Of a stretch of DNA of 64,000 nucleotides, positions 1-64,000 are shown one piece after another. The stretch lies in the NCBI GenBank assembly GCA_963705355.1, contig OY970070.1, positions 287,741 through 351,740 of the forward strand. The letters run 5' to 3'. The stretch comes from an uncultured Thermoplasmata archaeon (GTDB lineage: Archaea > Thermoplasmatota > Thermoplasmata > UBA10834). Positions within the stretch are counted from its first letter, which is position 1. Every line of letters begins with the position of its first letter. The notes beneath the pieces were generated by a model that did not search any database, was not told where the DNA came from, and was given only the letters and a program-made list of their open reading frames with translations. A program made the position numbers and the translations under genes.

Positions 1-733
1 GTCCTTTCCCTACAACGAGCAGTCTCAGGTCGGGCTCCTTCGGCGCGAGCTCCACCATCGCCTTCAGTACTATGTCAAGCTGCTTCTCCTTCGAGAGACG
101 TCCGACGTGCAACAAAACTCGCTTGCCGCCAAGCCCGAACCGATCCAGGAATTTCTTGTCGTACTTCTCAGGCGAGAATCTCGAGCAATCCACGCCTGTC
201 GGCACGACTTCGCAGGATTTCATCACTACTCTGTTGTCAGCAAGCTCCTCCTTTGTCGGAGCCGACGGGACGACTACTACTTCGGGCCTTTTGAGGAGAT
301 TCCTCAGATAGACCCAGACTAGTTTGTCCAAGATGTCCTTACGAATCGGAAGAGGTGAATGATACTTCACTGCCTCATTGGCCATTGTGTGGAAGGTCAG
401 CACATGTGGCACTTTGAGAGCTCTCGCCGCCGTGAGACTCAGAATGGCCATGGATGCGAGACCGTGCGAGTGTATGACATCGACCTTCTCCTTCCGCAGG
501 TGCTCCAGCATGTCTGACGGGGAGACGACTATCCTGTATCCAGGGTAGGGCTTGAATTCTATCGACGGCAGGTAGTGAACTGGCCGGGTCGAATCGACCC
601 TCTGATTGGAATCAGGCGCGAGGACGATGACTTCATGGCCCCTCTTCTCGAGACCATGGGCTGCGAGTTCCATCGCCACGACAGCTCCGTCCACCGTTGG
701 ATGAAAGGAGTCCGCGAACATCGCGATCTTCAA
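1..733 (-). CDS. GT4-family glycosyltransferase, partial (3' end runs off the window start); N-terminus MKIAMFADSFHPTVDGAV...
   Basis: Reverse-strand translation gives a GT4-like N-terminal domain (MFADSFHPTVDGAVVAMELAAHGLEKRGHEV...). The ORF is absent from the track because it is truncated at the window edge. Start is TTG 733 or ATG 721, with a GGTGA-like RBS upstream. Confidence 0.55.
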   Translation of the reverse strand, partial: MKIAMFADSFHPTVDGAVVAMELAAHGLEKRGHEVIVLAPDSNQRVDSTRPVHYLPSIEFKPYPGYRIVVSPSDMLEHLRKEKVDVIHSHGLASMAILSLTAARALKVPHVLTFHTMANEAVKYHSPLPIRKDILDKLVWVYLRNLLKRPEVVVVPSAPTKEELADNRVVMKSCEVVPTGVDCSRFSPEKYDKKFLDRFGLGGKRVLLHVGRLSKEKQLDIVLKAMVELAPKEPDLRLLVVGKG

Positions 734-737
734 TTGT

Positions 738-2063
738 TCACCTTGAGGACCGATTTGATTTGATTTTCTTGAGCTTAGAGATCACATCTTCGGGCGACTC
801 ACCTAACAACCTTATCATCGGTTCCTTTCCCACGCCGCCTTCATCGTATATGACATCGGGCGTCCCGCCGAATGCCTGGATCGCCTTGTGAACGCCCCAC
901 GTCATGGAAGATACGCCCTTGGGCTCCCTGGCTCTGTCAAATGTGGAAACTGACATTCCGGCCTTCCTACACGCTGTCAGGTTCTCCTTGGAATACTTCA
1001 TGTTGAGCGCGCATCTGGTGTCGGGGTCTTGTGAGGAGGCTGCCAGGATGATTCTCGCGATGTGCTTCGACGCCCCGAACCTGGCAGAGCCAACCTTTCT
1101 CGCGCCTGAGCCGACGCGCACTATTCGACCATCAAAGGCGGCGACCTCGTTAGGCTCCAGGGCTCCGAGAACCGCATAGCCCATGTTCGTTCCAACCTCT
1201 GGCAGGAGATTGGCATCCATGATTCGTTCCAGCTGCCGACCCACGTTCTCAAGCTCTTCCAACATGGCTGTCTTTCCGGCCTCGATCCTCAGCACTGCGA
1301 GCGGATTTGCACAGGGCACGCCTATCCCAACCTTCTCCCTTGCCAGGATCGCTTTGTATACCATTCCTTTGGACTTCCTGACCGCCTCCTCGAGTCCGTA
1401 TCCAAGGGCGACATGACCTGCTATGAGAGATGCGAATGCGCATCCCGTGCCATGGACTTCAGCCCGGACCCTTGGAGAGGATATCTTCGTTATCTTGTCT
1501 CCCACGAAGAGATAGTCCGCAGCCTCTTCTCCCTTGAGATGTCCTCCCTTCAACAACACTGCCTTTGGTCCGAACTCGAGGATCTCTCGCCCCGCTGTCT
1601 TTGCGGACCTCACGTCCATGACTTTCACTCCGGATAGTCTCGTAGCTTCGCCGAGATTGGGCGTAACCAAGTCGGTTATCGGCAAGAGCTTTGTGACCAG
1701 GGCCTCGACGAAGCCCTCTGCGTGGAGCGAGCTTCCGGTCGTGGCTGCCATGACGGGATCCACGATCAGAGGGCAGGTTATCTGCTTCAGCTTCGAAGCC
1801 ACGATCTTGACTATCTCGGCACTGTAGAGCATCCCCGTCTTCACGGCGTCAAGCTTGACGTCCTCAAGAACAGATTCGAGCTGACTCGCGACATGGGAAG
1901 GGGGAACGGGGAAGATGGAAGCCACTCTCTTAGTGTTCTGTGAAGTGACGCAGGTGACAACGGAGCAACCGTGAACGCCGACGGCTTCGAACGCCTTCAA
2001 GTCGGCCTGCAGCCCCGCACCCCCCACCGAATCAGAACCAGCGATTGTGAGAGCGTTTGGCAT
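738..2063 (-). CDS. thiDN: Bifunctional hydroxymethylpyrimidine/phosphomethylpyrimidine kinase plus thiamine-phosphate synthase ThiN (archaeal ThiDN fusion)
   Basis: N-terminal ThiD kinase motifs (TIAGSDSVGGAGLQADLK, GCSVVT) and a C-terminal ThiN domain. This fusion is typical of archaea. Confidence 0.85.
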   Translation of the reverse strand: MPNALTIAGSDSVGGAGLQADLKAFEAVGVHGCSVVTCVTSQNTKRVASIFPVPPSHVASQLESVLEDVKLDAVKTGMLYSAEIVKIVASKLKQITCPLIVDPVMAATTGSSLHAEGFVEALVTKLLPITDLVTPNLGEATRLSGVKVMDVRSAKTAGREILEFGPKAVLLKGGHLKGEEAADYLFVGDKITKISSPRVRAEVHGTGCAFASLIAGHVALGYGLEEAVRKSKGMVYKAILAREKVGIGVPCANPLAVLRIEAGKTAMLEELENVGRQLERIMDANLLPEVGTNMGYAVLGALEPNEVAAFDGRIVRVGSGARKVGSARFGASKHIARIILAASSQDPDTRCALNMKYSKENLTACRKAGMSVSTFDRAREPKGVSSMTWGVHKAIQAFGGTPDVIYDEGGVGKEPMIRLLGESPEDVISKLKKIKSNRSSR

Positions 2064-2133
2064 TGTTCACATCATGGACAACTGTCGATAAATGACTTGT
2101 GCCATTCATCTTCATCCGGCGCCACTGGCATTA

Positions 2134-2141
2134 CTGTTAAA
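2134..2141 (+). promoter_or_regulatory. TATA-like box (TTAAATAC) ~30 nt upstream of ATG 2170; probable leaderless promoter
   Basis: An AT-rich octamer in a GC-rich intergenic region. The spacing matches an archaeal TATA-to-start distance. Confidence 0.35.
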
Positions 2142-2169
2142 TACGCGTGAGCCAATCAGAACGGCCACA

Positions 2170-2544
2170 ATGAAAGCTGAGACGGGCCACATCATTTTCA
2201 AGGACAAGTTCAAGTACAAGGATCTTCAGGACGTTTTCGAGGAGATTCTGGTCGCGTTCCTCGACGAAACGGACCAGATGCCGGACGAAGATGAGATACT
2301 CCAGATGTTCCTCGGAATCAACATGATGGACATCGAGAAGAATCGCAAGCCTGAGGGCTACAATCGAAGGGGCAGGATGAGGCTCGTGTTCCCTCTCTCC
2401 CAGGGGAAGAAGCAGTTCTATGTTCGAGCGGACTCGAAGACCGCGGAGACCATCAGGATAACCGAGCGTCTGAGCAAGATACTCAAGAAGGGTGGCATCC
2501 CGCACACCGTGGATTGGGACAAGCTTCAGGCGATCCAGCAGTGA
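2170..2544 (+). CDS. Hypothetical protein (~125 aa)
   Basis: Track ORF 2092..2544 trimmed to the internal ATG that follows the TATA-like box. No recognisable motif. Confidence 0.4.
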   Translation: MKAETGHIIFKDKFKYKDLQDVFEEILVAFLDETDQMPDEDEILQMFLGINMMDIEKNRKPEGYNRRGRMRLVFPLSQGKKQFYVRADSKTAETIRITERLSKILKKGGIPHTVDWDKLQAIQQ

Positions 2545-2585
2545 CTTGTCGCTAGCCGGGACCGTACACTGCCCACAGAGGAACG

Positions 2586-4625
2586 ATGACCGAGGCGGAT
2601 TTGAGGGCGCGCATCAAGGAGGCCGTCGATGACAGGTCCACTCTCGATGGAATGAGGAAGTCCTTCAGGACCATATCGGCAAGGCAGAAGGAGAACGCTT
2701 CTAGGATTCCCGATCTTGAATCGCGCAAAGAGAGGCTTCGCAAGACGAAGGAGTTCTCAGTGGGTAATGAGGATTTATTCACATCGACCATCGCAGTTCT
2801 TCGAGACAACGGATTCAGGGTCGTGTTGGCGAAGACTGCTGAGGCGGCCATTAGGACGGTCAGGGACGAGCTCAAGGGATACAGTCTCGTCGTCAAATCC
2901 AAGTCAAACGTCACGAAGGAGCTACACCTCGCGGAGCGCCTCGAAAAGGAGGGCATCACAGTCATCGAGACTGACCTGGGAGACAGAATAGTCCAGCTCC
3001 AGGGATGTGCCCCCGTTCATCCGACTGGCCCTGCTTGCCATCTGACGAGAAAGCAGATCTCAAAACTGTTCTCCAAGCACTTCGGGAAAAACGTGTCAGA
3101 GGACCCGATGGAGCTTACGGAAGCCATGAGGAAGGAGATCGCCTCGTACCTCTCCGAAGCGAAGGTGGGGATCACCGGGGCAAACGCGATAGCCGCGTGT
3201 GAAGGTGCTGTCGTGATCGTTCACAACGAGGGGAATGCAGCCAAGTGCGCCATGTTGCCTGACAAGCACATCATCATCACCACTCCGGAGAAAATCGTAC
3301 CCGACCTCGATGACGCCGTCAATGTGACGAAACTCCAGACCTACCTTTCCACTGGGAAGATCGTGAGCTCGTACATCAACATCATAACTGGCCCGAGCTA
3401 CACCTCCGATATCGAGAAGCAGGTGTACAAAGGGATGCACGGACCAAAAGACGTGGTGATCATTTTCGTCGACGATGGCCGGCTCGAAGCTGCGGACAAG
3501 GAGGCGCAGTACTGCATAGGCTGCGGGATGTGTCTGTTGCATTGCCCGACCTACAACGTGGTCGGGCCGGTGTTCGGCGGCTCGGGTCACATGGGTGGAA
3601 TCGGCGCATACCTCGAGGGCTCTAGGGGGAAGGTCGATGAATCCTTGAAAAGTGGACTGTACTTGTGCACTTCGTGCGGGGCTTGCATCGAGGTCTGCCC
3701 TACGCGGGTTGATACCAAAAAGGGAATAATGGATATAAGATCTCGCGCGAGAATGCTCAAAAAGGGTGAAGTGCCTGAACGGTCTGCGTTGGTCGCCAGC
3801 GTAAGAAACTACGACAATCCCTGGCAGGTTCCGAGGACCAAGAAGTCAAAGTGGGCTGAAGGGCTCGGGCTCAAAGCAGAAGGAAAAGTATTGTATTTCG
3901 CTGGCTGTTCCACATCTCTGCTGTTTCCAGAATCAGCCATGCGCGTCGTTCGAATCATGAGAGCTCTGGGCGCAGAGCCAGCATATCTTGGCCAGGACGA
4001 GAAGTGCTGTGGATCAACCCTTCGGAAGCTGGGTGAAGAAGAGTTGGCGCGGTCGAAGGCAGAAGCCTGCTTCGAGGATTTCAAGAAGACGGGGGCGAAG
4101 CTCGTCGTCACCTCGTGTCCTGGCTGCTCGTCTGCGCTCAATCACTATCCGGGCCTCTTGGAAGCTTCTGGTGTCAGGGTCCAGCACATCTCTCAGTTCC
4201 TCGATGAGAATCTGTCAGAGGCCACATGTTCGCCTTCAAGAGACCTCGGGGACGTTACATTCCACGACCCTTGCGACCTCGGCCGAGCACAGGGAGTGTA
4301 CGAAGAGCCACGACGAGTGCTGGCGAAGATCCTTGGGCGCAATCCAATTGAGATGGAGTTGTCGAAGAAGAACAGTGCGTGCTGTGGTTCTGGCTCCGGT
4401 GTGAAGTCGGTTTATCCCGATCTCGCCAAGGCAATCGGTCAAGACAGGATAGCGATGGCGAAGGCCGCCGGCGCGAGCGTGATTGTCACCTCGTGTCCCT
4501 GGTGCGAACAGAACCTGAGGGACTCGCAATGCGACAGCCCGGAGATTGCGGTGATGGACCTCGTCGAAGTTGTGGAGAAGTCGCTGGCGGAGAACGCTCT
4601 GAAAAGGTCAACAACGCGGGGCTGA
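2586..4625 (+). CDS. LUD (DUF162) domain fused to a 2x[4Fe-4S] ferredoxin module and two CCG domains; Lut/Lld-like or heterodisulfide-reductase-D-like iron-sulfur oxidoreductase
   Basis: Motifs CIGCGMCLLHCP and CTSCGACIEVCP (4Fe-4S). Cys-rich CCG-type motifs (EKCCGS, SACCGSGSG, TSCPGCS, TSCPWCE). N-terminal LUD-type region. Confidence 0.7.
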   Translation: MTEADLRARIKEAVDDRSTLDGMRKSFRTISARQKENASRIPDLESRKERLRKTKEFSVGNEDLFTSTIAVLRDNGFRVVLAKTAEAAIRTVRDELKGYSLVVKSKSNVTKELHLAERLEKEGITVIETDLGDRIVQLQGCAPVHPTGPACHLTRKQISKLFSKHFGKNVSEDPMELTEAMRKEIASYLSEAKVGITGANAIAACEGAVVIVHNEGNAAKCAMLPDKHIIITTPEKIVPDLDDAVNVTKLQTYLSTGKIVSSYINIITGPSYTSDIEKQVYKGMHGPKDVVIIFVDDGRLEAADKEAQYCIGCGMCLLHCPTYNVVGPVFGGSGHMGGIGAYLEGSRGKVDESLKSGLYLCTSCGACIEVCPTRVDTKKGIMDIRSRARMLKKGEVPERSALVASVRNYDNPWQVPRTKKSKWAEGLGLKAEGKVLYFAGCSTSLLFPESAMRVVRIMRALGAEPAYLGQDEKCCGSTLRKLGEEELARSKAEACFEDFKKTGAKLVVTSCPGCSSALNHYPGLLEASGVRVQHISQFLDENLSEATCSPSRDLGDVTFHDPCDLGRAQGVYEEPRRVLAKILGRNPIEMELSKKNSACCGSGSGVKSVYPDLAKAIGQDRIAMAKAAGASVIVTSCPWCEQNLRDSQCDSPEIAVMDLVEVVEKSLAENALKRSTTRG

Positions 4626-4632
4626 TTCATCC

Positions 4633-5193
4633 TTAGTTCCTACGAAGAAGATGTTCTCCGACCGTCGTGTAAGTTGGGCCTTTGGGGCTGAGCACGCTCT
4701 TTTTGAGGATAATTCTGTCGACTTCGTACTCCCCGTAGTCCGACGCTGCATTTGCCCTCAGCATCTCCTGCACGTTGATTATGTTCTTCGAACTCCTGGT
4801 TCTTGCCAGAGTGAGATGAGGGACGAAGCCCTTCGTATCCCTCACGAACCCAAGGTCCGCCATCGAGCTGTCCAGCCTGTCTGCAATTTGCGTCAGGACT
4901 GCCCCGTCTTCGATTCCGACCCACACGACGCGGATGTTCGACATCGACGGGAAGGCACCCATCCCTTTCATACGTATGGTGAAAGGTTCAAAACCATCCG
5001 AGGCGGCTCCGATCCTGGCCATGATGTCATCGATGAGCGCCTCATCGGCATCGCCCAGGAATTTCAGAGTGAGGTGGAGCAAGTCGGTCTTGACGATCTT
5101 GAGATCAGCCCGCGACCGCTGCAGCTCGCTCACTGCGGAGACAAGCATATCACTCGGTTGAATGTCCACTGAGATGAACGCCCTGAATTTCAC
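4633..5193 (-). CDS. thpR: RNA 2',3'-cyclic phosphodiesterase / 2'-5' RNA ligase family (ThpR/LigT)
   Basis: Two H-x-T-x motifs (HLTLKFLG and HLTLAR) at the typical spacing, in a ~186 aa protein. Confidence 0.75.
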   Translation of the reverse strand: MKFRAFISVDIQPSDMLVSAVSELQRSRADLKIVKTDLLHLTLKFLGDADEALIDDIMARIGAASDGFEPFTIRMKGMGAFPSMSNIRVVWVGIEDGAVLTQIADRLDSSMADLGFVRDTKGFVPHLTLARTRSSKNIINVQEMLRANAASDYGEYEVDRIILKKSVLSPKGPTYTTVGEHLLRRN

Positions 5194-5261
5194 AGGTACC
5201 GGATGGGCTACTCATTCTCATATGCCTTACACTGAGAGCACGCCTTGCGTTCATCGCGCCA

Positions 5262-6044
5262 CTATCCATAACGAGGCTGTTGCTTGTCGAGATACCTGAT
5301 TTTCGACCTCACGATGGAGATGCCCACAACAGCTATCGCGAAAGCCGCCACGAGGCCAATCAAATAGGCCGAGGGTCCGAGCTTCGATTCCGACAGCGAA
5401 CCGAAAGACGCAGCCAGGTTGAAGATTCCATGCATCGCCACCCCCGCAAGATAGTAGGGGAACCAGCTCTTTCCTTGGCGGGTGCTTCTGGCTATGCCGA
5501 GTCCGATTACGGAAGTCGTGCTCGCATGGAGCAACGCAGAGGACAAGCTCCTGATGATTGTAGTCGCGATGAACGCCTTTGCGCCGTCCGAGAAATAGGC
5601 GTTGCCCTCGTACAAGAGGTTCTCAGTGGCTGCGAATCCGAGACCAGCTGCTGCGCCGAACACGATGCCATCCTCGAGTTCTGCGATGAACCTCCTGTTC
5701 CTCAACACGCCTATCGATTTGGTGAACTCCTCTGCGAAAGGCGCAATGATCACAGCCAGCAGAAGGGACCCGAGATTCGGATTGTGACCCAGTATATCCG
5801 TGACTCTCTCGAAGTTCATGTTCAGGAGGGCGATCAGGACAGCTTCTATGACCACGGCAATGATTACCGATATGACCGCACCATAGGCGAATATCCTCAG
5901 GAGTCTGGAATACGGTTCACGGCCGTATCTCTCAGTATTCCTGATCCACACGAGGTATACGAGCGAAGGGACAAAGGCTGCAGCTAAGAGAACTAAGACA
6001 TCTGTGAACTGCAGGGCCATCCGGTCACTCATGGGCTGGAGCAA
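5262..6044 (-). CDS. PrsW-family intramembrane metalloprotease
   Basis: Polytopic membrane protein with the PrsW motifs EEFTK, ATENL and HGIFN. Confidence 0.7.
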   Translation of the reverse strand: MLQPMSDRMALQFTDVLVLLAAAFVPSLVYLVWIRNTERYGREPYSRLLRIFAYGAVISVIIAVVIEAVLIALLNMNFERVTDILGHNPNLGSLLLAVIIAPFAEEFTKSIGVLRNRRFIAELEDGIVFGAAAGLGFAATENLLYEGNAYFSDGAKAFIATTIIRSLSSALLHASTTSVIGLGIARSTRQGKSWFPYYLAGVAMHGIFNLAASFGSLSESKLGPSAYLIGLVAAFAIAVVGISIVRSKIRYLDKQQPRYG

Positions 6045-6161
6045 TCGTTCGGTATATCAAACTTGGCGGATGGAGATGGGAACTATCGGAAAAATGAGAA
6101 TTGGTCGACCCTTTGCAGGGGCATTAGGGTCTGTTGCCGAAGGGTGAATCCTCAAGGCGTC

Positions 6162-6341
6162 CTACTTCTTCTCTTCGACAGAGATCGCATTGTTCGGGCA
6201 TTCGTCGACGCATGCCGCACAGTCAAGGCACTTCTTTTCGTCCACGACCGCAACGTCTTCAACCGTGATGGCTCCTTCTGGACAGATATCCACGCAGGCA
6301 CCGCAAGCGACGCATTCGTCCTTGTTGATCTTTGCTGGCAT
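6162..6341 (-). CDS. 2x[4Fe-4S] ferredoxin (59 aa), not in the ORF track
   Basis: Reverse translation: [59 protein letters not shown]. Two canonical CxxCxxCxxxCP motifs. GGAGGT RBS 7 nt upstream of the ATG. Confidence 0.8.
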
Positions 6342-6549
6342 CCGAATACCTCCAAGTCCTTGGGCTCAGGAATTCCTCCCCAGATATAAACGTTCCCGAC
6401 CCAATGGCATATTGCGTTATTTTTAGGCTTAGGACACCATAAATCTCTGGACGGGAGCGTTTTGTCGCTTCCCGCGAAACGAGGTCTGAAATCCTTCATT
6501 CTATTGGCAAATTATTAGAAAGAAGTATTCCATGGAGCAAGGAGTGGTG

Positions 6550-7641
6550 ATGAAAGAGACCCTCGTGGGCAGATGGCTCCTGACGTATGATGGAGCAGTC
6601 AAGGGATTCCTCAGAATCGAGGAGGATACGGTGAGTGAGGTTTGTCTGGGCGAACCTCCATCCAGATCGTCCAAGACGATCATACTTCCGTCCTTCGTGA
6701 ACGCGCATACGCACATCGGCGACGCAGTGGCTTTCCCAGCACCCAAAGGTTCAATAGACGAGCTTGTGGGCCCTGATGGCTACAAGCACAGAGCGTTGCG
6801 TTCCACGCCAAGAGAGTCGAGGATTGCCGCCATGAACAAGGCGGCCAGATTCATGGCCTCGACGGGCACCTCATTATTCGTCGATTTCCGAGAGGGCGGG
6901 CTCGAGGGCCTCAGGGAACTATCCGAGGCGCTCGGGGAAAACTGCCTGAAGGCGGTTGTCCTGGGCAGACCGTTGGGTCTTGAGATCACAGAACGCGAAG
7001 TCAGGTCCATGCTCGATACATGCGACGGCATCGGCTTGAGCGCTTATCGAGACTGGCCAGCGGACTTCGTCAAGATCATCTCGAGGGCAGTGACATCCAG
7101 ACGGAAGATGTTCGCTCTCCATGCCAGCGAGGCGGTCCACGAGGACATCGACCCGATCCTGGACCTGAAACCATCCTTCCTCGTTCACATGACATCTGCT
7201 CGTGAGACTGATATGGCCGCTTGCGCGAGCGAGAGGGTCCCGATAGTAGTTTGTCCGCGCTCCAACGAGTTCTTCGGTCTCTGCCCTGAGATTCCACAGA
7301 TGCTCAGGTTGGGTATCACTTTGGGCCTCGGGACAGACAATTGCATGATCTCGAAGCCGGATGTTATTGAAGAGCTGAAGGCCGCTTTCAGGATGAGCAA
7401 GAAGAAGGGGGGAATATCCCCCCTGGAAGCGGTTCGGATGGCGACATTCTGCGGGCGCAAAGTCTTAAGTGCGACGGGGAATATAGCTACGGAAATCGGC
7501 ATCAAGGACGATCTGACAGTCATGAGGGTGGGCGGAGAAGACCCGTTGCACGATCTTGTGACTGCTGGAAGTTCTGAAAACATCCAGGTGATCATCCGCG
7601 GAGGAAAGGTGCGGTGGAGGTCTGAGACTTGGACGAAATAA
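6550..7641 (+). CDS. Amidohydrolase-superfamily protein (chlorohydrolase / nucleobase-deaminase-like)
   Basis: Metal-binding NAHTH motif near the N-terminus (SFVNAHTHIGD), HASE and D-N motifs. Start chosen at the ATG preceded by a GGAGTGG RBS. Confidence 0.7.
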   Translation: MKETLVGRWLLTYDGAVKGFLRIEEDTVSEVCLGEPPSRSSKTIILPSFVNAHTHIGDAVAFPAPKGSIDELVGPDGYKHRALRSTPRESRIAAMNKAARFMASTGTSLFVDFREGGLEGLRELSEALGENCLKAVVLGRPLGLEITEREVRSMLDTCDGIGLSAYRDWPADFVKIISRAVTSRRKMFALHASEAVHEDIDPILDLKPSFLVHMTSARETDMAACASERVPIVVCPRSNEFFGLCPEIPQMLRLGITLGLGTDNCMISKPDVIEELKAAFRMSKKKGGISPLEAVRMATFCGRKVLSATGNIATEIGIKDDLTVMRVGGEDPLHDLVTAGSSENIQVIIRGGKVRWRSETWTK

Positions 7642-8066
7642 GGAAGATACTCATAGCGACAGACGGTTCTGAGTACACCAAGGAGGCGGTGTCTACCGGC
7701 CTGCATCTCGCGAAGATCCTTGGGGCCGAGGTCACCGCGCTCTATGTCATCGACCAAACATCGTTCGTGAGCTTTCCCATCGATTCCTCCATAGTTAGCG
7801 TGTACTCCCTCCTCGAGAACGAGGGCAAGCGCGCGGTGGATGAGGTGAGAAAAGAGGGCGAGGGGCAAGGGGTCAAAGTGACTCCTGTGGTCGTCGAGGG
7901 CTCTCCGACTAGGAAGATCGTCGAGGTGGCGGCCGACTTCGATCTCGTTGTCATAGGCACCCTGGGTCGGTCCGCCCTGTCGAAGCTGTTCATGGGGAGC
8001 GTCGCGGAGAGGGTTACCAGATACGCACCCTGTCCAGTCCTCGTCGTGAGGAGCAGGAAGAGGTGA
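7629..8066 (+). CDS. Universal stress protein (UspA family)
   Basis: ILIATDGSEYTKEAV...ALYV and C-terminal GSVAERVTRYAPCPVLVV are typical Usp signatures. Confidence 0.75.
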   Translation: MDEIRKILIATDGSEYTKEAVSTGLHLAKILGAEVTALYVIDQTSFVSFPIDSSIVSVYSLLENEGKRAVDEVRKEGEGQGVKVTPVVVEGSPTRKIVEVAADFDLVVIGTLGRSALSKLFMGSVAERVTRYAPCPVLVVRSRKR

Positions 8067-8917
8067 CTCACGACATGAAGGTCCGAGAGGTCATGACCGA
8101 GAATCCGATCATCGCCGAGCTCCCCGGGACCAGGACCGAGGTTCTGAAGAGGCTGGTGAAGAACAACATAACGGGCCTGCCCGTTGTGAAGAGCGATGAC
8201 GGGTCCTTGGCGGGGTTCGTCACCAGGCAGGATATTTTCGCGAAGCCCGACGAGGAGCAGCTCGCCCTCGTAATGAGGCGAGACGTTCCTTCGATAGGCC
8301 CCAATGCAAGCGTCAAGGACGCGGCAAGGGCTCTCGTCGACAACCATCTCAGCCATCTGCCTGTGGTCGATAAAGGAAAGCTCGTGGGCGTGATCACGCC
8401 CACGGATCTGCTGATAGTCGTTGAGAAGGACAACCCGCAGATTGCAGTCGAGGAGATCGTGCGATCACCTTGCATTCCGATTTACAACGGCGCTCCTCTG
8501 TCAGTCGCGCTTGCGACGTTCAGGGGCGCGAAGGTGTATGCATTGCCCGTTCTGGACGACGATGCGAAATTGGTCGGGATAATCACGGACAGAGACATCT
8601 TCAACCAGACAGTGGTTGACAGCTCGGTCGTCATGAGCGACCTGGGAATAGGCGATGACGAGGACAACTGGACCTGGGAGGGCCTCAGAAACGTGATGAA
8701 GCTCTGGTACGAGGTGTCCAGGGTCGACTTGCCGAAGCTGACAGTGAAGGACATCATGATCAAGAACCCGATGACTGTGTTCAGGAAGACTCTAGTTGGG
8801 GACGCCGCTCGCATCATGAGGAAAAACGATTTCGGGCAGCTTCCTGTCAGGGACTCAAAGGACAACCTCGTGGCGATGGTTTATGATATAGATGTGGTAT
8901 CCACGCTCACAAAGTGA
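8063..8917 (+). CDS. CBS-domain protein (four CBS repeats)
   Basis: Repeated ...GLPVV / HLPVVD / ALPVLDDD / QLPVRD segments in CBS-domain pairs. 4-nt overlap with the upstream usp gene. Confidence 0.8.
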   Translation: MTHDMKVREVMTENPIIAELPGTRTEVLKRLVKNNITGLPVVKSDDGSLAGFVTRQDIFAKPDEEQLALVMRRDVPSIGPNASVKDAARALVDNHLSHLPVVDKGKLVGVITPTDLLIVVEKDNPQIAVEEIVRSPCIPIYNGAPLSVALATFRGAKVYALPVLDDDAKLVGIITDRDIFNQTVVDSSVVMSDLGIGDDEDNWTWEGLRNVMKLWYEVSRVDLPKLTVKDIMIKNPMTVFRKTLVGDAARIMRKNDFGQLPVRDSKDNLVAMVYDIDVVSTLTK

Positions 8918-8923
8918 TGCACA

Positions 8924-10621
8924 ATGGATCCCCAGGAGCTACTGTCCCTCTGCAAACGCAGGGGATTTCTATGGCCGGCATACGACATCTACGGAGCGGT
9001 TGCGGGCCTCTATGACTACGGCCCTTTGGGCGCGGCCCTCAAGAGCAACATAGAGAACTACTGGAGGGCATTGTACGTCCTGGGCGAGGGCTTTCAGGAG
9101 ATATCATGTCCAATACTCGCCCCAGAGCCGGTATTCAAGGCTTCAGGGCATTTGGACGCCTTCTCTGACATGTATGTCGAGTGCACCAACTGCGGTGAGA
9201 CCTACCGCGCGGATCATCTTGCCGGTGGCCTGCACGACAACCCGGCGTCGTTGAGCGAAGAGAAGCTGAGGAGCTTGCTCATGGACAATGATGTGAGATG
9301 CCCCGAGTGCAAGGGCGAGCTCACGGCGCCCAAGCGCTTCAGCCTGATGTTCAAGACCTCGATAGGTGCCGGCAAGGGCAAGACGGCCTACCTGAGACCG
9401 GAAACAGCTCAGGGGATGTTTGTCAACTTCTCCCAGATCTACAGGCACGGCCGGGAGAAGCTGCCTGTGGGTGCTGTCCAGATCGGCCGATCGTTCAGGA
9501 ACGAGATATCTCCCCGCCAAGGGCTCTTGAGGCTCAGGGAGTTTTCGATGATGGAGGCCGAGCTTTTTGTGCACCCTGACGAGAAATCATGGCCCAGATT
9601 CAAAGAGGTCAAACATGAGAAGCTCCTGCTCGTTCCTAACGGCGGTGCACCCCGGACGATGACCTTGGATGAGGCCGTGAGATCCAAAGTGATCGTGAAC
9701 GAGATCCTTGCATACTTCATCTGGCTGACCCACAAGTTCGCCGTAGACATCGGGATGGATCCCAAGCGGCTCAGGTTTAGGCAGCACTTGAAGACTGAGA
9801 TGGCTCACTACGCAGCAGACTGCTGGGACCTCGAGGCCGAGATAGGATACGGCTGGGTCGAGATGGTCGGCGTCGCTGATCGCGGGAGCTACGATGTGCA
9901 GGCTCATATCAACCACTCAGGCGCGGACCTGACGGCATTCGAGCGGTTCGACGAGCCGAAAGAGGTGGAGCAGGAAGTGGTCAAGCCGAACTTCGGCGCG
10001 CTCGGGCCGCTCTTCAAGGGCAAAGCGAAACAGGTCGCCGAGGCCCTCGCGAAGATGACCGCAGGTTCTGTGAAGGGAAAGAAGGAGATCTCTGTGGAAA
10101 TCGGCGGGGAGAGACTGCAAGTTCCCTCCTCGTGTTTCGAGGTCTCCACAAGGAAGGAGAAGGTGTCCGGCCGAAAACTGGTCCCGCACGTGATTGAACC
10201 GTCTTACGGTGTGGACCGGATGCTGTACGCGGTGCTCGATCATTCGTATTGGAAGAAAGATGATTACGTCACCCTGCGGCTCAAGGGCCTCGTGGCGCCG
10301 ATCAAAGTCGGCGTGTTCCCGCTGATGGCCAAGGATGGTCTCGACGAGATAGCATCCAGGATTCTCGAAGCGGTCTTAAGGGCTGGCTTCGCGGCGTACT
10401 ACGATGATTCAGGATCGATTGGCCGTCGCTATGCGCGGATGGATGAGGTTGGGACGCCTTGCTGCGTGACCGTCGACTATGACACCAAGACCGACGGGAC
10501 CGTGACAATCAGAGAGAGGGATTCGGCCGATCAGATACGGATCAAGCAGGAGCTAGTGCCTAGGGCCGTCGGCGCGCTTCTCTCTGGAGCGAATCTTGGA
10601 TCCCTACCCAAACTGAAGTGA
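8924..10621 (+). CDS. glyS: Glycine--tRNA ligase (archaeal/eukaryal-type class II)
   Basis: N-terminus RRGFLWPAYDIYGAVAGLYDYGPLG. Class II motifs (FRNEISPRQGLLRLREFSMMEAE) and a C-terminal anticodon-binding domain. Confidence 0.9.
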   Translation: MDPQELLSLCKRRGFLWPAYDIYGAVAGLYDYGPLGAALKSNIENYWRALYVLGEGFQEISCPILAPEPVFKASGHLDAFSDMYVECTNCGETYRADHLAGGLHDNPASLSEEKLRSLLMDNDVRCPECKGELTAPKRFSLMFKTSIGAGKGKTAYLRPETAQGMFVNFSQIYRHGREKLPVGAVQIGRSFRNEISPRQGLLRLREFSMMEAELFVHPDEKSWPRFKEVKHEKLLLVPNGGAPRTMTLDEAVRSKVIVNEILAYFIWLTHKFAVDIGMDPKRLRFRQHLKTEMAHYAADCWDLEAEIGYGWVEMVGVADRGSYDVQAHINHSGADLTAFERFDEPKEVEQEVVKPNFGALGPLFKGKAKQVAEALAKMTAGSVKGKKEISVEIGGERLQVPSSCFEVSTRKEKVSGRKLVPHVIEPSYGVDRMLYAVLDHSYWKKDDYVTLRLKGLVAPIKVGVFPLMAKDGLDEIASRILEAVLRAGFAAYYDDSGSIGRRYARMDEVGTPCCVTVDYDTKTDGTVTIRERDSADQIRIKQELVPRAVGALLSGANLGSLPKLK

Positions 10622-10638
10622 GGAGAAGAAGGTCCGAC

Positions 10639-11961
10639 ATGTCTTTGTCATCTTCTAAGAGTTCTTCCGGGATAGATGACTTCCCGACGCCAATCGACCT
10701 CTCGGGCGTGTTCAGGAAGTACATCGGCAAACAGGTCAGCTACGCCACGCACGGGATTCACAGGTACCCCGCGAAGTTCATTCCCCAGATCCCGAGGTTC
10801 TGCATCGAATCGTATTCCGAGGTCGGGGACGATGTGCTCGATCCGTTCATGGGTTCCGGTACGACGCTGCTTGAATCCTTCATTCTCGGGAGGAACAGTT
10901 ACGGGATAGACATCCATCCGCTTGCACGGCTGATCGCGAAAGTCAAGACGACTCCTCTGAATCCGGAAACACTCTCGATGATGGCCGACAAGCTACTCTC
11001 TGACATCCGCAGCGAAACCGGAGAAAACGACTCCTGGATTCCTGAGATCCCCAATCGCGAGCACTGGTTCAGACCTCACGTTCTCTCCGAGCTAGCCACC
11101 ATCAAGAAGCACGTCTGGGGTCTCAGAGAGGGCGACTTCAAGGACTTCTTCAAGACATGTTTCTCATCCATCATCCGCGGGGTTTCCAACTCCGACGATG
11201 ATTCTCTGATCCCCGAGGTCACGACGTTCCACAAGAAGTTGGACGAGCAGGGAAAGACCTCATACGACGCTTTGTCAAGGTTCGAGAATGCCGTCAGGAA
11301 CAAGACGATCGACGCCAGGGATTTCTGGAGGCTGACACAGGAGGTGCTGAGGAAGCACAGAAGAGCCCCTGCGGTGAACATCGTTGGAAACGATGCAAGG
11401 GATATCGCCCTTGATGATAGCTCCATCGACCTTGCAGTCACCTCTCCCCCTTATGCGAGCGCAGTCCACTATGTCGGCGTTCACAAACTGGAGATGTACT
11501 GGCTCGACCTCATCAAGAGCACTGCGGAACTCGACAGCAGGGTCATCGGCACGTCGAGAGCATATGTGCGCGAGTACAGATCCTGGCAGCCGAACTCGAA
11601 TATCCCTGGGCTCATGCGCATTCTCGACGAATTGATGCTCAGAGACAGAAAGAGCGCTTACCTAGTGTACAGGTATTTCGATGAGATGAGGAAGAACTTC
11701 AACGAGGTGAACAGAGTGCTGAATCGGAACGGCAAGTACTGCGTCGTTGTAGGCGAAAACACATTCCGCAAGGTCCGAATACCTACGTACAGGATCCTGG
11801 CCAGCATCGCGAAGCGTTCAGGATTCGAAGTGGAGAAGTCCTATGTTTACGATGTCATAAACAGGCACATGGACATTCCAAGATGGAACGACAGCAGGAT
11901 CGAGAGGGACTACATCTTAGTTCTCAACAAGACGCGCAAGTCATTCGAGGGCTCCTTGTAG
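10639..11961 (+). CDS. Site-specific DNA methyltransferase with an SPPY catalytic motif (N4-cytosine/N6-adenine amino-methyltransferase family; SPPY favours m4C)
   Basis: HRYPAKF followed by DPFMGSGTT (AdoMet motif I), and later VTSPPYASAVHY (motif IV). No endonuclease gene is adjacent. Confidence 0.75.
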   Translation: MSLSSSKSSSGIDDFPTPIDLSGVFRKYIGKQVSYATHGIHRYPAKFIPQIPRFCIESYSEVGDDVLDPFMGSGTTLLESFILGRNSYGIDIHPLARLIAKVKTTPLNPETLSMMADKLLSDIRSETGENDSWIPEIPNREHWFRPHVLSELATIKKHVWGLREGDFKDFFKTCFSSIIRGVSNSDDDSLIPEVTTFHKKLDEQGKTSYDALSRFENAVRNKTIDARDFWRLTQEVLRKHRRAPAVNIVGNDARDIALDDSSIDLAVTSPPYASAVHYVGVHKLEMYWLDLIKSTAELDSRVIGTSRAYVREYRSWQPNSNIPGLMRILDELMLRDRKSAYLVYRYFDEMRKNFNEVNRVLNRNGKYCVVVGENTFRKVRIPTYRILASIAKRSGFEVEKSYVYDVINRHMDIPRWNDSRIERDYILVLNKTRKSFEGSL

Positions 11962-12124
11962 TGCTCATGTTCTCCGATTCAAGATGCGATTGATACTCAA
12001 CGGGCGTTGAATCGCTGTGGCATGACCGCGGGCAATCACCGGACATGATGAAGCGCAGCGCCAGTGTCGCGAGAATAGCTTTATTCAGCCTTTCATCCTT
12101 ATCTCACGTCTGAGGGATGGGACC

Positions 12125-12667
12125 GTGGCTAGTGATTTGCCCCTGAAGTTCAGGTTGTCCAGATTGACAGTCGAGAGCCTCAGAAACCTCTGTGATTCTC
12201 AGAATGTCGCAGGCGGTTGGAATCTCCTGAAGGAGCAATTGGTTGGCTTTGTGCAGGCGAACATCGACCGCAGAACCCTGGAGGGCTTCTGCCGTGCCCA
12301 GGAAGAGATCTACTTCGTCGAGGGCATGGCGAAAGCAATCAAATGGTCTGCAAGCAAGAAGATCGTCGATCTGGACCCCGATAGCGATCACACCCTTGCC
12401 AATGCCGTGTTCACCATGAAACGTTCGGACGGATGGGAGGTATACAACGTCCGGTTCGTGAACCAAACCACAGACGACATCGCGACCTCATGCGAGTGCG
12501 TGGATTTCAGGGACAAGGGGTACTTCTGCCCTCACCAGATGGCGGTGTTGGTGCGATGCCTCGCAGAGGGCCTGTTTGCTCTCGATCAGTGGACGGGCCC
12601 TATGACTCCGGAGGCAGAGGATTTGATTCTCGCGAATGTCTTCAGGAGAAAGAGGCCCGCAAGGTAG
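12125..12667 (+). CDS. SWIM-zinc-finger-like protein (hypothetical)
   Basis: CxCx(n)CxH pattern CECVDFRDKGYFCPHQMAV. GTG start preceded by a GAGGGA RBS. Confidence 0.45.
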   Translation: MASDLPLKFRLSRLTVESLRNLCDSQNVAGGWNLLKEQLVGFVQANIDRRTLEGFCRAQEEIYFVEGMAKAIKWSASKKIVDLDPDSDHTLANAVFTMKRSDGWEVYNVRFVNQTTDDIATSCECVDFRDKGYFCPHQMAVLVRCLAEGLFALDQWTGPMTPEAEDLILANVFRRKRPAR

Positions 12668-12746
12668 ATTCCTTTGTAGAATGGAGGCCGTCCAGCTTCT
12701 TCGTTGAACAAGGTTTATCTACGCTTACTCGTTTGTCCCGAAAGTC

Positions 12747-15368
12747 ATGGCACAATACGATTGGCGAGAGAGCGAGCCAAAGTGGCAGGCCAAATGGAAG
12801 GGGTGGGAGATCTACCGTTTTGACCCAAAGTCCAGGAGAAGAGTCTACAGCATAGACAATCCCCCGAGGTACGCCTCCGGAGCTCTGCATTTGGGCCATG
12901 CCTACGGGTACACGGTCATAGATTTCGCCGCCAGGTACAAGCGACTTAGAGGATACAATGTCTTCTTCCCGCTCTGTTTCGATGTGAACGGGACGCCTGT
13001 CGAAGTGCGCGTGGAGAAGGTCAAGGGGATAAAAGCCTCAGATGTTCCCCGCCAGGATTTCATACAGATGTGCAGAGAGTTCGCCGAGAAGCACATCGGC
13101 GAGATGGTTCACCAGTTCGAGATTCTCGGCGAGAGCATGGACCCGAGCATCTACTACCAAACCGATGCGGAGTACTACAGGCGGCTGACACAGATCTCCT
13201 TCATTCGGATGTTCAAGAAGGGTCTGGTCTACAAGGGTCACTTCCCCATCAACTGGTGCACAAGGTGCGGGACTGCGCTCGCAGAGGCGGAGGTAGAATA
13301 CGAGCCCCGAAAGACGAAGCTGAACTACATCAAGTTCACAGAGACTGAGTCTGGCAAGGAAGTGCTCATCGCCACGACAAGGCCCGAGCTGCTGAGCACG
13401 TGTCTTCTGGTCGCGGTTCATCCGGAGGACGCGTCCAAGAAGGACCTGGTCGGGAAAGAACTGCTGGTGCCAGTCTACAACAGGAAGGTGAAGGTCGTTG
13501 CGGACCCGAAAGTGGAGCCATCCTTCGGCACCGGCACAGTGATGATCTGCTCGATCGGGGATAAGGACGATCTTGAGTGGATCATGAAATACAATCTGCC
13601 GCTGGAGAAGGGCATAGACGAATCCGGCGTCATGACCTCACTCGCCGGCAAGTACGCGGGCATGAATGTGGTTGATGCGCGAAAGACAATCATCGAGGAT
13701 ATGAAGCGTGCGGGGCTGCTCGTGAAGCAAGAGGATCTTGACCAGAACGTAGGTGAGTGCTGGAGATGCAACACCCCCATCGAGTTCATCAAGGTCCCAC
13801 AATGGTTCATCAGGAGCCTTCAGTTCAAGGCCCAGGTCCTCGAGATGATTGACCAGATCGATTGGAACCCGGAATTCATGAAGATCAGGATCCAGAACTG
13901 GGTGAATTCCCTCGCGTGGGACTGGGTCATATCAAGGCAGAGGTACTTCGCCACAGCGATACCCCTTTGGGAGTGCCGGGACTGCGGCAATGTCCTCCTT
14001 GCAGAGGAGCACGAATGCTATGTGGATCCGACCGCAAAACCCCCGAAGGTCGACAAGTGCGAGGTGTGCGGGGGGAAGTATGTCGGGTCGACCGAGGTGT
14101 TCGACACCTGGATGGATTCCAGCATCTCTCCCCTCTTCAACACGTACTGGGAGAGAGACGAGAGACTGTTCAAGAGGCTATATCCCATGTCCATGAGGCC
14201 CCAGGGTCTCGAGATAATCCGGACATGGGCCTACTACACAATTCTGCGCGAGATGTTGCTCATCGGGGAGAAGCCTTGGAATGAGACTATGATTCACGGT
14301 TTCATCATGGCCCCCGACGGAACACCAATGCATGCGTCCGCCGGGAATGTCATCGACCCGATGCCGCTGCTTGAAAAGCACGGCGGGGACGCGATGAGGT
14401 ACTATGCGGCCACGTGTGCCCTCGGCATCGATCACGCGTTCAAAGAGCAAGAGCTCGTCCGCGGCGGGAGGCTCGCGACGAAGACCTGGAACGTAATGCG
14501 GATGGTGGGATCTGCCTGCAAGACGAAGCCCAGGAAGCCCAAGAAGATGCACACTGTTGATGAGTGGATACTCAGTCGGTTCGGGAAGCTGATTCTGCAG
14601 GTAGAGAAGGCCAGCGACAAGTATCGGTTCGACCAGGCCATGGCCGCGACAGAAGATTTTATGTGGCATGAGTTCGCGGACCACTACATCGAATTGGTGA
14701 AGCACAGGGCCTACAGTGACAAGGACGCAGGCGCTAGATACGCTCTCTACACTGTTGGTCTGGGCTTGCTCAAGCTGATATCCGTTTTTCTGCCGCATGT
14801 TGCCGAGGACGCATATCAGCTGAACTTCAAGGAACACGAGAAATCCATCAGCATCCACGTCTCTGAATGGCCAGAGCCTCCAAAGGAGAGTGAAGACTCT
14901 GAGAGGAAGGGAGAATCGATCAAGCAGATCGTCGCATCGGTCCGTTCCTGGAAGTCGTCGAAAGGGCTCTCGCTGAACGCTGAGATCAAAAGGGTCGAAA
15001 TCGTTGGGCCCGAGGCGGCCGACGTGATTGCGGGCTCGGAGAGCGACATCAAGGAGACCCTCAAGGCTAAGGAACTTGAGGTCCGCGCGGATGTCGCGTT
15101 GAAAGAGACAGTGTCGCGATTGAGGCCTGTGCACTCCAGGCTTGGGCCCTCTTTCAGGAAGGACGCGAAGGAGATCGCAGAGAAACTCGCGTCGATGCGT
15201 GGTTCTGGTGTCTTGGCCCCAGACAAGGGGGTTCTGATCAAGATGAGCGACGGAAGAGAAATCGCATTGTCTCCCGAGTTCTTCGAGGTCGAGAGGAAGG
15301 TCACTTCAGACAAAGGTGAGCTCGAGCAATTCATGGTCAACGAGTTCTCGGTGCTGGTGTATCAGTAG
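12747..15368 (+). CDS. valS: Valine--tRNA ligase (archaeal type)
   Basis: Class I HIGH motif (HLGHAYGY) and ValRS-type blocks (DWDWVISRQRYFATAIPLWEC, RPQGLEIIRTWAYYTI, GNVIDP...GGDAMRYY). The KMSKS position reads PMHAS (see findings). Confidence 0.85.
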   Translation: MAQYDWRESEPKWQAKWKGWEIYRFDPKSRRRVYSIDNPPRYASGALHLGHAYGYTVIDFAARYKRLRGYNVFFPLCFDVNGTPVEVRVEKVKGIKASDVPRQDFIQMCREFAEKHIGEMVHQFEILGESMDPSIYYQTDAEYYRRLTQISFIRMFKKGLVYKGHFPINWCTRCGTALAEAEVEYEPRKTKLNYIKFTETESGKEVLIATTRPELLSTCLLVAVHPEDASKKDLVGKELLVPVYNRKVKVVADPKVEPSFGTGTVMICSIGDKDDLEWIMKYNLPLEKGIDESGVMTSLAGKYAGMNVVDARKTIIEDMKRAGLLVKQEDLDQNVGECWRCNTPIEFIKVPQWFIRSLQFKAQVLEMIDQIDWNPEFMKIRIQNWVNSLAWDWVISRQRYFATAIPLWECRDCGNVLLAEEHECYVDPTAKPPKVDKCEVCGGKYVGSTEVFDTWMDSSISPLFNTYWERDERLFKRLYPMSMRPQGLEIIRTWAYYTILREMLLIGEKPWNETMIHGFIMAPDGTPMHASAGNVIDPMPLLEKHGGDAMRYYAATCALGIDHAFKEQELVRGGRLATKTWNVMRMVGSACKTKPRKPKKMHTVDEWILSRFGKLILQVEKASDKYRFDQAMAATEDFMWHEFADHYIELVKHRAYSDKDAGARYALYTVGLGLLKLISVFLPHVAEDAYQLNFKEHEKSISIHVSEWPEPPKESEDSERKGESIKQIVASVRSWKSSKGLSLNAEIKRVEIVGPEAADVIAGSESDIKETLKAKELEVRADVALKETVSRLRPVHSRLGPSFRKDAKEIAEKLASMRGSGVLAPDKGVLIKMSDGREIALSPEFFEVERKVTSDKGELEQFMVNEFSVLVYQ

Positions 15369-15399
15369 CGGTCTTCCAGCAGCTACCGTAACTCGACAG

Positions 15400-15408
15400 T
15401 TTATAATA
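15400..15408 (+). promoter_or_regulatory. TATA box (TTTATAATA) ~26 nt upstream of ATG 15434
   Basis: AT-rich box with the expected spacing for a leaderless archaeal transcript. Confidence 0.4.
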
Positions 15409-15433
15409 GTGCGATTGTGATTTGCAGCTGAAC

Positions 15434-15712
15434 ATGGACAAAAAGGACGAAGTCGTCGAAGTGCTTCGAAGCGTTCTCGACCCGCACACCGGCGTCAGCG
15501 TCTACGAAATGGGTCTGGTCTCGGACCTCGTGGTCACGGGGGATTCTGTAAGCCTCACATTCATGCCCACAAGCCCGTTCTGCCCAGTGGGGGTTGAGCT
15601 TGCTAAATCCATCAGGGACCATATCCTGTCAATCGAGGGAATGAAGAGCTGCAATGTGAAGGTAGTTGGGCATATCCGCGCGGATCAGATCAATGAGGCG
15701 CTCAGCGCCTAG
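15434..15712 (+). CDS. DUF59 / MIP18-family Fe-S cluster assembly-related protein
   Basis: ~92 aa. The block SVLDPHTGVSVYEMGLV...FMPTSPFCPV is typical of the DUF59 (SufT/PaaD-like) family. Confidence 0.6.
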   Translation: MDKKDEVVEVLRSVLDPHTGVSVYEMGLVSDLVVTGDSVSLTFMPTSPFCPVGVELAKSIRDHILSIEGMKSCNVKVVGHIRADQINEALSA

Positions 15713-17114
15713 CGGGATTCCTTATCAAATCGATTTTCACACGCTTGTTCTGGATAGAGTATTGCTCGAGTCCCTTCATGGCTCTGAATGCGACGCTCTT
15801 ATGGATATCAAGGCGACTTGACTCGTCTCCGACCTCGACCGTACCTATCAGATGCTCGATGATACCGGTCTTGCGTTCGATGAACCGTATCAGGTCGACC
15901 ATCCCCACTCCGTCTCTCTTGCCGATGTTGATTCTGAAAGGCACCATACCGAAATGGTCAGCGTACTCCTCGAGATCCAGCTGTTTCTTCACCGTGTCCC
16001 TGCCCTGCGACTCGGGGACATCGTGCTCCTCGAGCTTGGTCCTCCCGAACATCTCAATTGCCTTCACCAGGTACTGCTCCTGCTGGCCCACGAAGGTGAT
16101 TGCCTTCCCGGATTTCCCCGCTCTTGCCGTCCTCCCTATTCTATGCACATAATCCTCGGGGTTCTCAGGTATGTCGTAGTTGATTACGTGGGTCACGTCT
16201 TCGATGTCCAGACCTCTTGCCGCAACATCCGTTGCGATGAGTATCCTCAGCTTGCCAGACCTGAATTTCTGCATGACTTTGTCCCTGACAGCCTGAGTCA
16301 GGTCTCCGTGGATGGCATCCGCAGAGTAGCCATAAGCCCGGAGCTTGTGTGCGAGCATGTCCACCATCTTCTTGGTCGAACAGAACACCATCGCCAGGGC
16401 AGGTTTCTCGATGTCCAGAATCCTGCAGAGGGCCCAGAGCTTGTTCTTCCTTCCCACGTTTATGTAGACCTGTTGCGCCTGGGGGACCGTGAGCGAGTCC
16501 TGGCTTATTATGACCTCCTTGGGGTTCCTCATGTATCTGCGCGCAAGTTCCTTGATCGCGTCTGGGAGGGTCGCGGAGAAGAGCATCGTCTGCCTGTTCT
16601 TCGGCACGCTCTGAAGTATCCACTCGATGTCATCTATGAATCCCATGTCAAGCATGCGATCGGCTTCATCCAGTACCAGGAACCTGACCCCCTCGAACGA
16701 GAGCTCTCCCCTCCTCATCAGGTCCATGACCCTTCCTGGGGTGCCAACAACGATCTCCACGCCCTTCCGGAGCTTGTCTGTCTGGACGTTGATCGACTGC
16801 CCTCCATAAATGGCAATAGACCTGACGTCCGAGTACTTGGCCAGTTCCGCGAAGTCTCCCGCGACCTGCATGGCGAGCTCCCTCGTGGGGACTAGCACGA
16901 GGCATTGAATCCTCCTCGACTTCTCCAGCTTTTCTATGATCGGGAGTGCGAATGCTCCCGTCTTGCCGGTTCCAGTCTGAGCCTGAGCCATCAGGTCTTG
17001 GTTGACCTGCGCCAAGGGTATTACTTGCTCTTGGACTGGTGTGGGATCCTCCCATTCCTGGTCCTTGATGGCTCTCAGAACGTTTTGATCATGAACTAGT
17101 GAGCTGAAATCCAT
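15702..17114 (-). CDS. DEAD-box ATP-dependent RNA helicase with a C-terminal DbpA-type RNA-binding domain
   Basis: Q motif, AQTGTGKT (motif I), VLDEADRMLDMGF (DEAD), SAT, HRIGRTARAG and an RNA-recognition-like C-terminus. Confidence 0.9.
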   Translation of the reverse strand: MDFSSLVHDQNVLRAIKDQEWEDPTPVQEQVIPLAQVNQDLMAQAQTGTGKTGAFALPIIEKLEKSRRIQCLVLVPTRELAMQVAGDFAELAKYSDVRSIAIYGGQSINVQTDKLRKGVEIVVGTPGRVMDLMRRGELSFEGVRFLVLDEADRMLDMGFIDDIEWILQSVPKNRQTMLFSATLPDAIKELARRYMRNPKEVIISQDSLTVPQAQQVYINVGRKNKLWALCRILDIEKPALAMVFCSTKKMVDMLAHKLRAYGYSADAIHGDLTQAVRDKVMQKFRSGKLRILIATDVAARGLDIEDVTHVINYDIPENPEDYVHRIGRTARAGKSGKAITFVGQQEQYLVKAIEMFGRTKLEEHDVPESQGRDTVKKQLDLEEYADHFGMVPFRINIGKRDGVGMVDLIRFIERKTGIIEHLIGTVEVGDESSRLDIHKSVAFRAMKGLEQYSIQNKRVKIDLIRNPARR

Positions 17115-17222
17115 TCTCTCGATCTTCCGTCTCGCTTGTCGCCCGAGCTAAACTTATCGCACTATTTTAATCCATTGAGCATTCATACCTGTTCTAGGGT
17201 TCAGCTGGAGAGGAAGTACCAG

Positions 17223-17864
17223 ATGATGGCCAAAGCGCGAGAAGCCTGGCAGAGGCTCTACTCGAAACACGGACTCCAGTACGGAGGGAGCGGAGACATC
17301 GGACCTCTGGCACCCCATCTCAAGCCCGGGATGGTCGTCCTTGATGCGGGCTGCGGTGATGGGAAGACCACAGAGATCCTCGCCGGGAAGTGCGAAGTCG
17401 TTGGCTGCGACTTCTCCAGGGAGGCACTCGTTTCTCTCAGGTCGGAGCGCGACCGAGAAGGACTCGTGAATCTGGTAGAATGCAACATAATGAATCTTCC
17501 GTTTGAACCTGAAAAGTTCGATGCTGTCTCATGCGTTCATACCCTGTCACATATGCTCGAAAAGGATCGGGCCGCTGCCGCGCGAGAGATTGCCCGAGTC
17601 CTGAAGTCGGGCGGACATCTGTTCATCGAGGGGTTCGGCAAGGCTGATGTGAGGTTCGGCGAGGGTCAGGAAACCGAGGACTCGTCCTTCCTGAGGGGAA
17701 ACGGGATTCTGACTCATTACTTTCAGGATGGAGAGATACCTGCGCTCTTCGAAGGCATGGAGCTGATTTCCGAGATTGGGACCCTCAAACGCGTGTCCTT
17801 AGGTGCGATTGCCGGCAAGCGAGACCTCAGGAGGGCTCTCTTGAGGAAGACTCCAAACGATTGA
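17223..17864 (+). CDS. Class I SAM-dependent methyltransferase
   Basis: VLDAGCGDGK (motif I) and an acidic residue after the beta-2 strand. Start chosen at the ATG after a TATA-like TATTTTAAT box; the track TTG start at 17136 is doubtful. Confidence 0.6.
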   Translation: MMAKAREAWQRLYSKHGLQYGGSGDIGPLAPHLKPGMVVLDAGCGDGKTTEILAGKCEVVGCDFSREALVSLRSERDREGLVNLVECNIMNLPFEPEKFDAVSCVHTLSHMLEKDRAAAAREIARVLKSGGHLFIEGFGKADVRFGEGQETEDSSFLRGNGILTHYFQDGEIPALFEGMELISEIGTLKRVSLGAIAGKRDLRRALLRKTPND

Positions 17865-17874
17865 GAATACTGAG

Positions 17875-17948
17875 TGCGGCCGCCGGGATTTGAACCCGAG
17901 TTTTGAGCTTGGCAAGCTCAAGTGATAACCAGGCTACACTACAGCCGC
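17875..17948 (-). tRNA. tRNA-Gly (anticodon GCC)
   Basis: Reverse complement GCGGCTGTAGTGTAGCCTGGTTATCACTTGAGCTTGCCAAGCTCAAAACTCGGGTTCAAATCCCGGCGGCCGCA folds as a cloverleaf. Anticodon loop TTGCCAA, T-arm CGGGTTCAAATCCCG, 7-bp acceptor stem. Confidence 0.85.
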
Positions 17949-17978
17949 ATCGTTTGAGGTTCAATACAGACGGGCGAT

Positions 17979-19313
17979 TTATACCTTGTGCGAAGCATGC
18001 AGATTGGTTCTCCCTCGCTCGTTCCACCACGGAATTGCTTCTCCGACCAGATACAACGAACCTATCACGCAGAGCCCTCGGCCGCGAGTGTCTTTGGCAG
18101 AGTGATCGAATGCATCCTCGGAACTCTCAAATAGCTCTCGAGGTCCTGAGAACTCTTCGCCAACAATGCTGTCGAGTTTCTTTGCGGGCAGTGCCCTCTT
18201 GCACTTTGCCTGGGTCGAAACTATCTTCTCAGCTGCGGGTATCAGCGCCTTGACTATTCCTCGAGAGTCTTTGTCATCCATACAGCCAAGAACAAATGTG
18301 AGTGGAGTCACCTTAAGACTCTCCAGGACACCGACGGTCGTTGAGACTCCGTCCGGATTGTGGCTTCCATCGAACAGAATCAGTGGATTCCTTGAAACAA
18401 CGTCGAGTCGACCAGGCCACCGAGCTGCCATCAGCCCTCTCCTAATGTCTTCGTCGGTGATGAACACATCTCGTTTTGCCAGCTCCTCGACAATGGCGAT
18501 TGCGCCTGCCGCGTTTTCGGCCTGGTATCCACCCAGCAGATGAGTGTTCAGATTCCTGAGGTTCCTGTCCCCTGAATAGTCGAACTTGGTTCCATTAAGA
18601 GACTGTCGGATCGCGGTCACTTCGAAATCCTTTCCGATCCGCTTCAAAGGGGCGCCCTTCCTCTCGCAGGTGCTGGTGATTACAGCTAGAGCCTCTGGTT
18701 TCCGTTCGCACGTTACTACACTCATACCTTGCTTTACGATTCCCGCCTTCTCTCGAGCGATGTCCTGGATCGTGGTGCCCAAATAGTTCGTATGCTCCAG
18801 GCCGATCCTTGAAATGGCTGAGACCACGGGGCTGAGGACGTTGGTTGCGTCGAGCCTCCCGCCCATGCCGACTTCCGCAACGACCATGTCGACCCCCATC
18901 TCGGCGAAGTACTTGAACGCAAGGCCAGTGGTGAACTCGAAAAACGTGAGCTGTTTTTCCTTGTTCTCCTCCGCCATGGCTTCCATTACCTGGCGAAGGT
19001 TCGTCCCCAGCCTCACGACATCCTCCTCGGAGATCTCTCGTCCGTTTATCCTGATCCGTTCTCTGAAATCGACCAGATGCGGAGAAGTGTACAGCCCAAC
19101 ACGGAGTCCATGCTTTCTCAGGATTTCAGAGGCAAGCACGCAGATTGACCCCTTTCCATTGGTGCCCGCCACATGGATGGATCTGAGGTCGTGGTGCGGA
19201 TTGCCAATCCTTTCTAGGAACTCGGTGATGTTCTCAAGACCGAGCTTAATTCCAAACCGCTCAAGAGAGAACATCCACTCCTTGAACTCATTGTACCGCA
19301 TCGTTGGGGACAA
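17979..19313 (-). CDS. folC: Folylpolyglutamate synthase / dihydrofolate synthase (Mur-ligase family)
   Basis: P-loop HVAGTNGKGS, Mur-ligase middle domain, and a C-terminus typical of FolC. Confidence 0.75.
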   Translation of the reverse strand: MSPTMRYNEFKEWMFSLERFGIKLGLENITEFLERIGNPHHDLRSIHVAGTNGKGSICVLASEILRKHGLRVGLYTSPHLVDFRERIRINGREISEEDVVRLGTNLRQVMEAMAEENKEKQLTFFEFTTGLAFKYFAEMGVDMVVAEVGMGGRLDATNVLSPVVSAISRIGLEHTNYLGTTIQDIAREKAGIVKQGMSVVTCERKPEALAVITSTCERKGAPLKRIGKDFEVTAIRQSLNGTKFDYSGDRNLRNLNTHLLGGYQAENAAGAIAIVEELAKRDVFITDEDIRRGLMAARWPGRLDVVSRNPLILFDGSHNPDGVSTTVGVLESLKVTPLTFVLGCMDDKDSRGIVKALIPAAEKIVSTQAKCKRALPAKKLDSIVGEEFSGPRELFESSEDAFDHSAKDTRGRGLCVIGSLYLVGEAIPWWNERGRTNLHASHKV

Positions 19314-19355
19314 CTTCTCCCATCTTTTAAGGGCTTTGGAGGTCGTGTGCCGCCT

Positions 19356-20135
19356 CTATTCGCCCTCAGCGTTCATCCTCGCCGTCCAGTGGGAAAGGTT
19401 CAATCCCTGCTCCTTCGCCAGCCTTTCCATTGCTCTCAGCACTCCTGAGCTGTACTGGGCGGCCTTCTTGGGCCGATTGCGGGATGGAAGGCCCAGGATT
19501 TCGGCTACCTCTCTGAGGATGATCTTCCGACCGGCAGAACTGACTTTCTTTTCCAGCGGCGTGTCCACAGCTGCAGAAATGACCGTGGCGGTGGCGTATG
19601 GAAATCCAATGGTCTTGCCGAGTGCAGTGGCTTCTGACGCCAGCAGTCGGGCTTCACAGAGCATCTTCGTCAAGTCGGCCGCCATGGTCTCGGCAGGGTT
19701 TCCAACGCGAGAATACTTCGCGTAACCGCCGAACAGCTCATCTGCTCCGCTCCCAGCTAGAACGATTTTCTCTGCGGATCTCTGAAGAACGCAGAGGATC
19801 GGGATCGTGTAGGCGATTTTCACCGGATCGCTCGTATTGAGGATTCTTGATGCCCTTCGCGCAAGAGACTCCACATTCTCCGCCTTCAATTCTATCAAGC
19901 TCAGCTTCCTTCCTTCTTCATCGGCACACTGCCGCGCGTTGAGCGCGTCAAAGGATCCTTCTGTGGCACACGTGTAGCACATTACGCTCGTTTTCTCGCT
20001 GGCAAGTGCTGCAAGTATTGAGCTATCAAGGCCTCCAGAATAGGCGACAGCTGCCCTGCTCTCTTCAGCGATGAGGTCAGATACGGCGGCTCTCAACCTT
20101 GTGAGGAGAAGGTTCGAATTCATGATTGACACCAA
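19356..20135 (-). CDS. Asparagine-synthase-C-terminal-domain-like PP-loop ATP pyrophosphatase
   Basis: SGGLDSS PP-loop and the AsnB-type SGADELFGGY motif in a ~259 aa stand-alone protein. Confidence 0.55.
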   Translation of the reverse strand: MVSIMNSNLLLTRLRAAVSDLIAEESRAAVAYSGGLDSSILAALASEKTSVMCYTCATEGSFDALNARQCADEEGRKLSLIELKAENVESLARRASRILNTSDPVKIAYTIPILCVLQRSAEKIVLAGSGADELFGGYAKYSRVGNPAETMAADLTKMLCEARLLASEATALGKTIGFPYATATVISAAVDTPLEKKVSSAGRKIILREVAEILGLPSRNRPKKAAQYSSGVLRAMERLAKEQGLNLSHWTARMNAEGE

Positions 20136-20296
20136 GAGCCTCGCTCAACGACAAAAACCCATCGTCTTGGCGGGTCTGCGCATAGGCGACATTCTGGTCG
20201 TCTCAGGGCAGCCAGATGATGACCAAAGGCTTAAAAGGCATCGAGGTCATCTACCTGCAATCCCAGGTTTCGAACCCCCAAACGGAGGGCTCATTG

Positions 20297-20830
20297 ATGG
20301 CTGAAGACGACCTGATGAAAGTCAAAGTATGCTTTATCGGAGATGCAGGCGTTGGCAAGACGAGCCTGATCAAGAGATTTGTACTGGACGTGTTCGACGA
20401 CCGGTACATCGCAACGATTGGAACGAAGGTCACCAAGAAGATCGTCGACGTCGACGGCCAGGCGAAGGTCATGATGCTTGTCTGGGACATAATGGGCCAG
20501 AAAGGCTTCAGAGAGCTCCTGCGCGAGGCATATTTCTTCGGCGCCCACGGCGCCATTGCAGTCTGCGACCTCACGAACAAGGAGACACTCGAAGAGCTGA
20601 GATACTGGATCAAGGCCCTGACTGATGTTGCGGGCGATGTCCCTATCGTGTTCGCCGGCAACAAGGTCGATCTCGAGAACGACAGGGTCATCAAGGAGCA
20701 GGACCTGCAGGAGCTGGCTTCGAAGTACAAGGGGAAGTCATTCTTGACGAGCGCGAAGACAGGTCAGAACGTTGAGGCCGCGTTCAAGACCCTCGCTGAG
20801 GCGATGTCCGAAAGAATGAAGAGCCAATAA
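20297..20830 (+). CDS. Ras-superfamily small GTPase, Rab/Ras-like (~178 aa)
   Basis: G1 GDAGVGKT, switch-I T (YIATIGT), G3 WDIMGQ, G4 GNKVD, G5 TSAK, and Rab-like YFFGAHGAI. Start chosen at ATG 20297, 7 nt after a GGAGGG RBS; the track start 20216 is a likely over-extension. Confidence 0.8.
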   Translation: MAEDDLMKVKVCFIGDAGVGKTSLIKRFVLDVFDDRYIATIGTKVTKKIVDVDGQAKVMMLVWDIMGQKGFRELLREAYFFGAHGAIAVCDLTNKETLEELRYWIKALTDVAGDVPIVFAGNKVDLENDRVIKEQDLQELASKYKGKSFLTSAKTGQNVEAAFKTLAEAMSERMKSQ

Positions 20831-20891
20831 TGGGCTAGTTTTCATTCCCAGTATTGATAACGACTTGAGAACACTTATAAGCCCAGCACAG

Positions 20892-20901
20892 TCTATAAAA
20901 T
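20892..20901 (+). promoter_or_regulatory. TATA-like box (TCTATAAAAT) upstream of the giant surface-protein gene
   Basis: AT-rich decamer in the 150-bp intergenic region between the GTPase gene and the surface-protein gene. Confidence 0.3.
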
Positions 20902-20982
20902 CGCACGAGAGGCGAGGCTAAATTGGCTGTGCGTTTGGGCAAACGCCTTATAGTGGTAAGTCAAACACAGTCCTTCGGACAC

Positions 20983-23900
20983 ATGAGGATACTCGCTACC
21001 TTCTTCGCCCTTTTCCTTGTCGCATCGCCTTTTCTTCCCTTGGCCAACCATAGCGTTCGCGACGCGGAGGCTGCTTCCCTTTCTTCTTGGACTAGAGTGT
21101 TCTATCTTCATGAGGGCGTAGCGTACGTCCCTTGGGGAACCTATGACTGGTTGAACTCATCGGGCCCCGCGAACCCTTCTCGAACTGACTACGACGGTGA
21201 CGGCGTCGAGGGCATCACCCTCAGACATCCGGGACTATGGCAAACATGGCATGGCTGGATCTTGTATCCGAGAGTTGGTTCTGACGTTTCCGTGTCAGGC
21301 GATATGGGGGTGAATGTCTGGGCGAGAAGCATCGATAACTCGCCGGGAATTGTCATGCGGGCGCGATTCTTTGACATCACAGCAGGTCAATGGTCGGACC
21401 CACGTAATGGAATTGAATTGGGCAATGCGACGCTTCCGCTCGCGGGTCCGGACTACTCTGTGTACCAGCTCTATTCTTTCACGATTGCTAGCGTATCATA
21501 CGTTCTCCCATCTGGTCACTATCTTGCGCTGGTCATCGAGCGACGGGACAATGATAACAGTCGACTCGTGATCTACTTTGACAAAACAGACTATGCCTCT
21601 TACATCACTCTCAACACAACGACTTTCGTGAACGTGGATTCCGCCCGGACCGTGGATTCGTACGGTTCTCCGCGGGGAACCTTCTCAGATCAGGAGAGCG
21701 CCGTTGTTGAGGCGAACGTGTCAGATCCGTTTGGAGCATATGACATAGTGGCAGCCTATGTTCAGGTTTTGAACGAGAGCGGTGTTGTCAACGCGACTAC
21801 TTCGATGAATCTCGTCCAAACAGATCCTTCCCAGCCTGGCTACTGGAAAAGTTACAGCCTGGCACTGTCACTCTTGCCTGAGGGCAGCTACACAGTGAAT
21901 GTCACCGCTAGTGATCCTCAGGGCACGCCCACATGGATGAATCTGTCTCTCACGATTGTGTCGGTCGATCACTTCCTTGTGTCGGCCCCTTCAGCAATCG
22001 TTGCCGGCTCACTCTTCTCGATGACGGTCTCGGCTCTGGATTCCTCCAACTCCATCATAACGAATTGGGTTGGCCAGGTTCAGCTGGCTGCATACGAACC
22101 GGATCTGGTGACGCCGGGGGTGAGGCTGTTGGCTCGGACACTTCTGGTCTTCACGCCGGGTGACGGAGGTCAGGTGACTATATCGGATCAGAACTACACT
22201 TTCGGCGAGGACACGATTCGCATCAAGGCTTCGTCTGGAGTCCACGTTGGCTGGAGCGGGCTCATAGCTGTTTCCAGCGGGCCGGTCATCCGCATCCTCA
22301 TCTCTCCGCCGGGTCCTGAGACCGTCGCTTCAGGAACCTCAAGGGCCTTCACTGCTACGGGCCTTGATGTTCTTGGAAACATCAACACGACTTGGTCTCC
22401 GAATTGGACCGTGCCGTCCAGCATCGGCACGATTTCGGGAGCCGGCCTCTCAGTGACCTTCACAGCTTCGTTGGTTGGCTCGGGTAATCTGAGGTGCAAG
22501 AACGATTTGACAGACGCGAACAGGACCGCTCTTATTAATGTTGTTGTGGGAGAGTTGGCAAGGATTGTCATCTCTGCTCCGTCTGATCCTCTCCTGATTG
22601 GAGAGAACGAGACTCAAGCCCTTACTGCGACTGGCTACGATGTCAATGCAAATCTGGTGGATATCACTGGCGCTATTTGGCGTACCAACACTTCCGGGGC
22701 TGTCAATGGCAGTGGGCCGTCCGGAGTCTATCGGGCGGGATTCATCCCTGAGGTTGGTGTCATCAGCGTCAGAGTCGGCGGCATCGTTGGGGTGCTTAGT
22801 GTTGTCGTTGTTAGCGGTATCCATGGACCCTGGCTCAGCACGATACCGGAGCAGATTCAGAACGAGGACGGAGGGACATGGGAGCTTAGCCTTACTGGGT
22901 ATTGGCATGACGACGAGGGGACCGAGTCCCTCAGATGGTCGGTCGAGGACGTCAATATGTCGCTCTATATCGTCACACATGATCCGAATTCGAATGCCGT
23001 GCTGAGGCTGACCACCCAACCGAATCAGAACGGGGAGGACGCGCTCCGGCTTTGGGTTGTGGACAGTGGAGGCTATTGGACATATCAGTGGGTGACCGTC
23101 AAGATACTCCCGGTAAATGATGCGCCTCAATTCGTCAACAATCCTCCGACGCGACTCAGTGTGAGATTCGACGACCCCTACGTATTCGACTACACGTACT
23201 ATGTCTGGGACGTTGACAATGCGAAGTCGGAATTGGGGATGAGCGCATCCTTGCCCAGCTCCAGCGGCGGCAGCATCGAATTCGATGGACTCATTGCCAC
23301 CTTCCTGTTCCCTTCGGACCCAAGCCGTGGCTCGACCTACTTCGAGATTGTCACTCTTTCAGTGATAGATCCCGCCGACGCTTCTTCTCAATTGAAGTTA
23401 GCCGTATATGTCACTTGGGACTACCCTCCTCGCTTGAACACCAGCCTGCCCAACCAAACGCTGTATGAGGGGGACGTCCTTCACTATTGTTTTAACCTCG
23501 ACTCATATTTCTATGATGTTGAGGGCTCGTACCTATATTACTCCTACGGCTTCCAGCATCTCCAGGTCTACATAGCCTGGAACCACTCGGTCTACATGAA
23601 CGCGACGGAGGAGTGGTCTGGCACGACCGACGGCGCGTTCACTGCCACAGACCCTGAAGGTGCTCTGAAGACCGACATGATCACAGTCACCGTGATCGCA
23701 GTCAATGATGCGCCGATTGTGAGAAGTCCAGGATCTATTCTAGTGAAATACAACGTCACATACTACCTCTACCTGAGCCAGTATGTGTTCGACCCGGACA
23801 ACTCAATTGATTCCTTGACATTCACGTTCAACGACACGCACGTGAAGGAGACATCGACCTTCATGGGCAGCTACCGACTCGAGATACTGTTTCCGGGAAG

Positions 23901-25149
23901 CATCCTCCCTGATTCCGATATCTTCCTTGGCCCATACCTTGTCTATGTTCACATGGAGGTTACTGATCCTGGTGGTCTGATGACCCCCTGCAATTTCACG
24001 GTCTTTGTGACGGACGACGCTCCGCCGACTGTGATTGCCCCGAATCCGGACGCGACTTACTACGCATTCCCTGAGAACTCATATCTGAACAACTCGCTGA
24101 GGATGTACGATTTGTTCTGGGATCCCGACGATTCGATGCTCAATTTCACAATCGTGGGGAACAGATTCGTTCACCTCCAAATCTACTCAAACGGTGTCGT
24201 CAATCTGACTTCAGATGTGAATTGGTCGGGAACGGAGGTCCTCACAATCACGGCAAAGGATTCACATCTCGGCTGGGCATCGTTCCGCGCGTACGTGACG
24301 GTCACGCCAGTCAATCAGGCTCCTTGGATCTATCCAATCCCCGACATGATCGTCAAGACGGGGCATATTGATGCGCCATTCTACATCCTCGACTACATTT
24401 ACGATAGCGACGATGCTCCGGAGAACCTGACGATTACTGCATCTCCTGCTGAGAGCGTGGCTGTCGTCGGAGGGTTCCTCTACGTCACGCTCCCGCACGG
24501 AGTTGATGTCATAACGGTCACCATTCAGGCGAGCGACGGCAAATTGCAGTCCAATGTCAGAATCTTCAAGGTTGGTGTGGAGAAGACGATGGCTGAGAGA
24601 ATCGGCTGGCCCTATACGTTCCCGCTTGTGTTGCTGGCGGCAGGCGTCGCGGGCTACTTCCTGGCGAGCCGGATCCCGCGGCCGTACGCGCTTGAGAACA
24701 TCTTCCTCATTCACAACGATGGCAGGCTCATTGCACATGTCACCAAAGAGGAGAACACTAATCTGGACAAGGATGTGGTGAGCGCCATGTTCACGGCAGT
24801 CCAAGAGTTCGTCCGGGACTCCTTCCAGAAAGGTGAGGTGGGACTCAAGAAGCTTGAGATCGGTGACAAGAGAGTCATCATCGAGAAGGGGCAGTGGGCT
24901 TACGCCGCGTTGATATACTCTGGTTGGCCGGCGAAGGAGACCTTCGAGAACCTCCCCATGCTATTGAGGGACATCGAGGAACGCTACAAGGGCAGGCTGG
25001 AGAGGTGGAACGGCACCATGAAGACCGTCGTGGGGGTCGACAAGATGCTCCAAGAGTTCATGGCGGATACCTACAGGCCGGGAACGTGGCACGAAGAGGA
25101 GGAGATCGGTGAGGAGCGGTGGGTCGACATCCTCGAGAAGGAGGCCTAG
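20983..25149 (+). CDS. Giant (~1390 aa) secreted/membrane-anchored surface protein: signal peptide, N-terminal DxDxDG-containing domain, cadherin-like repeats, one C-terminal TM helix, cytoplasmic Roadblock/LC7-like domain
   Basis: Signal peptide MRILATFFALFLVASPFLPLA. Many N-x-S/T sequons. Repeated cadherin-type linkers (VNDAPQF, AVNDAPIV, PVNQAPWI) with DxD/DxNxD motifs. TM helix WPYTFPLVLLAAGVAGYFLA, then IFLIHNDGRLIAH...DVVSAMFTAVQEF...GLKKLEIGDKRVIIEKGQWAYAALIYSG, which matches the Roadblock/LC7 pattern. The track start 20923 is a TTG; ATG 20983 gives a cleaner signal peptide. Confidence 0.7.
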   Translation: MRILATFFALFLVASPFLPLANHSVRDAEAASLSSWTRVFYLHEGVAYVPWGTYDWLNSSGPANPSRTDYDGDGVEGITLRHPGLWQTWHGWILYPRVGSDVSVSGDMGVNVWARSIDNSPGIVMRARFFDITAGQWSDPRNGIELGNATLPLAGPDYSVYQLYSFTIASVSYVLPSGHYLALVIERRDNDNSRLVIYFDKTDYASYITLNTTTFVNVDSARTVDSYGSPRGTFSDQESAVVEANVSDPFGAYDIVAAYVQVLNESGVVNATTSMNLVQTDPSQPGYWKSYSLALSLLPEGSYTVNVTASDPQGTPTWMNLSLTIVSVDHFLVSAPSAIVAGSLFSMTVSALDSSNSIITNWVGQVQLAAYEPDLVTPGVRLLARTLLVFTPGDGGQVTISDQNYTFGEDTIRIKASSGVHVGWSGLIAVSSGPVIRILISPPGPETVASGTSRAFTATGLDVLGNINTTWSPNWTVPSSIGTISGAGLSVTFTASLVGSGNLRCKNDLTDANRTALINVVVGELARIVISAPSDPLLIGENETQALTATGYDVNANLVDITGAIWRTNTSGAVNGSGPSGVYRAGFIPEVGVISVRVGGIVGVLSVVVVSGIHGPWLSTIPEQIQNEDGGTWELSLTGYWHDDEGTESLRWSVEDVNMSLYIVTHDPNSNAVLRLTTQPNQNGEDALRLWVVDSGGYWTYQWVTVKILPVNDAPQFVNNPPTRLSVRFDDPYVFDYTYYVWDVDNAKSELGMSASLPSSSGGSIEFDGLIATFLFPSDPSRGSTYFEIVTLSVIDPADASSQLKLAVYVTWDYPPRLNTSLPNQTLYEGDVLHYCFNLDSYFYDVEGSYLYYSYGFQHLQVYIAWNHSVYMNATEEWSGTTDGAFTATDPEGALKTDMITVTVIAVNDAPIVRSPGSILVKYNVTYYLYLSQYVFDPDNSIDSLTFTFNDTHVKETSTFMGSYRLEILFPGSILPDSDIFLGPYLVYVHMEVTDPGGLMTPCNFTVFVTDDAPPTVIAPNPDATYYAFPENSYLNNSLRMYDLFWDPDDSMLNFTIVGNRFVHLQIYSNGVVNLTSDVNWSGTEVLTITAKDSHLGWASFRAYVTVTPVNQAPWIYPIPDMIVKTGHIDAPFYILDYIYDSDDAPENLTITASPAESVAVVGGFLYVTLPHGVDVITVTIQASDGKLQSNVRIFKVGVEKTMAERIGWPYTFPLVLLAAGVAGYFLASRIPRPYALENIFLIHNDGRLIAHVTKEENTNLDKDVVSAMFTAVQEFVRDSFQKGEVGLKKLEIGDKRVIIEKGQWAYAALIYSGWPAKETFENLPMLLRDIEERYKGRLERWNGTMKTVVGVDKMLQEFMADTYRPGTWHEEEEIGEERWVDILEKEA

Positions 25150-26843
25150 TAGCTATCCTCGGCGAGCTTCCGCATCGCGTACTCGTGAAGCGTCTCTCTC
25201 TGTGGTCCGAGATCGGTGTCGAACTGCTCCTTCATCTTCTGGGCAACTGCTCTCCTCATGAACCTGAGCGGTAGACAGCCGCTGTATAGCAGCCAGTCAT
25301 GGAACAGCTTCAACGAGAACTTGTTCCCAAGTGCTTTTCTGACGTCCTCTCTAAGCTGCATGATCGAGAGCTTTCCGAGGAAATAGGATGAGTAGTAGGT
25401 CGGCGACATCGCGCACGAACGCGCTTCAATCCAAGATGCCTTCTTGTCCATCCCACACTCGTCGATAAACAGCTGAGCACCCTCATCTATGGTGAAGTCT
25501 CCTTTCGCAAGCCGCACCTCGACAATCATCCGCGCTATCCTGAACATGAGATCGTTCAGATACGTGAACCTGCCGAGAGGATTATCATTGAATCCCGATG
25601 AGATCATGAGTTCCTCAGAGTACAGTCCCCAGCCCTCGCCGAAGTCCGGGGACGCGATAAGGATTCTGATGGTGGAAGGGTTCGTGTTGGAACAAATGCC
25701 TTGGAGGTGGTGACCGGGATAAGCTTCGTGAACAGTTGTGTTTTCAATCTCGGCGTAACTGTGTTCCCGTAGCAGCTCAGATTGGTCCTCATCGGGCGTC
25801 ACAAGGAACATGCCCGTCCGAGATTCATCGAATTTGCCCGGTTCGAACTGAGCAGCGAAAGGCGTCATAGGCCGCATGAACATGGGCGTTTCGAGGACCA
25901 ACAGCTTCTCGTTCTCAGGAATCGTCACAAGGTCCTTCTGTTCCACGAAATCCCGGGCTCTTTTGACAGCTTCTCTGTACGCCTTCAATGCGGCCTCAAA
26001 CGTCTCTGGATGTCTGGATTTCATCGATTCCATTGCCTCTGCCGGATTGCCTGAGGGAACGATGCTTTTGGCTACCTCAGCCATTTGCTTCCTCACAAGC
26101 TCTAGGTATCTTTCCCCAATCTCAAGTGCTTCCTCAGCAGTCACTCCCCAATCCTTCATCTTGAGATATTGCTCGTACTCATCGATGTCGATGGCGAAAT
26201 TCGGGCTGGCCTTCGGAATCACCTTTTCCCGGAGCCATTTGTTATGATCCTCGACAGTGCGAATCGCGGCATTCGCGACCTTTGCCAATCGCTCCTTCTT
26301 ATGTAGGTCGCATGATTTCCTCTCCGCCAGTTTCTCGATGTCTCTGATCAATCCCGGAATCTCAAGTCCTGCTTCCAGAGCTGCTTGGTTCCAAATCCTA
26401 GACGGAGACCTGAGGGCCTTGCGCGACTCTGCAAGAAACGCTGGCACTTCGTCCAGTCTGCTTATAATCGATTCTAGTCTTTCGTCGAAGGACGGGTGGT
26501 CTCTCATGAACAGGAAGAACAGAGAGTAGCCGACCTCGCTGCATGCCAACGATTCCCTCTCAAAGAGCTTCAGGTCTGCGATCTCAAAAAGCTTCAACTT
26601 CAGTATGTAGGCCGCAAGATCGACGTCCAGACGGTCGTCTGGAGAAAGCTTCTCAGATGAGACGACGTTCAGCAGCTGGAGTAGTTCCTCAATTCTTCTG
26701 CAAATGCGTGTTCTTGACGACTCGCTAGCGTCCCTGAGGACCTGATCATACTTGTGCCAGCCGACTTGAGTCGCATAGGACGGATCCCAGCTCAGGAATT
26801 CGTCCATCAAGGACTCCGCCAGTTCCACGTAGGATGTGCCCAT
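25146..26843 (-). CDS. DUF885-family protein (putative metallopeptidase-like)
   Basis: Family-typical HEAYPGHHLQ motif in a ~565 aa protein. The family is mostly bacterial. Confidence 0.6.
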   Translation of the reverse strand: MGTSYVELAESLMDEFLSWDPSYATQVGWHKYDQVLRDASESSRTRICRRIEELLQLLNVVSSEKLSPDDRLDVDLAAYILKLKLFEIADLKLFERESLACSEVGYSLFFLFMRDHPSFDERLESIISRLDEVPAFLAESRKALRSPSRIWNQAALEAGLEIPGLIRDIEKLAERKSCDLHKKERLAKVANAAIRTVEDHNKWLREKVIPKASPNFAIDIDEYEQYLKMKDWGVTAEEALEIGERYLELVRKQMAEVAKSIVPSGNPAEAMESMKSRHPETFEAALKAYREAVKRARDFVEQKDLVTIPENEKLLVLETPMFMRPMTPFAAQFEPGKFDESRTGMFLVTPDEDQSELLREHSYAEIENTTVHEAYPGHHLQGICSNTNPSTIRILIASPDFGEGWGLYSEELMISSGFNDNPLGRFTYLNDLMFRIARMIVEVRLAKGDFTIDEGAQLFIDECGMDKKASWIEARSCAMSPTYYSSYFLGKLSIMQLREDVRKALGNKFSLKLFHDWLLYSGCLPLRFMRRAVAQKMKEQFDTDLGPQRETLHEYAMRKLAEDSY

Positions 26844-27019
26844 GGATTGTCTGGCGTGATACCAACTGTACGACTTAAACCTTTATCATTTTGGGGCTTC
26901 TCATTCAGCCAGTCCCTGGGGATACCGATTTCGGAGGACTGAGGTCGCTTTTTGAAGCCGTTTGGTCCCCATCTCTCTCCTCATATACCCATCGCAAAGC
27001 ATTAAACTGTGCGCAATTC

Positions 27020-29323
27020 ATGACATCCACCCAGATGTCTAGCTCCTCCGCTCGCCAGGCAGTCACTGTCACGCTGAGGCGTGACTTGGGGCTTCTCGAC
27101 GTGACCATGATCGGCGTGGGCGCGATGATAGGCACGAGCATATTCGTGCTCATCGGAGTGGTCACTCAGGATGTCGGTGCCGGGATTCTGCTGGTTTTCT
27201 TGTTCAACACCGTTGTGACAATCTTCACGGCGACCACGTACGCGGAATTGGGATCGTCGTTCCCCGAGGCGGGCGGAGGCTACTTGTGGGCCAAGAAAGC
27301 ACTTCCTCATCCGGCGGAATTCATCTCTGGTTGGCTTTCATGGTTCGGCCACACGGTGGCATGCAGTTTCTATTCACTTGGATTCGGCTACGCCGCTGTT
27401 GCGATTGTTGACTATTTGGGCCTCAGCATTCTCGGCCTTTCATCCGCCATTCTTGTGAAACTCTTTGCTGTCATCGCCATGGCGTTCTTCCTTGGGATCA
27501 ACTACATTGGCGTGGGCACGACCGGGAAGACAGGAACCTCTGTCACGATTATCCAGGTCCTGATCATCGTGTTCTTCGTTGCCTTCTCATTGATTAGCGC
27601 ATTCGACACCAAAGGGATTCACGCCTTTGACAACCTGGAGCCGCTTCTGCCAGCCGGAAAGGGCTATGACAGCATCTTCATGTCGATGGGCTTCACGATT
27701 CTTGCCTTTGAAGGATACGAGATCGTGGTCCAATGCGGCGAGGAGGTCAAAAACCCAAAGAAGAATATCCCGCGGGCAATATTCGCCTCAGTCGCCGTGG
27801 CCTCACTGCTCTACATCTTGGTCGCTCTTGCGTGCTTTGTGAAATATCCCGCGATGGACATCGGGAACGAGGGGGAGAAAGCGGTGTTCTTCACAGCTGC
27901 TCATGTCATCCCGATCGCTGGAGCTCCGTTGCTGATATTCGGAGGACTGCTGTCTGCCATGGCCGCTCTGAACGCAACCGTCTTTTCGTCTTCTCGCGTC
28001 AGTTTCGCAATGGGAAGGGACGGGTCGTTGCCAAAAGTATTCGGAAAGATACACTTAGTCCGCAGGATTCCGCACAATGCCATTCTTATCACGGGAGCGA
28101 TCATGTTCGTCATGGCGATGTTCTTTCCGCTGAAGGTCGTCGTGGCGTCCACATCGGTCGTGTTCCTTCTTCTGTTCACGCTCGCGAACCTCGCATCAAT
28201 AAGGTTAATTCCCAGGCTGACAGAAATCGACGTCGGCTTCAGAACGCCGTTCTTCCCCTTGTTTCCAGTCATCGGAGTGATCACGAAGCTCGCCTTGGCC
28301 GTATCGATATGGTGGCTCGTCCCGGAGGCATGGTATGTGGCTCTCGTGTGGATTGCAATTGGTTTTGCCGTGTCCGCGTTTGCGAAGCCTAGAGAAGAAT
28401 ACGAATCGATTGTTGCGCAACGGAGAGTCCCGCCGCGGCCTCTTACGAAGGAGCAGATCGAGCGGTTCAGAGTTTTCCTCGCGCTCGAGGATCTCGGCAA
28501 TCTTAGGCTCATCGAACTTGCGGGCATATTCGCGAGGTACTTCAACGGCGACCTCACTGTCAACAAGATCGTCGAGGTTCCGAGAGCGATGCCGCTGGAA
28601 ACCATCAGCAAGGAGTACATTGATGAAATCTCGATTAGTCTCAAGAAGACAGTCAAGGTTGCCCCCTCCACCGTTGCTGTCAGACCAGTCGTATCGGTTT
28701 CTTATGACGTTGCTGGCTCCATCTTGGATCAGACCAAGCATGAGGCCGCGAACCTATTGGTCCTAGGCTGGAAGGGAACGCGGAGGAGGGGTAAGACGAT
28801 CCTGGGTCGCAACCTCGACAGGGTAGTCCGTGAAGCCCCCTGCGACGTCGTCATAATCAAGACTGCGAGACTGAGCAAGAACATCGAGAATATCCTGTTG
28901 GTCTCTGGAGGTTATTTCGAAACCAGAAAAGCGCTGCTGCTCGCGCTGCCGATCGCCAGGGAGTTCGGTGCAAAGATAGAAATACTCTCGGTTGTGACGG
29001 ACGACAAGCAAGTGGAGCTGATGCGAGGAAACGCGGAGAGATTGGGCCACATGGCCAACAGGGTGAAGGTGGCTAACGAGGTCAAGTACGTGTATTCCAG
29101 ATCCTTCGTGAACGCAGTCCTGGACCGCGTTCAGCATTCTGACATCCTCGTGATGGGTGCGGGCCCGCAGTCAGTCTTTGAGCGCACGTTGTTCGGGGCG
29201 ACATATGACAGAATAATCCGGTCGGTCGATGTTCCGGTTCTGGTCGTGAAAACCGCCCGCGCTGGCAAAGGGGGCACACAGTCGCTGGTTTCCTCGAGGC
29301 CGCCGATACCGGGACTGGACTAG
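27020..29323 (+). CDS. APC-superfamily amino-acid permease fused to two C-terminal universal-stress-protein domains
   Basis: 12-TM APC core (GVGAMIGTSIFVLIG ...) followed by two Usp-like modules (LVLGWKG..., LVSGGYFE...VLVVK). Start moved to ATG 27020. Confidence 0.8.
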   Translation: MTSTQMSSSSARQAVTVTLRRDLGLLDVTMIGVGAMIGTSIFVLIGVVTQDVGAGILLVFLFNTVVTIFTATTYAELGSSFPEAGGGYLWAKKALPHPAEFISGWLSWFGHTVACSFYSLGFGYAAVAIVDYLGLSILGLSSAILVKLFAVIAMAFFLGINYIGVGTTGKTGTSVTIIQVLIIVFFVAFSLISAFDTKGIHAFDNLEPLLPAGKGYDSIFMSMGFTILAFEGYEIVVQCGEEVKNPKKNIPRAIFASVAVASLLYILVALACFVKYPAMDIGNEGEKAVFFTAAHVIPIAGAPLLIFGGLLSAMAALNATVFSSSRVSFAMGRDGSLPKVFGKIHLVRRIPHNAILITGAIMFVMAMFFPLKVVVASTSVVFLLLFTLANLASIRLIPRLTEIDVGFRTPFFPLFPVIGVITKLALAVSIWWLVPEAWYVALVWIAIGFAVSAFAKPREEYESIVAQRRVPPRPLTKEQIERFRVFLALEDLGNLRLIELAGIFARYFNGDLTVNKIVEVPRAMPLETISKEYIDEISISLKKTVKVAPSTVAVRPVVSVSYDVAGSILDQTKHEAANLLVLGWKGTRRRGKTILGRNLDRVVREAPCDVVIIKTARLSKNIENILLVSGGYFETRKALLLALPIAREFGAKIEILSVVTDDKQVELMRGNAERLGHMANRVKVANEVKYVYSRSFVNAVLDRVQHSDILVMGAGPQSVFERTLFGATYDRIIRSVDVPVLVVKTARAGKGGTQSLVSSRPPIPGLD

Positions 29324-29772
29324 ACAGTTCCTCCGAAAAGCTCTTCTAGCGCTCTCCTCGCGGTCTTAGTCATGTCCATTGACCGAGTCTCCTCGCGCGT
29401 CACCCATCTCATCTCCGTGACCTCTACGCTCGGATTCTCGACTCCGCCTATTGGTTTGACCAAGAAATCTGCAAGGACGTAATGGTATCTGATTTTCCCA
29501 GACCCATCCGTGTCTATCATGTCAAAGACGTTGATCAGCTCGAGCACCTCGCCCTTTATCCCAGTCTCCTCCTCCAGCTCTCGGGCGCACGCTTCTGACA
29601 GCTTCTCGCCGAGTTCCACGAGGCCGCCCGGAACGCTCCATTTGCCCGCTCCCGGCTCGAATGCTCTCTTCACCAGCAGAATCTTGCCATTCTTGATTGC
29701 CACGGCTCCCACTCCAACAAGCGGGATTGTCGGATACTCCCGCCTGCGATGCGGATCCTTTTCGTCCGTCAT
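29320..29772 (-). CDS. NUDIX hydrolase
   Basis: Nudix box GGLVELGEKLSEACARELEEETGI. Confidence 0.75.
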   Translation of the reverse strand: MTDEKDPHRRREYPTIPLVGVGAVAIKNGKILLVKRAFEPGAGKWSVPGGLVELGEKLSEACARELEEETGIKGEVLELINVFDMIDTDGSGKIRYHYVLADFLVKPIGGVENPSVEVTEMRWVTREETRSMDMTKTARRALEELFGGTV

Positions 29773-30902
29773 GTCTGTCGCCCCTTCCTTCTCACTATGT
29801 AGATGTACATCGTCGCTGCAACCGTAACAGCAATCGCCATGCCAGCCAGAACAATCGCTGTCTCATTCCCGCGCACCGGACTAGTCATGTCCAGGAGCGT
29901 CGCGGCAAGACCTTTGGTGACTGAGACAATCTGTCCTTCGGAGAGCTTGTCGAGCGTGTCGTTAGAGGAATGATAGTACGGATTGAACTGGTACAGGTTA
30001 TCCGACGGATTGGATTCGATGACGAGCGCCGCTGGGTAGCCATCCGCCCAGAATCTAGCATGATCGCTGTATGTTGTGGAGGGGTCGACCGTGACGTTGA
30101 CTGCCAGCTGGATGTCGTAGGTTTGAACTGATTCCCGCACGCGAGTCCCGAGGGCAGCAGAGTTGCCGTTGACGACGACAACGGTGTGATTCCCGTATCC
30201 CCCTTCGTATCCGATCATGTCAAGAATCCAGCAGCCGGCATATGCAGCGCCTGCGGCTTTCTCCGACTGGACAAACGCGAGGCTGCCTGCAAGGCCCCCT
30301 GAGAAGTCGTATCCATACTCTTCCGCACCAAAAGCGACGAACTTCACTGTGTTCTTCAAGCTGAATCTGGACAATATCCTTGCCAGTTCAAGGACGGATG
30401 CCACTCCTGATGCGTCATCATCCGCCCCTGGAGCGGCGAGCCTTTGACCGTCCGAGAGGTTCCTCGCGTCTCTGTTCTCGCTGTCATAGTGCGCCCCGAA
30501 GAGAAACTGCGACGACGATTCAGATGTACCTGGCATTGTCGCAACAACGTTTCTAACTGTATGAGTGCCCACTGTGAATTCCTGATACGCCACGCTGATG
30601 TTCAACTCTTCGAACTGTTCGAATATGTAGGACGCGGCATCTTGAGATGTGTTGAGATAGAATGCTCTGGAACCGAAGTCTTGAAGATCTTCAATTGTTT
30701 GCATAATCCTCTCGCCAGATACGCAGTTGATGGTCTCCGATATTCGGGGAACGTCTGCGCGCGCCTCCGTCTCGAAGGAAATCGTCGAGAAGATCAGTGC
30801 TGATGCGAGGATCGTCATCGAAAACGATCGGGACAGCAGCGAGTCTAACCTACGTGCGGAAGCAATGCCAAGGAGTCCTGCCAGGGGTCTCGATAAACGC
30901 AT
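29769..30902 (-). CDS. M28-family zinc aminopeptidase, secreted with a C-terminal membrane anchor
   Basis: M28 metal-ligand blocks (FLFGAHYDS, DDASGVA, FGAEEYGY, HSSND). N-terminal signal sequence and a C-terminal hydrophobic segment. Confidence 0.75.
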   Translation of the reverse strand: MRLSRPLAGLLGIASARRLDSLLSRSFSMTILASALIFSTISFETEARADVPRISETINCVSGERIMQTIEDLQDFGSRAFYLNTSQDAASYIFEQFEELNISVAYQEFTVGTHTVRNVVATMPGTSESSSQFLFGAHYDSENRDARNLSDGQRLAAPGADDDASGVASVLELARILSRFSLKNTVKFVAFGAEEYGYDFSGGLAGSLAFVQSEKAAGAAYAGCWILDMIGYEGGYGNHTVVVVNGNSAALGTRVRESVQTYDIQLAVNVTVDPSTTYSDHARFWADGYPAALVIESNPSDNLYQFNPYYHSSNDTLDKLSEGQIVSVTKGLAATLLDMTSPVRGNETAIVLAGMAIAVTVAATMYIYIVRRKGRQT

Positions 30903-30927
30903 AGTCGTGCCCGGATTAGTAGCGAAT

Positions 30928-30936
30928 CATATAAAG
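30928..30936. promoter_or_regulatory. Near-palindromic TATA element CATATAAAG / CTTTATATG between divergent genes (M28 peptidase start 30902; SprT-like GTG 30958)
   Basis: Each start codon lies ~26-30 nt from the box on its own strand, consistent with bidirectional leaderless promoters. Confidence 0.35.
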
Positions 30937-30957
30937 AGATTCGGCCATACAATCTGC

Positions 30958-31632
30958 GTGTGTCTGAGAGATGCTTTCGCCTCGGTCAGCCGGCGTCTGG
31001 AATTGGCCGATGTCGGAGCCGAGTTCTTTCCATATTCGGAATTGAAGCACACCTGGAAGAGCAATGGCGGCGCGCTCAGCTTCAAGATAAGCGACTATAT
31101 GATGGATGCGCCGGAGGAGGTGCTGGAATCACTCGCTTGGTATCTACTGTGCCGAGCCACGGGACGAGAACGTCCAAAAATAAGGGCTACCCGATATCTC
31201 AATTACGCTCGCTCGGGAGAACTCTGGGAACCGAAGAAGGATCTCTACATGCGCAGGTCGAGAAGCTTGACGTTTGTGCCTCGAGGCGCTGCAAGAGATC
31301 TTCGTGAGGTGTTCGACTATGTCAACTCATTCTATTTCTCCGGTAAGATCCAAAATCCAATTCTAGCATGGGCATCGGAATCCCCTCGTCGACGCCTCGG
31401 GTTCTACCTCGCCCCTTTGAACCTTCTCGCGGCAAACAGGGTCATGGATTCTGAGCGCGTTCCGCGATACGTGCTCGAGTTCGTCGTTTTTCACGAGCTT
31501 CTGCACCACGTCAACGCAGGCGATGGCCGTGGAATCAGGCGAGTTCATCACGATGCCGAGTTCCGGAACCAGGAGAGGACCTTTTCGCACTATGACGATG
31601 CGGAGCGCTGGCTCAGGAAGCTTGTAAGATAA
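30958..31632 (+). CDS. HExxH zinc-metallopeptidase-like protein (SprT/DUF45-like)
   Basis: C-terminal FVVFHELLHHV motif. Track ORF 30727..31632 overlaps the M28 gene; the start is reassigned to in-frame GTG 30958 just after the TATA element. Confidence 0.4.
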   Translation: MCLRDAFASVSRRLELADVGAEFFPYSELKHTWKSNGGALSFKISDYMMDAPEEVLESLAWYLLCRATGRERPKIRATRYLNYARSGELWEPKKDLYMRRSRSLTFVPRGAARDLREVFDYVNSFYFSGKIQNPILAWASESPRRRLGFYLAPLNLLAANRVMDSERVPRYVLEFVVFHELLHHVNAGDGRGIRRVHHDAEFRNQERTFSHYDDAERWLRKLVR

Positions 31633-31958
31633 AGAAGGCCGCTAAAGACCTGAGCGGATTGTCCCCCAGGTGTAACAGCGCGGTTCATCGCTTGCCAAAG
31701 CAGTCTCGCCGCCCTGACCCTCCTGGGGGTTGTTGTTGTGCGTCGCGTTGTCCCCTACACACGCTCCGGTGTCACACCGATGATTCGTAGAGGGACCCAT
31801 GATCGGCGCACTGTTGCCTGGTGTCGGAACACTGCATCACGTGGATCAGCAGCATATTCTTCCAGGCGTGGAATCCTAGTACCTATCTTCGATATATTCT
31901 TTTCCAGCGATATCGAACAACGTCTGTCAGTTAACTCACTCCCAGACCGTGAAGGTTA

Positions 31959-33152
31959 ATGTACTCCAAAGTATTTCCAAAGTCCAGAGCATCAACAGTG
32001 GGTCAGGTCCTGGACATGTTAGCTGATGATATCGACCGAATAGTCGAGGAATCCGCTCTGAAGCTCCTTCAGATATCTTCCGCGCCAGTGCGGTATTTCC
32101 TTCTGACTGACGTCATGGCAAAGGACGTTGACGATCTTCTGGTCCAAAGGGCCGTCAAGGAGTGTGAGAGCTACCCGCCAAGGCTGAAGTTGCTTCAAAC
32201 CCTCAGACCAGACGGAACCTGGCCGATACCCAAGTTACGCAAGGCGACTGAGGATGCTGGACCTGGACCTCCTTGTGGTTGGACTTATGTCACGATGCTG
32301 AGGAATCTGAATTTCCTCAGCGACAATCTGACATCGAGAGAGGAGGGTCATGTTGAGGCGGCTCTTGACCGACTCCTGACCTGGCAGACTGAAGAAGGGT
32401 ACATCCCTGGCCCTTGGAACATGCCGTTCGCGCTCCCTCAATACAATGGGTTTGCCCTTCGAGCCTTTCTTCACTTCGGAATGGAGAAGGATCCGCGTGT
32501 GCAGAAGCTCATTCGTTGGCTGCTCAGCGTCCAACGACCAGACGGAGGATGGATAGTGCCGTATTTGGAGGACATGAAGCAACTCCCGGATTTCAAATAC
32601 CTTAGGCAGTCGGACTTCGTTGATCTCGTCAACCGAGGTAAGATCTGCGAGTACGATCCCGCGCAGTTCTATGATGTGCCGAGTTGTCAGTGGACCACGA
32701 TGATGGTTGTGAGAGGGTTGTGCGGGAGCTACAAGCTCTCGGGCACGAAAGCGGCGTTGAGAGGGGCCGAATTCTTTCTGAACAGGTTCTTCAAGAAAAA
32801 CTATCATACTCTTTTCTACTATTCTGAGAAGAACTGGACCAGACTTAAGTACCCGACCTACTTCGGAAGCGGCCTGTGTGCTCTGGATATCCTGACTTGG
32901 ATGGGGTTCGGAGCCGACGACAAGCGCATGGAAAGGCCGATCAGATGGCTCCTTGGAGCGCGGGCTACGGACGGTTTCTGGAATCAGTCGGAGCGGCCGC
33001 ACCCCGACAAAGACCAATGGATAACGGAGATCGCGCTTAGCATACTGAACCGCTATTCTGAATCGCTCAAGAGGGTCCCGTTCGGGCGCGAGGCACAGCT
33101 CAAGGGCCTGAGGCCCGTGTGGCCAAGATTCCCCTCCGGTGCCAGGCGATAA
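31959..33152 (+). CDS. Prenyltransferase / squalene-oxidase-repeat (alpha/alpha-toroid) protein
   Basis: Repeats such as QRPDGGW and ARATDGFW, spaced as in terpenoid-cyclase/prenyltransferase beta-subunit repeats. Confidence 0.45.
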   Translation: MYSKVFPKSRASTVGQVLDMLADDIDRIVEESALKLLQISSAPVRYFLLTDVMAKDVDDLLVQRAVKECESYPPRLKLLQTLRPDGTWPIPKLRKATEDAGPGPPCGWTYVTMLRNLNFLSDNLTSREEGHVEAALDRLLTWQTEEGYIPGPWNMPFALPQYNGFALRAFLHFGMEKDPRVQKLIRWLLSVQRPDGGWIVPYLEDMKQLPDFKYLRQSDFVDLVNRGKICEYDPAQFYDVPSCQWTTMMVVRGLCGSYKLSGTKAALRGAEFFLNRFFKKNYHTLFYYSEKNWTRLKYPTYFGSGLCALDILTWMGFGADDKRMERPIRWLLGARATDGFWNQSERPHPDKDQWITEIALSILNRYSESLKRVPFGREAQLKGLRPVWPRFPSGARR

Positions 33153-33187
33153 CTGGCTCTTTCTGCACTATCTGGCCTTGGGCAATT

Positions 33188-33197
33188 CTTTTTATAG
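33188..33197 (+). promoter_or_regulatory. TATA box (CTTTTTATAG) 24 nt upstream of ATG 33220
   Basis: AT-rich box at leaderless spacing. Confidence 0.4.
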
Positions 33198-33219
33198 CCA
33201 CAATCCATCTATAAATCCG

Positions 33220-34119
33220 ATGGCCGGGCTGATCGGCTGCTCTGGCTGGTCGTACGACGATTGGGTGGGAAGGTTCTATCCAAGCGACCTTGCGAGGAAG
33301 AAAGGTGAGTGGTTATCATACTACTCCAGATTCTTCTCGACGGTCGAGATCAATTCCACGTTCTATCGCGTTCCGAACGATTACATGGTCAGGTCCTGGA
33401 TAGAGCGCGGGAAGCAGAAACCCGGCTTCGAGTTCTCCGTGAAGCTCCCCCAGATTGTCACGCACGAATCCATACTGAAGGCTGATGGCGAAAAGGCTGC
33501 TGCGCAGGCATCCAGTTTCGAGAGTATTTGTGTGAGGCCCCTCGCGGAGGCTGGATTGCTGGGCGGGGTCCTTGTGCAGCTCACGCCCTACTTCCGTCTC
33601 GAAGGAAATGAGAGTCTGGGTAAGCTCAGGGCGCTGCTGGATGTGTTGGACACCGACGCGCACGACTACGCTGTCGAATTCAGGCACAGGAGCTGGCTCA
33701 ACGAGAGAGGAAACGAGCTTGCTGCCGACGCCCTCGAGACGCTTCAGGAATTCGGCGTGGCCAACGTGATTGTCGACGGACCTGGTTTTCCTGTGACCAG
33801 GTCGCTCACGGCCAAGCACGCATATGTCAGGTTTCACGGCAGGAACTACGATATCTGGTTCAAGGACGAGAAAGAGGATGACTACCGAATAAACCGGTAC
33901 GATTTCCTCTACACGCATGAGCAGCTCGAACCCTGGCGGCCGAGGCTGCAGGAGATCATATCTAACTGCAGGGTGGCGAGGATATACTTCAACAACCACG
34001 GACGTGCCAAGGCGGTCAAAGACGCATTCATGATGATGGACCTGCTTGGCGTTCCTCATGAGGAGAAGGACATCGACATCCAGGACCAGATGACCCTCGG
34101 CAAGTTCGGCGCGCCCTAG
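33220..34119 (+). CDS. DUF72 (UPF0759) family protein
   Basis: N-terminus MAGLIGCSGWSYDDWVGRFYP is the family signature. Start moved from 33139 to ATG 33220. Confidence 0.7.
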   Translation: MAGLIGCSGWSYDDWVGRFYPSDLARKKGEWLSYYSRFFSTVEINSTFYRVPNDYMVRSWIERGKQKPGFEFSVKLPQIVTHESILKADGEKAAAQASSFESICVRPLAEAGLLGGVLVQLTPYFRLEGNESLGKLRALLDVLDTDAHDYAVEFRHRSWLNERGNELAADALETLQEFGVANVIVDGPGFPVTRSLTAKHAYVRFHGRNYDIWFKDEKEDDYRINRYDFLYTHEQLEPWRPRLQEIISNCRVARIYFNNHGRAKAVKDAFMMMDLLGVPHEEKDIDIQDQMTLGKFGAP

Positions 34120-36539
34120 CTGGCCAACTCCGCCTTGCTCGTGCCGTCTTCCTGCTCTTCCACTCTGATTATGTAGTTCATCGTGTCCTTGATGTCCTCG
34201 ATGTGAGTGATCAAGAATATCTGTCTGAATTGGGTCGACAGGCGTGACAGCGCCGTCATGACGCTTCTCTTCCTGTTGAGATCCTGAGAGCCGAATATCT
34301 CGTCCAGTATGAGGAAATTGATCGGAGTCGCTCCAGTCCTGTCCGCGATGATCCTCGAGATGGCGAGGCGCAGGCTCAGGTTCGCCAGATCCGATTCGCC
34401 TCCTGAGAAGCGGTCTATCGGGTATGAAGTGCCCTGGTCATCTATCTGCATCTCGTAGTTCTCGTCCAGCTCGACGTTCGCATACCTTCCCTCGGTCATC
34501 GACTCCAGCCCCTTGGAAGTGAGCTCTGACAGGACAGGTGCGATCCGGCCGATCAGATGGTCCTTGAAGTTGATTACGACATCCTCGAGCAGCGCCAAAT
34601 CCTCCGCTTTCTTCCTGTCCTTCTCGATGGCCTTCTTGACGCGGGCTATCCCCTCGATCTCTTGTCGGGCTCGAGCGAGCTCGGAGTCCGCCTTCTCCTT
34701 AATGCTGCCGAGCTTTCGCAGAGCGTCCTTGGCGGAGTTGAGTATGGCAGTTTTTTCATCAAGCTCAGCTAATGTCGATTCGTATAAGCTCTTCTTTGGT
34801 CCAAGAGCCTCAACCATCCCTCGATATTGTCCCTCCTCTACCGTTCCATTCTTTATCGCCGCCCGCACGTCCTCGATCTCGCGGGCATAATGATCCGACT
34901 GCGCCTTGAGGCTCTTCAGCTCAAGATATGTCTCGTGCGCGGCCTTGAGTCTTTCGTGCTCAACGATGACCATCTCGTAGTCCTTGTCGGTGAACCTGAC
35001 CTCGCCGAGTTCGAATCGGCTCTTCTTGCGGTCCGATAGTCTAGTCCTCACCTTGGCCAGTTCGAGTTCTTTCTCCTTGGTGGAAGCCTCCATCTGCCTC
35101 ATCTTCATGAGTTGCTGGTCAAGGTTCGCCTTCTTCCTCTTCAGCGCATCCTCTTTGCTCGTGAGAGTCCTGAGCTCGGAATCAAGCTTGTCGATGTCGG
35201 CCTGCGCCCCTCTGGCCATCTTATCTGCATCCGCAGAGCTATCGGTGAGTTTCTTCAGAAGAAGCCCGTATGAGTCGTCGAGCTTGCGCTCGCAAGTTGG
35301 GCAGACGCCATCCCTTCCCGCGGTCTTGATCTCTTCCAGCTTCCTCCGGTCCTTTGTCGCCGCATCTTTTCTGTCCGATACGACCGACTTGAGCTCTCCC
35401 ACGCGCAAGTTGATCTCGGTCCTTCTTGCCTGGCATTCGGCATTCGCCTTCTCCACATCGCCTATCTTCGTCACGATGTCCGCCGCGTCCTCTGCGCTCG
35501 CTCTGAGCCTCGCAAGCTCGTCCTGTCTCCGAGATTCCTCGGCCTCATCGGTGGCGATCTCCTGCTGAATCATCTTCATCCTCTCGTTTCTGGACTTCTC
35601 TTTCTCGAAGTCTTCCTTCCTCTTCGAGACGAGCTTCCACGCCTCCTCGTCCTTCTCTGCTGACGGCAATTTCTTGAGTCTGGCGTTGGCTTCCGCCAGC
35701 TTTGTTGCCGTGATCCTTTCCCTGCTTCGCATCTCTGCAAGTGCCGATTGCTTGGCCTTCAGGTCCCCGAATGCGGAATTGTACGCATCCACATCCTTCT
35801 TCAGCTCGTCTCTCCTCTTGCGGGCCAAGTCCGCGGCCGTAGCGGCTTCTCTTTCCTGCTGTTCCGCGACGGCGAGCTCTGTTGACGCTTTCTCGAGCGT
35901 TGCGGTCAGTCCAGGCATCTTTTCATCAAGCACTTTCTCGCGCTCTCTGCCATCCTCGGTGAGAAGGGTTTTCTGTGCGCCCTCGATTCTGGAGAGCGAA
36001 TCCTTGCGGTCCGCTCTTATCTCAGTCAGGACCGAATCCACGCCGTCTATCCTCAGCATTCTCAGGACGACCTTCTTTCTCTCTCCCGCGGCGACGTTCT
36101 GGAGCGCGTTGAGCTCTTTCTGTCTGGCGAACACCGATGTGAAGAACGATTTGTGATCCATCCCCAGCAGTCTCTCGACCATCTTCCTAACTGGCTTGTC
36201 GCCCTCTGCGAGCACCTTGTCCTTTGTCCTCAACTCCGCGCGCATGGAGAGGCTCCTTCCTCCCATCTCCCGCTCGATCTTGTACTCCGTTCCCCCGAGC
36301 TCGAATTCAAGGATGGCAGTGCAGGTCTCGCCGGCTCCGGAGCCAGCTCTCCTGATTCCCTCTCTGGAGGTCCGCACAACCTCATCGACATTCCCGAACA
36401 ACGCCCAGGCGATCCCTTCTATGACGGTGGTTTTCCCGACGCCGTTGAGACCGAGTATTCCCACTATTCCGTCGGGAAACTGGAGCTCGAGCTCCTTGAA
36501 TCGTCTGTAGTTCTTGAGCTTGAGATAGGAGATCCTCAT
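34116..36539 (-). CDS. rad50: DNA double-strand-break repair ATPase Rad50
   Basis: Walker A GLNGVGKTT, long coiled coils, zinc-hook CPTCERKL, signature/Walker B ...LILDEIFGSQD, D-loop. Confidence 0.9.
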   Translation of the reverse strand: MRISYLKLKNYRRFKELELQFPDGIVGILGLNGVGKTTVIEGIAWALFGNVDEVVRTSREGIRRAGSGAGETCTAILEFELGGTEYKIEREMGGRSLSMRAELRTKDKVLAEGDKPVRKMVERLLGMDHKSFFTSVFARQKELNALQNVAAGERKKVVLRMLRIDGVDSVLTEIRADRKDSLSRIEGAQKTLLTEDGREREKVLDEKMPGLTATLEKASTELAVAEQQEREAATAADLARKRRDELKKDVDAYNSAFGDLKAKQSALAEMRSRERITATKLAEANARLKKLPSAEKDEEAWKLVSKRKEDFEKEKSRNERMKMIQQEIATDEAEESRRQDELARLRASAEDAADIVTKIGDVEKANAECQARRTEINLRVGELKSVVSDRKDAATKDRRKLEEIKTAGRDGVCPTCERKLDDSYGLLLKKLTDSSADADKMARGAQADIDKLDSELRTLTSKEDALKRKKANLDQQLMKMRQMEASTKEKELELAKVRTRLSDRKKSRFELGEVRFTDKDYEMVIVEHERLKAAHETYLELKSLKAQSDHYAREIEDVRAAIKNGTVEEGQYRGMVEALGPKKSLYESTLAELDEKTAILNSAKDALRKLGSIKEKADSELARARQEIEGIARVKKAIEKDRKKAEDLALLEDVVINFKDHLIGRIAPVLSELTSKGLESMTEGRYANVELDENYEMQIDDQGTSYPIDRFSGGESDLANLSLRLAISRIIADRTGATPINFLILDEIFGSQDLNRKRSVMTALSRLSTQFRQIFLITHIEDIKDTMNYIIRVEEQEDGTSKAELAS

Positions 36540-37648
36540 TCCTCATCCCTCATCAGGTAGGGCATTCCCATCTCCATCAGCTTGCTCTTCTTTTCATCTG
36601 AGACATCGAGCGATATCACATATTTCTTGAACTCGTCAGCCAGAAGGCCTATTTGGGTGTCGCCCACCTGCTTCTGACCTTCGCCCTCGACCTTGTCGAC
36701 TTTGAGCTCGAAGTGAAGAGCGCTGCTGCCCATCCTCCTGATCGCCTGCACATCGAGCGATCTGTACGCGTCCGAAGCGACGTTCTTGATTGTGAGCCGG
36801 ACGATTCTCTCATCGATGATCGCGCCGCTCATCCGCTCCTTTGCTTCCTGAAGAATCTCAGAAGAGGTCAGTCTGTACGCGTCGAACACTTCCATGTCCA
36901 GCATGCTGCGGACACGCAGTTCGTGAAACTTGACCGCGTGTGTGTCTAGGTCCACCTCGATGATCCCTTTCTTCTGTTCGGCTTCGCCGAAGCTGAGTCT
37001 CTCCGTCGATCCGGAATAGTATGCCCTCGGGCAGACCTTCTTGAACTCGTGATAGTGGCCAAGTGCGACATAATCCCATTCTGGTGATATGTTCTCGGCG
37101 GGGACGGTCTGCTCGTTGAACTCGTCCATCTTGTAGGTGTCGGTGCCGACAACTCCTGCATGAATGACCAACACGCCGAGCTTGGTGTCTCTGGACGGTC
37201 TCAGTCCTGACGTGATTTCAGCCAGAGACGGGTTCGTAGAGTGCGGTAACGCGTATATCGTCGCATCTCCGACGACGATGGTCTTTCCTCCGGGCTCATG
37301 CACTGGATGGACGTGCTTCAGATGTTCGAATATGCGGAAGATGTTACCTGTCTCGCGGAGGCGTGGCGTGGAATGGTTGCCGGAAACCAGTATTGTTTCG
37401 ATGCCCGATTCGGATAGCCTGATGAGCTGCCTCAACGCGAAGTCTATGGCGCGGTTCTGTGGTCTCACCGTGTCGAACAGGTCCCCCGAATGGACGACGA
37501 CCTCGGGCCTGAGCTCGATTGTCTTGTCGATTGCCTCCTGAAACGCGTGGTAGAAGTCCGCCTCTCGCTGGTTGATGCCCTCAGCAACGTCGAGCTTGGA
37601 ATATGCGCTGAAACCCAGATGGGTATCAGACAGGTGGACCAGCTTCAA
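36536..37648 (-). CDS. mre11: DNA double-strand-break repair nuclease Mre11
   Basis: Phosphoesterase motifs HLSDTHLG, GDLFD, GNHS, HAG. TTG start overlaps the stop of the upstream antiporter gene by 2 nt. Confidence 0.9.
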   Translation of the reverse strand: MKLVHLSDTHLGFSAYSKLDVAEGINQREADFYHAFQEAIDKTIELRPEVVVHSGDLFDTVRPQNRAIDFALRQLIRLSESGIETILVSGNHSTPRLRETGNIFRIFEHLKHVHPVHEPGGKTIVVGDATIYALPHSTNPSLAEITSGLRPSRDTKLGVLVIHAGVVGTDTYKMDEFNEQTVPAENISPEWDYVALGHYHEFKKVCPRAYYSGSTERLSFGEAEQKKGIIEVDLDTHAVKFHELRVRSMLDMEVFDAYRLTSSEILQEAKERMSGAIIDERIVRLTIKNVASDAYRSLDVQAIRRMGSSALHFELKVDKVEGEGQKQVGDTQIGLLADEFKKYVISLDVSDEKKSKLMEMGMPYLMRDEE

Positions 37649-39519
37649 CTCCTTCCACGCTCCATCGTCGCTATGATGTCCTCGATCTCAGCGAGGTCCG
37701 CCGACGAGTCTCCGAAGGCAGATGTTCCTCTGTGCTCGAAGATCTCCGTCAACTTCTTGTCTATGGTCTTCACTGAACCCCAGAGAGCGATGATTGCCAC
37801 AGCGATGATGGGCACGGCGAGCAGAGCGAACGTGAGTCCCTGCTGTGCGAGCGAGTTGATAAGTGGGGAGATCACGACGAACCCCACGACCATGTAGATG
37901 GCAAGGAAGACCCACTTGAGCGCCTTCGAGGTATCCTGATAGCCGATGTTCACTGCGGATTTGGTGCTCAGCATGGCCTCGCTGGTGGATATCTCGATGA
38001 GCCTTATGGTCCTGCTCCAGATGCCGAACAATGCAGATGCGACGACTACAAGCGAACCCGTGATCAGCACGAACAGAAAGAGCTCCTCATTGTTGCCTAC
38101 GAAACCAGCGTAGTCCCGTATCTTGGGGGCAGCCCCGACCGCAATCGCAGAGACTGATACCATGACGATGATGTAGACGAAAAGCCGGGAAATACTAATT
38201 CTCATCTCGTTTGATATTTTCAGAGACGTTTGCGAGCGCCTTCTCATGTTCCTGACCACGAGGTTGAAATACGATGCAAGCAAAAGGAGCGATCTTGGCA
38301 CTCTTTCCTCGACAACTTTCGTCGCCCTGTCAGAGTACTTCACGCTGTAGGGAACGACCAGAGCCGAGATCGTCGTCACAAGGACGATGGTTGGATAGAG
38401 GTTGATGCTCTTGCTTATCGCCGTAGACCCGATTGCAACGGCAGCTATCATCAGAGAGAACTCACCGACGGCGATCATGCTGAGACCAGCGCCGATGGAG
38501 TTCCTCGCGCCGAACCCGAATATGAATGTTGAGAGTGAGCATGAGAATATCTTGGCCAGGATGAAGACGAGAGTGATGATTGCGGCAGTTATGAGGAATT
38601 CGCTGTTGAGGAAGAGCTTGAGATCTACAAGCATACCCACCGTGATGAAGAATATCGCGCCAAAGAGATCCCGGATCGGCTCCACGCGCCTAACCACATC
38701 TCCGAGGTACCTTGACTCGGACACGATGACCCCCATGACGAAAGCTCCAATTGCTTCTGAGAATCCTATCCACCTCGAGAATACCGCCATCGAGAAGCAC
38801 AGCCCAAGGACTGTGAGCACCAGAAGTTCTCCAGACCGCTGCTTTCCCACATAGTCCACGAGTCTGGGCACAACCGCGAGGCCGAACACGATCGAGGCCG
38901 CAATGAAAATCCCCATCTTCAGCAGAAGATCGGCGAGTTGAGATGGTTCGATGCCTCCTTGAGAGATGAGTCCCGAGACTGCCGCCAAGATGAGGACCGC
39001 TGCGAAGTCCTCCACGATCAGGAGCCCGACGATCAGCCGAGCCTTCTCATTATCCAGTCCTCCTCTCTCTCTCAAGGACCTCACAACTATCATCGTCGAT
39101 GCCACCGACAGCATCGCACCAAGAAGAGTGGACTCGAGCCCGCTCCAGCCAAGCGCTCGTCCCAGCTGGTACCCGATGCCAATCATCAATGCGATTTCGA
39201 GAGCTGCCGCCGCGATCACCGTGACCCCTATCTTCCGGAGCTGCTTCAAGCTGAACTCAAGGCCGATCGAGAAGGTGATAAGGACGATCCCGAGCCTCGC
39301 GAGCATCTCGATAACTGGCTGTGCGGAAATGACAGTCTGAGATCCCTCTGAGCCCACAGTGTATTGAGCCGATATCACGAACGGACCTGCGACCATGCCT
39401 GCTACTAGATACCCCAAAATGAGGGGCTGCTTCAACCGATTGAAAAGGATGATGATGGTGGCGGCGACCGCGATCACGATTGCCATGTTGATGAGGAAAC
39501 CCGTCTGCAGGTCTAGCAT
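37645..39519 (-). CDS. CPA2-family monovalent cation:proton antiporter (Kef/NapA-like) with an extra C-terminal membrane domain
   Basis: ~13 TM helices with CPA2 core features, plus a ~200 aa C-terminal extension carrying further hydrophobic helices. Confidence 0.75.
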   Translation of the reverse strand: MLDLQTGFLINMAIVIAVAATIIILFNRLKQPLILGYLVAGMVAGPFVISAQYTVGSEGSQTVISAQPVIEMLARLGIVLITFSIGLEFSLKQLRKIGVTVIAAAALEIALMIGIGYQLGRALGWSGLESTLLGAMLSVASTMIVVRSLRERGGLDNEKARLIVGLLIVEDFAAVLILAAVSGLISQGGIEPSQLADLLLKMGIFIAASIVFGLAVVPRLVDYVGKQRSGELLVLTVLGLCFSMAVFSRWIGFSEAIGAFVMGVIVSESRYLGDVVRRVEPIRDLFGAIFFITVGMLVDLKLFLNSEFLITAAIITLVFILAKIFSCSLSTFIFGFGARNSIGAGLSMIAVGEFSLMIAAVAIGSTAISKSINLYPTIVLVTTISALVVPYSVKYSDRATKVVEERVPRSLLLLASYFNLVVRNMRRRSQTSLKISNEMRISISRLFVYIIVMVSVSAIAVGAAPKIRDYAGFVGNNEELFLFVLITGSLVVVASALFGIWSRTIRLIEISTSEAMLSTKSAVNIGYQDTSKALKWVFLAIYMVVGFVVISPLINSLAQQGLTFALLAVPIIAVAIIALWGSVKTIDKKLTEIFEHRGTSAFGDSSADLAEIEDIIATMERGRS

Positions 39520-39751
39520 CCTAAATGCACCATTCTCTGATGTCCGCCGTAGCCAGCAGAACCGCTCTCGCTGTTGCCTGGATGAACAGCAACAAGCCGC
39601 CCATTCGGCTCGCGAAAGGGCTCTGGCTCACGCATATCCTTCATGTTACTTAATTGTGGCCCTTCCATCAATCCTTCAGTTTGCATCGGAAAACATGGTC
39701 TGAGGAGCTCATGGAAAATTCAAATGGACAGAAGCGCATCAATCCCTTGGG

Positions 39752-40672
39752 ATGCCGAACTTCAGAACTAGATTCGCACAGTCGACAGAAGACCCGAGAG
39801 TCAGAGCGAAACTCTTCGGGATCGGGAGTGCTGGGTGCAACATCGTTGAGGGGACTCAGTTCCCCACAGTTGCATTTTCGACTTCCAGCGCGGATCTTGC
39901 GCGATCCCATGCTGAGAGAAAGGTCTTGATAGGCCAGGACCGGTTGCTTGGGCTATCTGATGCCGGACCAGATCTGATGAAGCGCTTGCCGACTGTTGTC
40001 GGCCATGAATTACTGGATATATTCAACAACACCGAAGTCGCTTTCATAATGTGCGGCCTCGGAGGCGTCACGGGAAGCCTTGGATCCAAACTCCTCACAT
40101 CAATCGCAAAGGCAAAGGGAGCGATGGGGATCGCACTTGTCGCGATGCCGTTCTCGGCCGAGAGTTTCAAGCGCAGGGAGGTAGCGACTACCGCCTTGGC
40201 GGATTTGTTGGGGTCATCGGCCATGTGCGTCGCTTTCGACAACGACAAGCTTTCATCCCTGGCTCCCAATCTGCCACTTTCGAGGGCATTTGGCCTCTTG
40301 AACGGGATAATGCTCAGACCTGTCATCGACCTGTGCGCAACGATGTCCAGGAGCGATCTCAGCATATTCCGTGAGGTCGTGGGCGGAGCAACATATGCGC
40401 GGTTCGGGCTTGGCATGGCAAGGGGCGACGAGAGGCTTCAGAGGGTTGTTGATGAATCTCTGAGCTCTCCTTGGTTCGACTACGACATCAAGGAGGCGAC
40501 TGCGGCGATAGCTGTGTACTCAGCGGCCGATCCATGGGACAAGGAGATCGACAAGATTCTCGGCCTTCTTGAGGGAAAACTGCCTTCCATCCGGATTCTC
40601 TGGGGTTCATATGCGGATCCGCGGCTTGGCGATCGGATAAGGCTCAGCCTCCTTATCTGCCGGAGCCGCTAG
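39752..40672 (+). CDS. Divergent FtsZ/tubulin-superfamily protein (compact, 306 aa)
   Basis: Collinear with FtsZ: KLFGIGSAGCNIV (cf. GVGGGG), GLGGVTGSLG (cf. GGGTGTG), MPFSAESFKRR (cf. RPFSFEGKRR), ...DNDKL (cf. IPNDRLL), and a C-terminal domain. The glycine-rich and T7 regions are degenerate. Confidence 0.65.
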   Translation: MPNFRTRFAQSTEDPRVRAKLFGIGSAGCNIVEGTQFPTVAFSTSSADLARSHAERKVLIGQDRLLGLSDAGPDLMKRLPTVVGHELLDIFNNTEVAFIMCGLGGVTGSLGSKLLTSIAKAKGAMGIALVAMPFSAESFKRREVATTALADLLGSSAMCVAFDNDKLSSLAPNLPLSRAFGLLNGIMLRPVIDLCATMSRSDLSIFREVVGGATYARFGLGMARGDERLQRVVDESLSSPWFDYDIKEATAAIAVYSAADPWDKEIDKILGLLEGKLPSIRILWGSYADPRLGDRIRLSLLICRSR

Positions 40673-40781
40673 ATTGGCAGAACATGGTCGCGTCCCTCAC
40701 ATATTTAGAATGTCCAAAATATGATTCCTGCGATAAAAGATAGTATTATCAGCCAATCTGGGAACCCCTAATAGCCTCGCA

Positions 40782-41969
40782 TTGCATTCTGGGCTCTCAG
40801 AGGGCGAAATAACGAAGGTGATTCAGCTAGGATGCGGAATAACCGGACTCGTGTGTGCAGAGCATTTGGAGAAGAACGCCAAAGTCGATGAAGTCGTCCT
40901 TGCGGACTCTCGTACGGAACCCGCGAAGGCGATGGTATCTCGCGTCAAAAGCGAGAAGATGTCGATTCGGAAGGTGGATGGGACAGATCCGAACGAACTC
41001 AAGAGGCTGATGAAAGGTTGCGACCTGATTGTCTCATCCTTGCCTTGGGAGCTGAACAGGAAGGTACTAGATGTCGCTGCGTCGACTGGGACAGACTACG
41101 TCGACTTCTGTTTGACGGTGGAATCCGAAGAGGATCTGAAGACCGTCATGGTCAAGTGCAAGAAGGCCGGGATTCACGCATTGACGGCGACGGGGGAAGA
41201 TCCTGGCATATCGGATGTCTTTGCTGTGTATGGCGCCAGCAAGTTGGACAAGGTCGAAGAGGCACATGTTCGAGACGGTGACAGCGGTGCCGCCGAGGGC
41301 GTCGATTTCTTCTCCCTGTGGTCTCCCATCGACCTCCTTGAGGAAACGACTGTTCCCGCAGCTGTCTTCAGAAATGGACAGATGACGTTCGTCCCTCCTC
41401 TTGACAAGAGAGAGATCTATGAGTTTCCACCTCCCGTGGGGGCCTTGCCAGTTTATTACACGAACCACGAGGAGACCTACCTGATGCCCAGGTTCATCAA
41501 AGGCCTTCGGAATGCCGATTTCCAGATAGCCATTGACGACAGCTTTGCGAGCGTGGCCAGGATGCTGAGGAAACTGGGCCTCCACAGTCTGAAGCCTTTG
41601 GACGTGAAGGGAGTAAAGGTCAGGCCGCTGGATGTCGTGGTCTCGCTAATGCCGCGTCCAGTGGACCTCATCGGCAAGGTGAAAGGGCACGCCGTGATCG
41701 TTGTCGAGGTTCTTGGCGTGAAGGATGGCGTGAAGAGGAAGGTCAAACTGTGGACCATGATGTCCCACGAGAAGGCATACGATATCTGCAAGAGCAATGC
41801 CACTGGCTATCTCGTGGGATCGGGGGGAGCGGTGGCTGCTGAGATGCTTATTGCCGGCGAGGTCAAAGAGCATGGATTCCTGGCGCCCGAGCAACTTCCA
41901 GCGGACAAGTTCTTGGCGAGGCTGCCTTCCAAGGGACTCAAAGTTGAGGAGCGAATAACGGACCTCTGA
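40782..41969 (+). CDS. Saccharopine-dehydrogenase-family NAD(P)-binding oxidoreductase
   Basis: Rossmann motif VIQLGCGITG and overall similarity to the Sacchrp_dh family. Confidence 0.6.
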   Translation: MHSGLSEGEITKVIQLGCGITGLVCAEHLEKNAKVDEVVLADSRTEPAKAMVSRVKSEKMSIRKVDGTDPNELKRLMKGCDLIVSSLPWELNRKVLDVAASTGTDYVDFCLTVESEEDLKTVMVKCKKAGIHALTATGEDPGISDVFAVYGASKLDKVEEAHVRDGDSGAAEGVDFFSLWSPIDLLEETTVPAAVFRNGQMTFVPPLDKREIYEFPPPVGALPVYYTNHEETYLMPRFIKGLRNADFQIAIDDSFASVARMLRKLGLHSLKPLDVKGVKVRPLDVVVSLMPRPVDLIGKVKGHAVIVVEVLGVKDGVKRKVKLWTMMSHEKAYDICKSNATGYLVGSGGAVAAEMLIAGEVKEHGFLAPEQLPADKFLARLPSKGLKVEERITDL

Positions 41970-41988
41970 TTGTCAGAATCGCGTTGCG

Positions 41989-42798
41989 TCAACTCTTGCG
42001 TTTGGAGGCGAGGAGTTCGAGAGCCTCCTCCTCCATGAAATGCAACTTGCCAGGGACGACCAGCGTGTGCAGTGGGGGTCCGAAATCCAGAGAGACCAGC
42101 TCCTTGACTCTCCCTGCTCTCACGATGCAATCCGGCGACCCAGCACGAGCGACAGCGCACACCAGCGTGTCATCAGAAATCACGCCCTTTCGAGTGCGTC
42201 TCTCCATGTCCCTCAGCAGATTCAAGCCCTCGTTGGCTGTCATGTATCTCAGGTTCTCAGCGTCGATGTCCAGCAGAACGAGGGTGTGCAACCCTCTCGA
42301 CAGGTTGTCGGATATGACGTCGTAAGGGCTTGTGGGCGAGTATCCTTCCTGCGGGAACGGGAGTGTGGTTGTGCGCCCGAACTTGTAGTGCTGCAGTCCT
42401 AGCAGTCCAGGAACTGCTGTCAGGACGGATGCCCCGTGGATGACCGCTGTGTCTACGGACTGCTTGAGTGCCCTGAGCCTCAGGTCGATGTGAGTCGTTG
42501 CGGTCATCGGGTCTCCTGCGACGAGCAAGACCACTCTCTTGCTCAGGCAGGCATCCAATATCACGGTGCCCTCTTCGACCGCGATTCTGTCCAGCAATTC
42601 GATCCTTTGACGAGTCTTTGCCGCTAGTCGCTCCAGTGAACCCGTTGCCAAGGTGGATGTGTAGGCCTCTGCGAAGACCACATCGGCCTTCTCGATCTCC
42701 TCCAGACCCCTCACAGTCACCCCGTTTTCGTCATGCAGGCCGAGGCCGACAAATGACAGTCTGCCTTTTCCCGGAGCCACCTTCCTGAGAATGCCCAA
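41989..42798 (-). CDS. dph5: Diphthine synthase (Dph5; tetrapyrrole-methylase fold)
   Basis: N-terminus LSFVGLGLHDENGVTVRGLEEIEKADVVFAE and the family block TLVLLD. Confidence 0.8.
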   Translation of the reverse strand: MGILRKVAPGKGRLSFVGLGLHDENGVTVRGLEEIEKADVVFAEAYTSTLATGSLERLAAKTRQRIELLDRIAVEEGTVILDACLSKRVVLLVAGDPMTATTHIDLRLRALKQSVDTAVIHGASVLTAVPGLLGLQHYKFGRTTTLPFPQEGYSPTSPYDVISDNLSRGLHTLVLLDIDAENLRYMTANEGLNLLRDMERRTRKGVISDDTLVCAVARAGSPDCIVRAGRVKELVSLDFGPPLHTLVVPGKLHFMEEEALELLASKRKS

Positions 42799-42865
42799 CC
42801 AACTAAAGTAACCTTTCTTTTCGGACAGCGACTTTATCTATCGCGTAGGTCGATTTGCTTTTTCG

Positions 42866-43870
42866 ATGGACTCTCTCTGCGTCGTGGTGCCGAAGAAGAA
42901 GGCCGAGCCCGTCCGCCGGCGGCTATTGGATAAGGGCATCCTCAGAAAGGGCGTCCAGATAAAGTCGGACGCCAAGAACGTCTACCTGCCTGTCACTCAG
43001 CGGATAGACCTGGGTTTCCCAATCGAGACCACAGATTTCAAGGAGGCCGAGGAGCAGGTCACGGACTACCGCCTGCTGGTCGACCTGCCGGAGGAGTTGA
43101 GGCCTTACCTGCCATCATCCTTCGACGCGCTCGGGTCGATCGCGCTCGTAAAGATGGCCGACGAGGTCGCGCCATATGCGTCCCAGATCGGGAAGGCGAT
43201 CATCGCCACTCAGAAGTCGATCAGGACAGTCTGCATGGATTCCGGCGTCGCGGACGAGTTCAGAACGAGAAGGATCAAGGTCGTCGCGGGGGAAAAGACC
43301 ACCGAGACGACGCACAAGGAATATGGGATGACTTTCAGGATGGACGTCTCCAGAGTCTTCTTCTCTCCGAGACTTGCAACCGAGCGGGAGAACGTTGCAA
43401 AGCAAGTTCAGCCCGGGGAGGTCGTGATAGACATGTTCGCTGGCATCGGCCCCTTCTCGATCATGATCGCAAAGACACGCTCGCCGAAGGTGGTGTATGC
43501 CATCGACAAGAACCCAGATGCGGTCAGCTTCATGAAGGAGAACCTGTCCCTCAACAAGGTCTCGACAGTCAAACCAATCCTCGGCGATGCCAGAGAGGAG
43601 ATCTCAAAGCTCGAGAAGGCTGACAGGATCATCATGAATCTCCCGCACGACGCTAACGAGTACGTAGCCGATGCGCTCAAGATGCTGAAGCCCGGCGGGA
43701 TCGTTCACTACTACGAGATCACGGAGGAGCCCAAGCTCCAGCCTCGACTGGATGAGATCGCCGACACAGCGAGACGAGAGGGGCGCGTTCTAAAGGAGCT
43801 CGCCAGAAGGAAGGTCAAGAGCTACTCCCCGACCATGAACCTCTACGGATTCGACCTTCAGTTCCTTTGA
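42866..43870 (+). CDS. trm5: tRNA (guanine37-N1)-methyltransferase Trm5 / Taw2-family (Met-10+ like)
   Basis: VIDMFAGIGPFSI (SAM motif I) and NLP motif in a ~334 aa archaeal-type Trm5 architecture. Confidence 0.75.
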   Translation: MDSLCVVVPKKKAEPVRRRLLDKGILRKGVQIKSDAKNVYLPVTQRIDLGFPIETTDFKEAEEQVTDYRLLVDLPEELRPYLPSSFDALGSIALVKMADEVAPYASQIGKAIIATQKSIRTVCMDSGVADEFRTRRIKVVAGEKTTETTHKEYGMTFRMDVSRVFFSPRLATERENVAKQVQPGEVVIDMFAGIGPFSIMIAKTRSPKVVYAIDKNPDAVSFMKENLSLNKVSTVKPILGDAREEISKLEKADRIIMNLPHDANEYVADALKMLKPGGIVHYYEITEEPKLQPRLDEIADTARREGRVLKELARRKVKSYSPTMNLYGFDLQFL

Positions 43871-44355
43871 CATTTCCTCGGTTGGAGGGTTATTCCCCTC
43901 TGACCCTGATAGTTGCCCGAGCGCTGCTCGTAGCCTTTCTTCGGCGACGAGCGTAGCTCCTCGAACACGACCTGAGCGAACCTGTCTCCTATCGGGACTT
44001 CGACAGGTCCGTTGGAGGCATTGTAAGCAGAAAAGGTCAAATTTCCGTTAAATCCAGCATCGATTCTTCCAAAAGAGGACAATATCCCTTTTCTGGCCCA
44101 GGTGGTCCTGATCCATATCTCTCCGACCAAGAATCCAGGGAGTACCAAGTATTCCTTGGTGCCCACTACGAACCAGGAGCTCCCGGGCACCACAGCGGTT
44201 CCCTCCCTGATCTTCTCATCGGTCGAAGGGACCCATATCTCCTCGATGGTAACGTCGTAGCCGTTGGGGGTCAGGTTGTTCTCGTTGAAGCCTTCGATCT
44301 TCAGCGAGCCATTGGCCAGCATATCGAGTATGTCGGTGTCCGAAAGAACCGCCAT
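43858..44355 (-). CDS. dcd: dCTP deaminase / dUTPase-superfamily protein
   Basis: N-terminus LSDTDILDMLANGSLKIEGF and a size typical of the archaeal Dcd family. Confidence 0.7.
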   Translation of the reverse strand: MAVLSDTDILDMLANGSLKIEGFNENNLTPNGYDVTIEEIWVPSTDEKIREGTAVVPGSSWFVVGTKEYLVLPGFLVGEIWIRTTWARKGILSSFGRIDAGFNGNLTFSAYNASNGPVEVPIGDRFAQVVFEELRSSPKKGYEQRSGNYQGQRGITLQPRKCQRN

Positions 44356-44360
44356 GCTGG

Positions 44361-44966
44361 CTACCTCTTGCCACTACGCTTTTTCGGCTTTGCGGATGCG
44401 GGGGTCGCGCGGTTCTCGGCATCCTGTCGCCCAATCTCCTCGGCGGCTTGCTCCGCAAGCAACTTGAACCTGACGAAGGCTGAGTTCCACTTCTCCTCGA
44501 GCTCTACCTTGAAGGCGTCGGAAAGATCCTCCGGACCGGCGATCTCGATCCGCCTGAACCCCTTCTCCGCAAGTATCTCGTTCACAGGTTCGACCGATTT
44601 CTCTATCCTGCCCCATTTGAACAGTTGGTCTATGCCCTCGAGCTCCTTTGACAACTCAACGATGTGCTCAGTTCCGAGCTTCGAGAGCAGCCTCGTGTAG
44701 AGGTCCGTAAGTTCCTTCACGGCCTTCATCGAGGCCTTCCTCAGACCCTCCATGAACCTGTCCAGGTCCTCATCCTTGAGCTGGGCCAGCTTCCTCGATG
44801 AAGATGCCAGGGAGTCCTTCGCCTCGGCCATCATCGCGGGCTCAAGCTCAGTCTCTATCGTGCGAATTATGACTATGCCATGCCGCGCAAGGGCCGCCTT
44901 CGCCTCAGTGAGGTCTCGGAGAAGCCCAGGGCTCAGCGTGTACGGCATGCGCAACCCCTGGCTCAT
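44361..44966 (-). CDS. Hypothetical protein with a Lys-rich C-terminal tail
   Basis: No recognisable motif. 4-nt overlap with the upstream M42 gene suggests co-transcription. Confidence 0.4.
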   Translation of the reverse strand: MSQGLRMPYTLSPGLLRDLTEAKAALARHGIVIIRTIETELEPAMMAEAKDSLASSSRKLAQLKDEDLDRFMEGLRKASMKAVKELTDLYTRLLSKLGTEHIVELSKELEGIDQLFKWGRIEKSVEPVNEILAEKGFRRIEIAGPEDLSDAFKVELEEKWNSAFVRFKLLAEQAAEEIGRQDAENRATPASAKPKKRSGKR

Positions 44967-46090
44967 ACCTCAGTCAAGCCCGCAACGGTCTTCTTGTCGA
45001 GCTTTCTAATGAGTTCGATGACGAGCTTGATGCAATTCTCGGCGTCCTCCATGCTCAAGAGGCCGACGTGCGAGTGTATGTGCCTCGTCGGGACGCCAAG
45101 CACAACGCTCGGGCATCCGGCGTTCGCCATGTGAATCACGCCCGCGTCAGTGCCTCCCTTCACTTGGGATAGCTGTATGGGGATTCTCTTCTGCTTGGCC
45201 GTCTTGATTACCAGTTCAACGAGACCCTGGTTGGGGATCATGGAACTGTCGAACGTCGTTAGTGTGGGACCATAGCCCATCTTGGATGCAGCCTCGTTCG
45301 CCTCGATGCCTGGCACATCGCCCGCGATGTCAACTTCGAGGGTTATGCAGACATCCGGCTTCACGATGTACGCAGTCGTGCGGGCTCCCCTCAGGCCAAC
45401 TTCCTCCTGCGTGGTCGCAGCCCCGATGACCTTGTTGGGATGACTGATCTTCCTCTCAGCCAAGATCCTCACCACTTCCGCAGCGGTCCAAGCCCCTATC
45501 CTGTCGTCAAATGCCTTTCCGATCGCGATCGTGTCAGTCCCCTTTTTCTTGCCGTCCTTGAAGAGCCTCTTCTGCATCGTGGAGAAGCAGGAGTCAGGAA
45601 TCGCAGGATTCCCCACCCTCACCCCCATCGCTTTCGCCTCCTCTTCGTTCGAGGCGCCGATGTCTATGAACATCTTCTCCTTGACGACAACCTTGCTCCT
45701 CTCTTCCGCCGGCAGAAGATGCGGTGGCTTGGCGGCGATTATTCCCGGGACCACTCCCTTGTCGGTCTTCACGAGCACTCTCTGGCCTAGCAGAACCTGG
45801 TCGAACCATCCGCCGAGCGGATTGAAGGTCAGGAATCCCAGCTTGTGTATCGACGATATGATGAATCCGACCTCGTCTATGTGCCCAGGCACCAAAACGA
45901 CTGGGCTATCAACGGTTCCCTTTTTCTCAAACATGAGTGAGCCGAGCTTGTCCGAGTACACTCTGTCGGAGAACCCGGAGACGTAGTTCTTCATAATCCT
46001 GGCAGGCTCCCTCTCGAAACCCGAGGGGCCGAAGCAGTTGGTCAGCTCTTCTAAGAACTTCATCGCTTGCTGGTCTATCGTAGCAGTCAC
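44963..46090 (-). CDS. M42-family aminopeptidase (TET/FrvX-like)
   Basis: M42 metal-binding blocks (GHIDEVGF, FDDRIG, EEVGLRGA, HSHVG). Confidence 0.8.
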   Translation of the reverse strand: MTATIDQQAMKFLEELTNCFGPSGFEREPARIMKNYVSGFSDRVYSDKLGSLMFEKKGTVDSPVVLVPGHIDEVGFIISSIHKLGFLTFNPLGGWFDQVLLGQRVLVKTDKGVVPGIIAAKPPHLLPAEERSKVVVKEKMFIDIGASNEEEAKAMGVRVGNPAIPDSCFSTMQKRLFKDGKKKGTDTIAIGKAFDDRIGAWTAAEVVRILAERKISHPNKVIGAATTQEEVGLRGARTTAYIVKPDVCITLEVDIAGDVPGIEANEAASKMGYGPTLTTFDSSMIPNQGLVELVIKTAKQKRIPIQLSQVKGGTDAGVIHMANAGCPSVVLGVPTRHIHSHVGLLSMEDAENCIKLVIELIRKLDKKTVAGLTEV

Positions 46091-46164
46091 CTTGTCGCGA
46101 GCATCAGGTTGACGATAGATAATCCTTTGCAGTATTGAAATCGTAGATGGATAGTGTCTGAGAT

Positions 46165-47028
46165 TCAGGGTTCAAGATTCTTTGCATTCTGTGGCAAGGT
46201 GTTTCTAATCTTGCCCGCTTGGATAGCAAGTTCAAGCTCACCGATCTGACCATCCATGAACTGAGATACCAGGTCAATCATTGGCCTCGGCATCTCCTTG
46301 ACAAGCTCGATCTCCGGCTTTCTCAGCATCCCCAGGATGCCGTCTGGAATCTTCTGCTCCTGTTCGAGTATGGCATCGTCGACGGGAAGATTTGCATACC
46401 AGTTGCGGTAAGTCTCTCCCCTTGAGCTGTCGTGTCCAACATAGTACGCTGAGGCGGAATTGGTCAGTCTCGCATCCTCGCACTTCAAGCATACGAAATG
46501 CCTGAAGTCAGAAGGGCAGAGTTTGGGTAGCTTCCATCGCTGCTGGAATCGCGACCAGTATCTGCCCATGCAACCCTTGTCCAACGGCCTTGAGTTCTCG
46601 ATTCTTCCGTCCGAATGCCGCCAAGGAATGATAGGGTCTTCGGGTTTCATTCCAGTCCCTCTCTCATCGAGAGCTTCCTTCAGTATCTCTATGATGGCTG
46701 GCGGCAGATGCGCTCCTATCCAGGCATCCGTCTTGAAGTGCTCATCCCGTCCACTGGCCAGAATGGCGTGTGGCATTCCGGCTTCATCGTACTGGATGTT
46801 TCGCATCTTCAGGTTGTACAAGTGGCTCGGACGCCATCCGAACTCCATTGTCAGGAGCACAAGGAGCTTCGTGTAGGTGTCCGGCTCCTTCTCGACAGCT
46901 TCAATCCACTGCTGATTGAAATTAAAGGAAGAATGTCTGGCTCTTAGGAGGTGCACGGCTCGGCGCGCTCCCGAAGTGAGAAAAGCCCATAGGGGGGAAG
47001 AAAGGAAGGGGTTTGGCCGCCCCGTCAA
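46165..47028 (-). CDS. Tyrosine recombinase / phage-type integrase (catalytic-domain-like; possibly truncated)
   Basis: Candidate catalytic residues in order: R in MEFGWRPSHL, SDFRHF (HxxR box) and YYVGHDSSRGETYRNWY (Tyr nucleophile region). The first ~33 codons overlap R1 repeat copy 1. Confidence 0.55.
   Translation of the reverse strand: MTGRPNPFLSSPLWAFLTSGARRAVHLLRARHSSFNFNQQWIEAVEKEPDTYTKLLVLLTMEFGWRPSHLYNLKMRNIQYDEAGMPHAILASGRDEHFKTDAWIGAHLPPAIIEILKEALDERGTGMKPEDPIIPWRHSDGRIENSRPLDKGCMGRYWSRFQQRWKLPKLCPSDFRHFVCLKCEDARLTNSASAYYVGHDSSRGETYRNWYANLPVDDAILEQEQKIPDGILGMLRKPEIELVKEMPRPMIDLVSQFMDGQIGELELAIQAGKIRNTLPQNAKNLEP
46928..47022. repeat. Repeat R1 copy 1, long form (GAATGTCTGGCT...TGAGAAAAGCCCATAGGGGGGAAGAAAGGAAGGGGTTTGG)
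   Basis: ~75% identical over ~95 nt to 48633-48730, and core-identical to shorter copies at 59548, 59621, 61176, 61761 and 63060. Confidence 0.7.
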
Positions 47029-47167
47029 TCGCGTCTGATTGACAAAGAAGCCAGATGGGCCATCGCGATTTGAGCGCGAAGCCAGAACCTAGGACCCCCG
47101 GAGGAAATGCTCTCTCCTGCTCGATCTAGACGAAGGAGTCAAATCTGCGACTCTGCGATATCGTGCC

Positions 47168-48619
47168 TTGGATTTGGCGAGTGGGACAATGAGAAAAGAG
47201 CTAGTGCCCTATGCAAACCTGGTGACGGAATCTCGAAAGAGAGAGAAGAAAGCCCTCGATATGCTCGCGGAATTAGTGAAGTATCCCTCCGTCGCCATCA
47301 GGGACCACCCAACGATACTGGAGTGCGCCAGTTGTGTTGAGGATCAATTGAGGAAGTTCGGCTATTCCGTGAAACAGTATCCGACTGGGGGTTCGCCTGT
47401 TGTATTCGGCGAAAGGAACGTTGGGGCGGCAAAGACGCTTCTCATCTATGAACACTACGATGTCCAGCCCGAGGATCCTCTTGAGAGTTGGAGTGTCCCA
47501 CCTTGGCAGCTGACCATCAAGGGTGAGCGTTTCTATGGCAGGGGCACATGTGACACCAAGGGTCCCCACATCGCCAATCTGATTGGCATGAGCCTGATTG
47601 AGGACTTGCTTGGACAGCTTCCTGTTAACGTCAAGTTCGTCGTCGAGGGGGAAGAGGAGATTGGATCAGAGCATCTGCCTGTGTTCGCAATTCCAAACGG
47701 GGACCTACTGAAGGCCGATGGGGGAGTAATTGAAGCGCTAACAGTCAACCCTGGGAGTTCATCGGAGATGATAAGCGGGGCAAAAGGATGTGCCTATTTC
47801 GAACTGTCTGCAGAGGGTACGCCACCGTTCCCCAGGACCGACGCTCATTCAGGATTTGCAGGCGCCGTTCCGAATGCTGCCTGGAGACTGATTTGGGCAC
47901 TTGCCTCCCTCAAGGATGCGAACGAGAACATCCTGATTGAGGGCTTCAATGATTTGGTCAAGGAGCCGTCAGCGGAGGACCTGGCGGCTCTCAAGAACGC
48001 CCAACGGAGCTTGGAGAAGTTCTTGGCAGATGAGTATGGAGTGACGAGGACCATCCTCGATCGCAGAGGGCTCGACCTAAAGAGAGCGATCTATCTTGAA
48101 CCATGCATATCTGTGTGTGGAATCGAGAGTGGATACCGTGGCCCAGGATCAAAGTCGATTACGCCTGCGCGAGCCAAGACCAAACTTGACTTCAGGTTAG
48201 TCCCTGATCTCACTGAAGATAAAGTAGAAGCGTTGTTAAGAGCACATCTTGAGAGGAACGGCTTCTCCGACATCCGAGTGACAAGAGTTGACCGTGGCTA
48301 CGACCCGGCGAAGACTCCAATCAACGATCCGTTCATTCAACTCGTCCATCAAGCTGCAGCCGAAATCGCCTCCCCGGCTCCCGTTGACCTGATTCCTATG
48401 CATTGGGGGAGCGCCCCTCTTTATCTCTTCACCCCCCATGTTCCGTGCTGCATAATGGCCAGCGATGGAGATTTGCAGACGAACGCTCACGCCCCTGACG
48501 AGAACTGGATTAGGTCGAGTATGTGTAACAGTATGGCTTTCGTCGCGCTTGTGGCCGAACGAATGGCTGCAACATCAAAGGGTTTGTGGGACAACGAAGA
48601 AGAACTCAATTCCGGCTGA
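47168..48619 (+). CDS. M20-family dipeptidase / peptidase (ArgE/DapE/PepV-like)
   Basis: M20 metal-binding blocks (YEHYDVQP, GRGTCDTKG, VEGEEEIGS) and a dimerisation domain. The true start may be ATG 47189. Confidence 0.75.
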   Translation: MDLASGTMRKELVPYANLVTESRKREKKALDMLAELVKYPSVAIRDHPTILECASCVEDQLRKFGYSVKQYPTGGSPVVFGERNVGAAKTLLIYEHYDVQPEDPLESWSVPPWQLTIKGERFYGRGTCDTKGPHIANLIGMSLIEDLLGQLPVNVKFVVEGEEEIGSEHLPVFAIPNGDLLKADGGVIEALTVNPGSSSEMISGAKGCAYFELSAEGTPPFPRTDAHSGFAGAVPNAAWRLIWALASLKDANENILIEGFNDLVKEPSAEDLAALKNAQRSLEKFLADEYGVTRTILDRRGLDLKRAIYLEPCISVCGIESGYRGPGSKSITPARAKTKLDFRLVPDLTEDKVEALLRAHLERNGFSDIRVTRVDRGYDPAKTPINDPFIQLVHQAAAEIASPAPVDLIPMHWGSAPLYLFTPHVPCCIMASDGDLQTNAHAPDENWIRSSMCNSMAFVALVAERMAATSKGLWDNEEELNSG

Positions 48620-48632
48620 TTGAAATCAGAAA

Positions 48633-48730
48633 AAGAATGTCTGGCTTAGTGTGGGTGCGCGCCCCTGCGGCCGCACTCAGCTGTTTTGAGAAAAGCCAAT
48701 AGGGGAGGAAAGGCGACCGATGTTCAAACC
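48633..48730. repeat. Repeat R1 copy 2, long form with internal GC hairpin (GTGCGCGCC...GGCCGCAC) and core GAGAAAAGCCAATAGGGGAGGAAAGGCGACCGATGTTCAAACC
   Basis: Direct repeat of 46928-47022. Together the two copies flank the M20 peptidase gene. Confidence 0.7.
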
Positions 48731-48804
48731 GCAATTCACGCCACATCCGAAAAAAGGCTATAGAGAAGGACAAATCCGAAGGCCTAGGAATCGCATTCAC
48801 CCCT

Positions 48805-48957
48805 ATGGAGAGCGAAAGGTTGGTTAGTGTGTATGAGTGCAATGTGTGCCACTTTCTGTTCGGGAAACATGCCCCCCAGTGTCCAGTTTGCCACCATGGG
48901 GCGCTGTCTATGGTTGGCTCCTTTCTCCCTGAGAAAGGACATGAACAACCACCCTGA
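48805..48957 (+). CDS. Small zinc-ribbon (rubredoxin-like CxxC...CxxC) protein, 50 aa, not in the ORF track
   Basis: MESERLVSVYECNVCHFLFGKHAPQCPVCHHGALSMVGSFLPEKGHEQPP has two CxxC knuckles 10 residues apart. It lies in repeat-rich intergenic DNA, so could be fortuitous. Confidence 0.35.
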   Translation: MESERLVSVYECNVCHFLFGKHAPQCPVCHHGALSMVGSFLPEKGHEQPP

Positions 48958-48976
48958 GTGGCGCTTTCCGTCTGCT

Positions 48977-49017
48977 GGAAAAGGCAATAGACAAGGAAAT
49001 GAGAAGGGTTTGGTGCG
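48977..49017. repeat. Degenerate R1 copy (GGAAAAGGCAATAGACAAGGAAATGAGAAGGGTTTGGTGCG)
   Basis: Shares the head GGAAAAG-C-ATAG and the tail AAGGGTTTGG with copy 1. Confidence 0.45.
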
Positions 49018-49238
49018 TTCTCCGAAGACTCAATTAGCCAGATTAGCTTCCGAGCCAGTGTGTCTCGAAACGGGGTCGGTCTACCCTACTCTCGCCACTC
49101 CGGACCCGATTTTTTTGGAATGACTTTCTGGAAGGCGCAATGCAATGCTCACCTTCCACGGCCATCATTCTGTGAAGTGGTGGGTCAACCTCATGACATC
49201 TCGGTAAGGCACGACGCCGACGATCCTGCCCTCGGCGT

Positions 49239-50342
49239 CTACGACCGGCAGCGAGCGTTCATCAGCCTCCCCTGCAGGGGCTCGAGCTTCGGATGCGTGA
49301 AGGAGCCATTCTCTTCGATGACCTCGCCATCAAAGAACACAGAGGGCTTTATCGTCACGCCGTCGATGTGGCTCTTCGCGAGGGGGTAGCCGCCATGAAA
49401 GGAGGCCATCTGAGAGCCGAAGCCCGTGACAAATACACCGAAGGCCCGCTCGTCCTCGAGGATTTTTCCCGAGAGGCGAGCCCCGGGGTTGAAGCCGAAG
49501 CAAAAGTGTGCCACATTATACATCCTGCGGTCTCGGAAGTGCCGAATCCATTCACGCAGAATATCTGCAGCCTTCCCGTCACCGATGGAAACGATTCGCC
49601 CTTTCGAGAGCTCCAGGCGGATTGGCTCTTTCAATGGTGCGAGAGGATCGGGAGGCCACACCGTGCCGTCTAGGACTAGGCTCCCCTCAATCGTGCCCTC
49701 CATCGCAGCCCAAGAGAGCTGCCCGCCCAGGTAGCTATCACGACCAGAAACCACGCACTCCCCCGTGTCAAGGAATATGGGTCGCTTCCCGTTTTTGAAG
49801 CTGATGTCCGTGCCTGCGAGAGATGTCACACGAATCTCCTTCGCTCTAGCGGTCATCTCCTGTAGCGTCATCCCGAATTTCTTCAGATCAGGGAGAGACA
49901 CATTTCCTATGCACCGAGTCATCATATCCGCGTCCATCCCCGAGAGGCAGAGTGCCCTCGCGCCCGCAGCCATGGCGCGCTCGAAGGCTTTCGTGGTGAT
50001 GAGATACGTCCGCGCGAACTCCACAAGGACATCTGCGCTCTTCATCGCTTCCGCGAAGGAAGCTGGGGGTTCGGTGCCCAGCGGCCCTTTGATATGGTAC
50101 CAAACTTCCAGTGACTGGCCCCCACGAGTCTCCACCGCGTCAGCTGTCGCGCGCACGACACTCGGATCCGCGCCTTGGTCGCCATAGACGATGACCGTCT
50201 CGCCCTTCTTTAACCGTAGCAAGTCTCTAACAATAACCGTCGCCACGCCCTTTACGTTCTCCGTATAAATCCCCTCCAGTGACCAGATCTGCGGCTTAAG
50301 AAAGTTCGCATCAGCGCGCCTCCTTTCTATGCTTCTTCTCAA
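49239..50342 (-). CDS. Putative aminopeptidase (M29/AmpS-like); weak assignment
   Basis: Size and blocks (FLDTGECVV, HFCFGFNPG) are compatible with thermophilic-metalloprotease M29 proteins. Last gene of the opp cluster. Confidence 0.35.
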   Translation of the reverse strand: MRRSIERRRADANFLKPQIWSLEGIYTENVKGVATVIVRDLLRLKKGETVIVYGDQGADPSVVRATADAVETRGGQSLEVWYHIKGPLGTEPPASFAEAMKSADVLVEFARTYLITTKAFERAMAAGARALCLSGMDADMMTRCIGNVSLPDLKKFGMTLQEMTARAKEIRVTSLAGTDISFKNGKRPIFLDTGECVVSGRDSYLGGQLSWAAMEGTIEGSLVLDGTVWPPDPLAPLKEPIRLELSKGRIVSIGDGKAADILREWIRHFRDRRMYNVAHFCFGFNPGARLSGKILEDERAFGVFVTGFGSQMASFHGGYPLAKSHIDGVTIKPSVFFDGEVIEENGSFTHPKLEPLQGRLMNARCRS

Positions 50343-51420
50343 CGGGCACGAACTTTGATCTGAACCCGAAGTATCCAGGGCCGAAAACTTCGATACCCTT
50401 CGGCGTCCGCCATATGTTCGGGGCGGGAAGGCCGAAGACCGCGATCGACTGGCCCTTCGTCACCCAAGGATTCAGAACCGGCACGCGCTCTTCGATATCT
50501 AGGAGGCAGATAAGGTCTGGTACTGTGACGTCGACCTTATCATCGCGCCATGCGATGATGTTCTCGTTCTTGAACCATATCCTGTAACGCTTCCCGTAGT
50601 CCTTGTCCACGCTACGAAGGGAGATTTCACCGAAGGTGAACCCCTCCTTGTCCTGATACTTGCAGTTCGCCATCGCCACGCCTCGGAACAGGAGGTAACC
50701 GCCCGTGGCCTCGAGGATCGCTTCGATGACATTCGCCTTGCCGCGGATCGCTTGTCCGACTCTTTCACAAAAGGTGATAGACCGCAATACAAGACCCTTC
50801 CGCAGACTCCCGACACAGCCCGGATGATCTGCGACACCGACATGCCCCCCACTAATCACGGCCATGGAGCGGACAAAAGCCTCGGCGTGAAAATCGTCCA
50901 TCACGCGCTGTACGATCACCTCATCCCCGTATTTATTCGCAATGCCCATGGGCGCAATGGGGATTCCCGCGACGAAGTATGTCGAGTGCTGGAGGTCAGG
51001 TACGGAACGGCCTGCGCCATCCGCATCCAAAACAGGGAGCCCGAGCTGAGCAGCGACGGACAGGGCGGCAGCCGTGTTCCCTCCACCGAGTTCCGAAGCC
51101 ACGATGCTCCCGAAGGCAACGCCGAGATGGCGTTCGAGAGCCCTCGTTGCCAATAGGCATTCTTGTCCATCGTAGAGTATCTCTTCTTTCGCCTTGAAAA
51201 CGGTTTTCCCGGTTGGCGCGAGACTCCCGCAGTAATATGGCGTGCACATCCAGGTCTCCTGTGGTAATTCATCTGGATCTGCGAGGCGGATCGAGCGGCC
51301 CGCCTTCAAATCCGCCGCGACCGTTTCGAGCCCCTTATCCAACGACCCGCCACCACCGGTCCCCAGGAACGCTGCGCCTACCAAGATATCCTGCACATTC
51401 GCCAAGTTTAGTGTTCTCAT
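50311..51420 (-). CDS. DUF917-family protein
   Basis: N-terminus VGAAFLGTGGGGS and a size (~369 aa) typical of DUF917. This family is often encoded with hydantoinase or peptide-utilisation genes. Confidence 0.5.
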   Translation of the reverse strand: MRTLNLANVQDILVGAAFLGTGGGGSLDKGLETVAADLKAGRSIRLADPDELPQETWMCTPYYCGSLAPTGKTVFKAKEEILYDGQECLLATRALERHLGVAFGSIVASELGGGNTAAALSVAAQLGLPVLDADGAGRSVPDLQHSTYFVAGIPIAPMGIANKYGDEVIVQRVMDDFHAEAFVRSMAVISGGHVGVADHPGCVGSLRKGLVLRSITFCERVGQAIRGKANVIEAILEATGGYLLFRGVAMANCKYQDKEGFTFGEISLRSVDKDYGKRYRIWFKNENIIAWRDDKVDVTVPDLICLLDIEERVPVLNPWVTKGQSIAVFGLPAPNIWRTPKGIEVFGPGYFGFRSKFVPVEKKHRKEAR

Positions 51421-52391
51421 GTGACTTCCTCCGATATCATTTCAACGAAATGACAGGCAACCCAGGTCTTCCTCACTTGGCGGAGAGGAGGCTCCTCCTT
51501 GGTGCATCGCTCCTGGGCCCACGAACACCGAGTGCGGAAGCGGCAGCCCGACGGCGGCTCCAGCGCCGAAGGAATCTCCCCCTTCAGAGGGAGGCGGGCG
51601 CGCTCCCGTCCCGGCTCGGGTAATGGCACGGCGTTCCGCAACGCCATCGTATACGGGTGTTGGCCATCCCGGAGGACGTCCACGGCGCCGCCGACCTCCA
51701 TGAGTTTCCCTAGGTACATTACGCCCACGCGATCCGCGAGATAGCTCACGAGGGCTAAATCATGGCTGATGAAAAGGTATGTGAGGCCAAGGTCCGTCTG
51801 TAGCTCCTTCAAAAGGTTCACGATTTGGGCTTGGACGGAGACATCGAGGGATGATGTCGGTTCGTCCAAGACGATGAACTTCGGCTCGAGGGCGAGAGCC
51901 CGCGCGATGGCGATGCGTTGGCACTGCCCGCCGCTCAGCTCGTGGGGATAGCTCTCCGCGACCTCGGGATTGAGCCCCACACGTCGGAGCAACTCGCTCA
52001 CTGCGTTACGCGCATCCTGTGAGGTCAATCTCCGATGGACTCGCAACGGCTCGGCGATAGCCTGACCCACGCGCATTCGTGGGTCTAAAGAGGCAATAGG
52101 ATTTTGAAAGACAATCTGCATCCGTAACCGCGTCTGTCGGAGGACCTCCCCGCGAATTACGGTAAGCTCCCGGCCGTCAAACCAAATGTGGCCCGAGGTA
52201 GGCTCGACAAGGCGAAGGATGCAGCGGCCGAGAGTACTCTTCCCAGAGCCGCTCTCTCCCACGAGACCGAAGGTCTCCCCCTCCTCGATATCGAGGTTCA
52301 CGCCGTCGACCGCATGGACGTATGCGCGTCCAGCAAAGCCCTTGTGAACAGGGAAGAGCTTCGTGAAATTCTCTATGCGAACGATGCTCAT
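51417..52391 (-). CDS. oppF: Oligopeptide/dipeptide ABC transporter ATP-binding protein (OppF/DppF-type)
   Basis: Walker [10 protein letters not shown], signature LSGGQCQR, Walker [14 protein letters not shown]-terminal oligopeptide-transporter domain. Confidence 0.85.
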
Positions 52392-53362
52392 TCCTTCACC
52401 CCCTCATAAAGAAGGCACGCGGCGCTGTGCCCGGGCTGTGGCTCGAGAAGTTCGGGACGACGGACCGCGCAAGTCTTCATCGCGAATTCGCATCGTGGAT
52501 GGTAACGGCATCCGCCCGGTGGATTGATGAGGCTCGGGACGCTTCCGGGGATGGATGCAAGCGGTTTCTCTCGCACGTCCGCCCGTGGGATGGACTTCAG
52601 GAGGCGCTGGGTATAGGGATGTAAAGGGTTCTGGAAAAGATCGCACACCGGCGCCACCTCCGCGAGCGCACCAGCGTACATAACACCCACCTGCATGCAA
52701 GTCTCTGCAACAATGCCGAGGTTATGGGTGATGAGAAGAACCGAGAGGCGGAATTCCCGCTGGAGTTCTACGAGAAGGTCGAGGATCTGAGCCTGGATTG
52801 TGACGTCAACGGCAGTCGTGGGTTCGTCTGCGATGAGGAGTTGAGGTCGGCAGGCAAGAGCCATGGAAATCATCACGCGCTGCTGCATCCCGCCGCTGAG
52901 TTCGTGGGGGTAACTCCGCAGGACGTTTTCCGGGTCCGGCAGGCCCACGCGCCGGAAAAGATCGAGGCTCCGGCGTTTTGCTATATCCTTATCCACGCTT
53001 TCGTGGGTCATGATGATCCGGGTGATTTGCTTCCCCACGGAGAAGACGGGATTCAGGCTCGTTGCAGGATCCTGGAAGATCATGGAAATCGCCGTGCCGC
53101 GGAGGTGCTCCATCTCCGCCTCTGTCTTCGAGAGGAGTTCCTCTCCCATGAAATGAATGCTGCCCGTGCGAATGCGAGCGTTCGGAGGCAGGAGCCCCAG
53201 AATCGTGAGGGCTGTAACAGTTTTCCCGCACCCCGTCTCGCCCACCAATCCGAAGATTTCGCCCTCTCCAATCGAAAAGGTGACATGGTCCAACACCTTC
53301 GCAGTCCCGATTTCGGTTGTGAACTCAAGGCTCAGGTCCTTCACTTCGAGTAGGGATTTCAT
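52388..53362 (-). CDS. oppD: Oligopeptide/dipeptide ABC transporter ATP-binding protein (OppD/DppD-type)
   Basis: Walker A GETGCGKT, signature LSGGMQQR, Walker B LLIADEPTTAVD. Confidence 0.85.
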   Translation of the reverse strand: MKSLLEVKDLSLEFTTEIGTAKVLDHVTFSIGEGEIFGLVGETGCGKTVTALTILGLLPPNARIRTGSIHFMGEELLSKTEAEMEHLRGTAISMIFQDPATSLNPVFSVGKQITRIIMTHESVDKDIAKRRSLDLFRRVGLPDPENVLRSYPHELSGGMQQRVMISMALACRPQLLIADEPTTAVDVTIQAQILDLLVELQREFRLSVLLITHNLGIVAETCMQVGVMYAGALAEVAPVCDLFQNPLHPYTQRLLKSIPRADVREKPLASIPGSVPSLINPPGGCRYHPRCEFAMKTCAVRRPELLEPQPGHSAACLLYEGVKE

Positions 53363-54282
53363 ATCAACAACCGCCTCCGCCGTAGCTTAGGGTCGAGGGC
53401 ATCCCGGAAGCTATCTCCCAGGAGGTTGAATGAGAGGACCACGAGGAAAATAGCGAGTCCCGTGAATGTGGAATACCACCAGTAAGTGACGAAGCTTCCT
53501 GTCACATAAGCGGTGTTAAATATCACACCCCAATCGGGGATGGGAGGCTGCGCACCGAGACCGAGCCAACTCAAGGATGCGGCAATGAGAATCGCGGACC
53601 CGACATCCATAGATGCTTGGATTGTCGCTGGCGTGATGGAATTCGGCAGAATGTGCCGCAGGATGATCCGGGGGCGGGGCAACCCGAGCACGACCGCCGC
53701 CTCGACGAACGGCTGCGAGCGGATATGAATGACCTGGGAGTGCACAAGTCGTGTGTACCAAGGCCAAAAGCTCACCGCAATCGCGATGATTACGGCGTTT
53801 GTGCCACGACCCAATGTCGCCGCAATCACGAATGCGAGGATGATAGGTGGGAAGGCGAGGAACATGTCCGTGACCCGCATAATGACTTCTTCTACCAGGC
53901 CGCGCACGTACCCCGCGAGCACCCCAAGGAGGACGCCGACGGGGAAAGCTATGGCGATTGTCAGGACACCGACCTTGAGCGCTAGGCTCGCGCCGAACCA
54001 CAGACGTGCAAGGAGATCGCGCCCGAACTCGTCCGTGCCAAAGGGGTGTTCCCAGCTCGGTGATTGAAGCCTCTCCGCAACGTTTGTCTGCCCTTGCCCT
54101 TGAACGGAATACGGGACGAGGGAGGGCAGGAAGAGTGCAATGAGGGCCGCGCCCACAAAGAGCATGAGGATTACGAAACCCAGGAGGCCGAGAGGGTCTC
54201 GTCGGAGGATTCTCCAGAGCCCGCGAATGAACCCCATTGCTGCAGTTTGGACGCGGGCCAGAGCTGGAGATTCGGTCCCCAT
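53359..54282 (-). CDS. oppC: Oligopeptide ABC transporter permease (OppC/DppC-type)
   Basis: BPD-transporter permease with an EAA-like loop. Start reassigned to ATG 54282 (MGTESPALARV...) because the track ORF overlaps oppB by 170 nt. Confidence 0.75.
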   Translation of the reverse strand: MGTESPALARVQTAAMGFIRGLWRILRRDPLGLLGFVILMLFVGAALIALFLPSLVPYSVQGQGQTNVAERLQSPSWEHPFGTDEFGRDLLARLWFGASLALKVGVLTIAIAFPVGVLLGVLAGYVRGLVEEVIMRVTDMFLAFPPIILAFVIAATLGRGTNAVIIAIAVSFWPWYTRLVHSQVIHIRSQPFVEAAVVLGLPRPRIILRHILPNSITPATIQASMDVGSAILIAASLSWLGLGAQPPIPDWGVIFNTAYVTGSFVTYWWYSTFTGLAIFLVVLSFNLLGDSFRDALDPKLRRRRLLI

Positions 54283-54284
54283 TA

Positions 54285-54384
54285 CCCCTTTATCAGTACT
54301 ATCTGGGGATTCCAAAAGGATTGGCTTCATCATTATCAACCTCCCCCCTTTGCCAGTACTATCCGGGGATCCAAAAAGGATTGG
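54285..54384. repeat. Tandem ~40-nt direct duplication (CCCTTTRYCAGTACTATCYGGGGAT-CCAAAAGGATTGG) spanning the oppB 3' end and the oppB-oppC spacer
   Basis: Two copies 60 nt apart. One encodes the OppB C-terminus (FLDPRIVLAKGGG). The other lies in the spacer and supplies an AAAGGGG RBS-like sequence before the oppC start. Confidence 0.6.
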
Positions 54385-55433
54385 ATGAGGTCCACGGCGA
54401 GGTTCATGACCACGTAGAAAATTGCCACGACAATCGTGCAGCCGAGGATTGCAGGGTAGTCGAAGGAGAGCGCAGACAGAAAGGCGTACTGTCCAATCCC
54501 ATTCCATACAAAGATATTCTCAATGAGAAACGCCCCCGTGAGTTCGTAAGCAAAGGAAAGACTCACAACGACGATGGTAGGAGCGATTGCATTCTTGAGA
54601 GCGTACCGATAATGTATGACACGGGCAGGCATACCGTAAGCCTTGGCCGTACGGATATAATTCTCGCCAAGAACCTCGATCATCATCGTCCGCACCATGC
54701 GCGTCACGAGACCAAGCGGATAAAGCGCCAGCGTAATGGCCGGCAGGATGAGATGCACGACGGCGTCCTCAAAACGGACGAAGTTCCCATGGAGGAGCGC
54801 ATCGATCACAAGGAAGCCCGTAATTCTCTTCATAGGATAGACAATAGCCAGACTGTCCGAGAAGCGGCCCTGGAGGGGCAGGATACCTAATATTTGGACG
54901 AGAATCATCTGGAGGAGGACCGCGACCCAGAAGGAAGGGAGAGCAACCCCGCCCACCGCGAAGAAACGGGCGAGATGGTCTGGCCACTTACCACGACGAA
55001 CCCCCGCGAGGATGCCGAGGGGGATCCCCACGCCAATTGCAATGAGCAGAGAGGCCGTAATCAATTCGAAAGTCGCGGGCAACTTCACTTCGATATCCTT
55101 GAGGACAGGGTTGTGTGTCCGGATAGAGGTGCCCAAGTCACCGTGGAAGAGGCCTGTGACGTAGTACCAGAACTGCACAGGCAGAGAATCGTCTAAGTGT
55201 AGTTCTGCGCGAGCCTGCGCGAGATTCTCCGGAGTCGCATGGATACCCACCCAAAGGCCCGCAGGATCCGCAGGGATCACCCGACAAAGGAAGAAGGTGA
55301 TCACCACGACCCCGAAGACCACCAGGACGGCGAGGAGTACCCGGCGTAGTAGGAAACGAGCAAACGCCCCTCCCGCGGCCCCAGGCTTGCGGGCCCTCCG
55401 CGCTATTGTCCACTGGCGAGACGGAGGGCCCAC
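54336..55433 (-). CDS. oppB: Oligopeptide ABC transporter permease (OppB/DppB-type)
   Basis: Six-TM BPD-transporter permease with the conserved EAA-region block (IRTAKAYGMP). Confidence 0.8.
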   Translation of the reverse strand: MGPPSRQWTIARRARKPGAAGGAFARFLLRRVLLAVLVVFGVVVITFFLCRVIPADPAGLWVGIHATPENLAQARAELHLDDSLPVQFWYYVTGLFHGDLGTSIRTHNPVLKDIEVKLPATFELITASLLIAIGVGIPLGILAGVRRGKWPDHLARFFAVGGVALPSFWVAVLLQMILVQILGILPLQGRFSDSLAIVYPMKRITGFLVIDALLHGNFVRFEDAVVHLILPAITLALYPLGLVTRMVRTMMIEVLGENYIRTAKAYGMPARVIHYRYALKNAIAPTIVVVSLSFAYELTGAFLIENIFVWNGIGQYAFLSALSFDYPAILGCTIVVAIFYVVMNLAVDLIQSFLDPRIVLAKGGG

Positions 55434-55444
55434 GTCTTCAGTCC

Positions 55445-57079
55445 TCAGTGATGCAACTGGTAGAAAAACACCACCAGTGGGTAGGCCGGGTTGTCGCTAA
55501 AGCCTTGCAGATTCGCCTTCAGGACATACAGATTCTTTATGTCCACAATCCCCACACCCGGACAGTCATTATAGAGCATGAGCTGGGCGGTACGATAATC
55601 TGCAAGGGATTGGGTCGGGTTTGTACCCTCGAGAGCAGCTGCACTATCGATCACACTGTCGAAAGCGGAGTTATTATAGTAGCCCAGATTGAAGTACGCG
55701 TAGCTATAGCTGCTGAACATATTGTAGAGGAAGTCATACGGCGTCACATAACCCGGCCACCAGTACATCACAAAGATATCCTGGGCCGTGGCGGGGTTCG
55801 CCGTTGCGAGGAGCCATTGCTGTTCCCAGGGCATGGGCTGAATGTCGAGGTTAATGCCAAGGGTCGTGAGTTGTTCCTTCCAGAGCTCAGCGACCTTCTG
55901 CTCATATAAGTCCCCCTGGAGATATGTGTACTTGAGGGTGAATCCGCCATCTGGATAGCCGGCCTGGGTCAAGAGTTGCTCGGCCATGCTCAGGTTGAAG
56001 TCGTAATAGGGCAAGGTGTCGTCGTGCCCCCACATCGTGGCCGGAATCATGCCAATGGATTGGGTCCCGAGGCCACTCATGACCGAGGTCATGATGTCGT
56101 CATAGGGGATCGAATGGGCAAGAGCCTGACGGACGGTGGTGTTGTTTGTCGGGGAACGTTCCATGTTGAAGAATACGTAGAGGGCACGATAGCTCGGGTT
56201 TTTCACTACATTCACTGCACTATCATTCTGCAATGTCGGCACATCCTGGAGGGGCGGGTCCACTAGGATATCCGCAGTGCCACTGAGCACTGCCTGCTCC
56301 CGCTGTGCCGGGTCTGCAATCGTCTTGATGATCGCATTGTCGAACTGACCGGATTTCCAGCCACCCCAGTATCCTGCGAACTTTTTCAAGACCACGTAAC
56401 TGTTCGAGTACTGTACCGTTGTGTCAAGCATGTACGGGCCAGAGCCACTTTCATGGCCAGCATTGAACCATTCCTGCTGGAGCGTATAGTTCGCGCCCGG
56501 GGTATTCGGGGAGAAAATGTAGGCAGCATAACCACAGGTCGCTATCTTGTCGAAAGGCGCGGGGTACAGGAGATGGAAATGGATTGTGTAGGTATCCAGG
56601 ATATCGATATTTTGGGCTGCCTGGGTCGCATTCCCGAGAGGCGCCCAGATATAAGCCGCCCCCTGACCTATCGTGATCGTTCGCAGAAGCGAGAACCTGA
56701 CCGCCGTTGCGTTGAAAGGCGTATCATCGTGGAATTTCACGTCCTGGCGGAGATTGAACGTCCAGTCCAGTCCGTCTGACGAGGCGTTCCAGTCCGTCGC
56801 GAGGAGCGGAACCGCCTTCTGTTCCGTGGGATCCCAGTGAGTCAACGTCTCGTAGATGTTAGGCAACAGTATAATGGAATTGGAGAATTCGCTGCTCGGG
56901 TCGAGGGTGACCATCTCTGAGTTGGTCACATAAGTTATCACATTTGCTTTCCGAACATTTCGAGTGCCGAGGATCGCAGCAGTAGCGACGATCACAAGTA
57001 TGACGACGATGATGGCGATCAACTTTCCTCTATGGCGCCGTGGCGCCTCGCTCTTTGGTTTTTCAGTAGAACTTGCCAT
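55445..57079 (-). CDS. oppA: ABC transporter substrate-binding protein, family 5 (oligopeptide-binding OppA-like) with an N-terminal membrane anchor
   Basis: N-terminal TM anchor LIAIIVVILVIVATAAILG, then an SBP_bac_5-like domain. First gene of the minus-strand opp cluster. Confidence 0.75.
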   Translation of the reverse strand: MASSTEKPKSEAPRRHRGKLIAIIVVILVIVATAAILGTRNVRKANVITYVTNSEMVTLDPSSEFSNSIILLPNIYETLTHWDPTEQKAVPLLATDWNASSDGLDWTFNLRQDVKFHDDTPFNATAVRFSLLRTITIGQGAAYIWAPLGNATQAAQNIDILDTYTIHFHLLYPAPFDKIATCGYAAYIFSPNTPGANYTLQQEWFNAGHESGSGPYMLDTTVQYSNSYVVLKKFAGYWGGWKSGQFDNAIIKTIADPAQREQAVLSGTADILVDPPLQDVPTLQNDSAVNVVKNPSYRALYVFFNMERSPTNNTTVRQALAHSIPYDDIMTSVMSGLGTQSIGMIPATMWGHDDTLPYYDFNLSMAEQLLTQAGYPDGGFTLKYTYLQGDLYEQKVAELWKEQLTTLGINLDIQPMPWEQQWLLATANPATAQDIFVMYWWPGYVTPYDFLYNMFSSYSYAYFNLGYYNNSAFDSVIDSAAALEGTNPTQSLADYRTAQLMLYNDCPGVGIVDIKNLYVLKANLQGFSDNPAYPLVVFFYQLHH

Positions 57080-57632
57080 TTATCTCCCTCTCCTTTCACT
57101 TGCCTTCTTCACTTCTTGACACTTTGGTAGCAGAATGATGAGAACATCTCTCCCCACAAATTCAGATAGGCCGCTGATTACTCCACGCTTATGTACCGAA
57201 AATGTTCCGAGAATCTTCGACCTGTCATCAATCTCTATTTTCAGACAGACACCTTCACTCACATCATGGTATCACTATAAGCACTCTGCTGTCTGATGGC
57301 ATCTGAAACTATCAGTTGTGAGGATATCTTTCCCAGGTGAACACACGCCGAAAAACGGTATCCTGGCTGGGCTTGAATGTCGCTTCGGCCATCATTCATC
57401 GCCTCATCCTGTATGGATCGCCCAAGACACTCTGGATGGGCCGCTTCATCATCGGGAAAATCAGCAATTGAAAAATACTTGCACTCAATGTTCAACGGAT
57501 GCCTAGAGTCCTTGACACTCGAGACTTCCGAGAGATCACGGTGCGAGCATCTGTGGAGAGACCTGTTCGAACGACACCGCTTCCCAGCGTTTGTTTCCTT
57601 CCCCTAGTTTGGAGATGTTTTCCAGGATTCCT

Positions 57633-58010
57633 TCATACCATCCATTTCTGCCAGACGACCTTCGGCGCTTTCGAGAGCAGGTGCTTGCATTCTTTGGGCC
57701 GTCCTCTCTTGTCGATGCGCAACAGCTCGCAATGGTCGAACCGCCAGTACTCACAGAGATCGCAAGCATAGGTCTCCCCGAGCGGGACCTGCTGATAGTC
57801 TCGGCATCTCTCACACTTGCCCTCTATCCAGTTCTTGAGCTCCCCCTTGCAATCTGGGCACGGGATAGGAGTATGGTACGGAACATGGCTATTGGAGACC
57901 ATCTGCGCCCCGGGGCAATGCTCGTATCCTGGGCAGCGGCACTCTGGCCATGCCATGATCGGGCAGAAGCCATAGTCCTCAAGCTCCACAGTGCATGGAA
58001 CCTTGTGCAT
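57633..58010 (-). CDS. Cysteine-rich hypothetical protein (125 aa, 16 Cys; multiple CxxC zinc-ribbon-like pairs)
   Basis: CPIMAWPECRCPGYEHCPG, CPDCKGE...CERC, CDLCEY...HCE patterns. Confidence 0.4.
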   Translation of the reverse strand: MHKVPCTVELEDYGFCPIMAWPECRCPGYEHCPGAQMVSNSHVPYHTPIPCPDCKGELKNWIEGKCERCRDYQQVPLGETYACDLCEYWRFDHCELLRIDKRGRPKECKHLLSKAPKVVWQKWMV

Positions 58011-58577
58011 ACTTGAATGTCTTGCTCTCTATCAATCAGAGAATTATTGCCCTGAACCAAACCTCACCAACGCTATCGAACTAGCAGGGCTCGTCCGTGG
58101 AAACTCCGGAATGCATTTTCTACCGGTAAGAAAATGGAGGATGAGATCCTCACATTCTGTACCAGTGAGTATAGCATCCAGCTTTAATCACTGGTAGATT
58201 CCGGGCCATAATCCCGACAAGAGCACGTTAATGAGAAAAAAGGAAAGGGTTTGAGGGAACGGACGGGGACAACGGGTTCTGACGCTTCCAAAGCCAGCGC
58301 ATTTTGAAGGCCAGATTTTGGGCTTTCGCTATCCGTTGAAGGCCGACGTTGACCTGCTCATGATTGATGCCAAATCACAACATACTAGCTTGTGAAGGGG
58401 ACGATCTCCTCTCCCAACGAGATTGTTCTACCAGCCTCCTTGGAGCATGCAATGGAGACGCCTCTCACTCATTGGAAATCAGTGAGACCGTACGGTAATC
58501 GTGAAGACCTGCGTCCCTCCATCCTTCGCCAACGGACGATGTCAGGAACATTCTCATGGAGGAATGGGCATCGGGGT

Positions 58578-59321
58578 ATGATGGCAATGACAAGCAAGTT
58601 CAGGAGCGAGGTGAAGCAACTCGCAACGCAACTAGGAGCGGATCTCGTTGGAATAGCTCCAGAGAAGGCGTTTGCCAATGCGCCTGGAGGACATCGCCCG
58701 CAGGACATCCTGACGGGGGCGAGAAGCGTCATAGTAATCGCTGTCGCACTCCCACATGCGGCTCTCGAATCCGCTCCTAGCCGCGAGTATTCGGCAACTT
58801 ACACGTCGGCCAACAATGAGCTCAACAGAATCGCGTTCAGGCTCGCGAAGTTTCTCCAGGAGAATGGGCATCGCGCGGTCCAGGTCCCCGCATCTTCGCC
58901 CTACGATCTCAAGCGCATGAGAGGCGATATTTCGCACAGGCATGCTGGCGAGCTGGCAGGGCTCGGGGTGTTCGGCAAGAACAGCCTCCTCCTCTCGCCG
59001 AAATATGGCGCTAGAATGCGCTTGGTCTCTGTCATCACAGACGCAAACCTCACACCTGACAAGAGGTTGGAGACTGATTTCTGCATGGATTGTGACAAAT
59101 GCATCCGAGCATGTCCGGCGAAAGCCCTCAAAGGCGGTCGAACAGTTGACAAAGAAACTTGTGACAATCAGCACCCCAGAATAGGAAAGAAGCTCGATCT
59201 GTCGGGCGGGGAACAGGTCTGCGGTGTCTGCATACGCGTCTGCCCTGTTGGGATTGATGCCAAGAAGAGAGGGCCTCACAAGGCCAGTCGCTCGAGATCA
59301 AGGGACCAATGCGAATACTGA
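58578..59321 (+). CDS. QueG-like (epoxyqueuosine-reductase-related) 4Fe-4S protein, truncated relative to bacterial QueG
   Basis: QueG-like N-terminus (LGADLVGIAPEKAF...ARSVIVIAVAL), ISHRHAGELAGLGVFGKNSLLLSPKYG, and two Cys clusters (CMDCDKCIRACP, CGVCIRVCP). Start placed at ATG 58578. Confidence 0.55.
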   Translation: MMAMTSKFRSEVKQLATQLGADLVGIAPEKAFANAPGGHRPQDILTGARSVIVIAVALPHAALESAPSREYSATYTSANNELNRIAFRLAKFLQENGHRAVQVPASSPYDLKRMRGDISHRHAGELAGLGVFGKNSLLLSPKYGARMRLVSVITDANLTPDKRLETDFCMDCDKCIRACPAKALKGGRTVDKETCDNQHPRIGKKLDLSGGEQVCGVCIRVCPVGIDAKKRGPHKASRSRSRDQCEY

Positions 59322-59422
59322 AAGACCTTGTTTGCGTCAGCTCCTTACTGGGACAAAGACAACGGCCGGCTCGTGCTAGGTCCGAGGCAGATTGAGGAAG
59401 CGGTTCGTCCTGGAAAGGAGTC

Positions 59423-59513
59423 TAGGTCCGGCTTCAATCCCTGCTGATTGAATTCGAGTTGCGATGTACTGGCTCCTGAGGGGTTCGAATCCTCCCGAGG
59501 TTGGATTCCCAGA
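59423..59513 (+). repeat. R2 module A: tRNA-3'-half-like element (TAGGTCCGGCTTCAATCCCTGCTGATTGA...TTGCGATGTACTGGCT...GGGGTTCGAATCCTCC CGAGGTTGGATTCCCAG)
   Basis: Contains a canonical T-arm-like GGGGTTCGAATCC. ~80% identical in blocks to 63729-63812. No complementary 5' acceptor strand found nearby. Confidence 0.5.
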
Positions 59514-59547
59514 AGAAAAAGCCTCGGATGGGGTTTGAGCCTCGCCT

Positions 59548-59590
59548 CGGAAAAGCCCATAGGTGAGGAAAGGCGACCGATGTTCAAACT
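59548..59590. repeat. R1 copy 3 (CGGAAAAGCCCATAGGTGAGGAAAGGCGACCGATGTTCAAAC); a second partial copy lies at 59621-59655
   Basis: Near-identical to the core of copy 2. Confidence 0.7.
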
Positions 59591-59826
59591 ACAAGGTCTT
59601 CACACGTCTCCAAGGAAAGTCCTTAGGGGAGGAAGGGCGGGCGATGTTCAAATCTCGAATGGTGAGAGGGATGTTGCTTGCAGAGCCCGAAATGCCTGTC
59701 TGGACATTTTAGCGGGACGCGCGATCGGAACGCAGTTGGATGTGCGTTGATGAAGGCGATTGAACCTTAAGTCTGCCGCAACGAGTTAATATACCGGTTC
59801 CTTCAAATATCCATTGGGCGACTCTT

Positions 59827-61164
59827 GTGAAAGCGATCGACGCCAGTGTGCTCAAGAAGTTCGAAATGTCTTTCGACGAGGACCCTAAGAACCGCCTCGC
59901 CATGAATGCGGTGACAGAGAACGGAATCTCATCTGTCGCTCTCAATCGAAAGGATGTCGACAGGATCAACTTCACGTTCAGCCACCAGATCGAGTCACCG
60001 GAAGCGACAAATCAGGAGAGATCAGGAAGATGCTGGCTTTTCTCTGGGCTCAGCTTTCTGGCTTTTGAAGCCATGAAGAAGTTGAATGTCGACACCTTCG
60101 AGCTTTCCGAGATCTATCAGATGTTCTGGGATAAGCTCGAGAAGGCGAACTTCTTCCTTGAGAACATAATCGAGACAAGGGCGGAACCCCTGGACAGTCG
60201 GAGGCTGATGTGGCTGCTTTCGGACCCACTGTCCGATGGCGGACAGTGGGACATGTTCGTGAACCTTGTCAAGAAATACGGCGTGGTTCCGAAGTCCTTC
60301 ATGCCAGAGACCGAGAGCAGCAACAACTCGGAACCGATGAACGCCCTCTTGGAAACAAAGCTGAGGGAATATGCGAAGCTGATAAGGGACAAGCACGCCG
60401 ATGATAACGACCTGGAGGAGCTGCGCTCGATCAAAGAGAAGTGTCTTGAAGAGTTCTACAGGATGCTTGCGGTGAGCCTCGGAAAGCCGCCGACCGAATT
60501 ATACTGGGAATGGCGCGACAAGCACGAGGAATTCCATCGGCACGGCAGGATAACTCCGAAGGAGTTCTACAGCGAATACATCGGCGTTGATCTGGACGAC
60601 TTCGTGTGCATCATCAACGCCCCTACTCCGGACAAGCCGTTCAACAGGACGTACACGGTGAGGAATCTCGGCAACGTCGTCGAGTGTAGGCCGATTCGAT
60701 ACCTGAACGTGGACATGAAGAGTCTCAAGAGAGTCACGATAGAGATGATCAAGGACAATCATGCGGTCTGGTTCGGCTGCGATGTCGGCCAGATGCTTGC
60801 CACCGAACTGGGCGCTATGGACCTCAGCGTCTATGACTACGAGCTAGTCTTCGGAACGAAGTTCAATCTTGACAAGGCGTCGAGGCTTGAGTACGGCTGC
60901 AGCGAAATGACGCACGCGATGCTTCTCACCGGCGTGGATCTTGACGAAGGCGGTCGACCCAGAAAATGGCGGGTGGAGAATAGCTGGGGTGCCAAGATCG
61001 GAGATAAGGGATTCATGTACATGATGGATGAATGGTTCGAGGAGTATCTGTACGAGGTCATCGTGAACAAGAAGTATCTCGGGCCGGAATTGTTGACGGC
61101 GCTCGAAACAGAGCCGGTCCCCCTCGAACCTTGGGATCCGATGGGAAGTCTCGCAAGGTCGTAG
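59827..61164 (+). CDS. pepC: C1B-family cysteine peptidase (aminopeptidase C / bleomycin-hydrolase type)
   Basis: Catalytic Cys in QERSGRCWLFS, and a C-terminal His/Asn region (...VENSWG). GTG start. Confidence 0.8.
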   Translation: MKAIDASVLKKFEMSFDEDPKNRLAMNAVTENGISSVALNRKDVDRINFTFSHQIESPEATNQERSGRCWLFSGLSFLAFEAMKKLNVDTFELSEIYQMFWDKLEKANFFLENIIETRAEPLDSRRLMWLLSDPLSDGGQWDMFVNLVKKYGVVPKSFMPETESSNNSEPMNALLETKLREYAKLIRDKHADDNDLEELRSIKEKCLEEFYRMLAVSLGKPPTELYWEWRDKHEEFHRHGRITPKEFYSEYIGVDLDDFVCIINAPTPDKPFNRTYTVRNLGNVVECRPIRYLNVDMKSLKRVTIEMIKDNHAVWFGCDVGQMLATELGAMDLSVYDYELVFGTKFNLDKASRLEYGCSEMTHAMLLTGVDLDEGGRPRKWRVENSWGAKIGDKGFMYMMDEWFEEYLYEVIVNKKYLGPELLTALETEPVPLEPWDPMGSLARS

Positions 61165-61175
61165 GAAGCTCATTC

Positions 61176-61200
61176 GCATAGGGGAGGAAAGGCGATTCGG
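61176..61200. repeat. R1 copy 4 (GCATAGGGGAGGAAAGGCGATTCGG)
   Basis: Core motif ATAGGGGAGGAAAGGCGA ~50 nt upstream of the next gene. Confidence 0.6.
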
Positions 61201-61251
61201 GCACGAAAAAGGGTGGTCGGGTTGAGAGTGCCAAAAAGAACCGCATATGCA

Positions 61252-61695
61252 ATGGCTATCGCCATCTCAATTGTGATTCTGCTTGTGCTGATGGTCTATC
61301 TCCTCGCTTTCTCCATGGTGAAGGTTTCTGGAGTTGTCGACCATAAGACCATAACAGGCATCAGGGACCAGACTCTCTACTCTCTGGTTGTGATGTATCC
61401 CTGGGGTATCCAGATCGATGACCATGCTCTCGATTACCTATTCCAAGGTAAGGACCAGAATGTGACAATCAATGCGACATTTGAGCAGGCGATACTCAGC
61501 CATGGATATTCCAAGATCAACTATCTTGCCAGCATCCAGGTCAGCTCGAAAGACTCGGTGAATCACCTCAATCCAGGAGATGCTCTCGCTTACTTCGTGA
61601 AGAGAAGTGATTTCAACGCTCTGAGGATTGGGAACACCGTAACATACGAGGTTGAGAAGGGAAAGACCCTCACCATTGCACGGGTCAATGATTGA
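61252..61695 (+). CDS. Hypothetical membrane-anchored protein
   Basis: N-terminal TM helix AIAISIVILLVLMVYLLAF followed by a soluble domain. Start taken at ATG rather than the track's GTG 61213. Confidence 0.4.
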   Translation: MAIAISIVILLVLMVYLLAFSMVKVSGVVDHKTITGIRDQTLYSLVVMYPWGIQIDDHALDYLFQGKDQNVTINATFEQAILSHGYSKINYLASIQVSSKDSVNHLNPGDALAYFVKRSDFNALRIGNTVTYEVEKGKTLTIARVND

Positions 61696-61760
61696 ACTGC
61701 GCTTGCAGAGTCCTCCAGGCTAGATTCCAGGAGAGGGAGAGAGTTTATGTCATCCTTTCT

Positions 61761-61778
61761 CGGAAAAGCCCATAGGGA
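61761..61778. repeat. R1 copy 5, left half only (CGGAAAAGCCCATAGGGA), interrupted by the IS110 element
   Basis: Matches the R1 head. The R1 tail resumes at 63060 immediately after the IS. Confidence 0.6.
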
Positions 61779-63058
61779 TGGTATGTAGAAGAGGCCACTC
61801 GCCATTTCGTAGCAACGAGGTTGGATTCCCAGTGCCTCAATACGAATCGGAGGCGAGTAGGCCATGTTGTACATAGGACTGGACGTGCATAAAGAATTCT
61901 GTCAAGCGTGCGTGGTGAACGAACTCGGACGAGCTCTCTCAAATGAGAGATTCTTGTCCACCCGGGAGGAACTCGACAGGTTCCTGGCTCGATTCAAGGA
62001 CGCCAAGTTCGTCCTCGAATCCACAGGCATGTGGGAGTTCATCTACGAGGGAATCGAGAAGAGAGGGTTCGAGGTAGTGCTGGCTCATCCGCTCAAAGTG
62101 AGAGCCATTGCAGAAGCCAAGGTCAAGACCGACAAGGTCGACGCTGAAACCCTGGCTCAGCTACTTCGAGCGAACCTCATCCCTCGCTCGTGGGTCCCCA
62201 GTAAGGACGTGAGGGATCTCAGACAACTCGTGAGACAGCGCGCATATCTCGTCCAGCAGTCCACGAGTCTCAAGAATCGAATCCATGCCGAACTCCTCAG
62301 ACGAGGAGTACGGCGTCCACTGAACTTCGTGAGGCCGTTCTCGAAGAAGAGCATCGACTGGATGCGGTCTCTCGAGATCCCGACTGTCATCTCGTGCCTG
62401 AACTGCCTAGAGAGCGTCCAGGCACAGATCGAGAAGATGAACGCCCAGCTGCTGGATGAGTTCAACCGAAGACCCGATGCCCAGCTCATTGCGACGGTCC
62501 CGGGCATCGGATTCTACGGCGCCCTTCTGATCCACGCGGAGATCGACGACATCAAGAGGTTCTCTCATCCCGAGAAGCTGTGCGCTTATGCGGGGTTGGT
62601 GCCAACTGTGAGCCAGTCGGCATCCTCCGTCCACTACGGTGCCATCAGCAAGGACGGGTCCAGTTATCTCCGCTGGATGCTCACGGAGGCGGTCCACACT
62701 CACACTCATTGCGAGCCAGGCTCGCGACTCTCGAGATTCCACGCGAAGGTCGCGAGACGAAGGGGCAAGCAGAAGGCGACCATCGCGACCGCGAGGAAAC
62801 TCCTCCTCATCATCTACTGGATGCTCGTGAGACACGAGCCATATCACAGTCAAGGATTGGACCCCGGCTTTCCTCCTGCACGTAATGAGTGCGACATAGG
62901 GATTGGGGCAGGTCCCTGACAAATGGACGAAGATGCCATAGTGCGGCGTGGACCGCGAATAGAGGCTTGTCCGACAAACCCCTTGATCAAATCCACGACG
63001 GGAGGCAAAAACAAAGAGGATGAAACGCAATCAGACGAAATGTGAGTGGCCTTCTTCA
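61779..63058 (+). mobile_element. IS110-family insertion sequence (~1.28 kb) with imperfect 13-14-bp terminal inverted repeats (GAAGAGGCCACTC / GAGTGGCCTTCTTC), inserted into an R1 repeat
   Basis: Transposase ORF at 61864-62919. IRs at 61788-61800 and 63044-63057. Flanked by the two halves of an R1 motif. The non-coding ends (~80 nt left, ~140 nt right) could encode an IS110-type bridge RNA. Confidence 0.55.
61864..62919 (+). CDS. IS110-family transposase (DEDD-type recombinase)
   Basis: N-terminus MLYIGLDVHKEFCQACVV, the hallmark of IS110/IS1111 transposases. C-terminal domain contains VPGIGFYGALLI. Confidence 0.85.
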   Translation: MLYIGLDVHKEFCQACVVNELGRALSNERFLSTREELDRFLARFKDAKFVLESTGMWEFIYEGIEKRGFEVVLAHPLKVRAIAEAKVKTDKVDAETLAQLLRANLIPRSWVPSKDVRDLRQLVRQRAYLVQQSTSLKNRIHAELLRRGVRRPLNFVRPFSKKSIDWMRSLEIPTVISCLNCLESVQAQIEKMNAQLLDEFNRRPDAQLIATVPGIGFYGALLIHAEIDDIKRFSHPEKLCAYAGLVPTVSQSASSVHYGAISKDGSSYLRWMLTEAVHTHTHCEPGSRLSRFHAKVARRRGKQKATIATARKLLLIIYWMLVRHEPYHSQGLDPGFPPARNECDIGIGAGP

Positions 63059-63059
63059 A

Positions 63060-63082
63060 CATAGAGGGAGGAAAGGCGATTC
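63060..63082. repeat. R1 copy 6, right half (CATAGAGGGAGGAAAGGCGATTCC)
   Basis: Completes the R1 motif split by the IS110 element. Lies ~30 nt upstream of the isf-like gene. Confidence 0.6.
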
Positions 63083-63108
63083 CTGGGTGAGGAGAGTGGG
63101 GGAAACTG

Positions 63109-63687
63109 ATGAAAGTTCTTGCGATAAACGGTAGCGTAAGGAAAGGCGGGAACACGCAGCTCATGATCGAAGTGGCGGCGAAGCCGTTAAAGAGCGCTCG
63201 CGTACGAGTGGAGTCCGTGTACATCACGGATTATGACATCAAGCCCTGCAACGCGTGCGAGGTGTGCTACACGAAGCCTTGGCATTGCCCGATCAAGGAC
63301 GACGCCGTGAAGCTGCTCAAGAAGATGACCGACGCTGACGGTCTCATCATCGCATCCCCCGTGTACTGCACAGACGTGACGGCGCAGCTCAGGGCGCTTA
63401 TAGACCGGAGCGTCATACCGTACATTGAGCAGGACTTCAAGGACAAAGTGGGCGGGGCCATCATTGTGGGGGCGGGCGCTCATGGAGGCCAGGAGCTCGC
63501 CCTAATCCAAGTCATGGAATTCTTCCACTACCAGGGAATGATTATCGCCAGCCCTAGATTCGGGTTGGGCGGTGCTATGGGCACTGCAGACAAGAAGGGC
63601 GACATCAAGAAGGACAAGGAAGGGCTCAAGAGCGCCAGGGAACTGGGCATTCGAATGGCCGAACTCCTCAAGAGGTTCGACAAATGA
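63109..63687 (+). CDS. NADPH-dependent FMN reductase / iron-sulfur flavoprotein (Isf-like) family
   Basis: N-terminus MKVLAINGSVRKGGNT and flavodoxin-like fold motifs. A CxxC pair (CNACEVC) as in Isf proteins. Confidence 0.7.
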   Translation: MKVLAINGSVRKGGNTQLMIEVAAKPLKSARVRVESVYITDYDIKPCNACEVCYTKPWHCPIKDDAVKLLKKMTDADGLIIASPVYCTDVTAQLRALIDRSVIPYIEQDFKDKVGGAIIVGAGAHGGQELALIQVMEFFHYQGMIIASPRFGLGGAMGTADKKGDIKKDKEGLKSARELGIRMAELLKRFDK

Positions 63688-63728
63688 CCTGCTTGTCGTG
63701 GTACATGAAGTGGACTCCGAAATGGGAT

Positions 63729-63812
63729 TAGGTCCGAGCTCAATCCCTGCTGATTGATGGTTTCTTGCGACATACTGGCTGGTCAAGGGTTCGAATCCCT
63801 GCGGCCCTACCA
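63729..63812 (+). repeat. R2 module B: tRNA-3'-end-like element ending ...AAGGGTTCGAATCCCTGCGGCCCTACCA
   Basis: Paralogous to module A. T-arm-like GGGTTCGAATCCC followed by an acceptor-like GCGGCCCT and ACCA. Confidence 0.5.
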
Positions 63813-64000
63813 CCGAGGATTTAGCACAACCGCATTTGTCGTGTTTGGTCAGGATTCTTGTCCACTCAATCTGATGCGTGTCTAACCGAGTATGTTTGCC
63901 TTTTGTCTAGTTTCGAGTTCCCCACCGAGGAGAGAAAGAACCATCTAGTGGAAGAAAATACCTCGACAGCACAGGGAACCGTCTAAGGACTCTGAATGGT

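Follow-up and report, generated by a model that had tools for sequence, protein, structure and literature searches.

A compact FtsZ-derived protein encoded near mre11-rad50 in uncultured Thermoplasmata

Most of what is known about FtsZ-based cell division in archaea comes from haloarchaea and methanogens, and the Thermoplasmata, many of which have no cell wall, are to our knowledge almost unstudied. The stretch of DNA analyzed here, a 64,000-nucleotide piece of the genome of an uncultured Thermoplasmata archaeon referred to below as the window, encodes a small protein that resembles FtsZ and has lost hallmark catalytic motifs of that protein. This raises the question of whether it is the division FtsZ of its organism or a relative with another task. 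A reading made from the sequence alone had described it as a compact and divergent paralogue in the FtsZ/tubulin superfamily with a degenerate GTP binding signature, and had suggested a noncanonical cytoskeletal or membrane-remodelling role.

Fold and nucleotide-contacting residues

By its domain content, an N-terminal Rossmann-type GTPase domain followed by an FtsZ-type C-terminal domain, the compact protein belongs to the FtsZ branch. The two domains matched the Pfam families PF00091 (Tubulin; 52 bits, with a cutoff of 33) and PF12327 (FtsZ_C; 31.9 bits, with a cutoff of 27; residues 216 to 301). The AF2 model shows a confident FtsZ fold (pLDDT of 92.5 and pTM of 0.92), and the best Foldseek matches to this model were all FtsZ structures (TM of ~0.8), with the deltaT7 structures of Staphylococcus aureus FtsZ among the fold matches. 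Methanocaldococcus jannaschii FtsZ1 aligns with the protein over its full length (E value of 3e-31), which bears out the earlier claim that it is collinear with FtsZ through both domains. A profile of the close family scored 143.5 bits against this FtsZ1, compared to 30.7 and 16.6 bits against the CetZ structures 4B45 and 4B46, respectively, and 12 bits against tubulin. Judged by its sequence and predicted fold, the compact protein is FtsZ derived and is not a CetZ, TubZ, or tubulin. It is also as divergent as the sequence-only reading had it, scoring 108.8 bits against the NCBIfam FtsZ equivalog model TIGR00065, the cutoff of which is 295.2 bits. The FtsZL1 type was considered as a candidate and rejected, because the protein is a 306-amino-acid single module that matched only PF00091 and PF12327 in Pfam and gave no match to Tubulin_2 at an E value of ≤10.

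All of the motifs that had been quoted earlier are present, namely, GIGSAGCN (T1), GLGGVTGSLG (T4), PFSAESFKRR, DNDKL, and SRSDLSIFRE (T7); their positions are listed in Table 1 together with the other features of the locus.

Table 1. Features of the compact gene, its product, and its surroundings, with positions in the window
Feature	Positions	Strand	Remarks
Divergent operon: Na+/H+ antiporter (37645-39519), Mre11 (36536-37648), Rad50 (34116-36539)	34116..39519	-	Open reading frames, Pfam
Invariant box TTACTTAA	39646..39653		Shared intergenic region
BRE/TATA-like box GAAAATTCAA	39714..39723	+	29-38 nt 5' of the ATG; conserved when the intergenic regions of the window and L001-L005 are aligned
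Compact FtsZ-like CDS	39752..40672	+	306 aa plus stop; ATG start; intact ORF
T1 loop GIGSAGCN, residues 23-30	39818..39841	+	Glycines and Asn kept; one Gly replaced by Ser26
T2 loop remnant STSSA, residues 43-47	39878..39892	+	Canonical N-T-D-x-Q lost (NTD to STS)
T3 loop remnant GLSDAGPD, residues 67-74	39950..39973	+	1-residue deletion; gamma-phosphate-sensing GAGGN lost
T4 tubulin signature GLGGVTGSLG, residues 102-111	40055..40084	+	Third Gly replaced by Val106, last Gly by Leu110
PFSAESFKRR, residues 133-142	40148..40177	+	Ribose/base-contact Glu137 and Arg141 kept
FDNDKL, residues 162-167	40235..40252	+	Asn164 conserved, 100% in all groups
Helix H7, residues 176-197	40277..40342	+	Secondary structure from AF2 model; base-stacking Phe180; guanine-contacting Asp replaced by Asn184
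Vestigial T7 and start of H8, MSRSDLSI, residues 198-205	40343..40366	+	5-residue deletion
FtsZ C-terminal globular domain, residues 215-304	40394..40663	+	Carries clade-specific SPWFD motif; no linker/SepF-binding peptide after it

A residue-by-residue audit found the positions that hold the base, the ribose, and the alpha- and beta-phosphates to be 83 to 100% conserved. In T1, G23, G25, A27, and G28 are present in 100% of the family, and N30 is present in 84% of the family and in 96% of the wider clade described below. E137 and R141 are found in 100% of the family and 98% of the wider clade, and in helix H7, F180 and N184 are conserved in 100 and 96% of the family, respectively. Within T4, residues G102, G104, G105, and G108 are invariant. 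The canonical GGGTG[ST]G pattern is nevertheless broken, with V, L, or T at the third glycine (position 106) in the family and E or D there in the wider clade, and with L, M, or I at the last glycine; both positions are Gly in 100% of 146 canonical archaeal sequences. The Mg and gamma-phosphate loops T2 (N-T-D) and T3 (GAGGNP) read STS and SD-AG-P in the compact protein. The canonical Asn and Asp of T2 are retained in 89 to 100% of FtsZ1 and of a probable FtsZ2 group, here called clade B, whereas the compact family has S43 (93%) and S45 (100%) in their place. T7, the synergy loop with the motif NxDxxD, complements the active site of the adjacent subunit in canonical FtsZ. Here its Asn is gone, the first Asp is kept as D202, and Ile205 stands where the second, catalytic Asp would be; the connection between H7 and H8 spans only ~4 residues in the AF2 model. 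In addition, the stretch from H1 to S2 is 6 to 8 residues shorter than in canonical proteins.

As far as these residues can be read, features for gamma-phosphate sensing and hydrolysis are lost and the pocket residues for the base, the ribose, and the alpha- and beta-phosphates are kept, so that the signature called degenerate earlier is degenerate in the former respect and not in the latter. The description of T7 as altered holds for the catalytic residues and can be sharpened, since the loop has undergone a 5-residue deletion and not mere substitution. Speaking against nucleotide binding, Val or Leu at the third glycine of T4 and Leu at the last could block phosphate binding altogether.

The C terminus differs as well. 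The compact protein stops 3 to 5 residues past the last core strand (median tail of 5 residues among compact proteins), compared to a median of 31 to 33 further residues in canonical archaeal FtsZs. Canonical Thermoplasmata FtsZ1 proteins end in GIEF or GLDF tails, which are absent here; the GID-type motif at the C terminus of archaeal FtsZ is SepF binding (PMC8178401).

Conservation and placement of the compact clade

The compact protein is no isolated oddity and belongs to an old clade present in several Thermoplasmata lineages. Its close family comprises at least 120 clusters from uncultured Thermoplasmata, with 54 to 98% identity, and falls within a wider clade of compact (~300-amino-acid) FtsZ derivatives. 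An alignment of 63 sequences contains 49 invariant columns, the open reading frame is unbroken at every locus examined, and dN/dS values of 0.157 and 0.079 within the family indicate purifying selection. When 59 compact proteins were compared with 175 other FtsZs, the 5-residue deletion in T7 was found in 57 of the former and the 1-residue deletion in T3 in 54, and neither occurred in any of the 175. Since the degenerate features recur in at least 120 clusters and in the wider clade, with dN/dS at 0.08 to 0.16, they are not due to chance or sequencing noise. Taken jointly with the role proposed below, we think it rather probable that the gene is a functional and vertically inherited member of this FtsZ-derived clade. 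A profile built from the diverse compact clade was too generic to bound it, canonical FtsZs scoring ~270 bits; the same search also brought up P0425, a Thermoplasmata FtsZ1, and further Thermoplasmata names. A second compact gene (P0377) suspected on the contig of the compact protein P0074 was rejected as a coincidence.

The position of the clade relative to the canonical families is less sharply defined. Compact proteins scored a mean of ~145 to 150 bits, about equally, on hidden Markov models (HMMs) of FtsZ1, of clade B, and of outlier/bacterial-type FtsZs, compared to 360 to 540 bits for canonical members on one another's models; the window protein by itself scored 172.7 bits on the clade B model and 153 to 160 bits on the FtsZ1 models. 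Neighbor-joining trees placed the compact clade outside both FtsZ1 and clade B, with bootstrap values of 46% for the compact core and 29% for all compact proteins. In an earlier and smaller tree it was sister to a mostly clade B group that also contained P0215, a sequence later found in the FtsZ1 clade. Just one column qualified as diagnostic between FtsZ1 and FtsZ2, too few to be informative. FtsZ2 is a provisional label for clade B, as the neighborhood of one member (P0164) contained neither secE-nusG nor RHH/ParD. In agreement with the sequence-only reading, the compact protein does not group robustly inside canonical FtsZ with its GTPase residues retained.

Canonical FtsZ1 occurs widely among related metagenome-assembled genomes (MAGs) of Thermoplasmata, including some that share habitats and project. 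At the loci examined, Thermoplasmata FtsZ1 occurs as a tandem pair in a secE-nusG-L11 context, the two copies being 64% identical to each other, 56 to 57% identical to M. jannaschii FtsZ1, and 41 to 44% identical to clade B. The compact and canonical genes were seen in separate assemblies, the former in GCA_038852105.1 and GCA_038870435.1 and the latter in GCA_038870335.1, GCA_038894075.1, and GCA_038848995.1; GC contents of 52% versus 61% show that these are different lineages. The term paralogue is borne out at the level of the lineage only.

The locus and its neighbors

Neighbors of the compact gene are an antiporter-mre11-rad50 operon, transcribed divergently from it, and the genes SacDH-Dph5-Trm5. 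In the window, the antiporter gene sits between the compact gene and mre11-rad50, and the three genes of the operon are joined by 4-nucleotide overlaps. Throughout the clade, the compact gene has a single conserved neighbor, the mre11-rad50 operon. The two adjoin divergently in five of the six deep subclades, the subclade of P0338 being without this arrangement, and the junction is conserved at loci L001 to L005, L007/8, L011, L023, L024, and L025. The orthologous locus can be traced down to 30 to 38% protein identity. The context typical of FtsZ1, ftsZ1-secE-nusG-rpl11-rpl1-rpl10, was seen at L006 and L012 to L015 and is not that of the compact gene.

The adjacency to mre11-rad50 falls within a larger conserved block of functionally unrelated housekeeping genes (DUF72, Dph5, Trm5, and Dcd). 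The pairing may reflect historical synteny and not functional coupling. Two boxes stand out in the intergenic region (Table 1): GAAAATTCAA is a putative promoter of the compact gene, and TTACTTAA may serve the divergent operon as promoter or operator. An IS110 transposase is encoded elsewhere in the window.

Proposed role, alternatives, and known systems

From the residues kept and lost, we lean toward regarding the compact protein as an accessory FtsZ that binds nucleotide and is deficient in hydrolysis, and probably not as the main division motor. It would still bind guanine nucleotide and would be unable to stimulate hydrolysis on an adjacent subunit; the nucleotide-state switch would be absent, and membrane tethering by SepF would be impossible. 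With neither hydrolysis stimulation nor switch nor SepF tether, it would therefore not be a dynamic, treadmilling division FtsZ. Because the T2/T3 top and T7 bottom longitudinal faces are remodelled together, and because T2 and D202 of T7 are conserved in the close family, the protein would most likely self-associate, or coassemble with canonical FtsZ1, into nondynamic assemblies and could serve as a stabilizer, cap, or scaffold beside the division machinery. The divergent pairing with mre11-rad50(-nurA-herA) may in addition indicate coregulation with double-strand-break repair, which is the weakest step of this proposal. For the membrane-remodelling role suggested earlier we found nothing specific; a protein without the SepF-binding tail is hard to reconcile with canonical membrane tethering, and the sole conserved genomic partner is mre11-rad50.

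The foremost competitor to this proposal holds that the compact protein is the Thermoplasmata FtsZ2 orthologue, very fast evolved and stripped down, and still a core part of the division ring together with the duplicated FtsZ1. Most archaea carry both FtsZ1 and FtsZ2 (PMC8178401, PMC9871819). Both members of the Thermoplasmata tandem pair are of the FtsZ1 type at the loci examined, and no clearly Thermoplasmata member of clade B was seen among the sequences compared; the smaller tree and the higher clade B score of the window protein point the same way. However, this preference disappears when scores are averaged over the clade, the larger tree sets the compact clade outside both groups (with weak support), and gene context did not confirm clade B as FtsZ2. 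In Haloferax, FtsZ2 function is reported to require SepF anchoring and an intact T7, both of which are missing from the compact protein, and we regard FtsZ2 orthology as rather unlikely. If it were correct, a division ring component would be able to dispense with T7 and SepF binding. Considerably less credit is due to the idea that the protein is the sole or principal division FtsZ of its organism and merely divergent. No second ftsZ was found within the 64-kb window, compact and canonical genes have so far come from different assemblies, and the supplement of Pende et al. gives only a single FtsZ-family protein, or none at all, for some genomes of Thermoplasmata. Nevertheless, 64 kb is a small fraction of a genome (an identical protein is on record from a contig of >1 Mb), and the combined loss of the catalytic loop T7, of T2 and T3, and of the tail that binds SepF, together with the wide occurrence of canonical FtsZ1 in related MAGs, makes a sole division FtsZ very unlikely.

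Nearly as improbable, though slightly less so, is a CetZ-like cell shape protein. It would account for an extra tubulin superfamily protein in an archaeon outside a division gene context. CetZs retain functional GTPase motifs and T7, the C-terminal domain of the compact protein is Pfam FtsZ_C, and a search with the single sequence returned no CetZ match; membership in that family is contradicted by the profile scores given above. An origin from a plasmid or virus, as a TubZ/PhuZ-type segregation protein, or by recent horizontal acquisition, would fit a divergent tubulin superfamily protein with a marginal RepX/TubZ match (E value of 0.86) and a transposase in the same window. It was rejected, and we consider it highly improbable, since the gene occupies a conserved chromosomal slot amid housekeeping genes in lineages whose Mre11 proteins are only 23 to 40% identical, the GC content of the window is uniform, and plasmid and phage collections held no sequence nearer than ordinary FtsZ, which reached ≤28% identity. 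The least credible explanation is a decaying, pseudogene-like relic without function: the absence of hallmark catalytic motifs could suggest decay, but the unbroken reading frames and low dN/dS values effectively refute it, and the invariant positions, the very confident AF2 model, and the conserved promoter-like box likewise speak against it.

A more daring extension of the accessory role, which we think unlikely, is that of a dead-end FtsZ subunit that would bind nucleotide and dock on FtsZ1 filaments or dimers with no hydrolysis trigger or SepF anchoring. If expressed from a control region shared with mre11-rad50, it could form a SulA-like DNA damage or chromosome status brake on division built from FtsZ itself; alternatively, it could be an obligate nonhydrolyzing heterodimer partner of FtsZ1, similar to alpha/beta-tubulin. 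We know of no protein in archaea that acts as a checkpoint between DNA repair and division. The mre11-rad50 pairing provides a testable lead to such a link. More generally, a widespread FtsZ derivative under strong constraint, without hydrolysis trigger, sensors, and anchor tail, would be a natural experiment on what the FtsZ fold can do without dynamics, such as capping, stabilizing, or scaffolding, and the family could show how paralogues specialize, which bears on the origin of the division of labor between alpha- and beta-tubulin.

Among known systems, archaeal FtsZ1 (M. jannaschii, PDB 1FSZ/1W58; P0425) is the best match in sequence and structure, with the same two-domain fold, a collinear core, and shared T1 glycines, most of T4, PF..E..R, N-D-x-L, and the H7 Phe. 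At ~29 to 32% identity, the compact protein differs from it by the 5-residue deletion in T7, the loss of T2 and T3, and the replacement of two T4 glycines, as well as by lacking the N-terminal extension, the C-terminal linker, the SepF-binding GID-type peptide, and the secE-nusG-rpl11 context. CetZs (Haloferax CetZ1/CetZ2, PDB 4B45/4B46) are likewise additional, nondivision tubulin superfamily proteins of Euryarchaeota, to which the compact protein, with its FtsZ_C-type C-terminal domain, shows very weak sequence affinity. FtsZm of magnetotactic bacteria is a compact, tail-less FtsZ paralogue with a nondivision role beside canonical FtsZ. By its general description, it resembles the compact protein in size and in the missing C-terminal tail; unlike the compact protein, it is bacterial, has intact GTPase motifs, and polymerizes.

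Mechanistically, the closest analogues are T7 loop mutants (S. aureus deltaT7 GAG/GAN, PDB 3WGK/3WGL/3WGM, and Escherichia coli D209A/D212A). FtsZ T7 mutants bind nucleotide, lose GTPase activity, and assemble abnormally or hyperstably. They are laboratory changes in canonical proteins, in contrast to the natural and ancient loss in the compact clade, where the opposite face is also remodelled and the tail has gone. Retention of GTP binding with aberrant assembly has been described for T7-defective FtsZ (PMC3684127). The FtsZL1/Tubulin_2 group, a divergent part of the FtsZ superfamily with proposed nondivision roles (Makarova and Koonin 2010, PMC2875224), comprises extended, multidomain proteins in characteristic operons, whereas the compact protein is minimal. 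A deep FtsZ-like clade apart from FtsZ1, FtsZ2, and CetZ, with uncharacterized Thermoplasmata sequences among its members, has also been reported in work on Culexarchaeia (Kohtz et al. 2022, PMC9723716); compared by description, the paper gives neither T7 or tail loss nor linkage to mre11-rad50 for that clade.

Thaumarchaea divide by Cdv, unlike the Thermoplasmata relatives considered here, which carry canonical FtsZ1. The FtsZ-like protein of one thaumarchaeon, Nitrosopumilus maritimus Nmar_1262, has AGKAGSA as a degenerate tubulin signature, lacks a conserved NVDFAD in T7, and is reported to be nonpolymerizing (PMC3684127). By these described features, an FtsZ fold with a noncanonical T4 and no T7 motif, its degeneration is of the same kind as that of the compact protein, although more of T4 survives in the window family (GGxTGS). 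Such degenerate archaeal FtsZ-like proteins form a class by description and do not amount to a curated family. Within the compact clade, P0149 has the T4 sequence GLGGKAGSG, which recalls Nmar_1262, and is itself located in the Thermoplasmata-type mre11 slot.

Remodelled nucleotide-binding and contact loops in a compact FtsZ

The product of the FtsZ-like gene matches Tubulin (PF00091, 52 bits) and FtsZ_C (PF12327, 31.9 bits), both above Pfam cutoffs, and is collinear with M. jannaschii FtsZ1 (Mj FtsZ1) over its full length (E 3e-31). All motifs quoted in the sequence-only reading are present in it, and the description as a divergent, non-canonical FtsZ is borne out: five features of canonical division FtsZs are missing, namely, an equivalog-level score (108.8 bits on the NCBIfam FtsZ equivalog; cutoff, 295.2), the T4 signature, T7, T2/T3, and the C-terminal SepF-binding tail. 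The closest structural matches to an AlphaFold2 model built with the family alignment (pLDDT 92.5, pTM 0.92) are all FtsZs (TM ~0.8), and the fold matches include structures of engineered S. aureus delta-T7 FtsZ. In this model, H7 (residues 176 to 197) and H8 (residues 202 to 210) are connected by only about four residues, and the T7 loop is therefore predicted to be essentially absent.

The alignment places deletions of five residues in T7 and one in T3, and H1-S2 is 6 to 8 residues shorter. The N-T-D of T2 has become S-T-S, with Asn and Asp replaced by S43 and S45, the T3 GAGG is lost, and the third and last T4 glycines are V106 and L110. Within T7, the Asn is deleted and the second catalytic Asp is I205, while the first persists as D202 (84%). 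In H7, Asn184 (Asn in 96% of the family) stands in place of the guanine-contacting Asp; tubulins likewise carry Asn at the equivalent position. Retained at 83 to 100% over the whole compact clade, the wider set of ~300-aa FtsZ derivatives, are G23, G25, A27, G28, and N30 of T1; G102, G104, G105, and G108 of T4; E137 and R141, which contact ribose/base; N164; and F180, which stacks on the base. The proposed degeneracy of the GTP-binding signature thus applies to the catalytic, T2/T3, and T7 residues and two T4 glycines but not to the residues binding base, ribose, and alpha/beta-phosphates. Judged from these residues, the compact protein probably still binds nucleotide and would no longer sense the gamma-phosphate, trans-activate hydrolysis, or be tethered by SepF. 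Only 3 to 5 residues follow the last core strand; the median in canonical archaeal FtsZs is 31 to 33. The C termini of canonical Thermoplasmata FtsZ1 proteins are GIEF/GLDF-type peptides, equivalent to the 'GID' motif that is conserved in archaeal FtsZ and binds SepF (PMC8178401); the compact protein has neither a linker nor such a peptide.

In contrast to the long, variable N termini of canonical archaeal FtsZs, the close family keeps the peptide MPNxRTRF (residues 1 to 10; M1 invariant, P2 in at least 90%), with a short additional β-strand predicted at residues 4 to 7. This peptide could be a partner-binding motif.

Family, wider clade, and affinity within the tubulin superfamily

A search of 5.8 billion proteins gave 204 matches, the best 120 of which are clusters with 54 to 98% identity and mostly 304 to 315 aa, with a few shorter, partial sequences; the few named clusters among these 120 are from Thermoplasmata/Thermoplasmatota MAGs and 'Euryarchaeota archaeon RBG_13_57_23'. 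Four loci in the genome collection, all from uncultured Thermoplasmata/Thermoplasmatota, carry the family gene, the closest (97% identity) in isolate MFD13565, and the exact protein is additionally recorded on a contig of >1 Mb. In the family alignment, 49 columns are invariant, and dN/dS is 0.157 between the window and close-family locus L001 and 0.079 between loci L003 and L004 of the same family. This is a real, constrained protein family.

The compact clade is wider and older. In an exhaustive representative search, the close family forms a single 50%-identity representative (421 bits), followed by other ~300- to 310-aa proteins (25 to 37% identity, 190 to 120 bits), with canonical-length FtsZs ranking below them (roughly 90 to 115 bits). 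Common to the compact proteins are the T7 and T3 deletions, the T2 loss, GLGG-x-TGS in T4, and usually GGAGCN in T1. When 59 compact and 175 other sequences were aligned (234 in total), the T7 deletion was found in 57/59 versus 0/175 and the T3 deletion in 54/59 versus 0/175, and the median tail was 5 residues, versus 31 to 33 in canonical sequences. Where members carry names, these are of Thermoplasmata, Methanomassiliicoccales, or Thermoplasmatota MAGs. The compact proteins form one group in neighbor-joining trees; since deep nodes all have low bootstrap support (core compact clade, 46%; all 59, 29%; FtsZ1 clade, 1.5%; the 19-member archaeal clade B, 25%), the clade rests mainly on its exclusive indels and on synteny. 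P0338 and its relatives P0337 and P0182 form a longer T7-deleted subgroup (341 to 353 aa), adjoined by pyruvate:ferredoxin oxidoreductase genes and without an mre11-rad50 neighbor, which may be a functionally distinct offshoot.

The family profile scores 143 bits on Mj FtsZ1, 77 to 121 on bacterial FtsZs, and 12 on tubulin. A CetZ identity was rejected on the same scale (CetZ1, 31 bits; CetZ2, 17 bits), as was FtsZL1 by the lack of any Tubulin_2 match in a Pfam scan. TubZ was likewise rejected: the TubZ/RepX match was marginal and confined to a single-sequence search, and plasmid and phage collections held nothing closer than ordinary FtsZ (≤28% identity). From these results, the window protein is an FtsZ derivative, and on sequence grounds we assign the compact protein to the FtsZ branch. 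Every FtsZ1-typed marker falls in one of the two canonical archaeal groups of our set, which holds Mj FtsZ1, Methanobacteriales FtsZs (a single FtsZ is reported for M. smithii by Pende et al.), and the Thermoplasmata gene in the secE-nusG-rpl11 context. The other, clade B, is probably FtsZ2, a label not confirmed by its gene context; no Thermoplasmata member of it was seen in the sequence set. Derivation of the compact clade from FtsZ2 is possible, as the window protein scores 172.7 on the clade-B HMM versus 153 to 160 on FtsZ1 HMMs. However, compact proteins score equally (~145 to 150 bits) on FtsZ1, clade-B, and outlier/bacterial-type HMMs, so that no single branching point is favored; FtsZ1 and clade-B members reach 360 to 540 bits on each other's HMMs.

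Canonical FtsZ and the mre11-rad50 neighborhood

No second FtsZ homologue occurs in the 64-kb window, nor does a SepF, MinD, or ESCRT gene. Elsewhere in the Thermoplasmata, P0425, a canonical 374-aa FtsZ in the classical ftsZ1 context, has a second canonical copy immediately upstream; the copies share 64% identity with one another and 56 to 57% with Mj FtsZ1 and thus represent an FtsZ1 duplication. This arrangement recurs in four further loci: the pair (369 plus 374/375 aa, both with SepF-type tails) follows a PAS-domain sensor gene and lies directly 5' of secE-nusG-rpl11-rpl1-rpl10-rpl12. Relatives of P0425 are present in many Thermoplasmata MAGs, including RBG_16_68_12. Most Thermoplasmata genomes in the Pende et al. 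taxon table have 1 to 3 or more FtsZ-family hits together with one SepF; a few have none. Among the assemblies compared, none was found to share a canonical ftsZ and the compact gene, and the earlier term "paralog" therefore holds at the lineage level only.

Divergent from the FtsZ-like gene runs an antiporter-mre11-rad50 operon, an odd functional combination. Downstream are saccharopine-dehydrogenase-like, diphthine synthase, Trm5/Taw2, dCTP deaminase, and M42 peptidase genes, and the whole block is kept throughout the close family. The mre11-rad50-side slot also holds the compact gene in far more distant members: P0332 (locus L007; compact protein 38%, Mre11 40% identity) occupies an identical slot, P0149 (L023; 30% and 23%) adjoins Mre11, the Methanomassiliicoccales-type P0125 (L024) has the antiporter too, and P0127 (L025) lies by a full herA-nurA-rad50-mre11 operon with unrelated genes downstream. 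P0338 (L009; 341 aa), in another context, is the exception. Retention of the junction in 5/6 deep subclades sampled argues for orthology and long vertical inheritance. The antiporter insertion, which recurs in L024, is absent in L007 and L025, where mre11 faces the FtsZ-like gene directly.

This linkage hints at co-regulation with double-strand-break repair; because the junction sits within a larger block of unrelated housekeeping genes, functional coupling to mre11-rad50 is only suggestive. Between operon and gene, an intergenic alignment revealed a conserved BRE/TATA-like box and an invariant octamer, TTACTTAA, kept in 6/6 close loci while its flanks diverge, which may be a promoter or operator element.

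Coordinates of features in the window and in compared loci
Feature	Locus	Coordinates	Strand	Remark
FtsZ-like CDS	window	39752-40672	+	intact ORF, ATG start, 306 aa
MPNxRTRF peptide	window	39752-39781
BRE/TATA-like box	window	39714-39723		29-38 nt upstream of ATG
Octamer TTACTTAA	window	39646-39653
Antiporter-mre11-rad50 operon	window	34116-39519	-	4-nt overlaps join all three genes
Na+/H+ antiporter	window	37645-39519	-
mre11	window	36536-37648	-
rad50	window	34116-36539	-
Class-II aminoacyl-tRNA-synthetase-like gene and methylase-like ORF	window	8924-11961	+	methylase-like ORF, 447 aa
Mur-ligase-like and asparagine-synthase-like genes	window	17979-20135	-
Ras-like gene	window	20216-20830	+	204 aa
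Giant ORF	window	20923-25149	+	1408 aa
IS110-family transposase	window	61864-62919	+
Tandem ftsZ1 pair	L006	8753-11125
Tandem ftsZ1 pair	L012, L013, L014	4756-7128
Tandem ftsZ1 pair	L015	2417-4789
P0338 gene	L009	10001-11026

Proposed role and other genes in the window

Our best explanation, held with moderate confidence, is that the compact protein is an untethered accessory FtsZ, nucleotide-binding but hydrolysis-deficient, that would form or modulate non-dynamic assemblies, possibly co-regulated with Mre11-Rad50. We are more confident of the structural and evolutionary statements, and our confidence in any specific cellular role is low; nothing points to the membrane remodelling suggested earlier. 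A remodelled self- or hetero-association interface is favored over simple loss of assembly because the T2/T3 and T7 faces changed together and T2 and D202 are conserved in the close family. T7-defective FtsZ mutants, which keep GTP binding but assemble abnormally (PMC3684127), are the closest mechanistic analogue, and the degenerate thaumarchaeal FtsZ-like protein (AGKAGSA, no T7), which does not polymerize (PMC3684127), is the closest characterized analogue in kind. We found no description in the literature searched of the compact clade's T7 and tail losses or of its mre11-rad50 linkage; a deep, uncharacterized 'FtsZ-like' clade with Thermoplasmata sequences, noted in a supplementary tree (PMC9723716), may overlap the compact clade. 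For specialists in archaeal cell biology, the protein holds moderate interest, which would rise if a capping/heterodimer mechanism or the link to repair proved true.

Elsewhere in the window, the gene for a protein with a strong eukaryote-type Ras-family match (PF00071, 134.9 bits; Roc and Arf matches too) is directly followed by the giant ORF, which has no Pfam match; the two could form a small-GTPase module with a giant partner. The Mur-ligase-like gene (Mur_ligase_M plus Mur_ligase_C) adjoins an asparagine-synthase-like gene, an arrangement resembling either a MurT/GatD-type pair or a module that modifies surface polymers. The transposase carries DEDD_Tnp_IS110 and Transposase_20 domains, and there is a 4-nt overlap between the N6/N4 DNA methylase-like ORF, whose Pfam match is limited to residues 42 to 101, and the end of a class-II aminoacyl-tRNA-synthetase-like gene.

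Follow-up and report, generated by a model that had tools for sequence, protein, structure and literature searches.

Between positions 46,165 and 63,812 of the window (the whole stretch of DNA analysed here, 64,000 nucleotides), a tyrosine-recombinase gene, an IS110-family element, dispersed repeats and a series of catabolic genes precede a sequence that resembles the 3' end of a tRNA. Is this one mobile island that entered the chromosome as a unit, as a sequence-only reading had proposed? Comparison with relatives led us to reject a single integrated element. The DNA from 46.2 to 64 kb is a strain-variable mosaic, the modules of which were gained, lost and swapped singly. With moderate confidence we read the region, from 46.2 kb to at least 64 kb, as a hotspot of plasticity with a fixed place in the chromosome, where modules would be exchanged by recombination at a repeat, R1. 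The site lies just past the M42 peptidase gene, in an uncultured archaeon of a Thermoplasmata lineage from freshwater sediment.

The chromosomal site and its borders

At least 10 related Thermoplasmata, with Trm5 identities down to 67%, share the gene order from Rad50 to M42 (34.1-46.1 kb; Rad50-Mre11-Na/H-FtsZ-like-...-Trm5-dCTP deaminase-orf-M42), and M42 was found at the same position with 71-99% identity in L003-L026. Blastn of window positions 44,001-46,163 against the relative L003 gave 94.8% identity, after which homology ended; the sequences were also compared directly. L003 carries an R1 copy directly after M42, without the integrase, and the cassette following this copy is also present in L087, where other sequence precedes it. 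After M42, most relatives with enough sequence carry another conserved block, comprising GcvH-like, flavin reductase-like and nitroreductase-like genes, a 647-aa molybdopterin enzyme and more. In the distant relative L018, a different insert of about 4 kb with three R1-like copies lies between M42 and this block, and in haplotypes L060 and L082 the hotspot site is occupied by a GNAT gene and an integrase stump that is shorter still. The island genes were absent from the post-M42 site in the relatives examined. In agreement with the sequence-only reading, the DNA to the right of M42 is accessory or variable, and since no relative has the island genes at this site, a conserved gene order that would have marked the region as core was not found for the region as a whole. 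Peptidases of the M42, M28 and DUF885 families lie outside it, as had been noted.

The proposed integrase at the left edge is present as a tyrosine-recombinase-like ORF, but it is truncated: about 170 N-terminal residues are missing, and full-length homologues count 410-416 aa. Its motifs RPSH, FKT, FRH, GHD and TYRNWY align with those of homologues, of which 6 only were found. The Pfam Phage_integrase score of 23.5 bits lies under the cut-off of 27.1, there is no NCBIfam match, and the protein is not IntI-like. The HMM match begins at profile position 155, corresponding to nucleotide ~46,914, and the rest of the ORF beyond this point reads through repeat unit A. Homology stops inside the core hairpin of the unit, the left arm of which encodes a conserved W-I-E. 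No int(N) fragment was found in the window, and the full-length homologue gene in L059 has no tRNA-like segment at the matching place.

On the right, GGGTTCGAATCCCTGCGGCCCTACCA at 63,787-63,812 scores as T-arm, acceptor and CCA (tmRNA 3' end match of 17.2 bits, E 0.002 in 18 kb). The tRNA-like character of the proposed border was thereby borne out, but the piece is one of four decayed repeat-unit copies, and a border at 63,812 is unsupported. We take it as a tRNA 3' fragment and reject its reading as a gene. An intact tRNA gene, suspected just past the window end, was found neither in the window, beside this piece or elsewhere, nor in the 420 bases beyond the window (L001). The first gene past 63,812 shows 20-24% identity to the right-hand block of the relatives and is not orthologous to it. 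Since this gene is not the relatives' flank and the tRNA-like piece is a repeat copy, the right end of the region lies outside the window. In place of a single island between an integrase and a tRNA end, we thus found a stump, a repeat copy and a right flank that does not match.

Table 1. Features of the variable region and its left flank (window positions)
Feature	Position	Strand	Remarks
M42 peptidase	44963..46090	-	Pfam Peptidase_M42, 283 bits; last gene of the syntenic block, outside the variable region
Left breakpoint	46164..46165	.	At the integrase ORF stop codon; homology with the 96%-identical relative L003 stops here
Tyrosine-recombinase gene	46165..47028	-	5'-truncated, catalytic domain only; true homology 46165-46914
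Repeat unit A	46899..47042	+	Core hairpin TCAATCCACTGCTGATTGA 46899-46917, decayed tRNA-like stretch, R1 copy 1, second core 47025-47042
R1 copy 1	46980-47005		In unit A
M20 dipeptidase-like gene	47168..48619	+	Pfam M20, M20_dimer
Repeat unit B	48606..48735	+	Core 48606-48623, acceptor-like CCCTGCGGCCGCACTCAG 48663-48680, R1 copy 2
R1 copy 2	48690-48713		In unit B
R1 copy 3, degenerate	48974..49042	+	Copy at ~48977, with trailing X-like and core-like sequence; nhmmer E 1.8e-9
Opp-DUF917-NicX module	49239..57300	-	Pfam, PDB 7cn3; includes ~220 nt upstream
Genes of this module	49239-57079		NicX-like 49239-50342; DUF917 50311-51420; OppF 51417-52391; OppD 52388-53362; OppC 53359-54333; OppB 54336-55433; OppA 55445-57079
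Cys-rich ORF	57633..58010	-	No family match
QueG/RdhA-like 4Fe-4S protein	58392..59321	+	Fer4_16
Repeat unit C	59413..59660	+	X-like left part, core 59434-59451, T-arm-like GGGGTTCGAATCCTCC 59479-59495, X motif, R1 copies 4 and 5
R1 copies 4, 5	59550-59573, 59614-59637		In unit C
PepC module	59616..61195	+	R1 copy 5, C1B peptidase gene 59827-61164, R1 copy 6
R1 copy 6	61176-61198		Right end of PepC module
160-aa membrane-anchored ORF	61213..61695	+	Single-gene module; flanked by R1 copy 6 and the R1 copy that the IS splits
R1 copy split by IS110	61762-61778, 63060-63086		Left half, right half
IS110-family element	61779..63060	+	Transposase 61864-62919; inserted at the CATAG centre of an R1 copy
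Isf-like FMN reductase	63109..63687	+	FMN_red; homologues in L103 and L134 also preceded by R1
Repeat unit D	63719..63812	+	X-like left part, core 63740-63757, T-arm, acceptor and CCA ~63785-63812
R2 modules	59413-59492, 63719-63798		Two more decayed copies at 46899-47005 and 48606-48713
R1 copy, degenerate	63931

Cargo modules and their recurrence

The hotspot modules are M20, a small Zn-ribbon ORF, the 8-kb Opp-DUF917-NicX operon, the Cys-rich ORF with the QueG-like gene, PepC, the 160-aa ORF, Isf and more genes past the window end. Several of them recur elsewhere. The M20 protein is 77% identical to a copy in L071, and its DNA homology (47,175-48,552) ends some 65 nt short of the stop codon, at the beginning of unit B; this piece, too, has unrelated flanks elsewhere. 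The PepC module is 97.7% identical, from R1 to R1, to L183 positions 751-2330 with flanks that are unrelated on both sides, and PepC copies of 86% and 82% identity were found in two more settings, likewise unrelated. The Opp-DUF917-NicX module shares 95.5% DNA identity with L188 and L189, again between unrelated flanks. Its homology bounds, 49,239 and 57,300, are the NicX stop codon and a point 220 nt upstream of oppA, and in L189 an X+R1 unit then follows.

The cargo had been described as a single peptide-use unit, with a PepC of probably bacterial origin; the relatives of its genes contradict one unit of bacterial descent. The order of the seven Opp-DUF917-NicX genes is also present in L191-L194, and many Thermoplasmata retain the operon (65-77% identity), where no integrase lies closer than 10 kb. 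We therefore regard it as a conserved operon of the lineage that was relocated, and reject its reading as foreign DNA. Homologues of PepC, identified as a C1B peptidase by Peptidase_C1_2 (583.8 bits), number in the hundreds (70-99% identity); those with a named source, the nearest included, come from archaea (Bathyarchaeia, Nitrososphaerales). As a gene list, the earlier description held for M20, DUF917 (the S-Me-THD family), Opp, the C1B peptidase, the QueG-like and Isf-like proteins and the Cys-rich ORF, but not for an M29-like aminopeptidase at 49,239-50,342: this protein has no Pfam or NCBIfam match, its best match is the 2,5-dihydroxypyridine dioxygenase NicX (PDB 7cn3, E 3e-13), and its orthologues carry PF26233 NicX. 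The QueG-like protein reached 65 bits for TIGR00276 (cut-off 200) and 70.8 bits for RDH (cut-off 160) and, as both scores are under the family cut-offs, is not a true QueG. The deviation in composition is mild. The suggested tetranucleotide contrast was seen at 48-58 kb (correlation with the core of 0.70-0.79, against 0.89 ± 0.04 for the core), but 58-64 kb was normal.

The R1 repeat and the decayed repeat units

R1 is a lineage-wide 33-nt repeat, CTCGGAAAAGCCCATAGGGGAGGAAAGGCGAT, found in at least 120 metagenome stretches. The R1 copies, the two R2 modules and the IS110 element of the sequence-only reading were all recovered, together with two more decayed R2 copies. R1 was found neither in window positions 1-46 kb nor in about 0.8 Mb of the relatives' core regions outside the hotspot. 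Conservation extends from -5 to +28, with variable flanks on both sides. Start codons peak 40-49 nt past the start of R1, the usual distance from repeat to start codon being 16-25 nt; in about a third of the copies this spacing goes with an SD-like GGAGG in between. Small Zn-ribbon proteins and membrane proteins are over-represented among the products of genes led by R1, and co-oriented R1-led genes also form arrays.

Of 29 pairs of sites with a 150-nt flank in common, 26 have it on one side only, flank homology stopping at R1; the loci had been chosen for exact R1 copies and lie on short-read metagenome contigs. Chimeric joins at R1 are unlikely, with a 33-nt repeat shorter than a read. Similarly, the 149 nt downstream of R1 copy 2 are 95% identical to L075, and the upstream sequence is unrelated. 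Judging from these breakpoints, modules would be traded singly by recombination within R1 copies, the joints coinciding with R1. No recombinase family recurred among 140 R1-neighbouring proteins; because no recombinase co-occurs with R1, the host's own recombination on short identical repeats is the most likely agent of the exchange. A perfectly conserved stretch of 28-33 nt would be more than one expects of a passive promoter and may hint at a dedicated recombinase.

Near some joints, R1 is part of larger decayed units made of an X motif, an 18-nt hairpin core, a tRNA 3' fragment and R1. The core, TCAATCC..CTGATTGA, recurs 4 more times in 17 kb (units A2, B, C and D), with 0.12 expected by chance, and each copy is followed by a stretch resembling tRNA positions 39-76. 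These units are probably relics and, along with the 5'-truncated integrase, may be leftovers of old integrase-mediated insertions at a tRNA-derived site, the hairpin units corresponding to former att sites. In a later event, one IS110-family element entered an R1 copy site-specifically. Its transposase contains DEDD_Tnp_IS110 and Transposase_20 domains and scored 255.6 bits for NF033542 (cut-off 140); in L085, a related IS lies in an R1 copy in the opposite orientation.

Alternative explanations and known systems

A classical tRNA-targeting island, with the integrase on its left, a duplicated tRNA 3' end at 63,812 on its right and foreign peptide-use cargo, would account for the recombinase homologue at the left edge, the tRNA 3'-like fragments in the same orientation and the lack of the region at this site in relatives. 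It is contradicted on its defining features and appears highly improbable: neither end has an intact tRNA, the integrase lacks its N-terminal part, the tRNA-like piece, a component of a repeat, occurs at four places in the region, the gene past 63,812 is not the relatives' flank, single modules recur independently elsewhere, and the cargo is lineage-native or archaeal. The stump may instead be the relic of one or several insertions by SSV-type (type I, "suicidal") integrases, in which attP lies in the int ORF and int is split; the int(C) part would be fused, through the 18-nt core, with the 3' portion of a target derived from a tRNA, and the other cores would be att scars. The stop of homology within the hairpin encoding W-I-E and the recurrence of cores, each followed by tRNA-like sequence, suggest such an origin, as does the literature, in which this architecture is what defines type I integrases, with tRNA genes as their targets (PMC7253208). 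However, the element body should lie 3' of int(C), a place that M42 takes here, beginning 75 nt past the int stop codon; int(N) and an intact tRNA were not found, the full-length homologue in L059 has no tRNA-like segment, and type I integrases have so far been reported from hyperthermophiles (PMC7253208). Taken alone this origin is doubtful, and it could be true as a component of the hotspot reading that we favour.

An integron-like platform, where R1 and the X motif form the site at which a dedicated recombinase exchanges cassettes, most of them of one gene, would fit the arrangement of int (-) followed by M20, the Zn-ribbon ORF, the QueG-like gene, PepC, orf61213, Isf and a nitroreductase, all (+), with R1 between them, as well as the breakpoints exactly at R1 and the clustering of R1 copies in arrays. 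IS1111-attC elements target repeated sites in integrons, and here an IS110-family element targets R1; archaeal integrons exist in the literature (PMC9668308). Against this, the divergent recombinase at one end is truncated and not IntI-like, its 6 homologues are few beside the common R1, the neighbourhoods of R1 share no recurrent recombinase, and the 8-kb Opp operon is not cassette-like. X+R1 folds no better than shuffled sequence, hence it has no attC-like hairpin, and R1 stands at a promoter-like distance from start codons. We consider such a platform improbable. The promoter-like distance, with the SD-like motif and the kinds of genes led by R1, would be explained if R1 did nothing but control, as promoter or operator, a regulon of secreted and accessory proteins and the region were an ordinary piece of chromosome shuffled by unrelated rearrangements, an idea to which we give equally little credence. 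It leaves aside the loss of homology exactly at R1 in most flank-sharing pairs, the presence of R1 at both ends of the PepC module although PepC comes with a TATA-like box of its own, 180 nt farther along, and the lack of R1 in the adjacent 46 kb and the relatives' core regions. Because R1 is not AT-rich, unlike the TATA boxes upstream of tRNA-Gly and PepC, its role as a promoter is that of a candidate.

Among known systems, genomic islands and plasticity hotspots share with this region a fixed site by a core gene, variable content, an empty site in most relatives, remnants of integrases and IS elements, and accessory metabolic cargo. Here, however, neither an intact tRNA nor a functional integrase lies at the border, a specific 33-nt repeat common across the lineage marks the inner joints, and part of the cargo, Opp-DUF917-NicX, is a relocated operon of the lineage. 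Integron arrays, including the archaeal ones reported in PMC9668308, likewise have a divergent recombinase at one end, short and mostly co-oriented units with a repeated site between them, the same unit in different arrays and IS110-family elements in the site; they differ from the present case in their IntI recombinase and attC-type hairpins, and other R1 arrays have no integrase. The SSV-type integrases of archaea, with int(N)/int(C) pseudogenes as their relics, as described in PMC7253208 (She et al. 2001, as cited there), resemble our stump as a catalytic-domain-only int fragment with homology ending at a short direct repeat that adjoins tRNA 3'-like sequence. In the present case, the element body and int(N) are missing, int has a core gene as its 3' neighbour, the family, with 6 homologues, forms a rare mesophilic sediment lineage, and an attP in the ORF of its intact homologues is hypothetical. 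Finally, REP-like dispersed repeats are specific targets of IS110-family elements (IS621, ISPpu10; PMC11208160, bioRxiv 10.64898/2026.03.19.712850). R1 differs from these in its archaeal host, in not being a palindromic hairpin and in its position at gene starts and recombination joints. Both are short, conserved, intergenic multi-copy repeats in which an IS110-family element, devoid of terminal inverted repeats, sits at one defined position and in either orientation in different genomes.

Left border and the truncated integrase gene

The 46-64 kb part of the window is probably a plasticity hotspot, whose modules have been exchanged at the 33-nt repeat R1 and which also holds a dead integrase gene, decayed att-like units with tRNA fragments and an R1-specific IS110 element. 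With the Trm5 protein (42866-43870) as query, 56 loci were obtained from species-representative genomes, and the top matches belonged to Thermoplasmata MAGs, one of them (L003) at 96% identity and the others at 86-67%. Archaeal markers in the window are a ThiD-ThiN fusion, Rad50-Mre11, Trm5/Taw2 and a class II GlyRS. In tblastn searches of the window proteins against these relatives (L003-L026), the order Rad50, Mre11, Na/H exchanger, FtsZ-like, (saccharopine dehydrogenase), orf41989, Trm5, dCTP deaminase-like, orf44361, M42 was found to be kept. The stretch from Rad50 to M42 is retained in at least ten relatives, most of which go straight from M42 into another conserved block, consisting in those with enough sequence of ORFs of about 127, 170, 168, 647, 465, 310 and 133 aa. 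In the distant relative L018 (68% Trm5 identity) this block comprises a GcvH-like, a flavin reductase-like and a nitroreductase-like ORF and a molybdopterin enzyme. The ORFs to the right of M42 in the relatives gave no match to the window, nor did any island protein match the relatives' loci. The variable region is therefore real, with its left edge at 46164; where the sequence-only reading had seen an accessory island, the region is absent at the same site in related genomes, none of which has the island genes there.

DNA homology with L003 reaches 46163 and ends at the stop codon of the integrase ORF (int); in L003 an R1 copy begins 10 nt past the homology end and the contig ends after it. 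A second haplotype (L060, L082) carries a still shorter int stump (168 aa, 89% identical) adjoining M42; next come a GNAT gene, a T-arm-like piece and R1. At this junction after M42, L018 has a different insert of about 4 kb, which contains three R1-like copies (L018:12638-13175). The differing contents in L003, L060/L082 and L018 mark this junction as a recurrent hotspot, and the R1-like copies and insert in so distant a relative as L018 indicate that it is old.

The integrase gene expected at the left edge is present as an ORF but is not intact. It aligns well with six homologues, the only ones among 5.8 billion proteins, and keeps the motifs RPSH, FKT, FRH, GHD and TYRNWY. Complete homologues have 410-416 aa, and a profile of the full-length proteins meets the ORF from profile position 155 (nt ~46914), so that about 170 N-terminal residues are missing. 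No second match to this profile was found anywhere in the window. The first ~38 codons of the listed ORF run through repeat unit A, and an integrase origin of this N-terminal part, which overlaps R1, was rejected, the family profile giving no support. A viral collection contained neither an integrase homologue nor R1; its two matches to the T-arm/acceptor string were unrelated tRNA-like sequences in phage contigs.

Repeats and integrase ORF in the variable region (window positions)
Feature	Position	Strand	Remark
Tyrosine-recombinase-like ORF (int)	46165-47028	-	Phage_integrase 23.5 bits, cut-off 27.1 (weak)
R1 copies	~46980, 48690, 48977, 59550, 59614, 61176		
R1, split halves	61762 and 63060		
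R1, degenerate	63931		
Unit A	46899-47005		composite repeat; additional core at 47025-47042
Unit B	48606-48713		composite repeat
Unit C	59413-59573		composite repeat
Unit D	63719-63812		composite repeat

R1, the modules probably exchanged at it and the IS110 element

At least eight R1 copies had been claimed for the region, and R1 was located at positions from ~46980 to 63931. R1 does not serve the lineage as a general promoter: it is missing from the adjacent 1-46 kb of the window and, the M42 hotspot excepted, from ~0.8 Mb of the relatives' core neighbourhoods. In metagenome contigs, a pattern scan detected R1 in at least 120 stretches (L063-L182), mostly from freshwater-sediment and wetland samples, and two contigs of ~200 kb had a single R1-bearing stretch each. 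The block conserved in 126 distinct copies is CTCGGAAAAGCCCATAGGGGAGGAAAGGCGAT, with variable sequence on either side, and a motif X (...AAAGGGGTTTGAGCCTCGCC) lies directly upstream in about one third of the copies. Counted from the beginning of R1, the start codon of an ORF of at least 50 aa comes most often after 40-49 nt, an SD-like GGAGG lying in between, and in several contigs co-oriented genes form arrays in which R1 precedes every gene. Typically R1 lies 16-25 nt ahead of the start codon, yet it is not AT-rich.

We compared 112 R1 copies together with their 150-nt flanks and found 29 pairs that share a flank. Sharing was one-sided in 26 pairs (upstream only in 8, downstream only in 18) and extended to both flanks in 3. 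Since the shared homology reaches the R1 edge, R1 marks the end of homology between genomes. Genes within 4 kb of R1 encode 140 proteins of many kinds (Zn-ribbons, PKD, NosD, MarR, peptidases S15, C11 and M48, solute-binding proteins), with no recurrent recombinase family among them. Modules are probably exchanged by recombination within R1, most likely through the host recombination machinery, because no dedicated enzyme co-occurs with the repeat.

The region is a mosaic, several modules of which recur elsewhere. In contig L183 a PepC 99% identical to that of the window is found, with DNA homology covering exactly 59616-61195 (97.7%), from R1 copy to R1 copy; its flanks are unrelated to the window, with an aminotransferase on the upstream side and, on the other, a different membrane protein. 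The block comprising Opp, DUF917 and NicX recurs in three contigs (L188, L189, L190) at 95.5% DNA identity. Its homology ends at 57300 on one side and, on the other, exactly at the stop codon of NicX (49239), which in L189 is followed by an X+R1 unit. A copy of M20 in L071 is 77% identical, and its DNA homology stops ~65 nt before the stop codon of the window M20, at the start of unit B. The sequence past R1 copy 2 is 95% identical to L075 with unrelated sequence upstream, and the L003 cassette past R1 was found again in L087, preceded there by other DNA. A ~45-aa Zn-ribbon ORF (~48817-48957, + strand) with two CxxC pairs (...YECNVCHFLFGKHAPQCPVCHH...) lies between R1 copies 2 and 3, the latter degenerate; this ORF is conserved in L075 and is in another frame than the listed 98-aa ORF 48827-49123.

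Two PepC copies at 86% and 82% identity occur in further unrelated contexts without R1 and keep a TATA-like box ~35 nt upstream of the start codon, which indicates that PepC has its own promoter. The box is conserved between the window (59780-59800) and the two contigs L184 and L187 (TTAATATACC / ATTATATACC / AATATATACC). A TATA-like sequence, GGTATAAATC, also lies ~30 nt upstream of tRNA-Gly. From these AT-rich boxes we infer that the lineage uses canonical TATA boxes, unlike R1.

The IS110 element proposed from sequence was confirmed by both family domains, DEDD (PF01548, 94.9 bits) and Transposase_20 (PF02371, 75.9 bits), and by NF033542 (255.6 bits against a cut-off of 140). Its left flank ends in ...GGAAAAGCCCATAGG and the right flank resumes with CATAGAGGGAGGAAAGGCGATTCC; the element (~61779-63060) therefore splits an R1 copy at the CATAG centre. 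A related IS in the R1 locus L085 (6738-6937; 87% identity over the first 38 residues) occupies the same R1 position in opposite orientation. Insertion is site-specific in a repeated target, the element has no terminal inverted repeats at its tips, and its non-coding ends measure 85 nt on the left and 143 nt on the right. A bridge-RNA search gave no Rfam match, and the 143-nt right end shares just 6-mers with R1. In its use of R1 the element resembles members of the IS110 family whose target is a single conserved intergenic repeat (PMC11208160; bioRxiv 10.64898/2026.03.19.712850).

Composite units and cargo

Sensitive self-comparison and alignment revealed four copies of a composite unit, which consists of an 18-nt hairpin core TCAATCC(N)CTGCTGATTGA, ...CTGGCT..., a T-arm/acceptor-like stretch and then R1. 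The core gave four matches at up to 3 mismatches against 0.12 expected by chance. The recognisable tRNA part corresponds to positions ~39-76, and no tRNA 5' half, acceptor partner or anticodon stem was found in the units. The left part of unit B was considered as an int remnant and dropped, its ~35% identity to the matching part of unit A being near random. The acceptor-like stretch of unit B (48663-48680) matches 17870-17887 (- strand), that is the last 13 nt of tRNA-Gly(GCC) plus a 5-nt trailer, at 17 of 18 positions; this match was set aside, as it is not significant alone (E 0.29). In the metagenome loci, tRNA genes or 3' fragments (T-arm, acceptor and CCA) lie often 10-50 nt, and up to 130 nt, upstream of R1; intact tRNAs were seen in L172, L165 and L081, fragments in L095, L102, L113, L166 and L179, and behind the same tRNA-like fragment R1 is followed by differing genes in different contigs.

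The right border had been placed at a tRNA 3' end. The string 63787-63812 does comprise T-arm, acceptor and CCA, but the window has a single tRNA gene, tRNA-Gly at 17874-17948 (ARAGORN, Rfam), and a relaxed Rfam scan of 46-64 kb gave no intact tRNA, only a 3' fragment. Around units C and D, a tRNA that is intact, split or interrupted by an intron was rejected by ARAGORN, relaxed Rfam and manual acceptor/anticodon-stem pairing, just positions ~39-76 being tRNA-like. Same-strain Logan contigs (L001, L002), which extend the window by 420 nt only, hold a nitroreductase-like gene and no tRNA in that stretch; that gene was rejected as the relatives' right flank, with 20-24% identity to the gene at the matching place. 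No single pair of att direct repeats brackets the region: five cores and four tRNA-like fragments are scattered inside it, and none lies at 46164.

Most of the cargo list was borne out, namely M20, DUF917, OppABCDF, the C1B peptidase (Peptidase_C1_2, 583.8 bits, residues 4-440 of 445, a full-length domain), the Isf-like FMN reductase, a 4Fe-4S protein and the IS110 transposase. The QueG-like protein falls far under the QueG and RdhA cut-offs. The supposed M29-like aminopeptidase has no Pfam or NCBIfam match; it instead matches the 2,5-dihydroxypyridine dioxygenase NicX (PDB 7cn3, E 3e-13), and its orthologues carry PF26233 NicX. Opp forms one operon of an SBP_bac_5 binding protein, two permeases and two ATPases with an oligo_HPY domain, and its best NCBIfam matches, GsiB, DppA and NikA, are all far below their cut-offs and name no substrate. 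DUF917 (S-methyl-thiohydantoin-desulfurase-like) and the NicX-like gene are always fused to the 3' end of this Opp-type operon (window 49239-51420; L189, L191-L194). Their position at the operon end suggests a substrate other than plain oligopeptides.

The cargo had been taken for one peptide-scavenging unit with a PepC rare in archaea and probably of bacterial origin, and both ideas need correction; the cargo is no bacterial unit for scavenging peptides. DUF917 homologues form a graded series of ~38 clusters at 65-96% identity, some labelled Thermoplasmata, before falling to ~50%. Two relatives at 74% identity have the same seven Opp-DUF917-NicX genes in the same order and a shared downstream set (FtsX-type ABC transporter, OCD, MoCo enzyme, BAT-HTH regulator), with no integrase gene called within 10 kb on either side. 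Opp-DUF917-NicX is a conserved operon of the lineage, relocated in the close relatives of the window, and not a bacterial import. PepC homologues are very numerous (at least 8000 candidates; the 120 matches listed are all 67-99% identical), and the named ones among the matches listed are archaeal (Nitrososphaerales and Bathyarchaeia MAGs, 70-73% identity); C1B peptidases are therefore not rare in sediment archaea. An exact-protein look-up of PepC gave no match. Identity of 70-73% across archaeal phyla is unusually high and suggests that PepC was transferred recently between phyla among the archaea. GC content is 52-60% against a window mean of ~55%. Of the compositional contrast looked for between 46-64 kb and its flanks, a dip in tetranucleotide correlation with the core was found at 48-58 kb (0.70-0.79 against 0.89 +/- 0.04), which permease genes may explain, and 58-64 kb is normal; the support from composition is weak at best.

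Competing readings and known systems

Variable regions that carry dead integrases and IS elements are widespread, and as an island the region is ordinary, its peptide-uptake genes being native to the lineage. It is not a single island bounded by integrase and tRNA, in view of the truncated int, the lack of an intact tRNA and of bracketing repeats, and modules that recur with unrelated flanks. We also considered the relic of an SSV-type (type I) integrase insertion. Integrase homology stops within the unit A core, the left arm of which codes for a conserved W-I-E, and in SSV-type "suicidal" integrases attP lies inside the int ORF, so that a homology end within the core hairpin has the expected look (PMC7253208). 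The element body expected 3' of the C-terminal integrase fragment is absent, however, the core gene M42 following the int stop codon, and the integrase profile found no N-terminal fragment in the window. The gene of the intact homologue also shows no tRNA-like segment. We regard such an insertion as doubtful, and then as a component only of the picture.

An R1-based hotspot remains our preferred reading. What is less ordinary about it is that the mosaic joints are one exact 33-nt sequence, present in more than 100 places in related uncultured archaea, and that R1 both marks the end of inter-strain homology and serves as a specific IS110-family target. If R1 is a true exchange site, it offers a handle on the shuffling of accessory genes (peptidases, transporters, small secreted proteins) in abundant sediment archaea.

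In a more far-reaching and quite improbable reading, R1, frequently with X, would be the recombination site of an undescribed, integron-like gene-cassette exchange system in sediment Thermoplasmata. R1 would be analogous in function to attC/attI, as a linear, non-hairpin 33-nt site that is also the promoter/5' end of the next gene; the recombinase would be encoded elsewhere, possibly as an IS110-type RNA-guided enzyme or a member of the rare tyrosine-recombinase family seen here, and the window would show one such array, fixed next to M42 and headed by a dead recombinase gene. Both the layout and the R1 breakpoints fit exchangeable cassettes, but R1 has a promoter-like position and the array includes an 8-kb operon. 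The int ORF has no NCBIfam family match at E <= 0.01 and thus no IntI-type assignment, its Phage_integrase score is below cut-off and the gene is truncated. The attC sites of integrons are imperfect palindromes that fold as single strands into hairpins, whereas X+R1 shows no attC-like folding: on neither strand does it fold better than shuffled sequence (z 0.24-0.59). As a true exchange site, R1 would be an archaeal, non-hairpin counterpart to the integron-type cassette systems.
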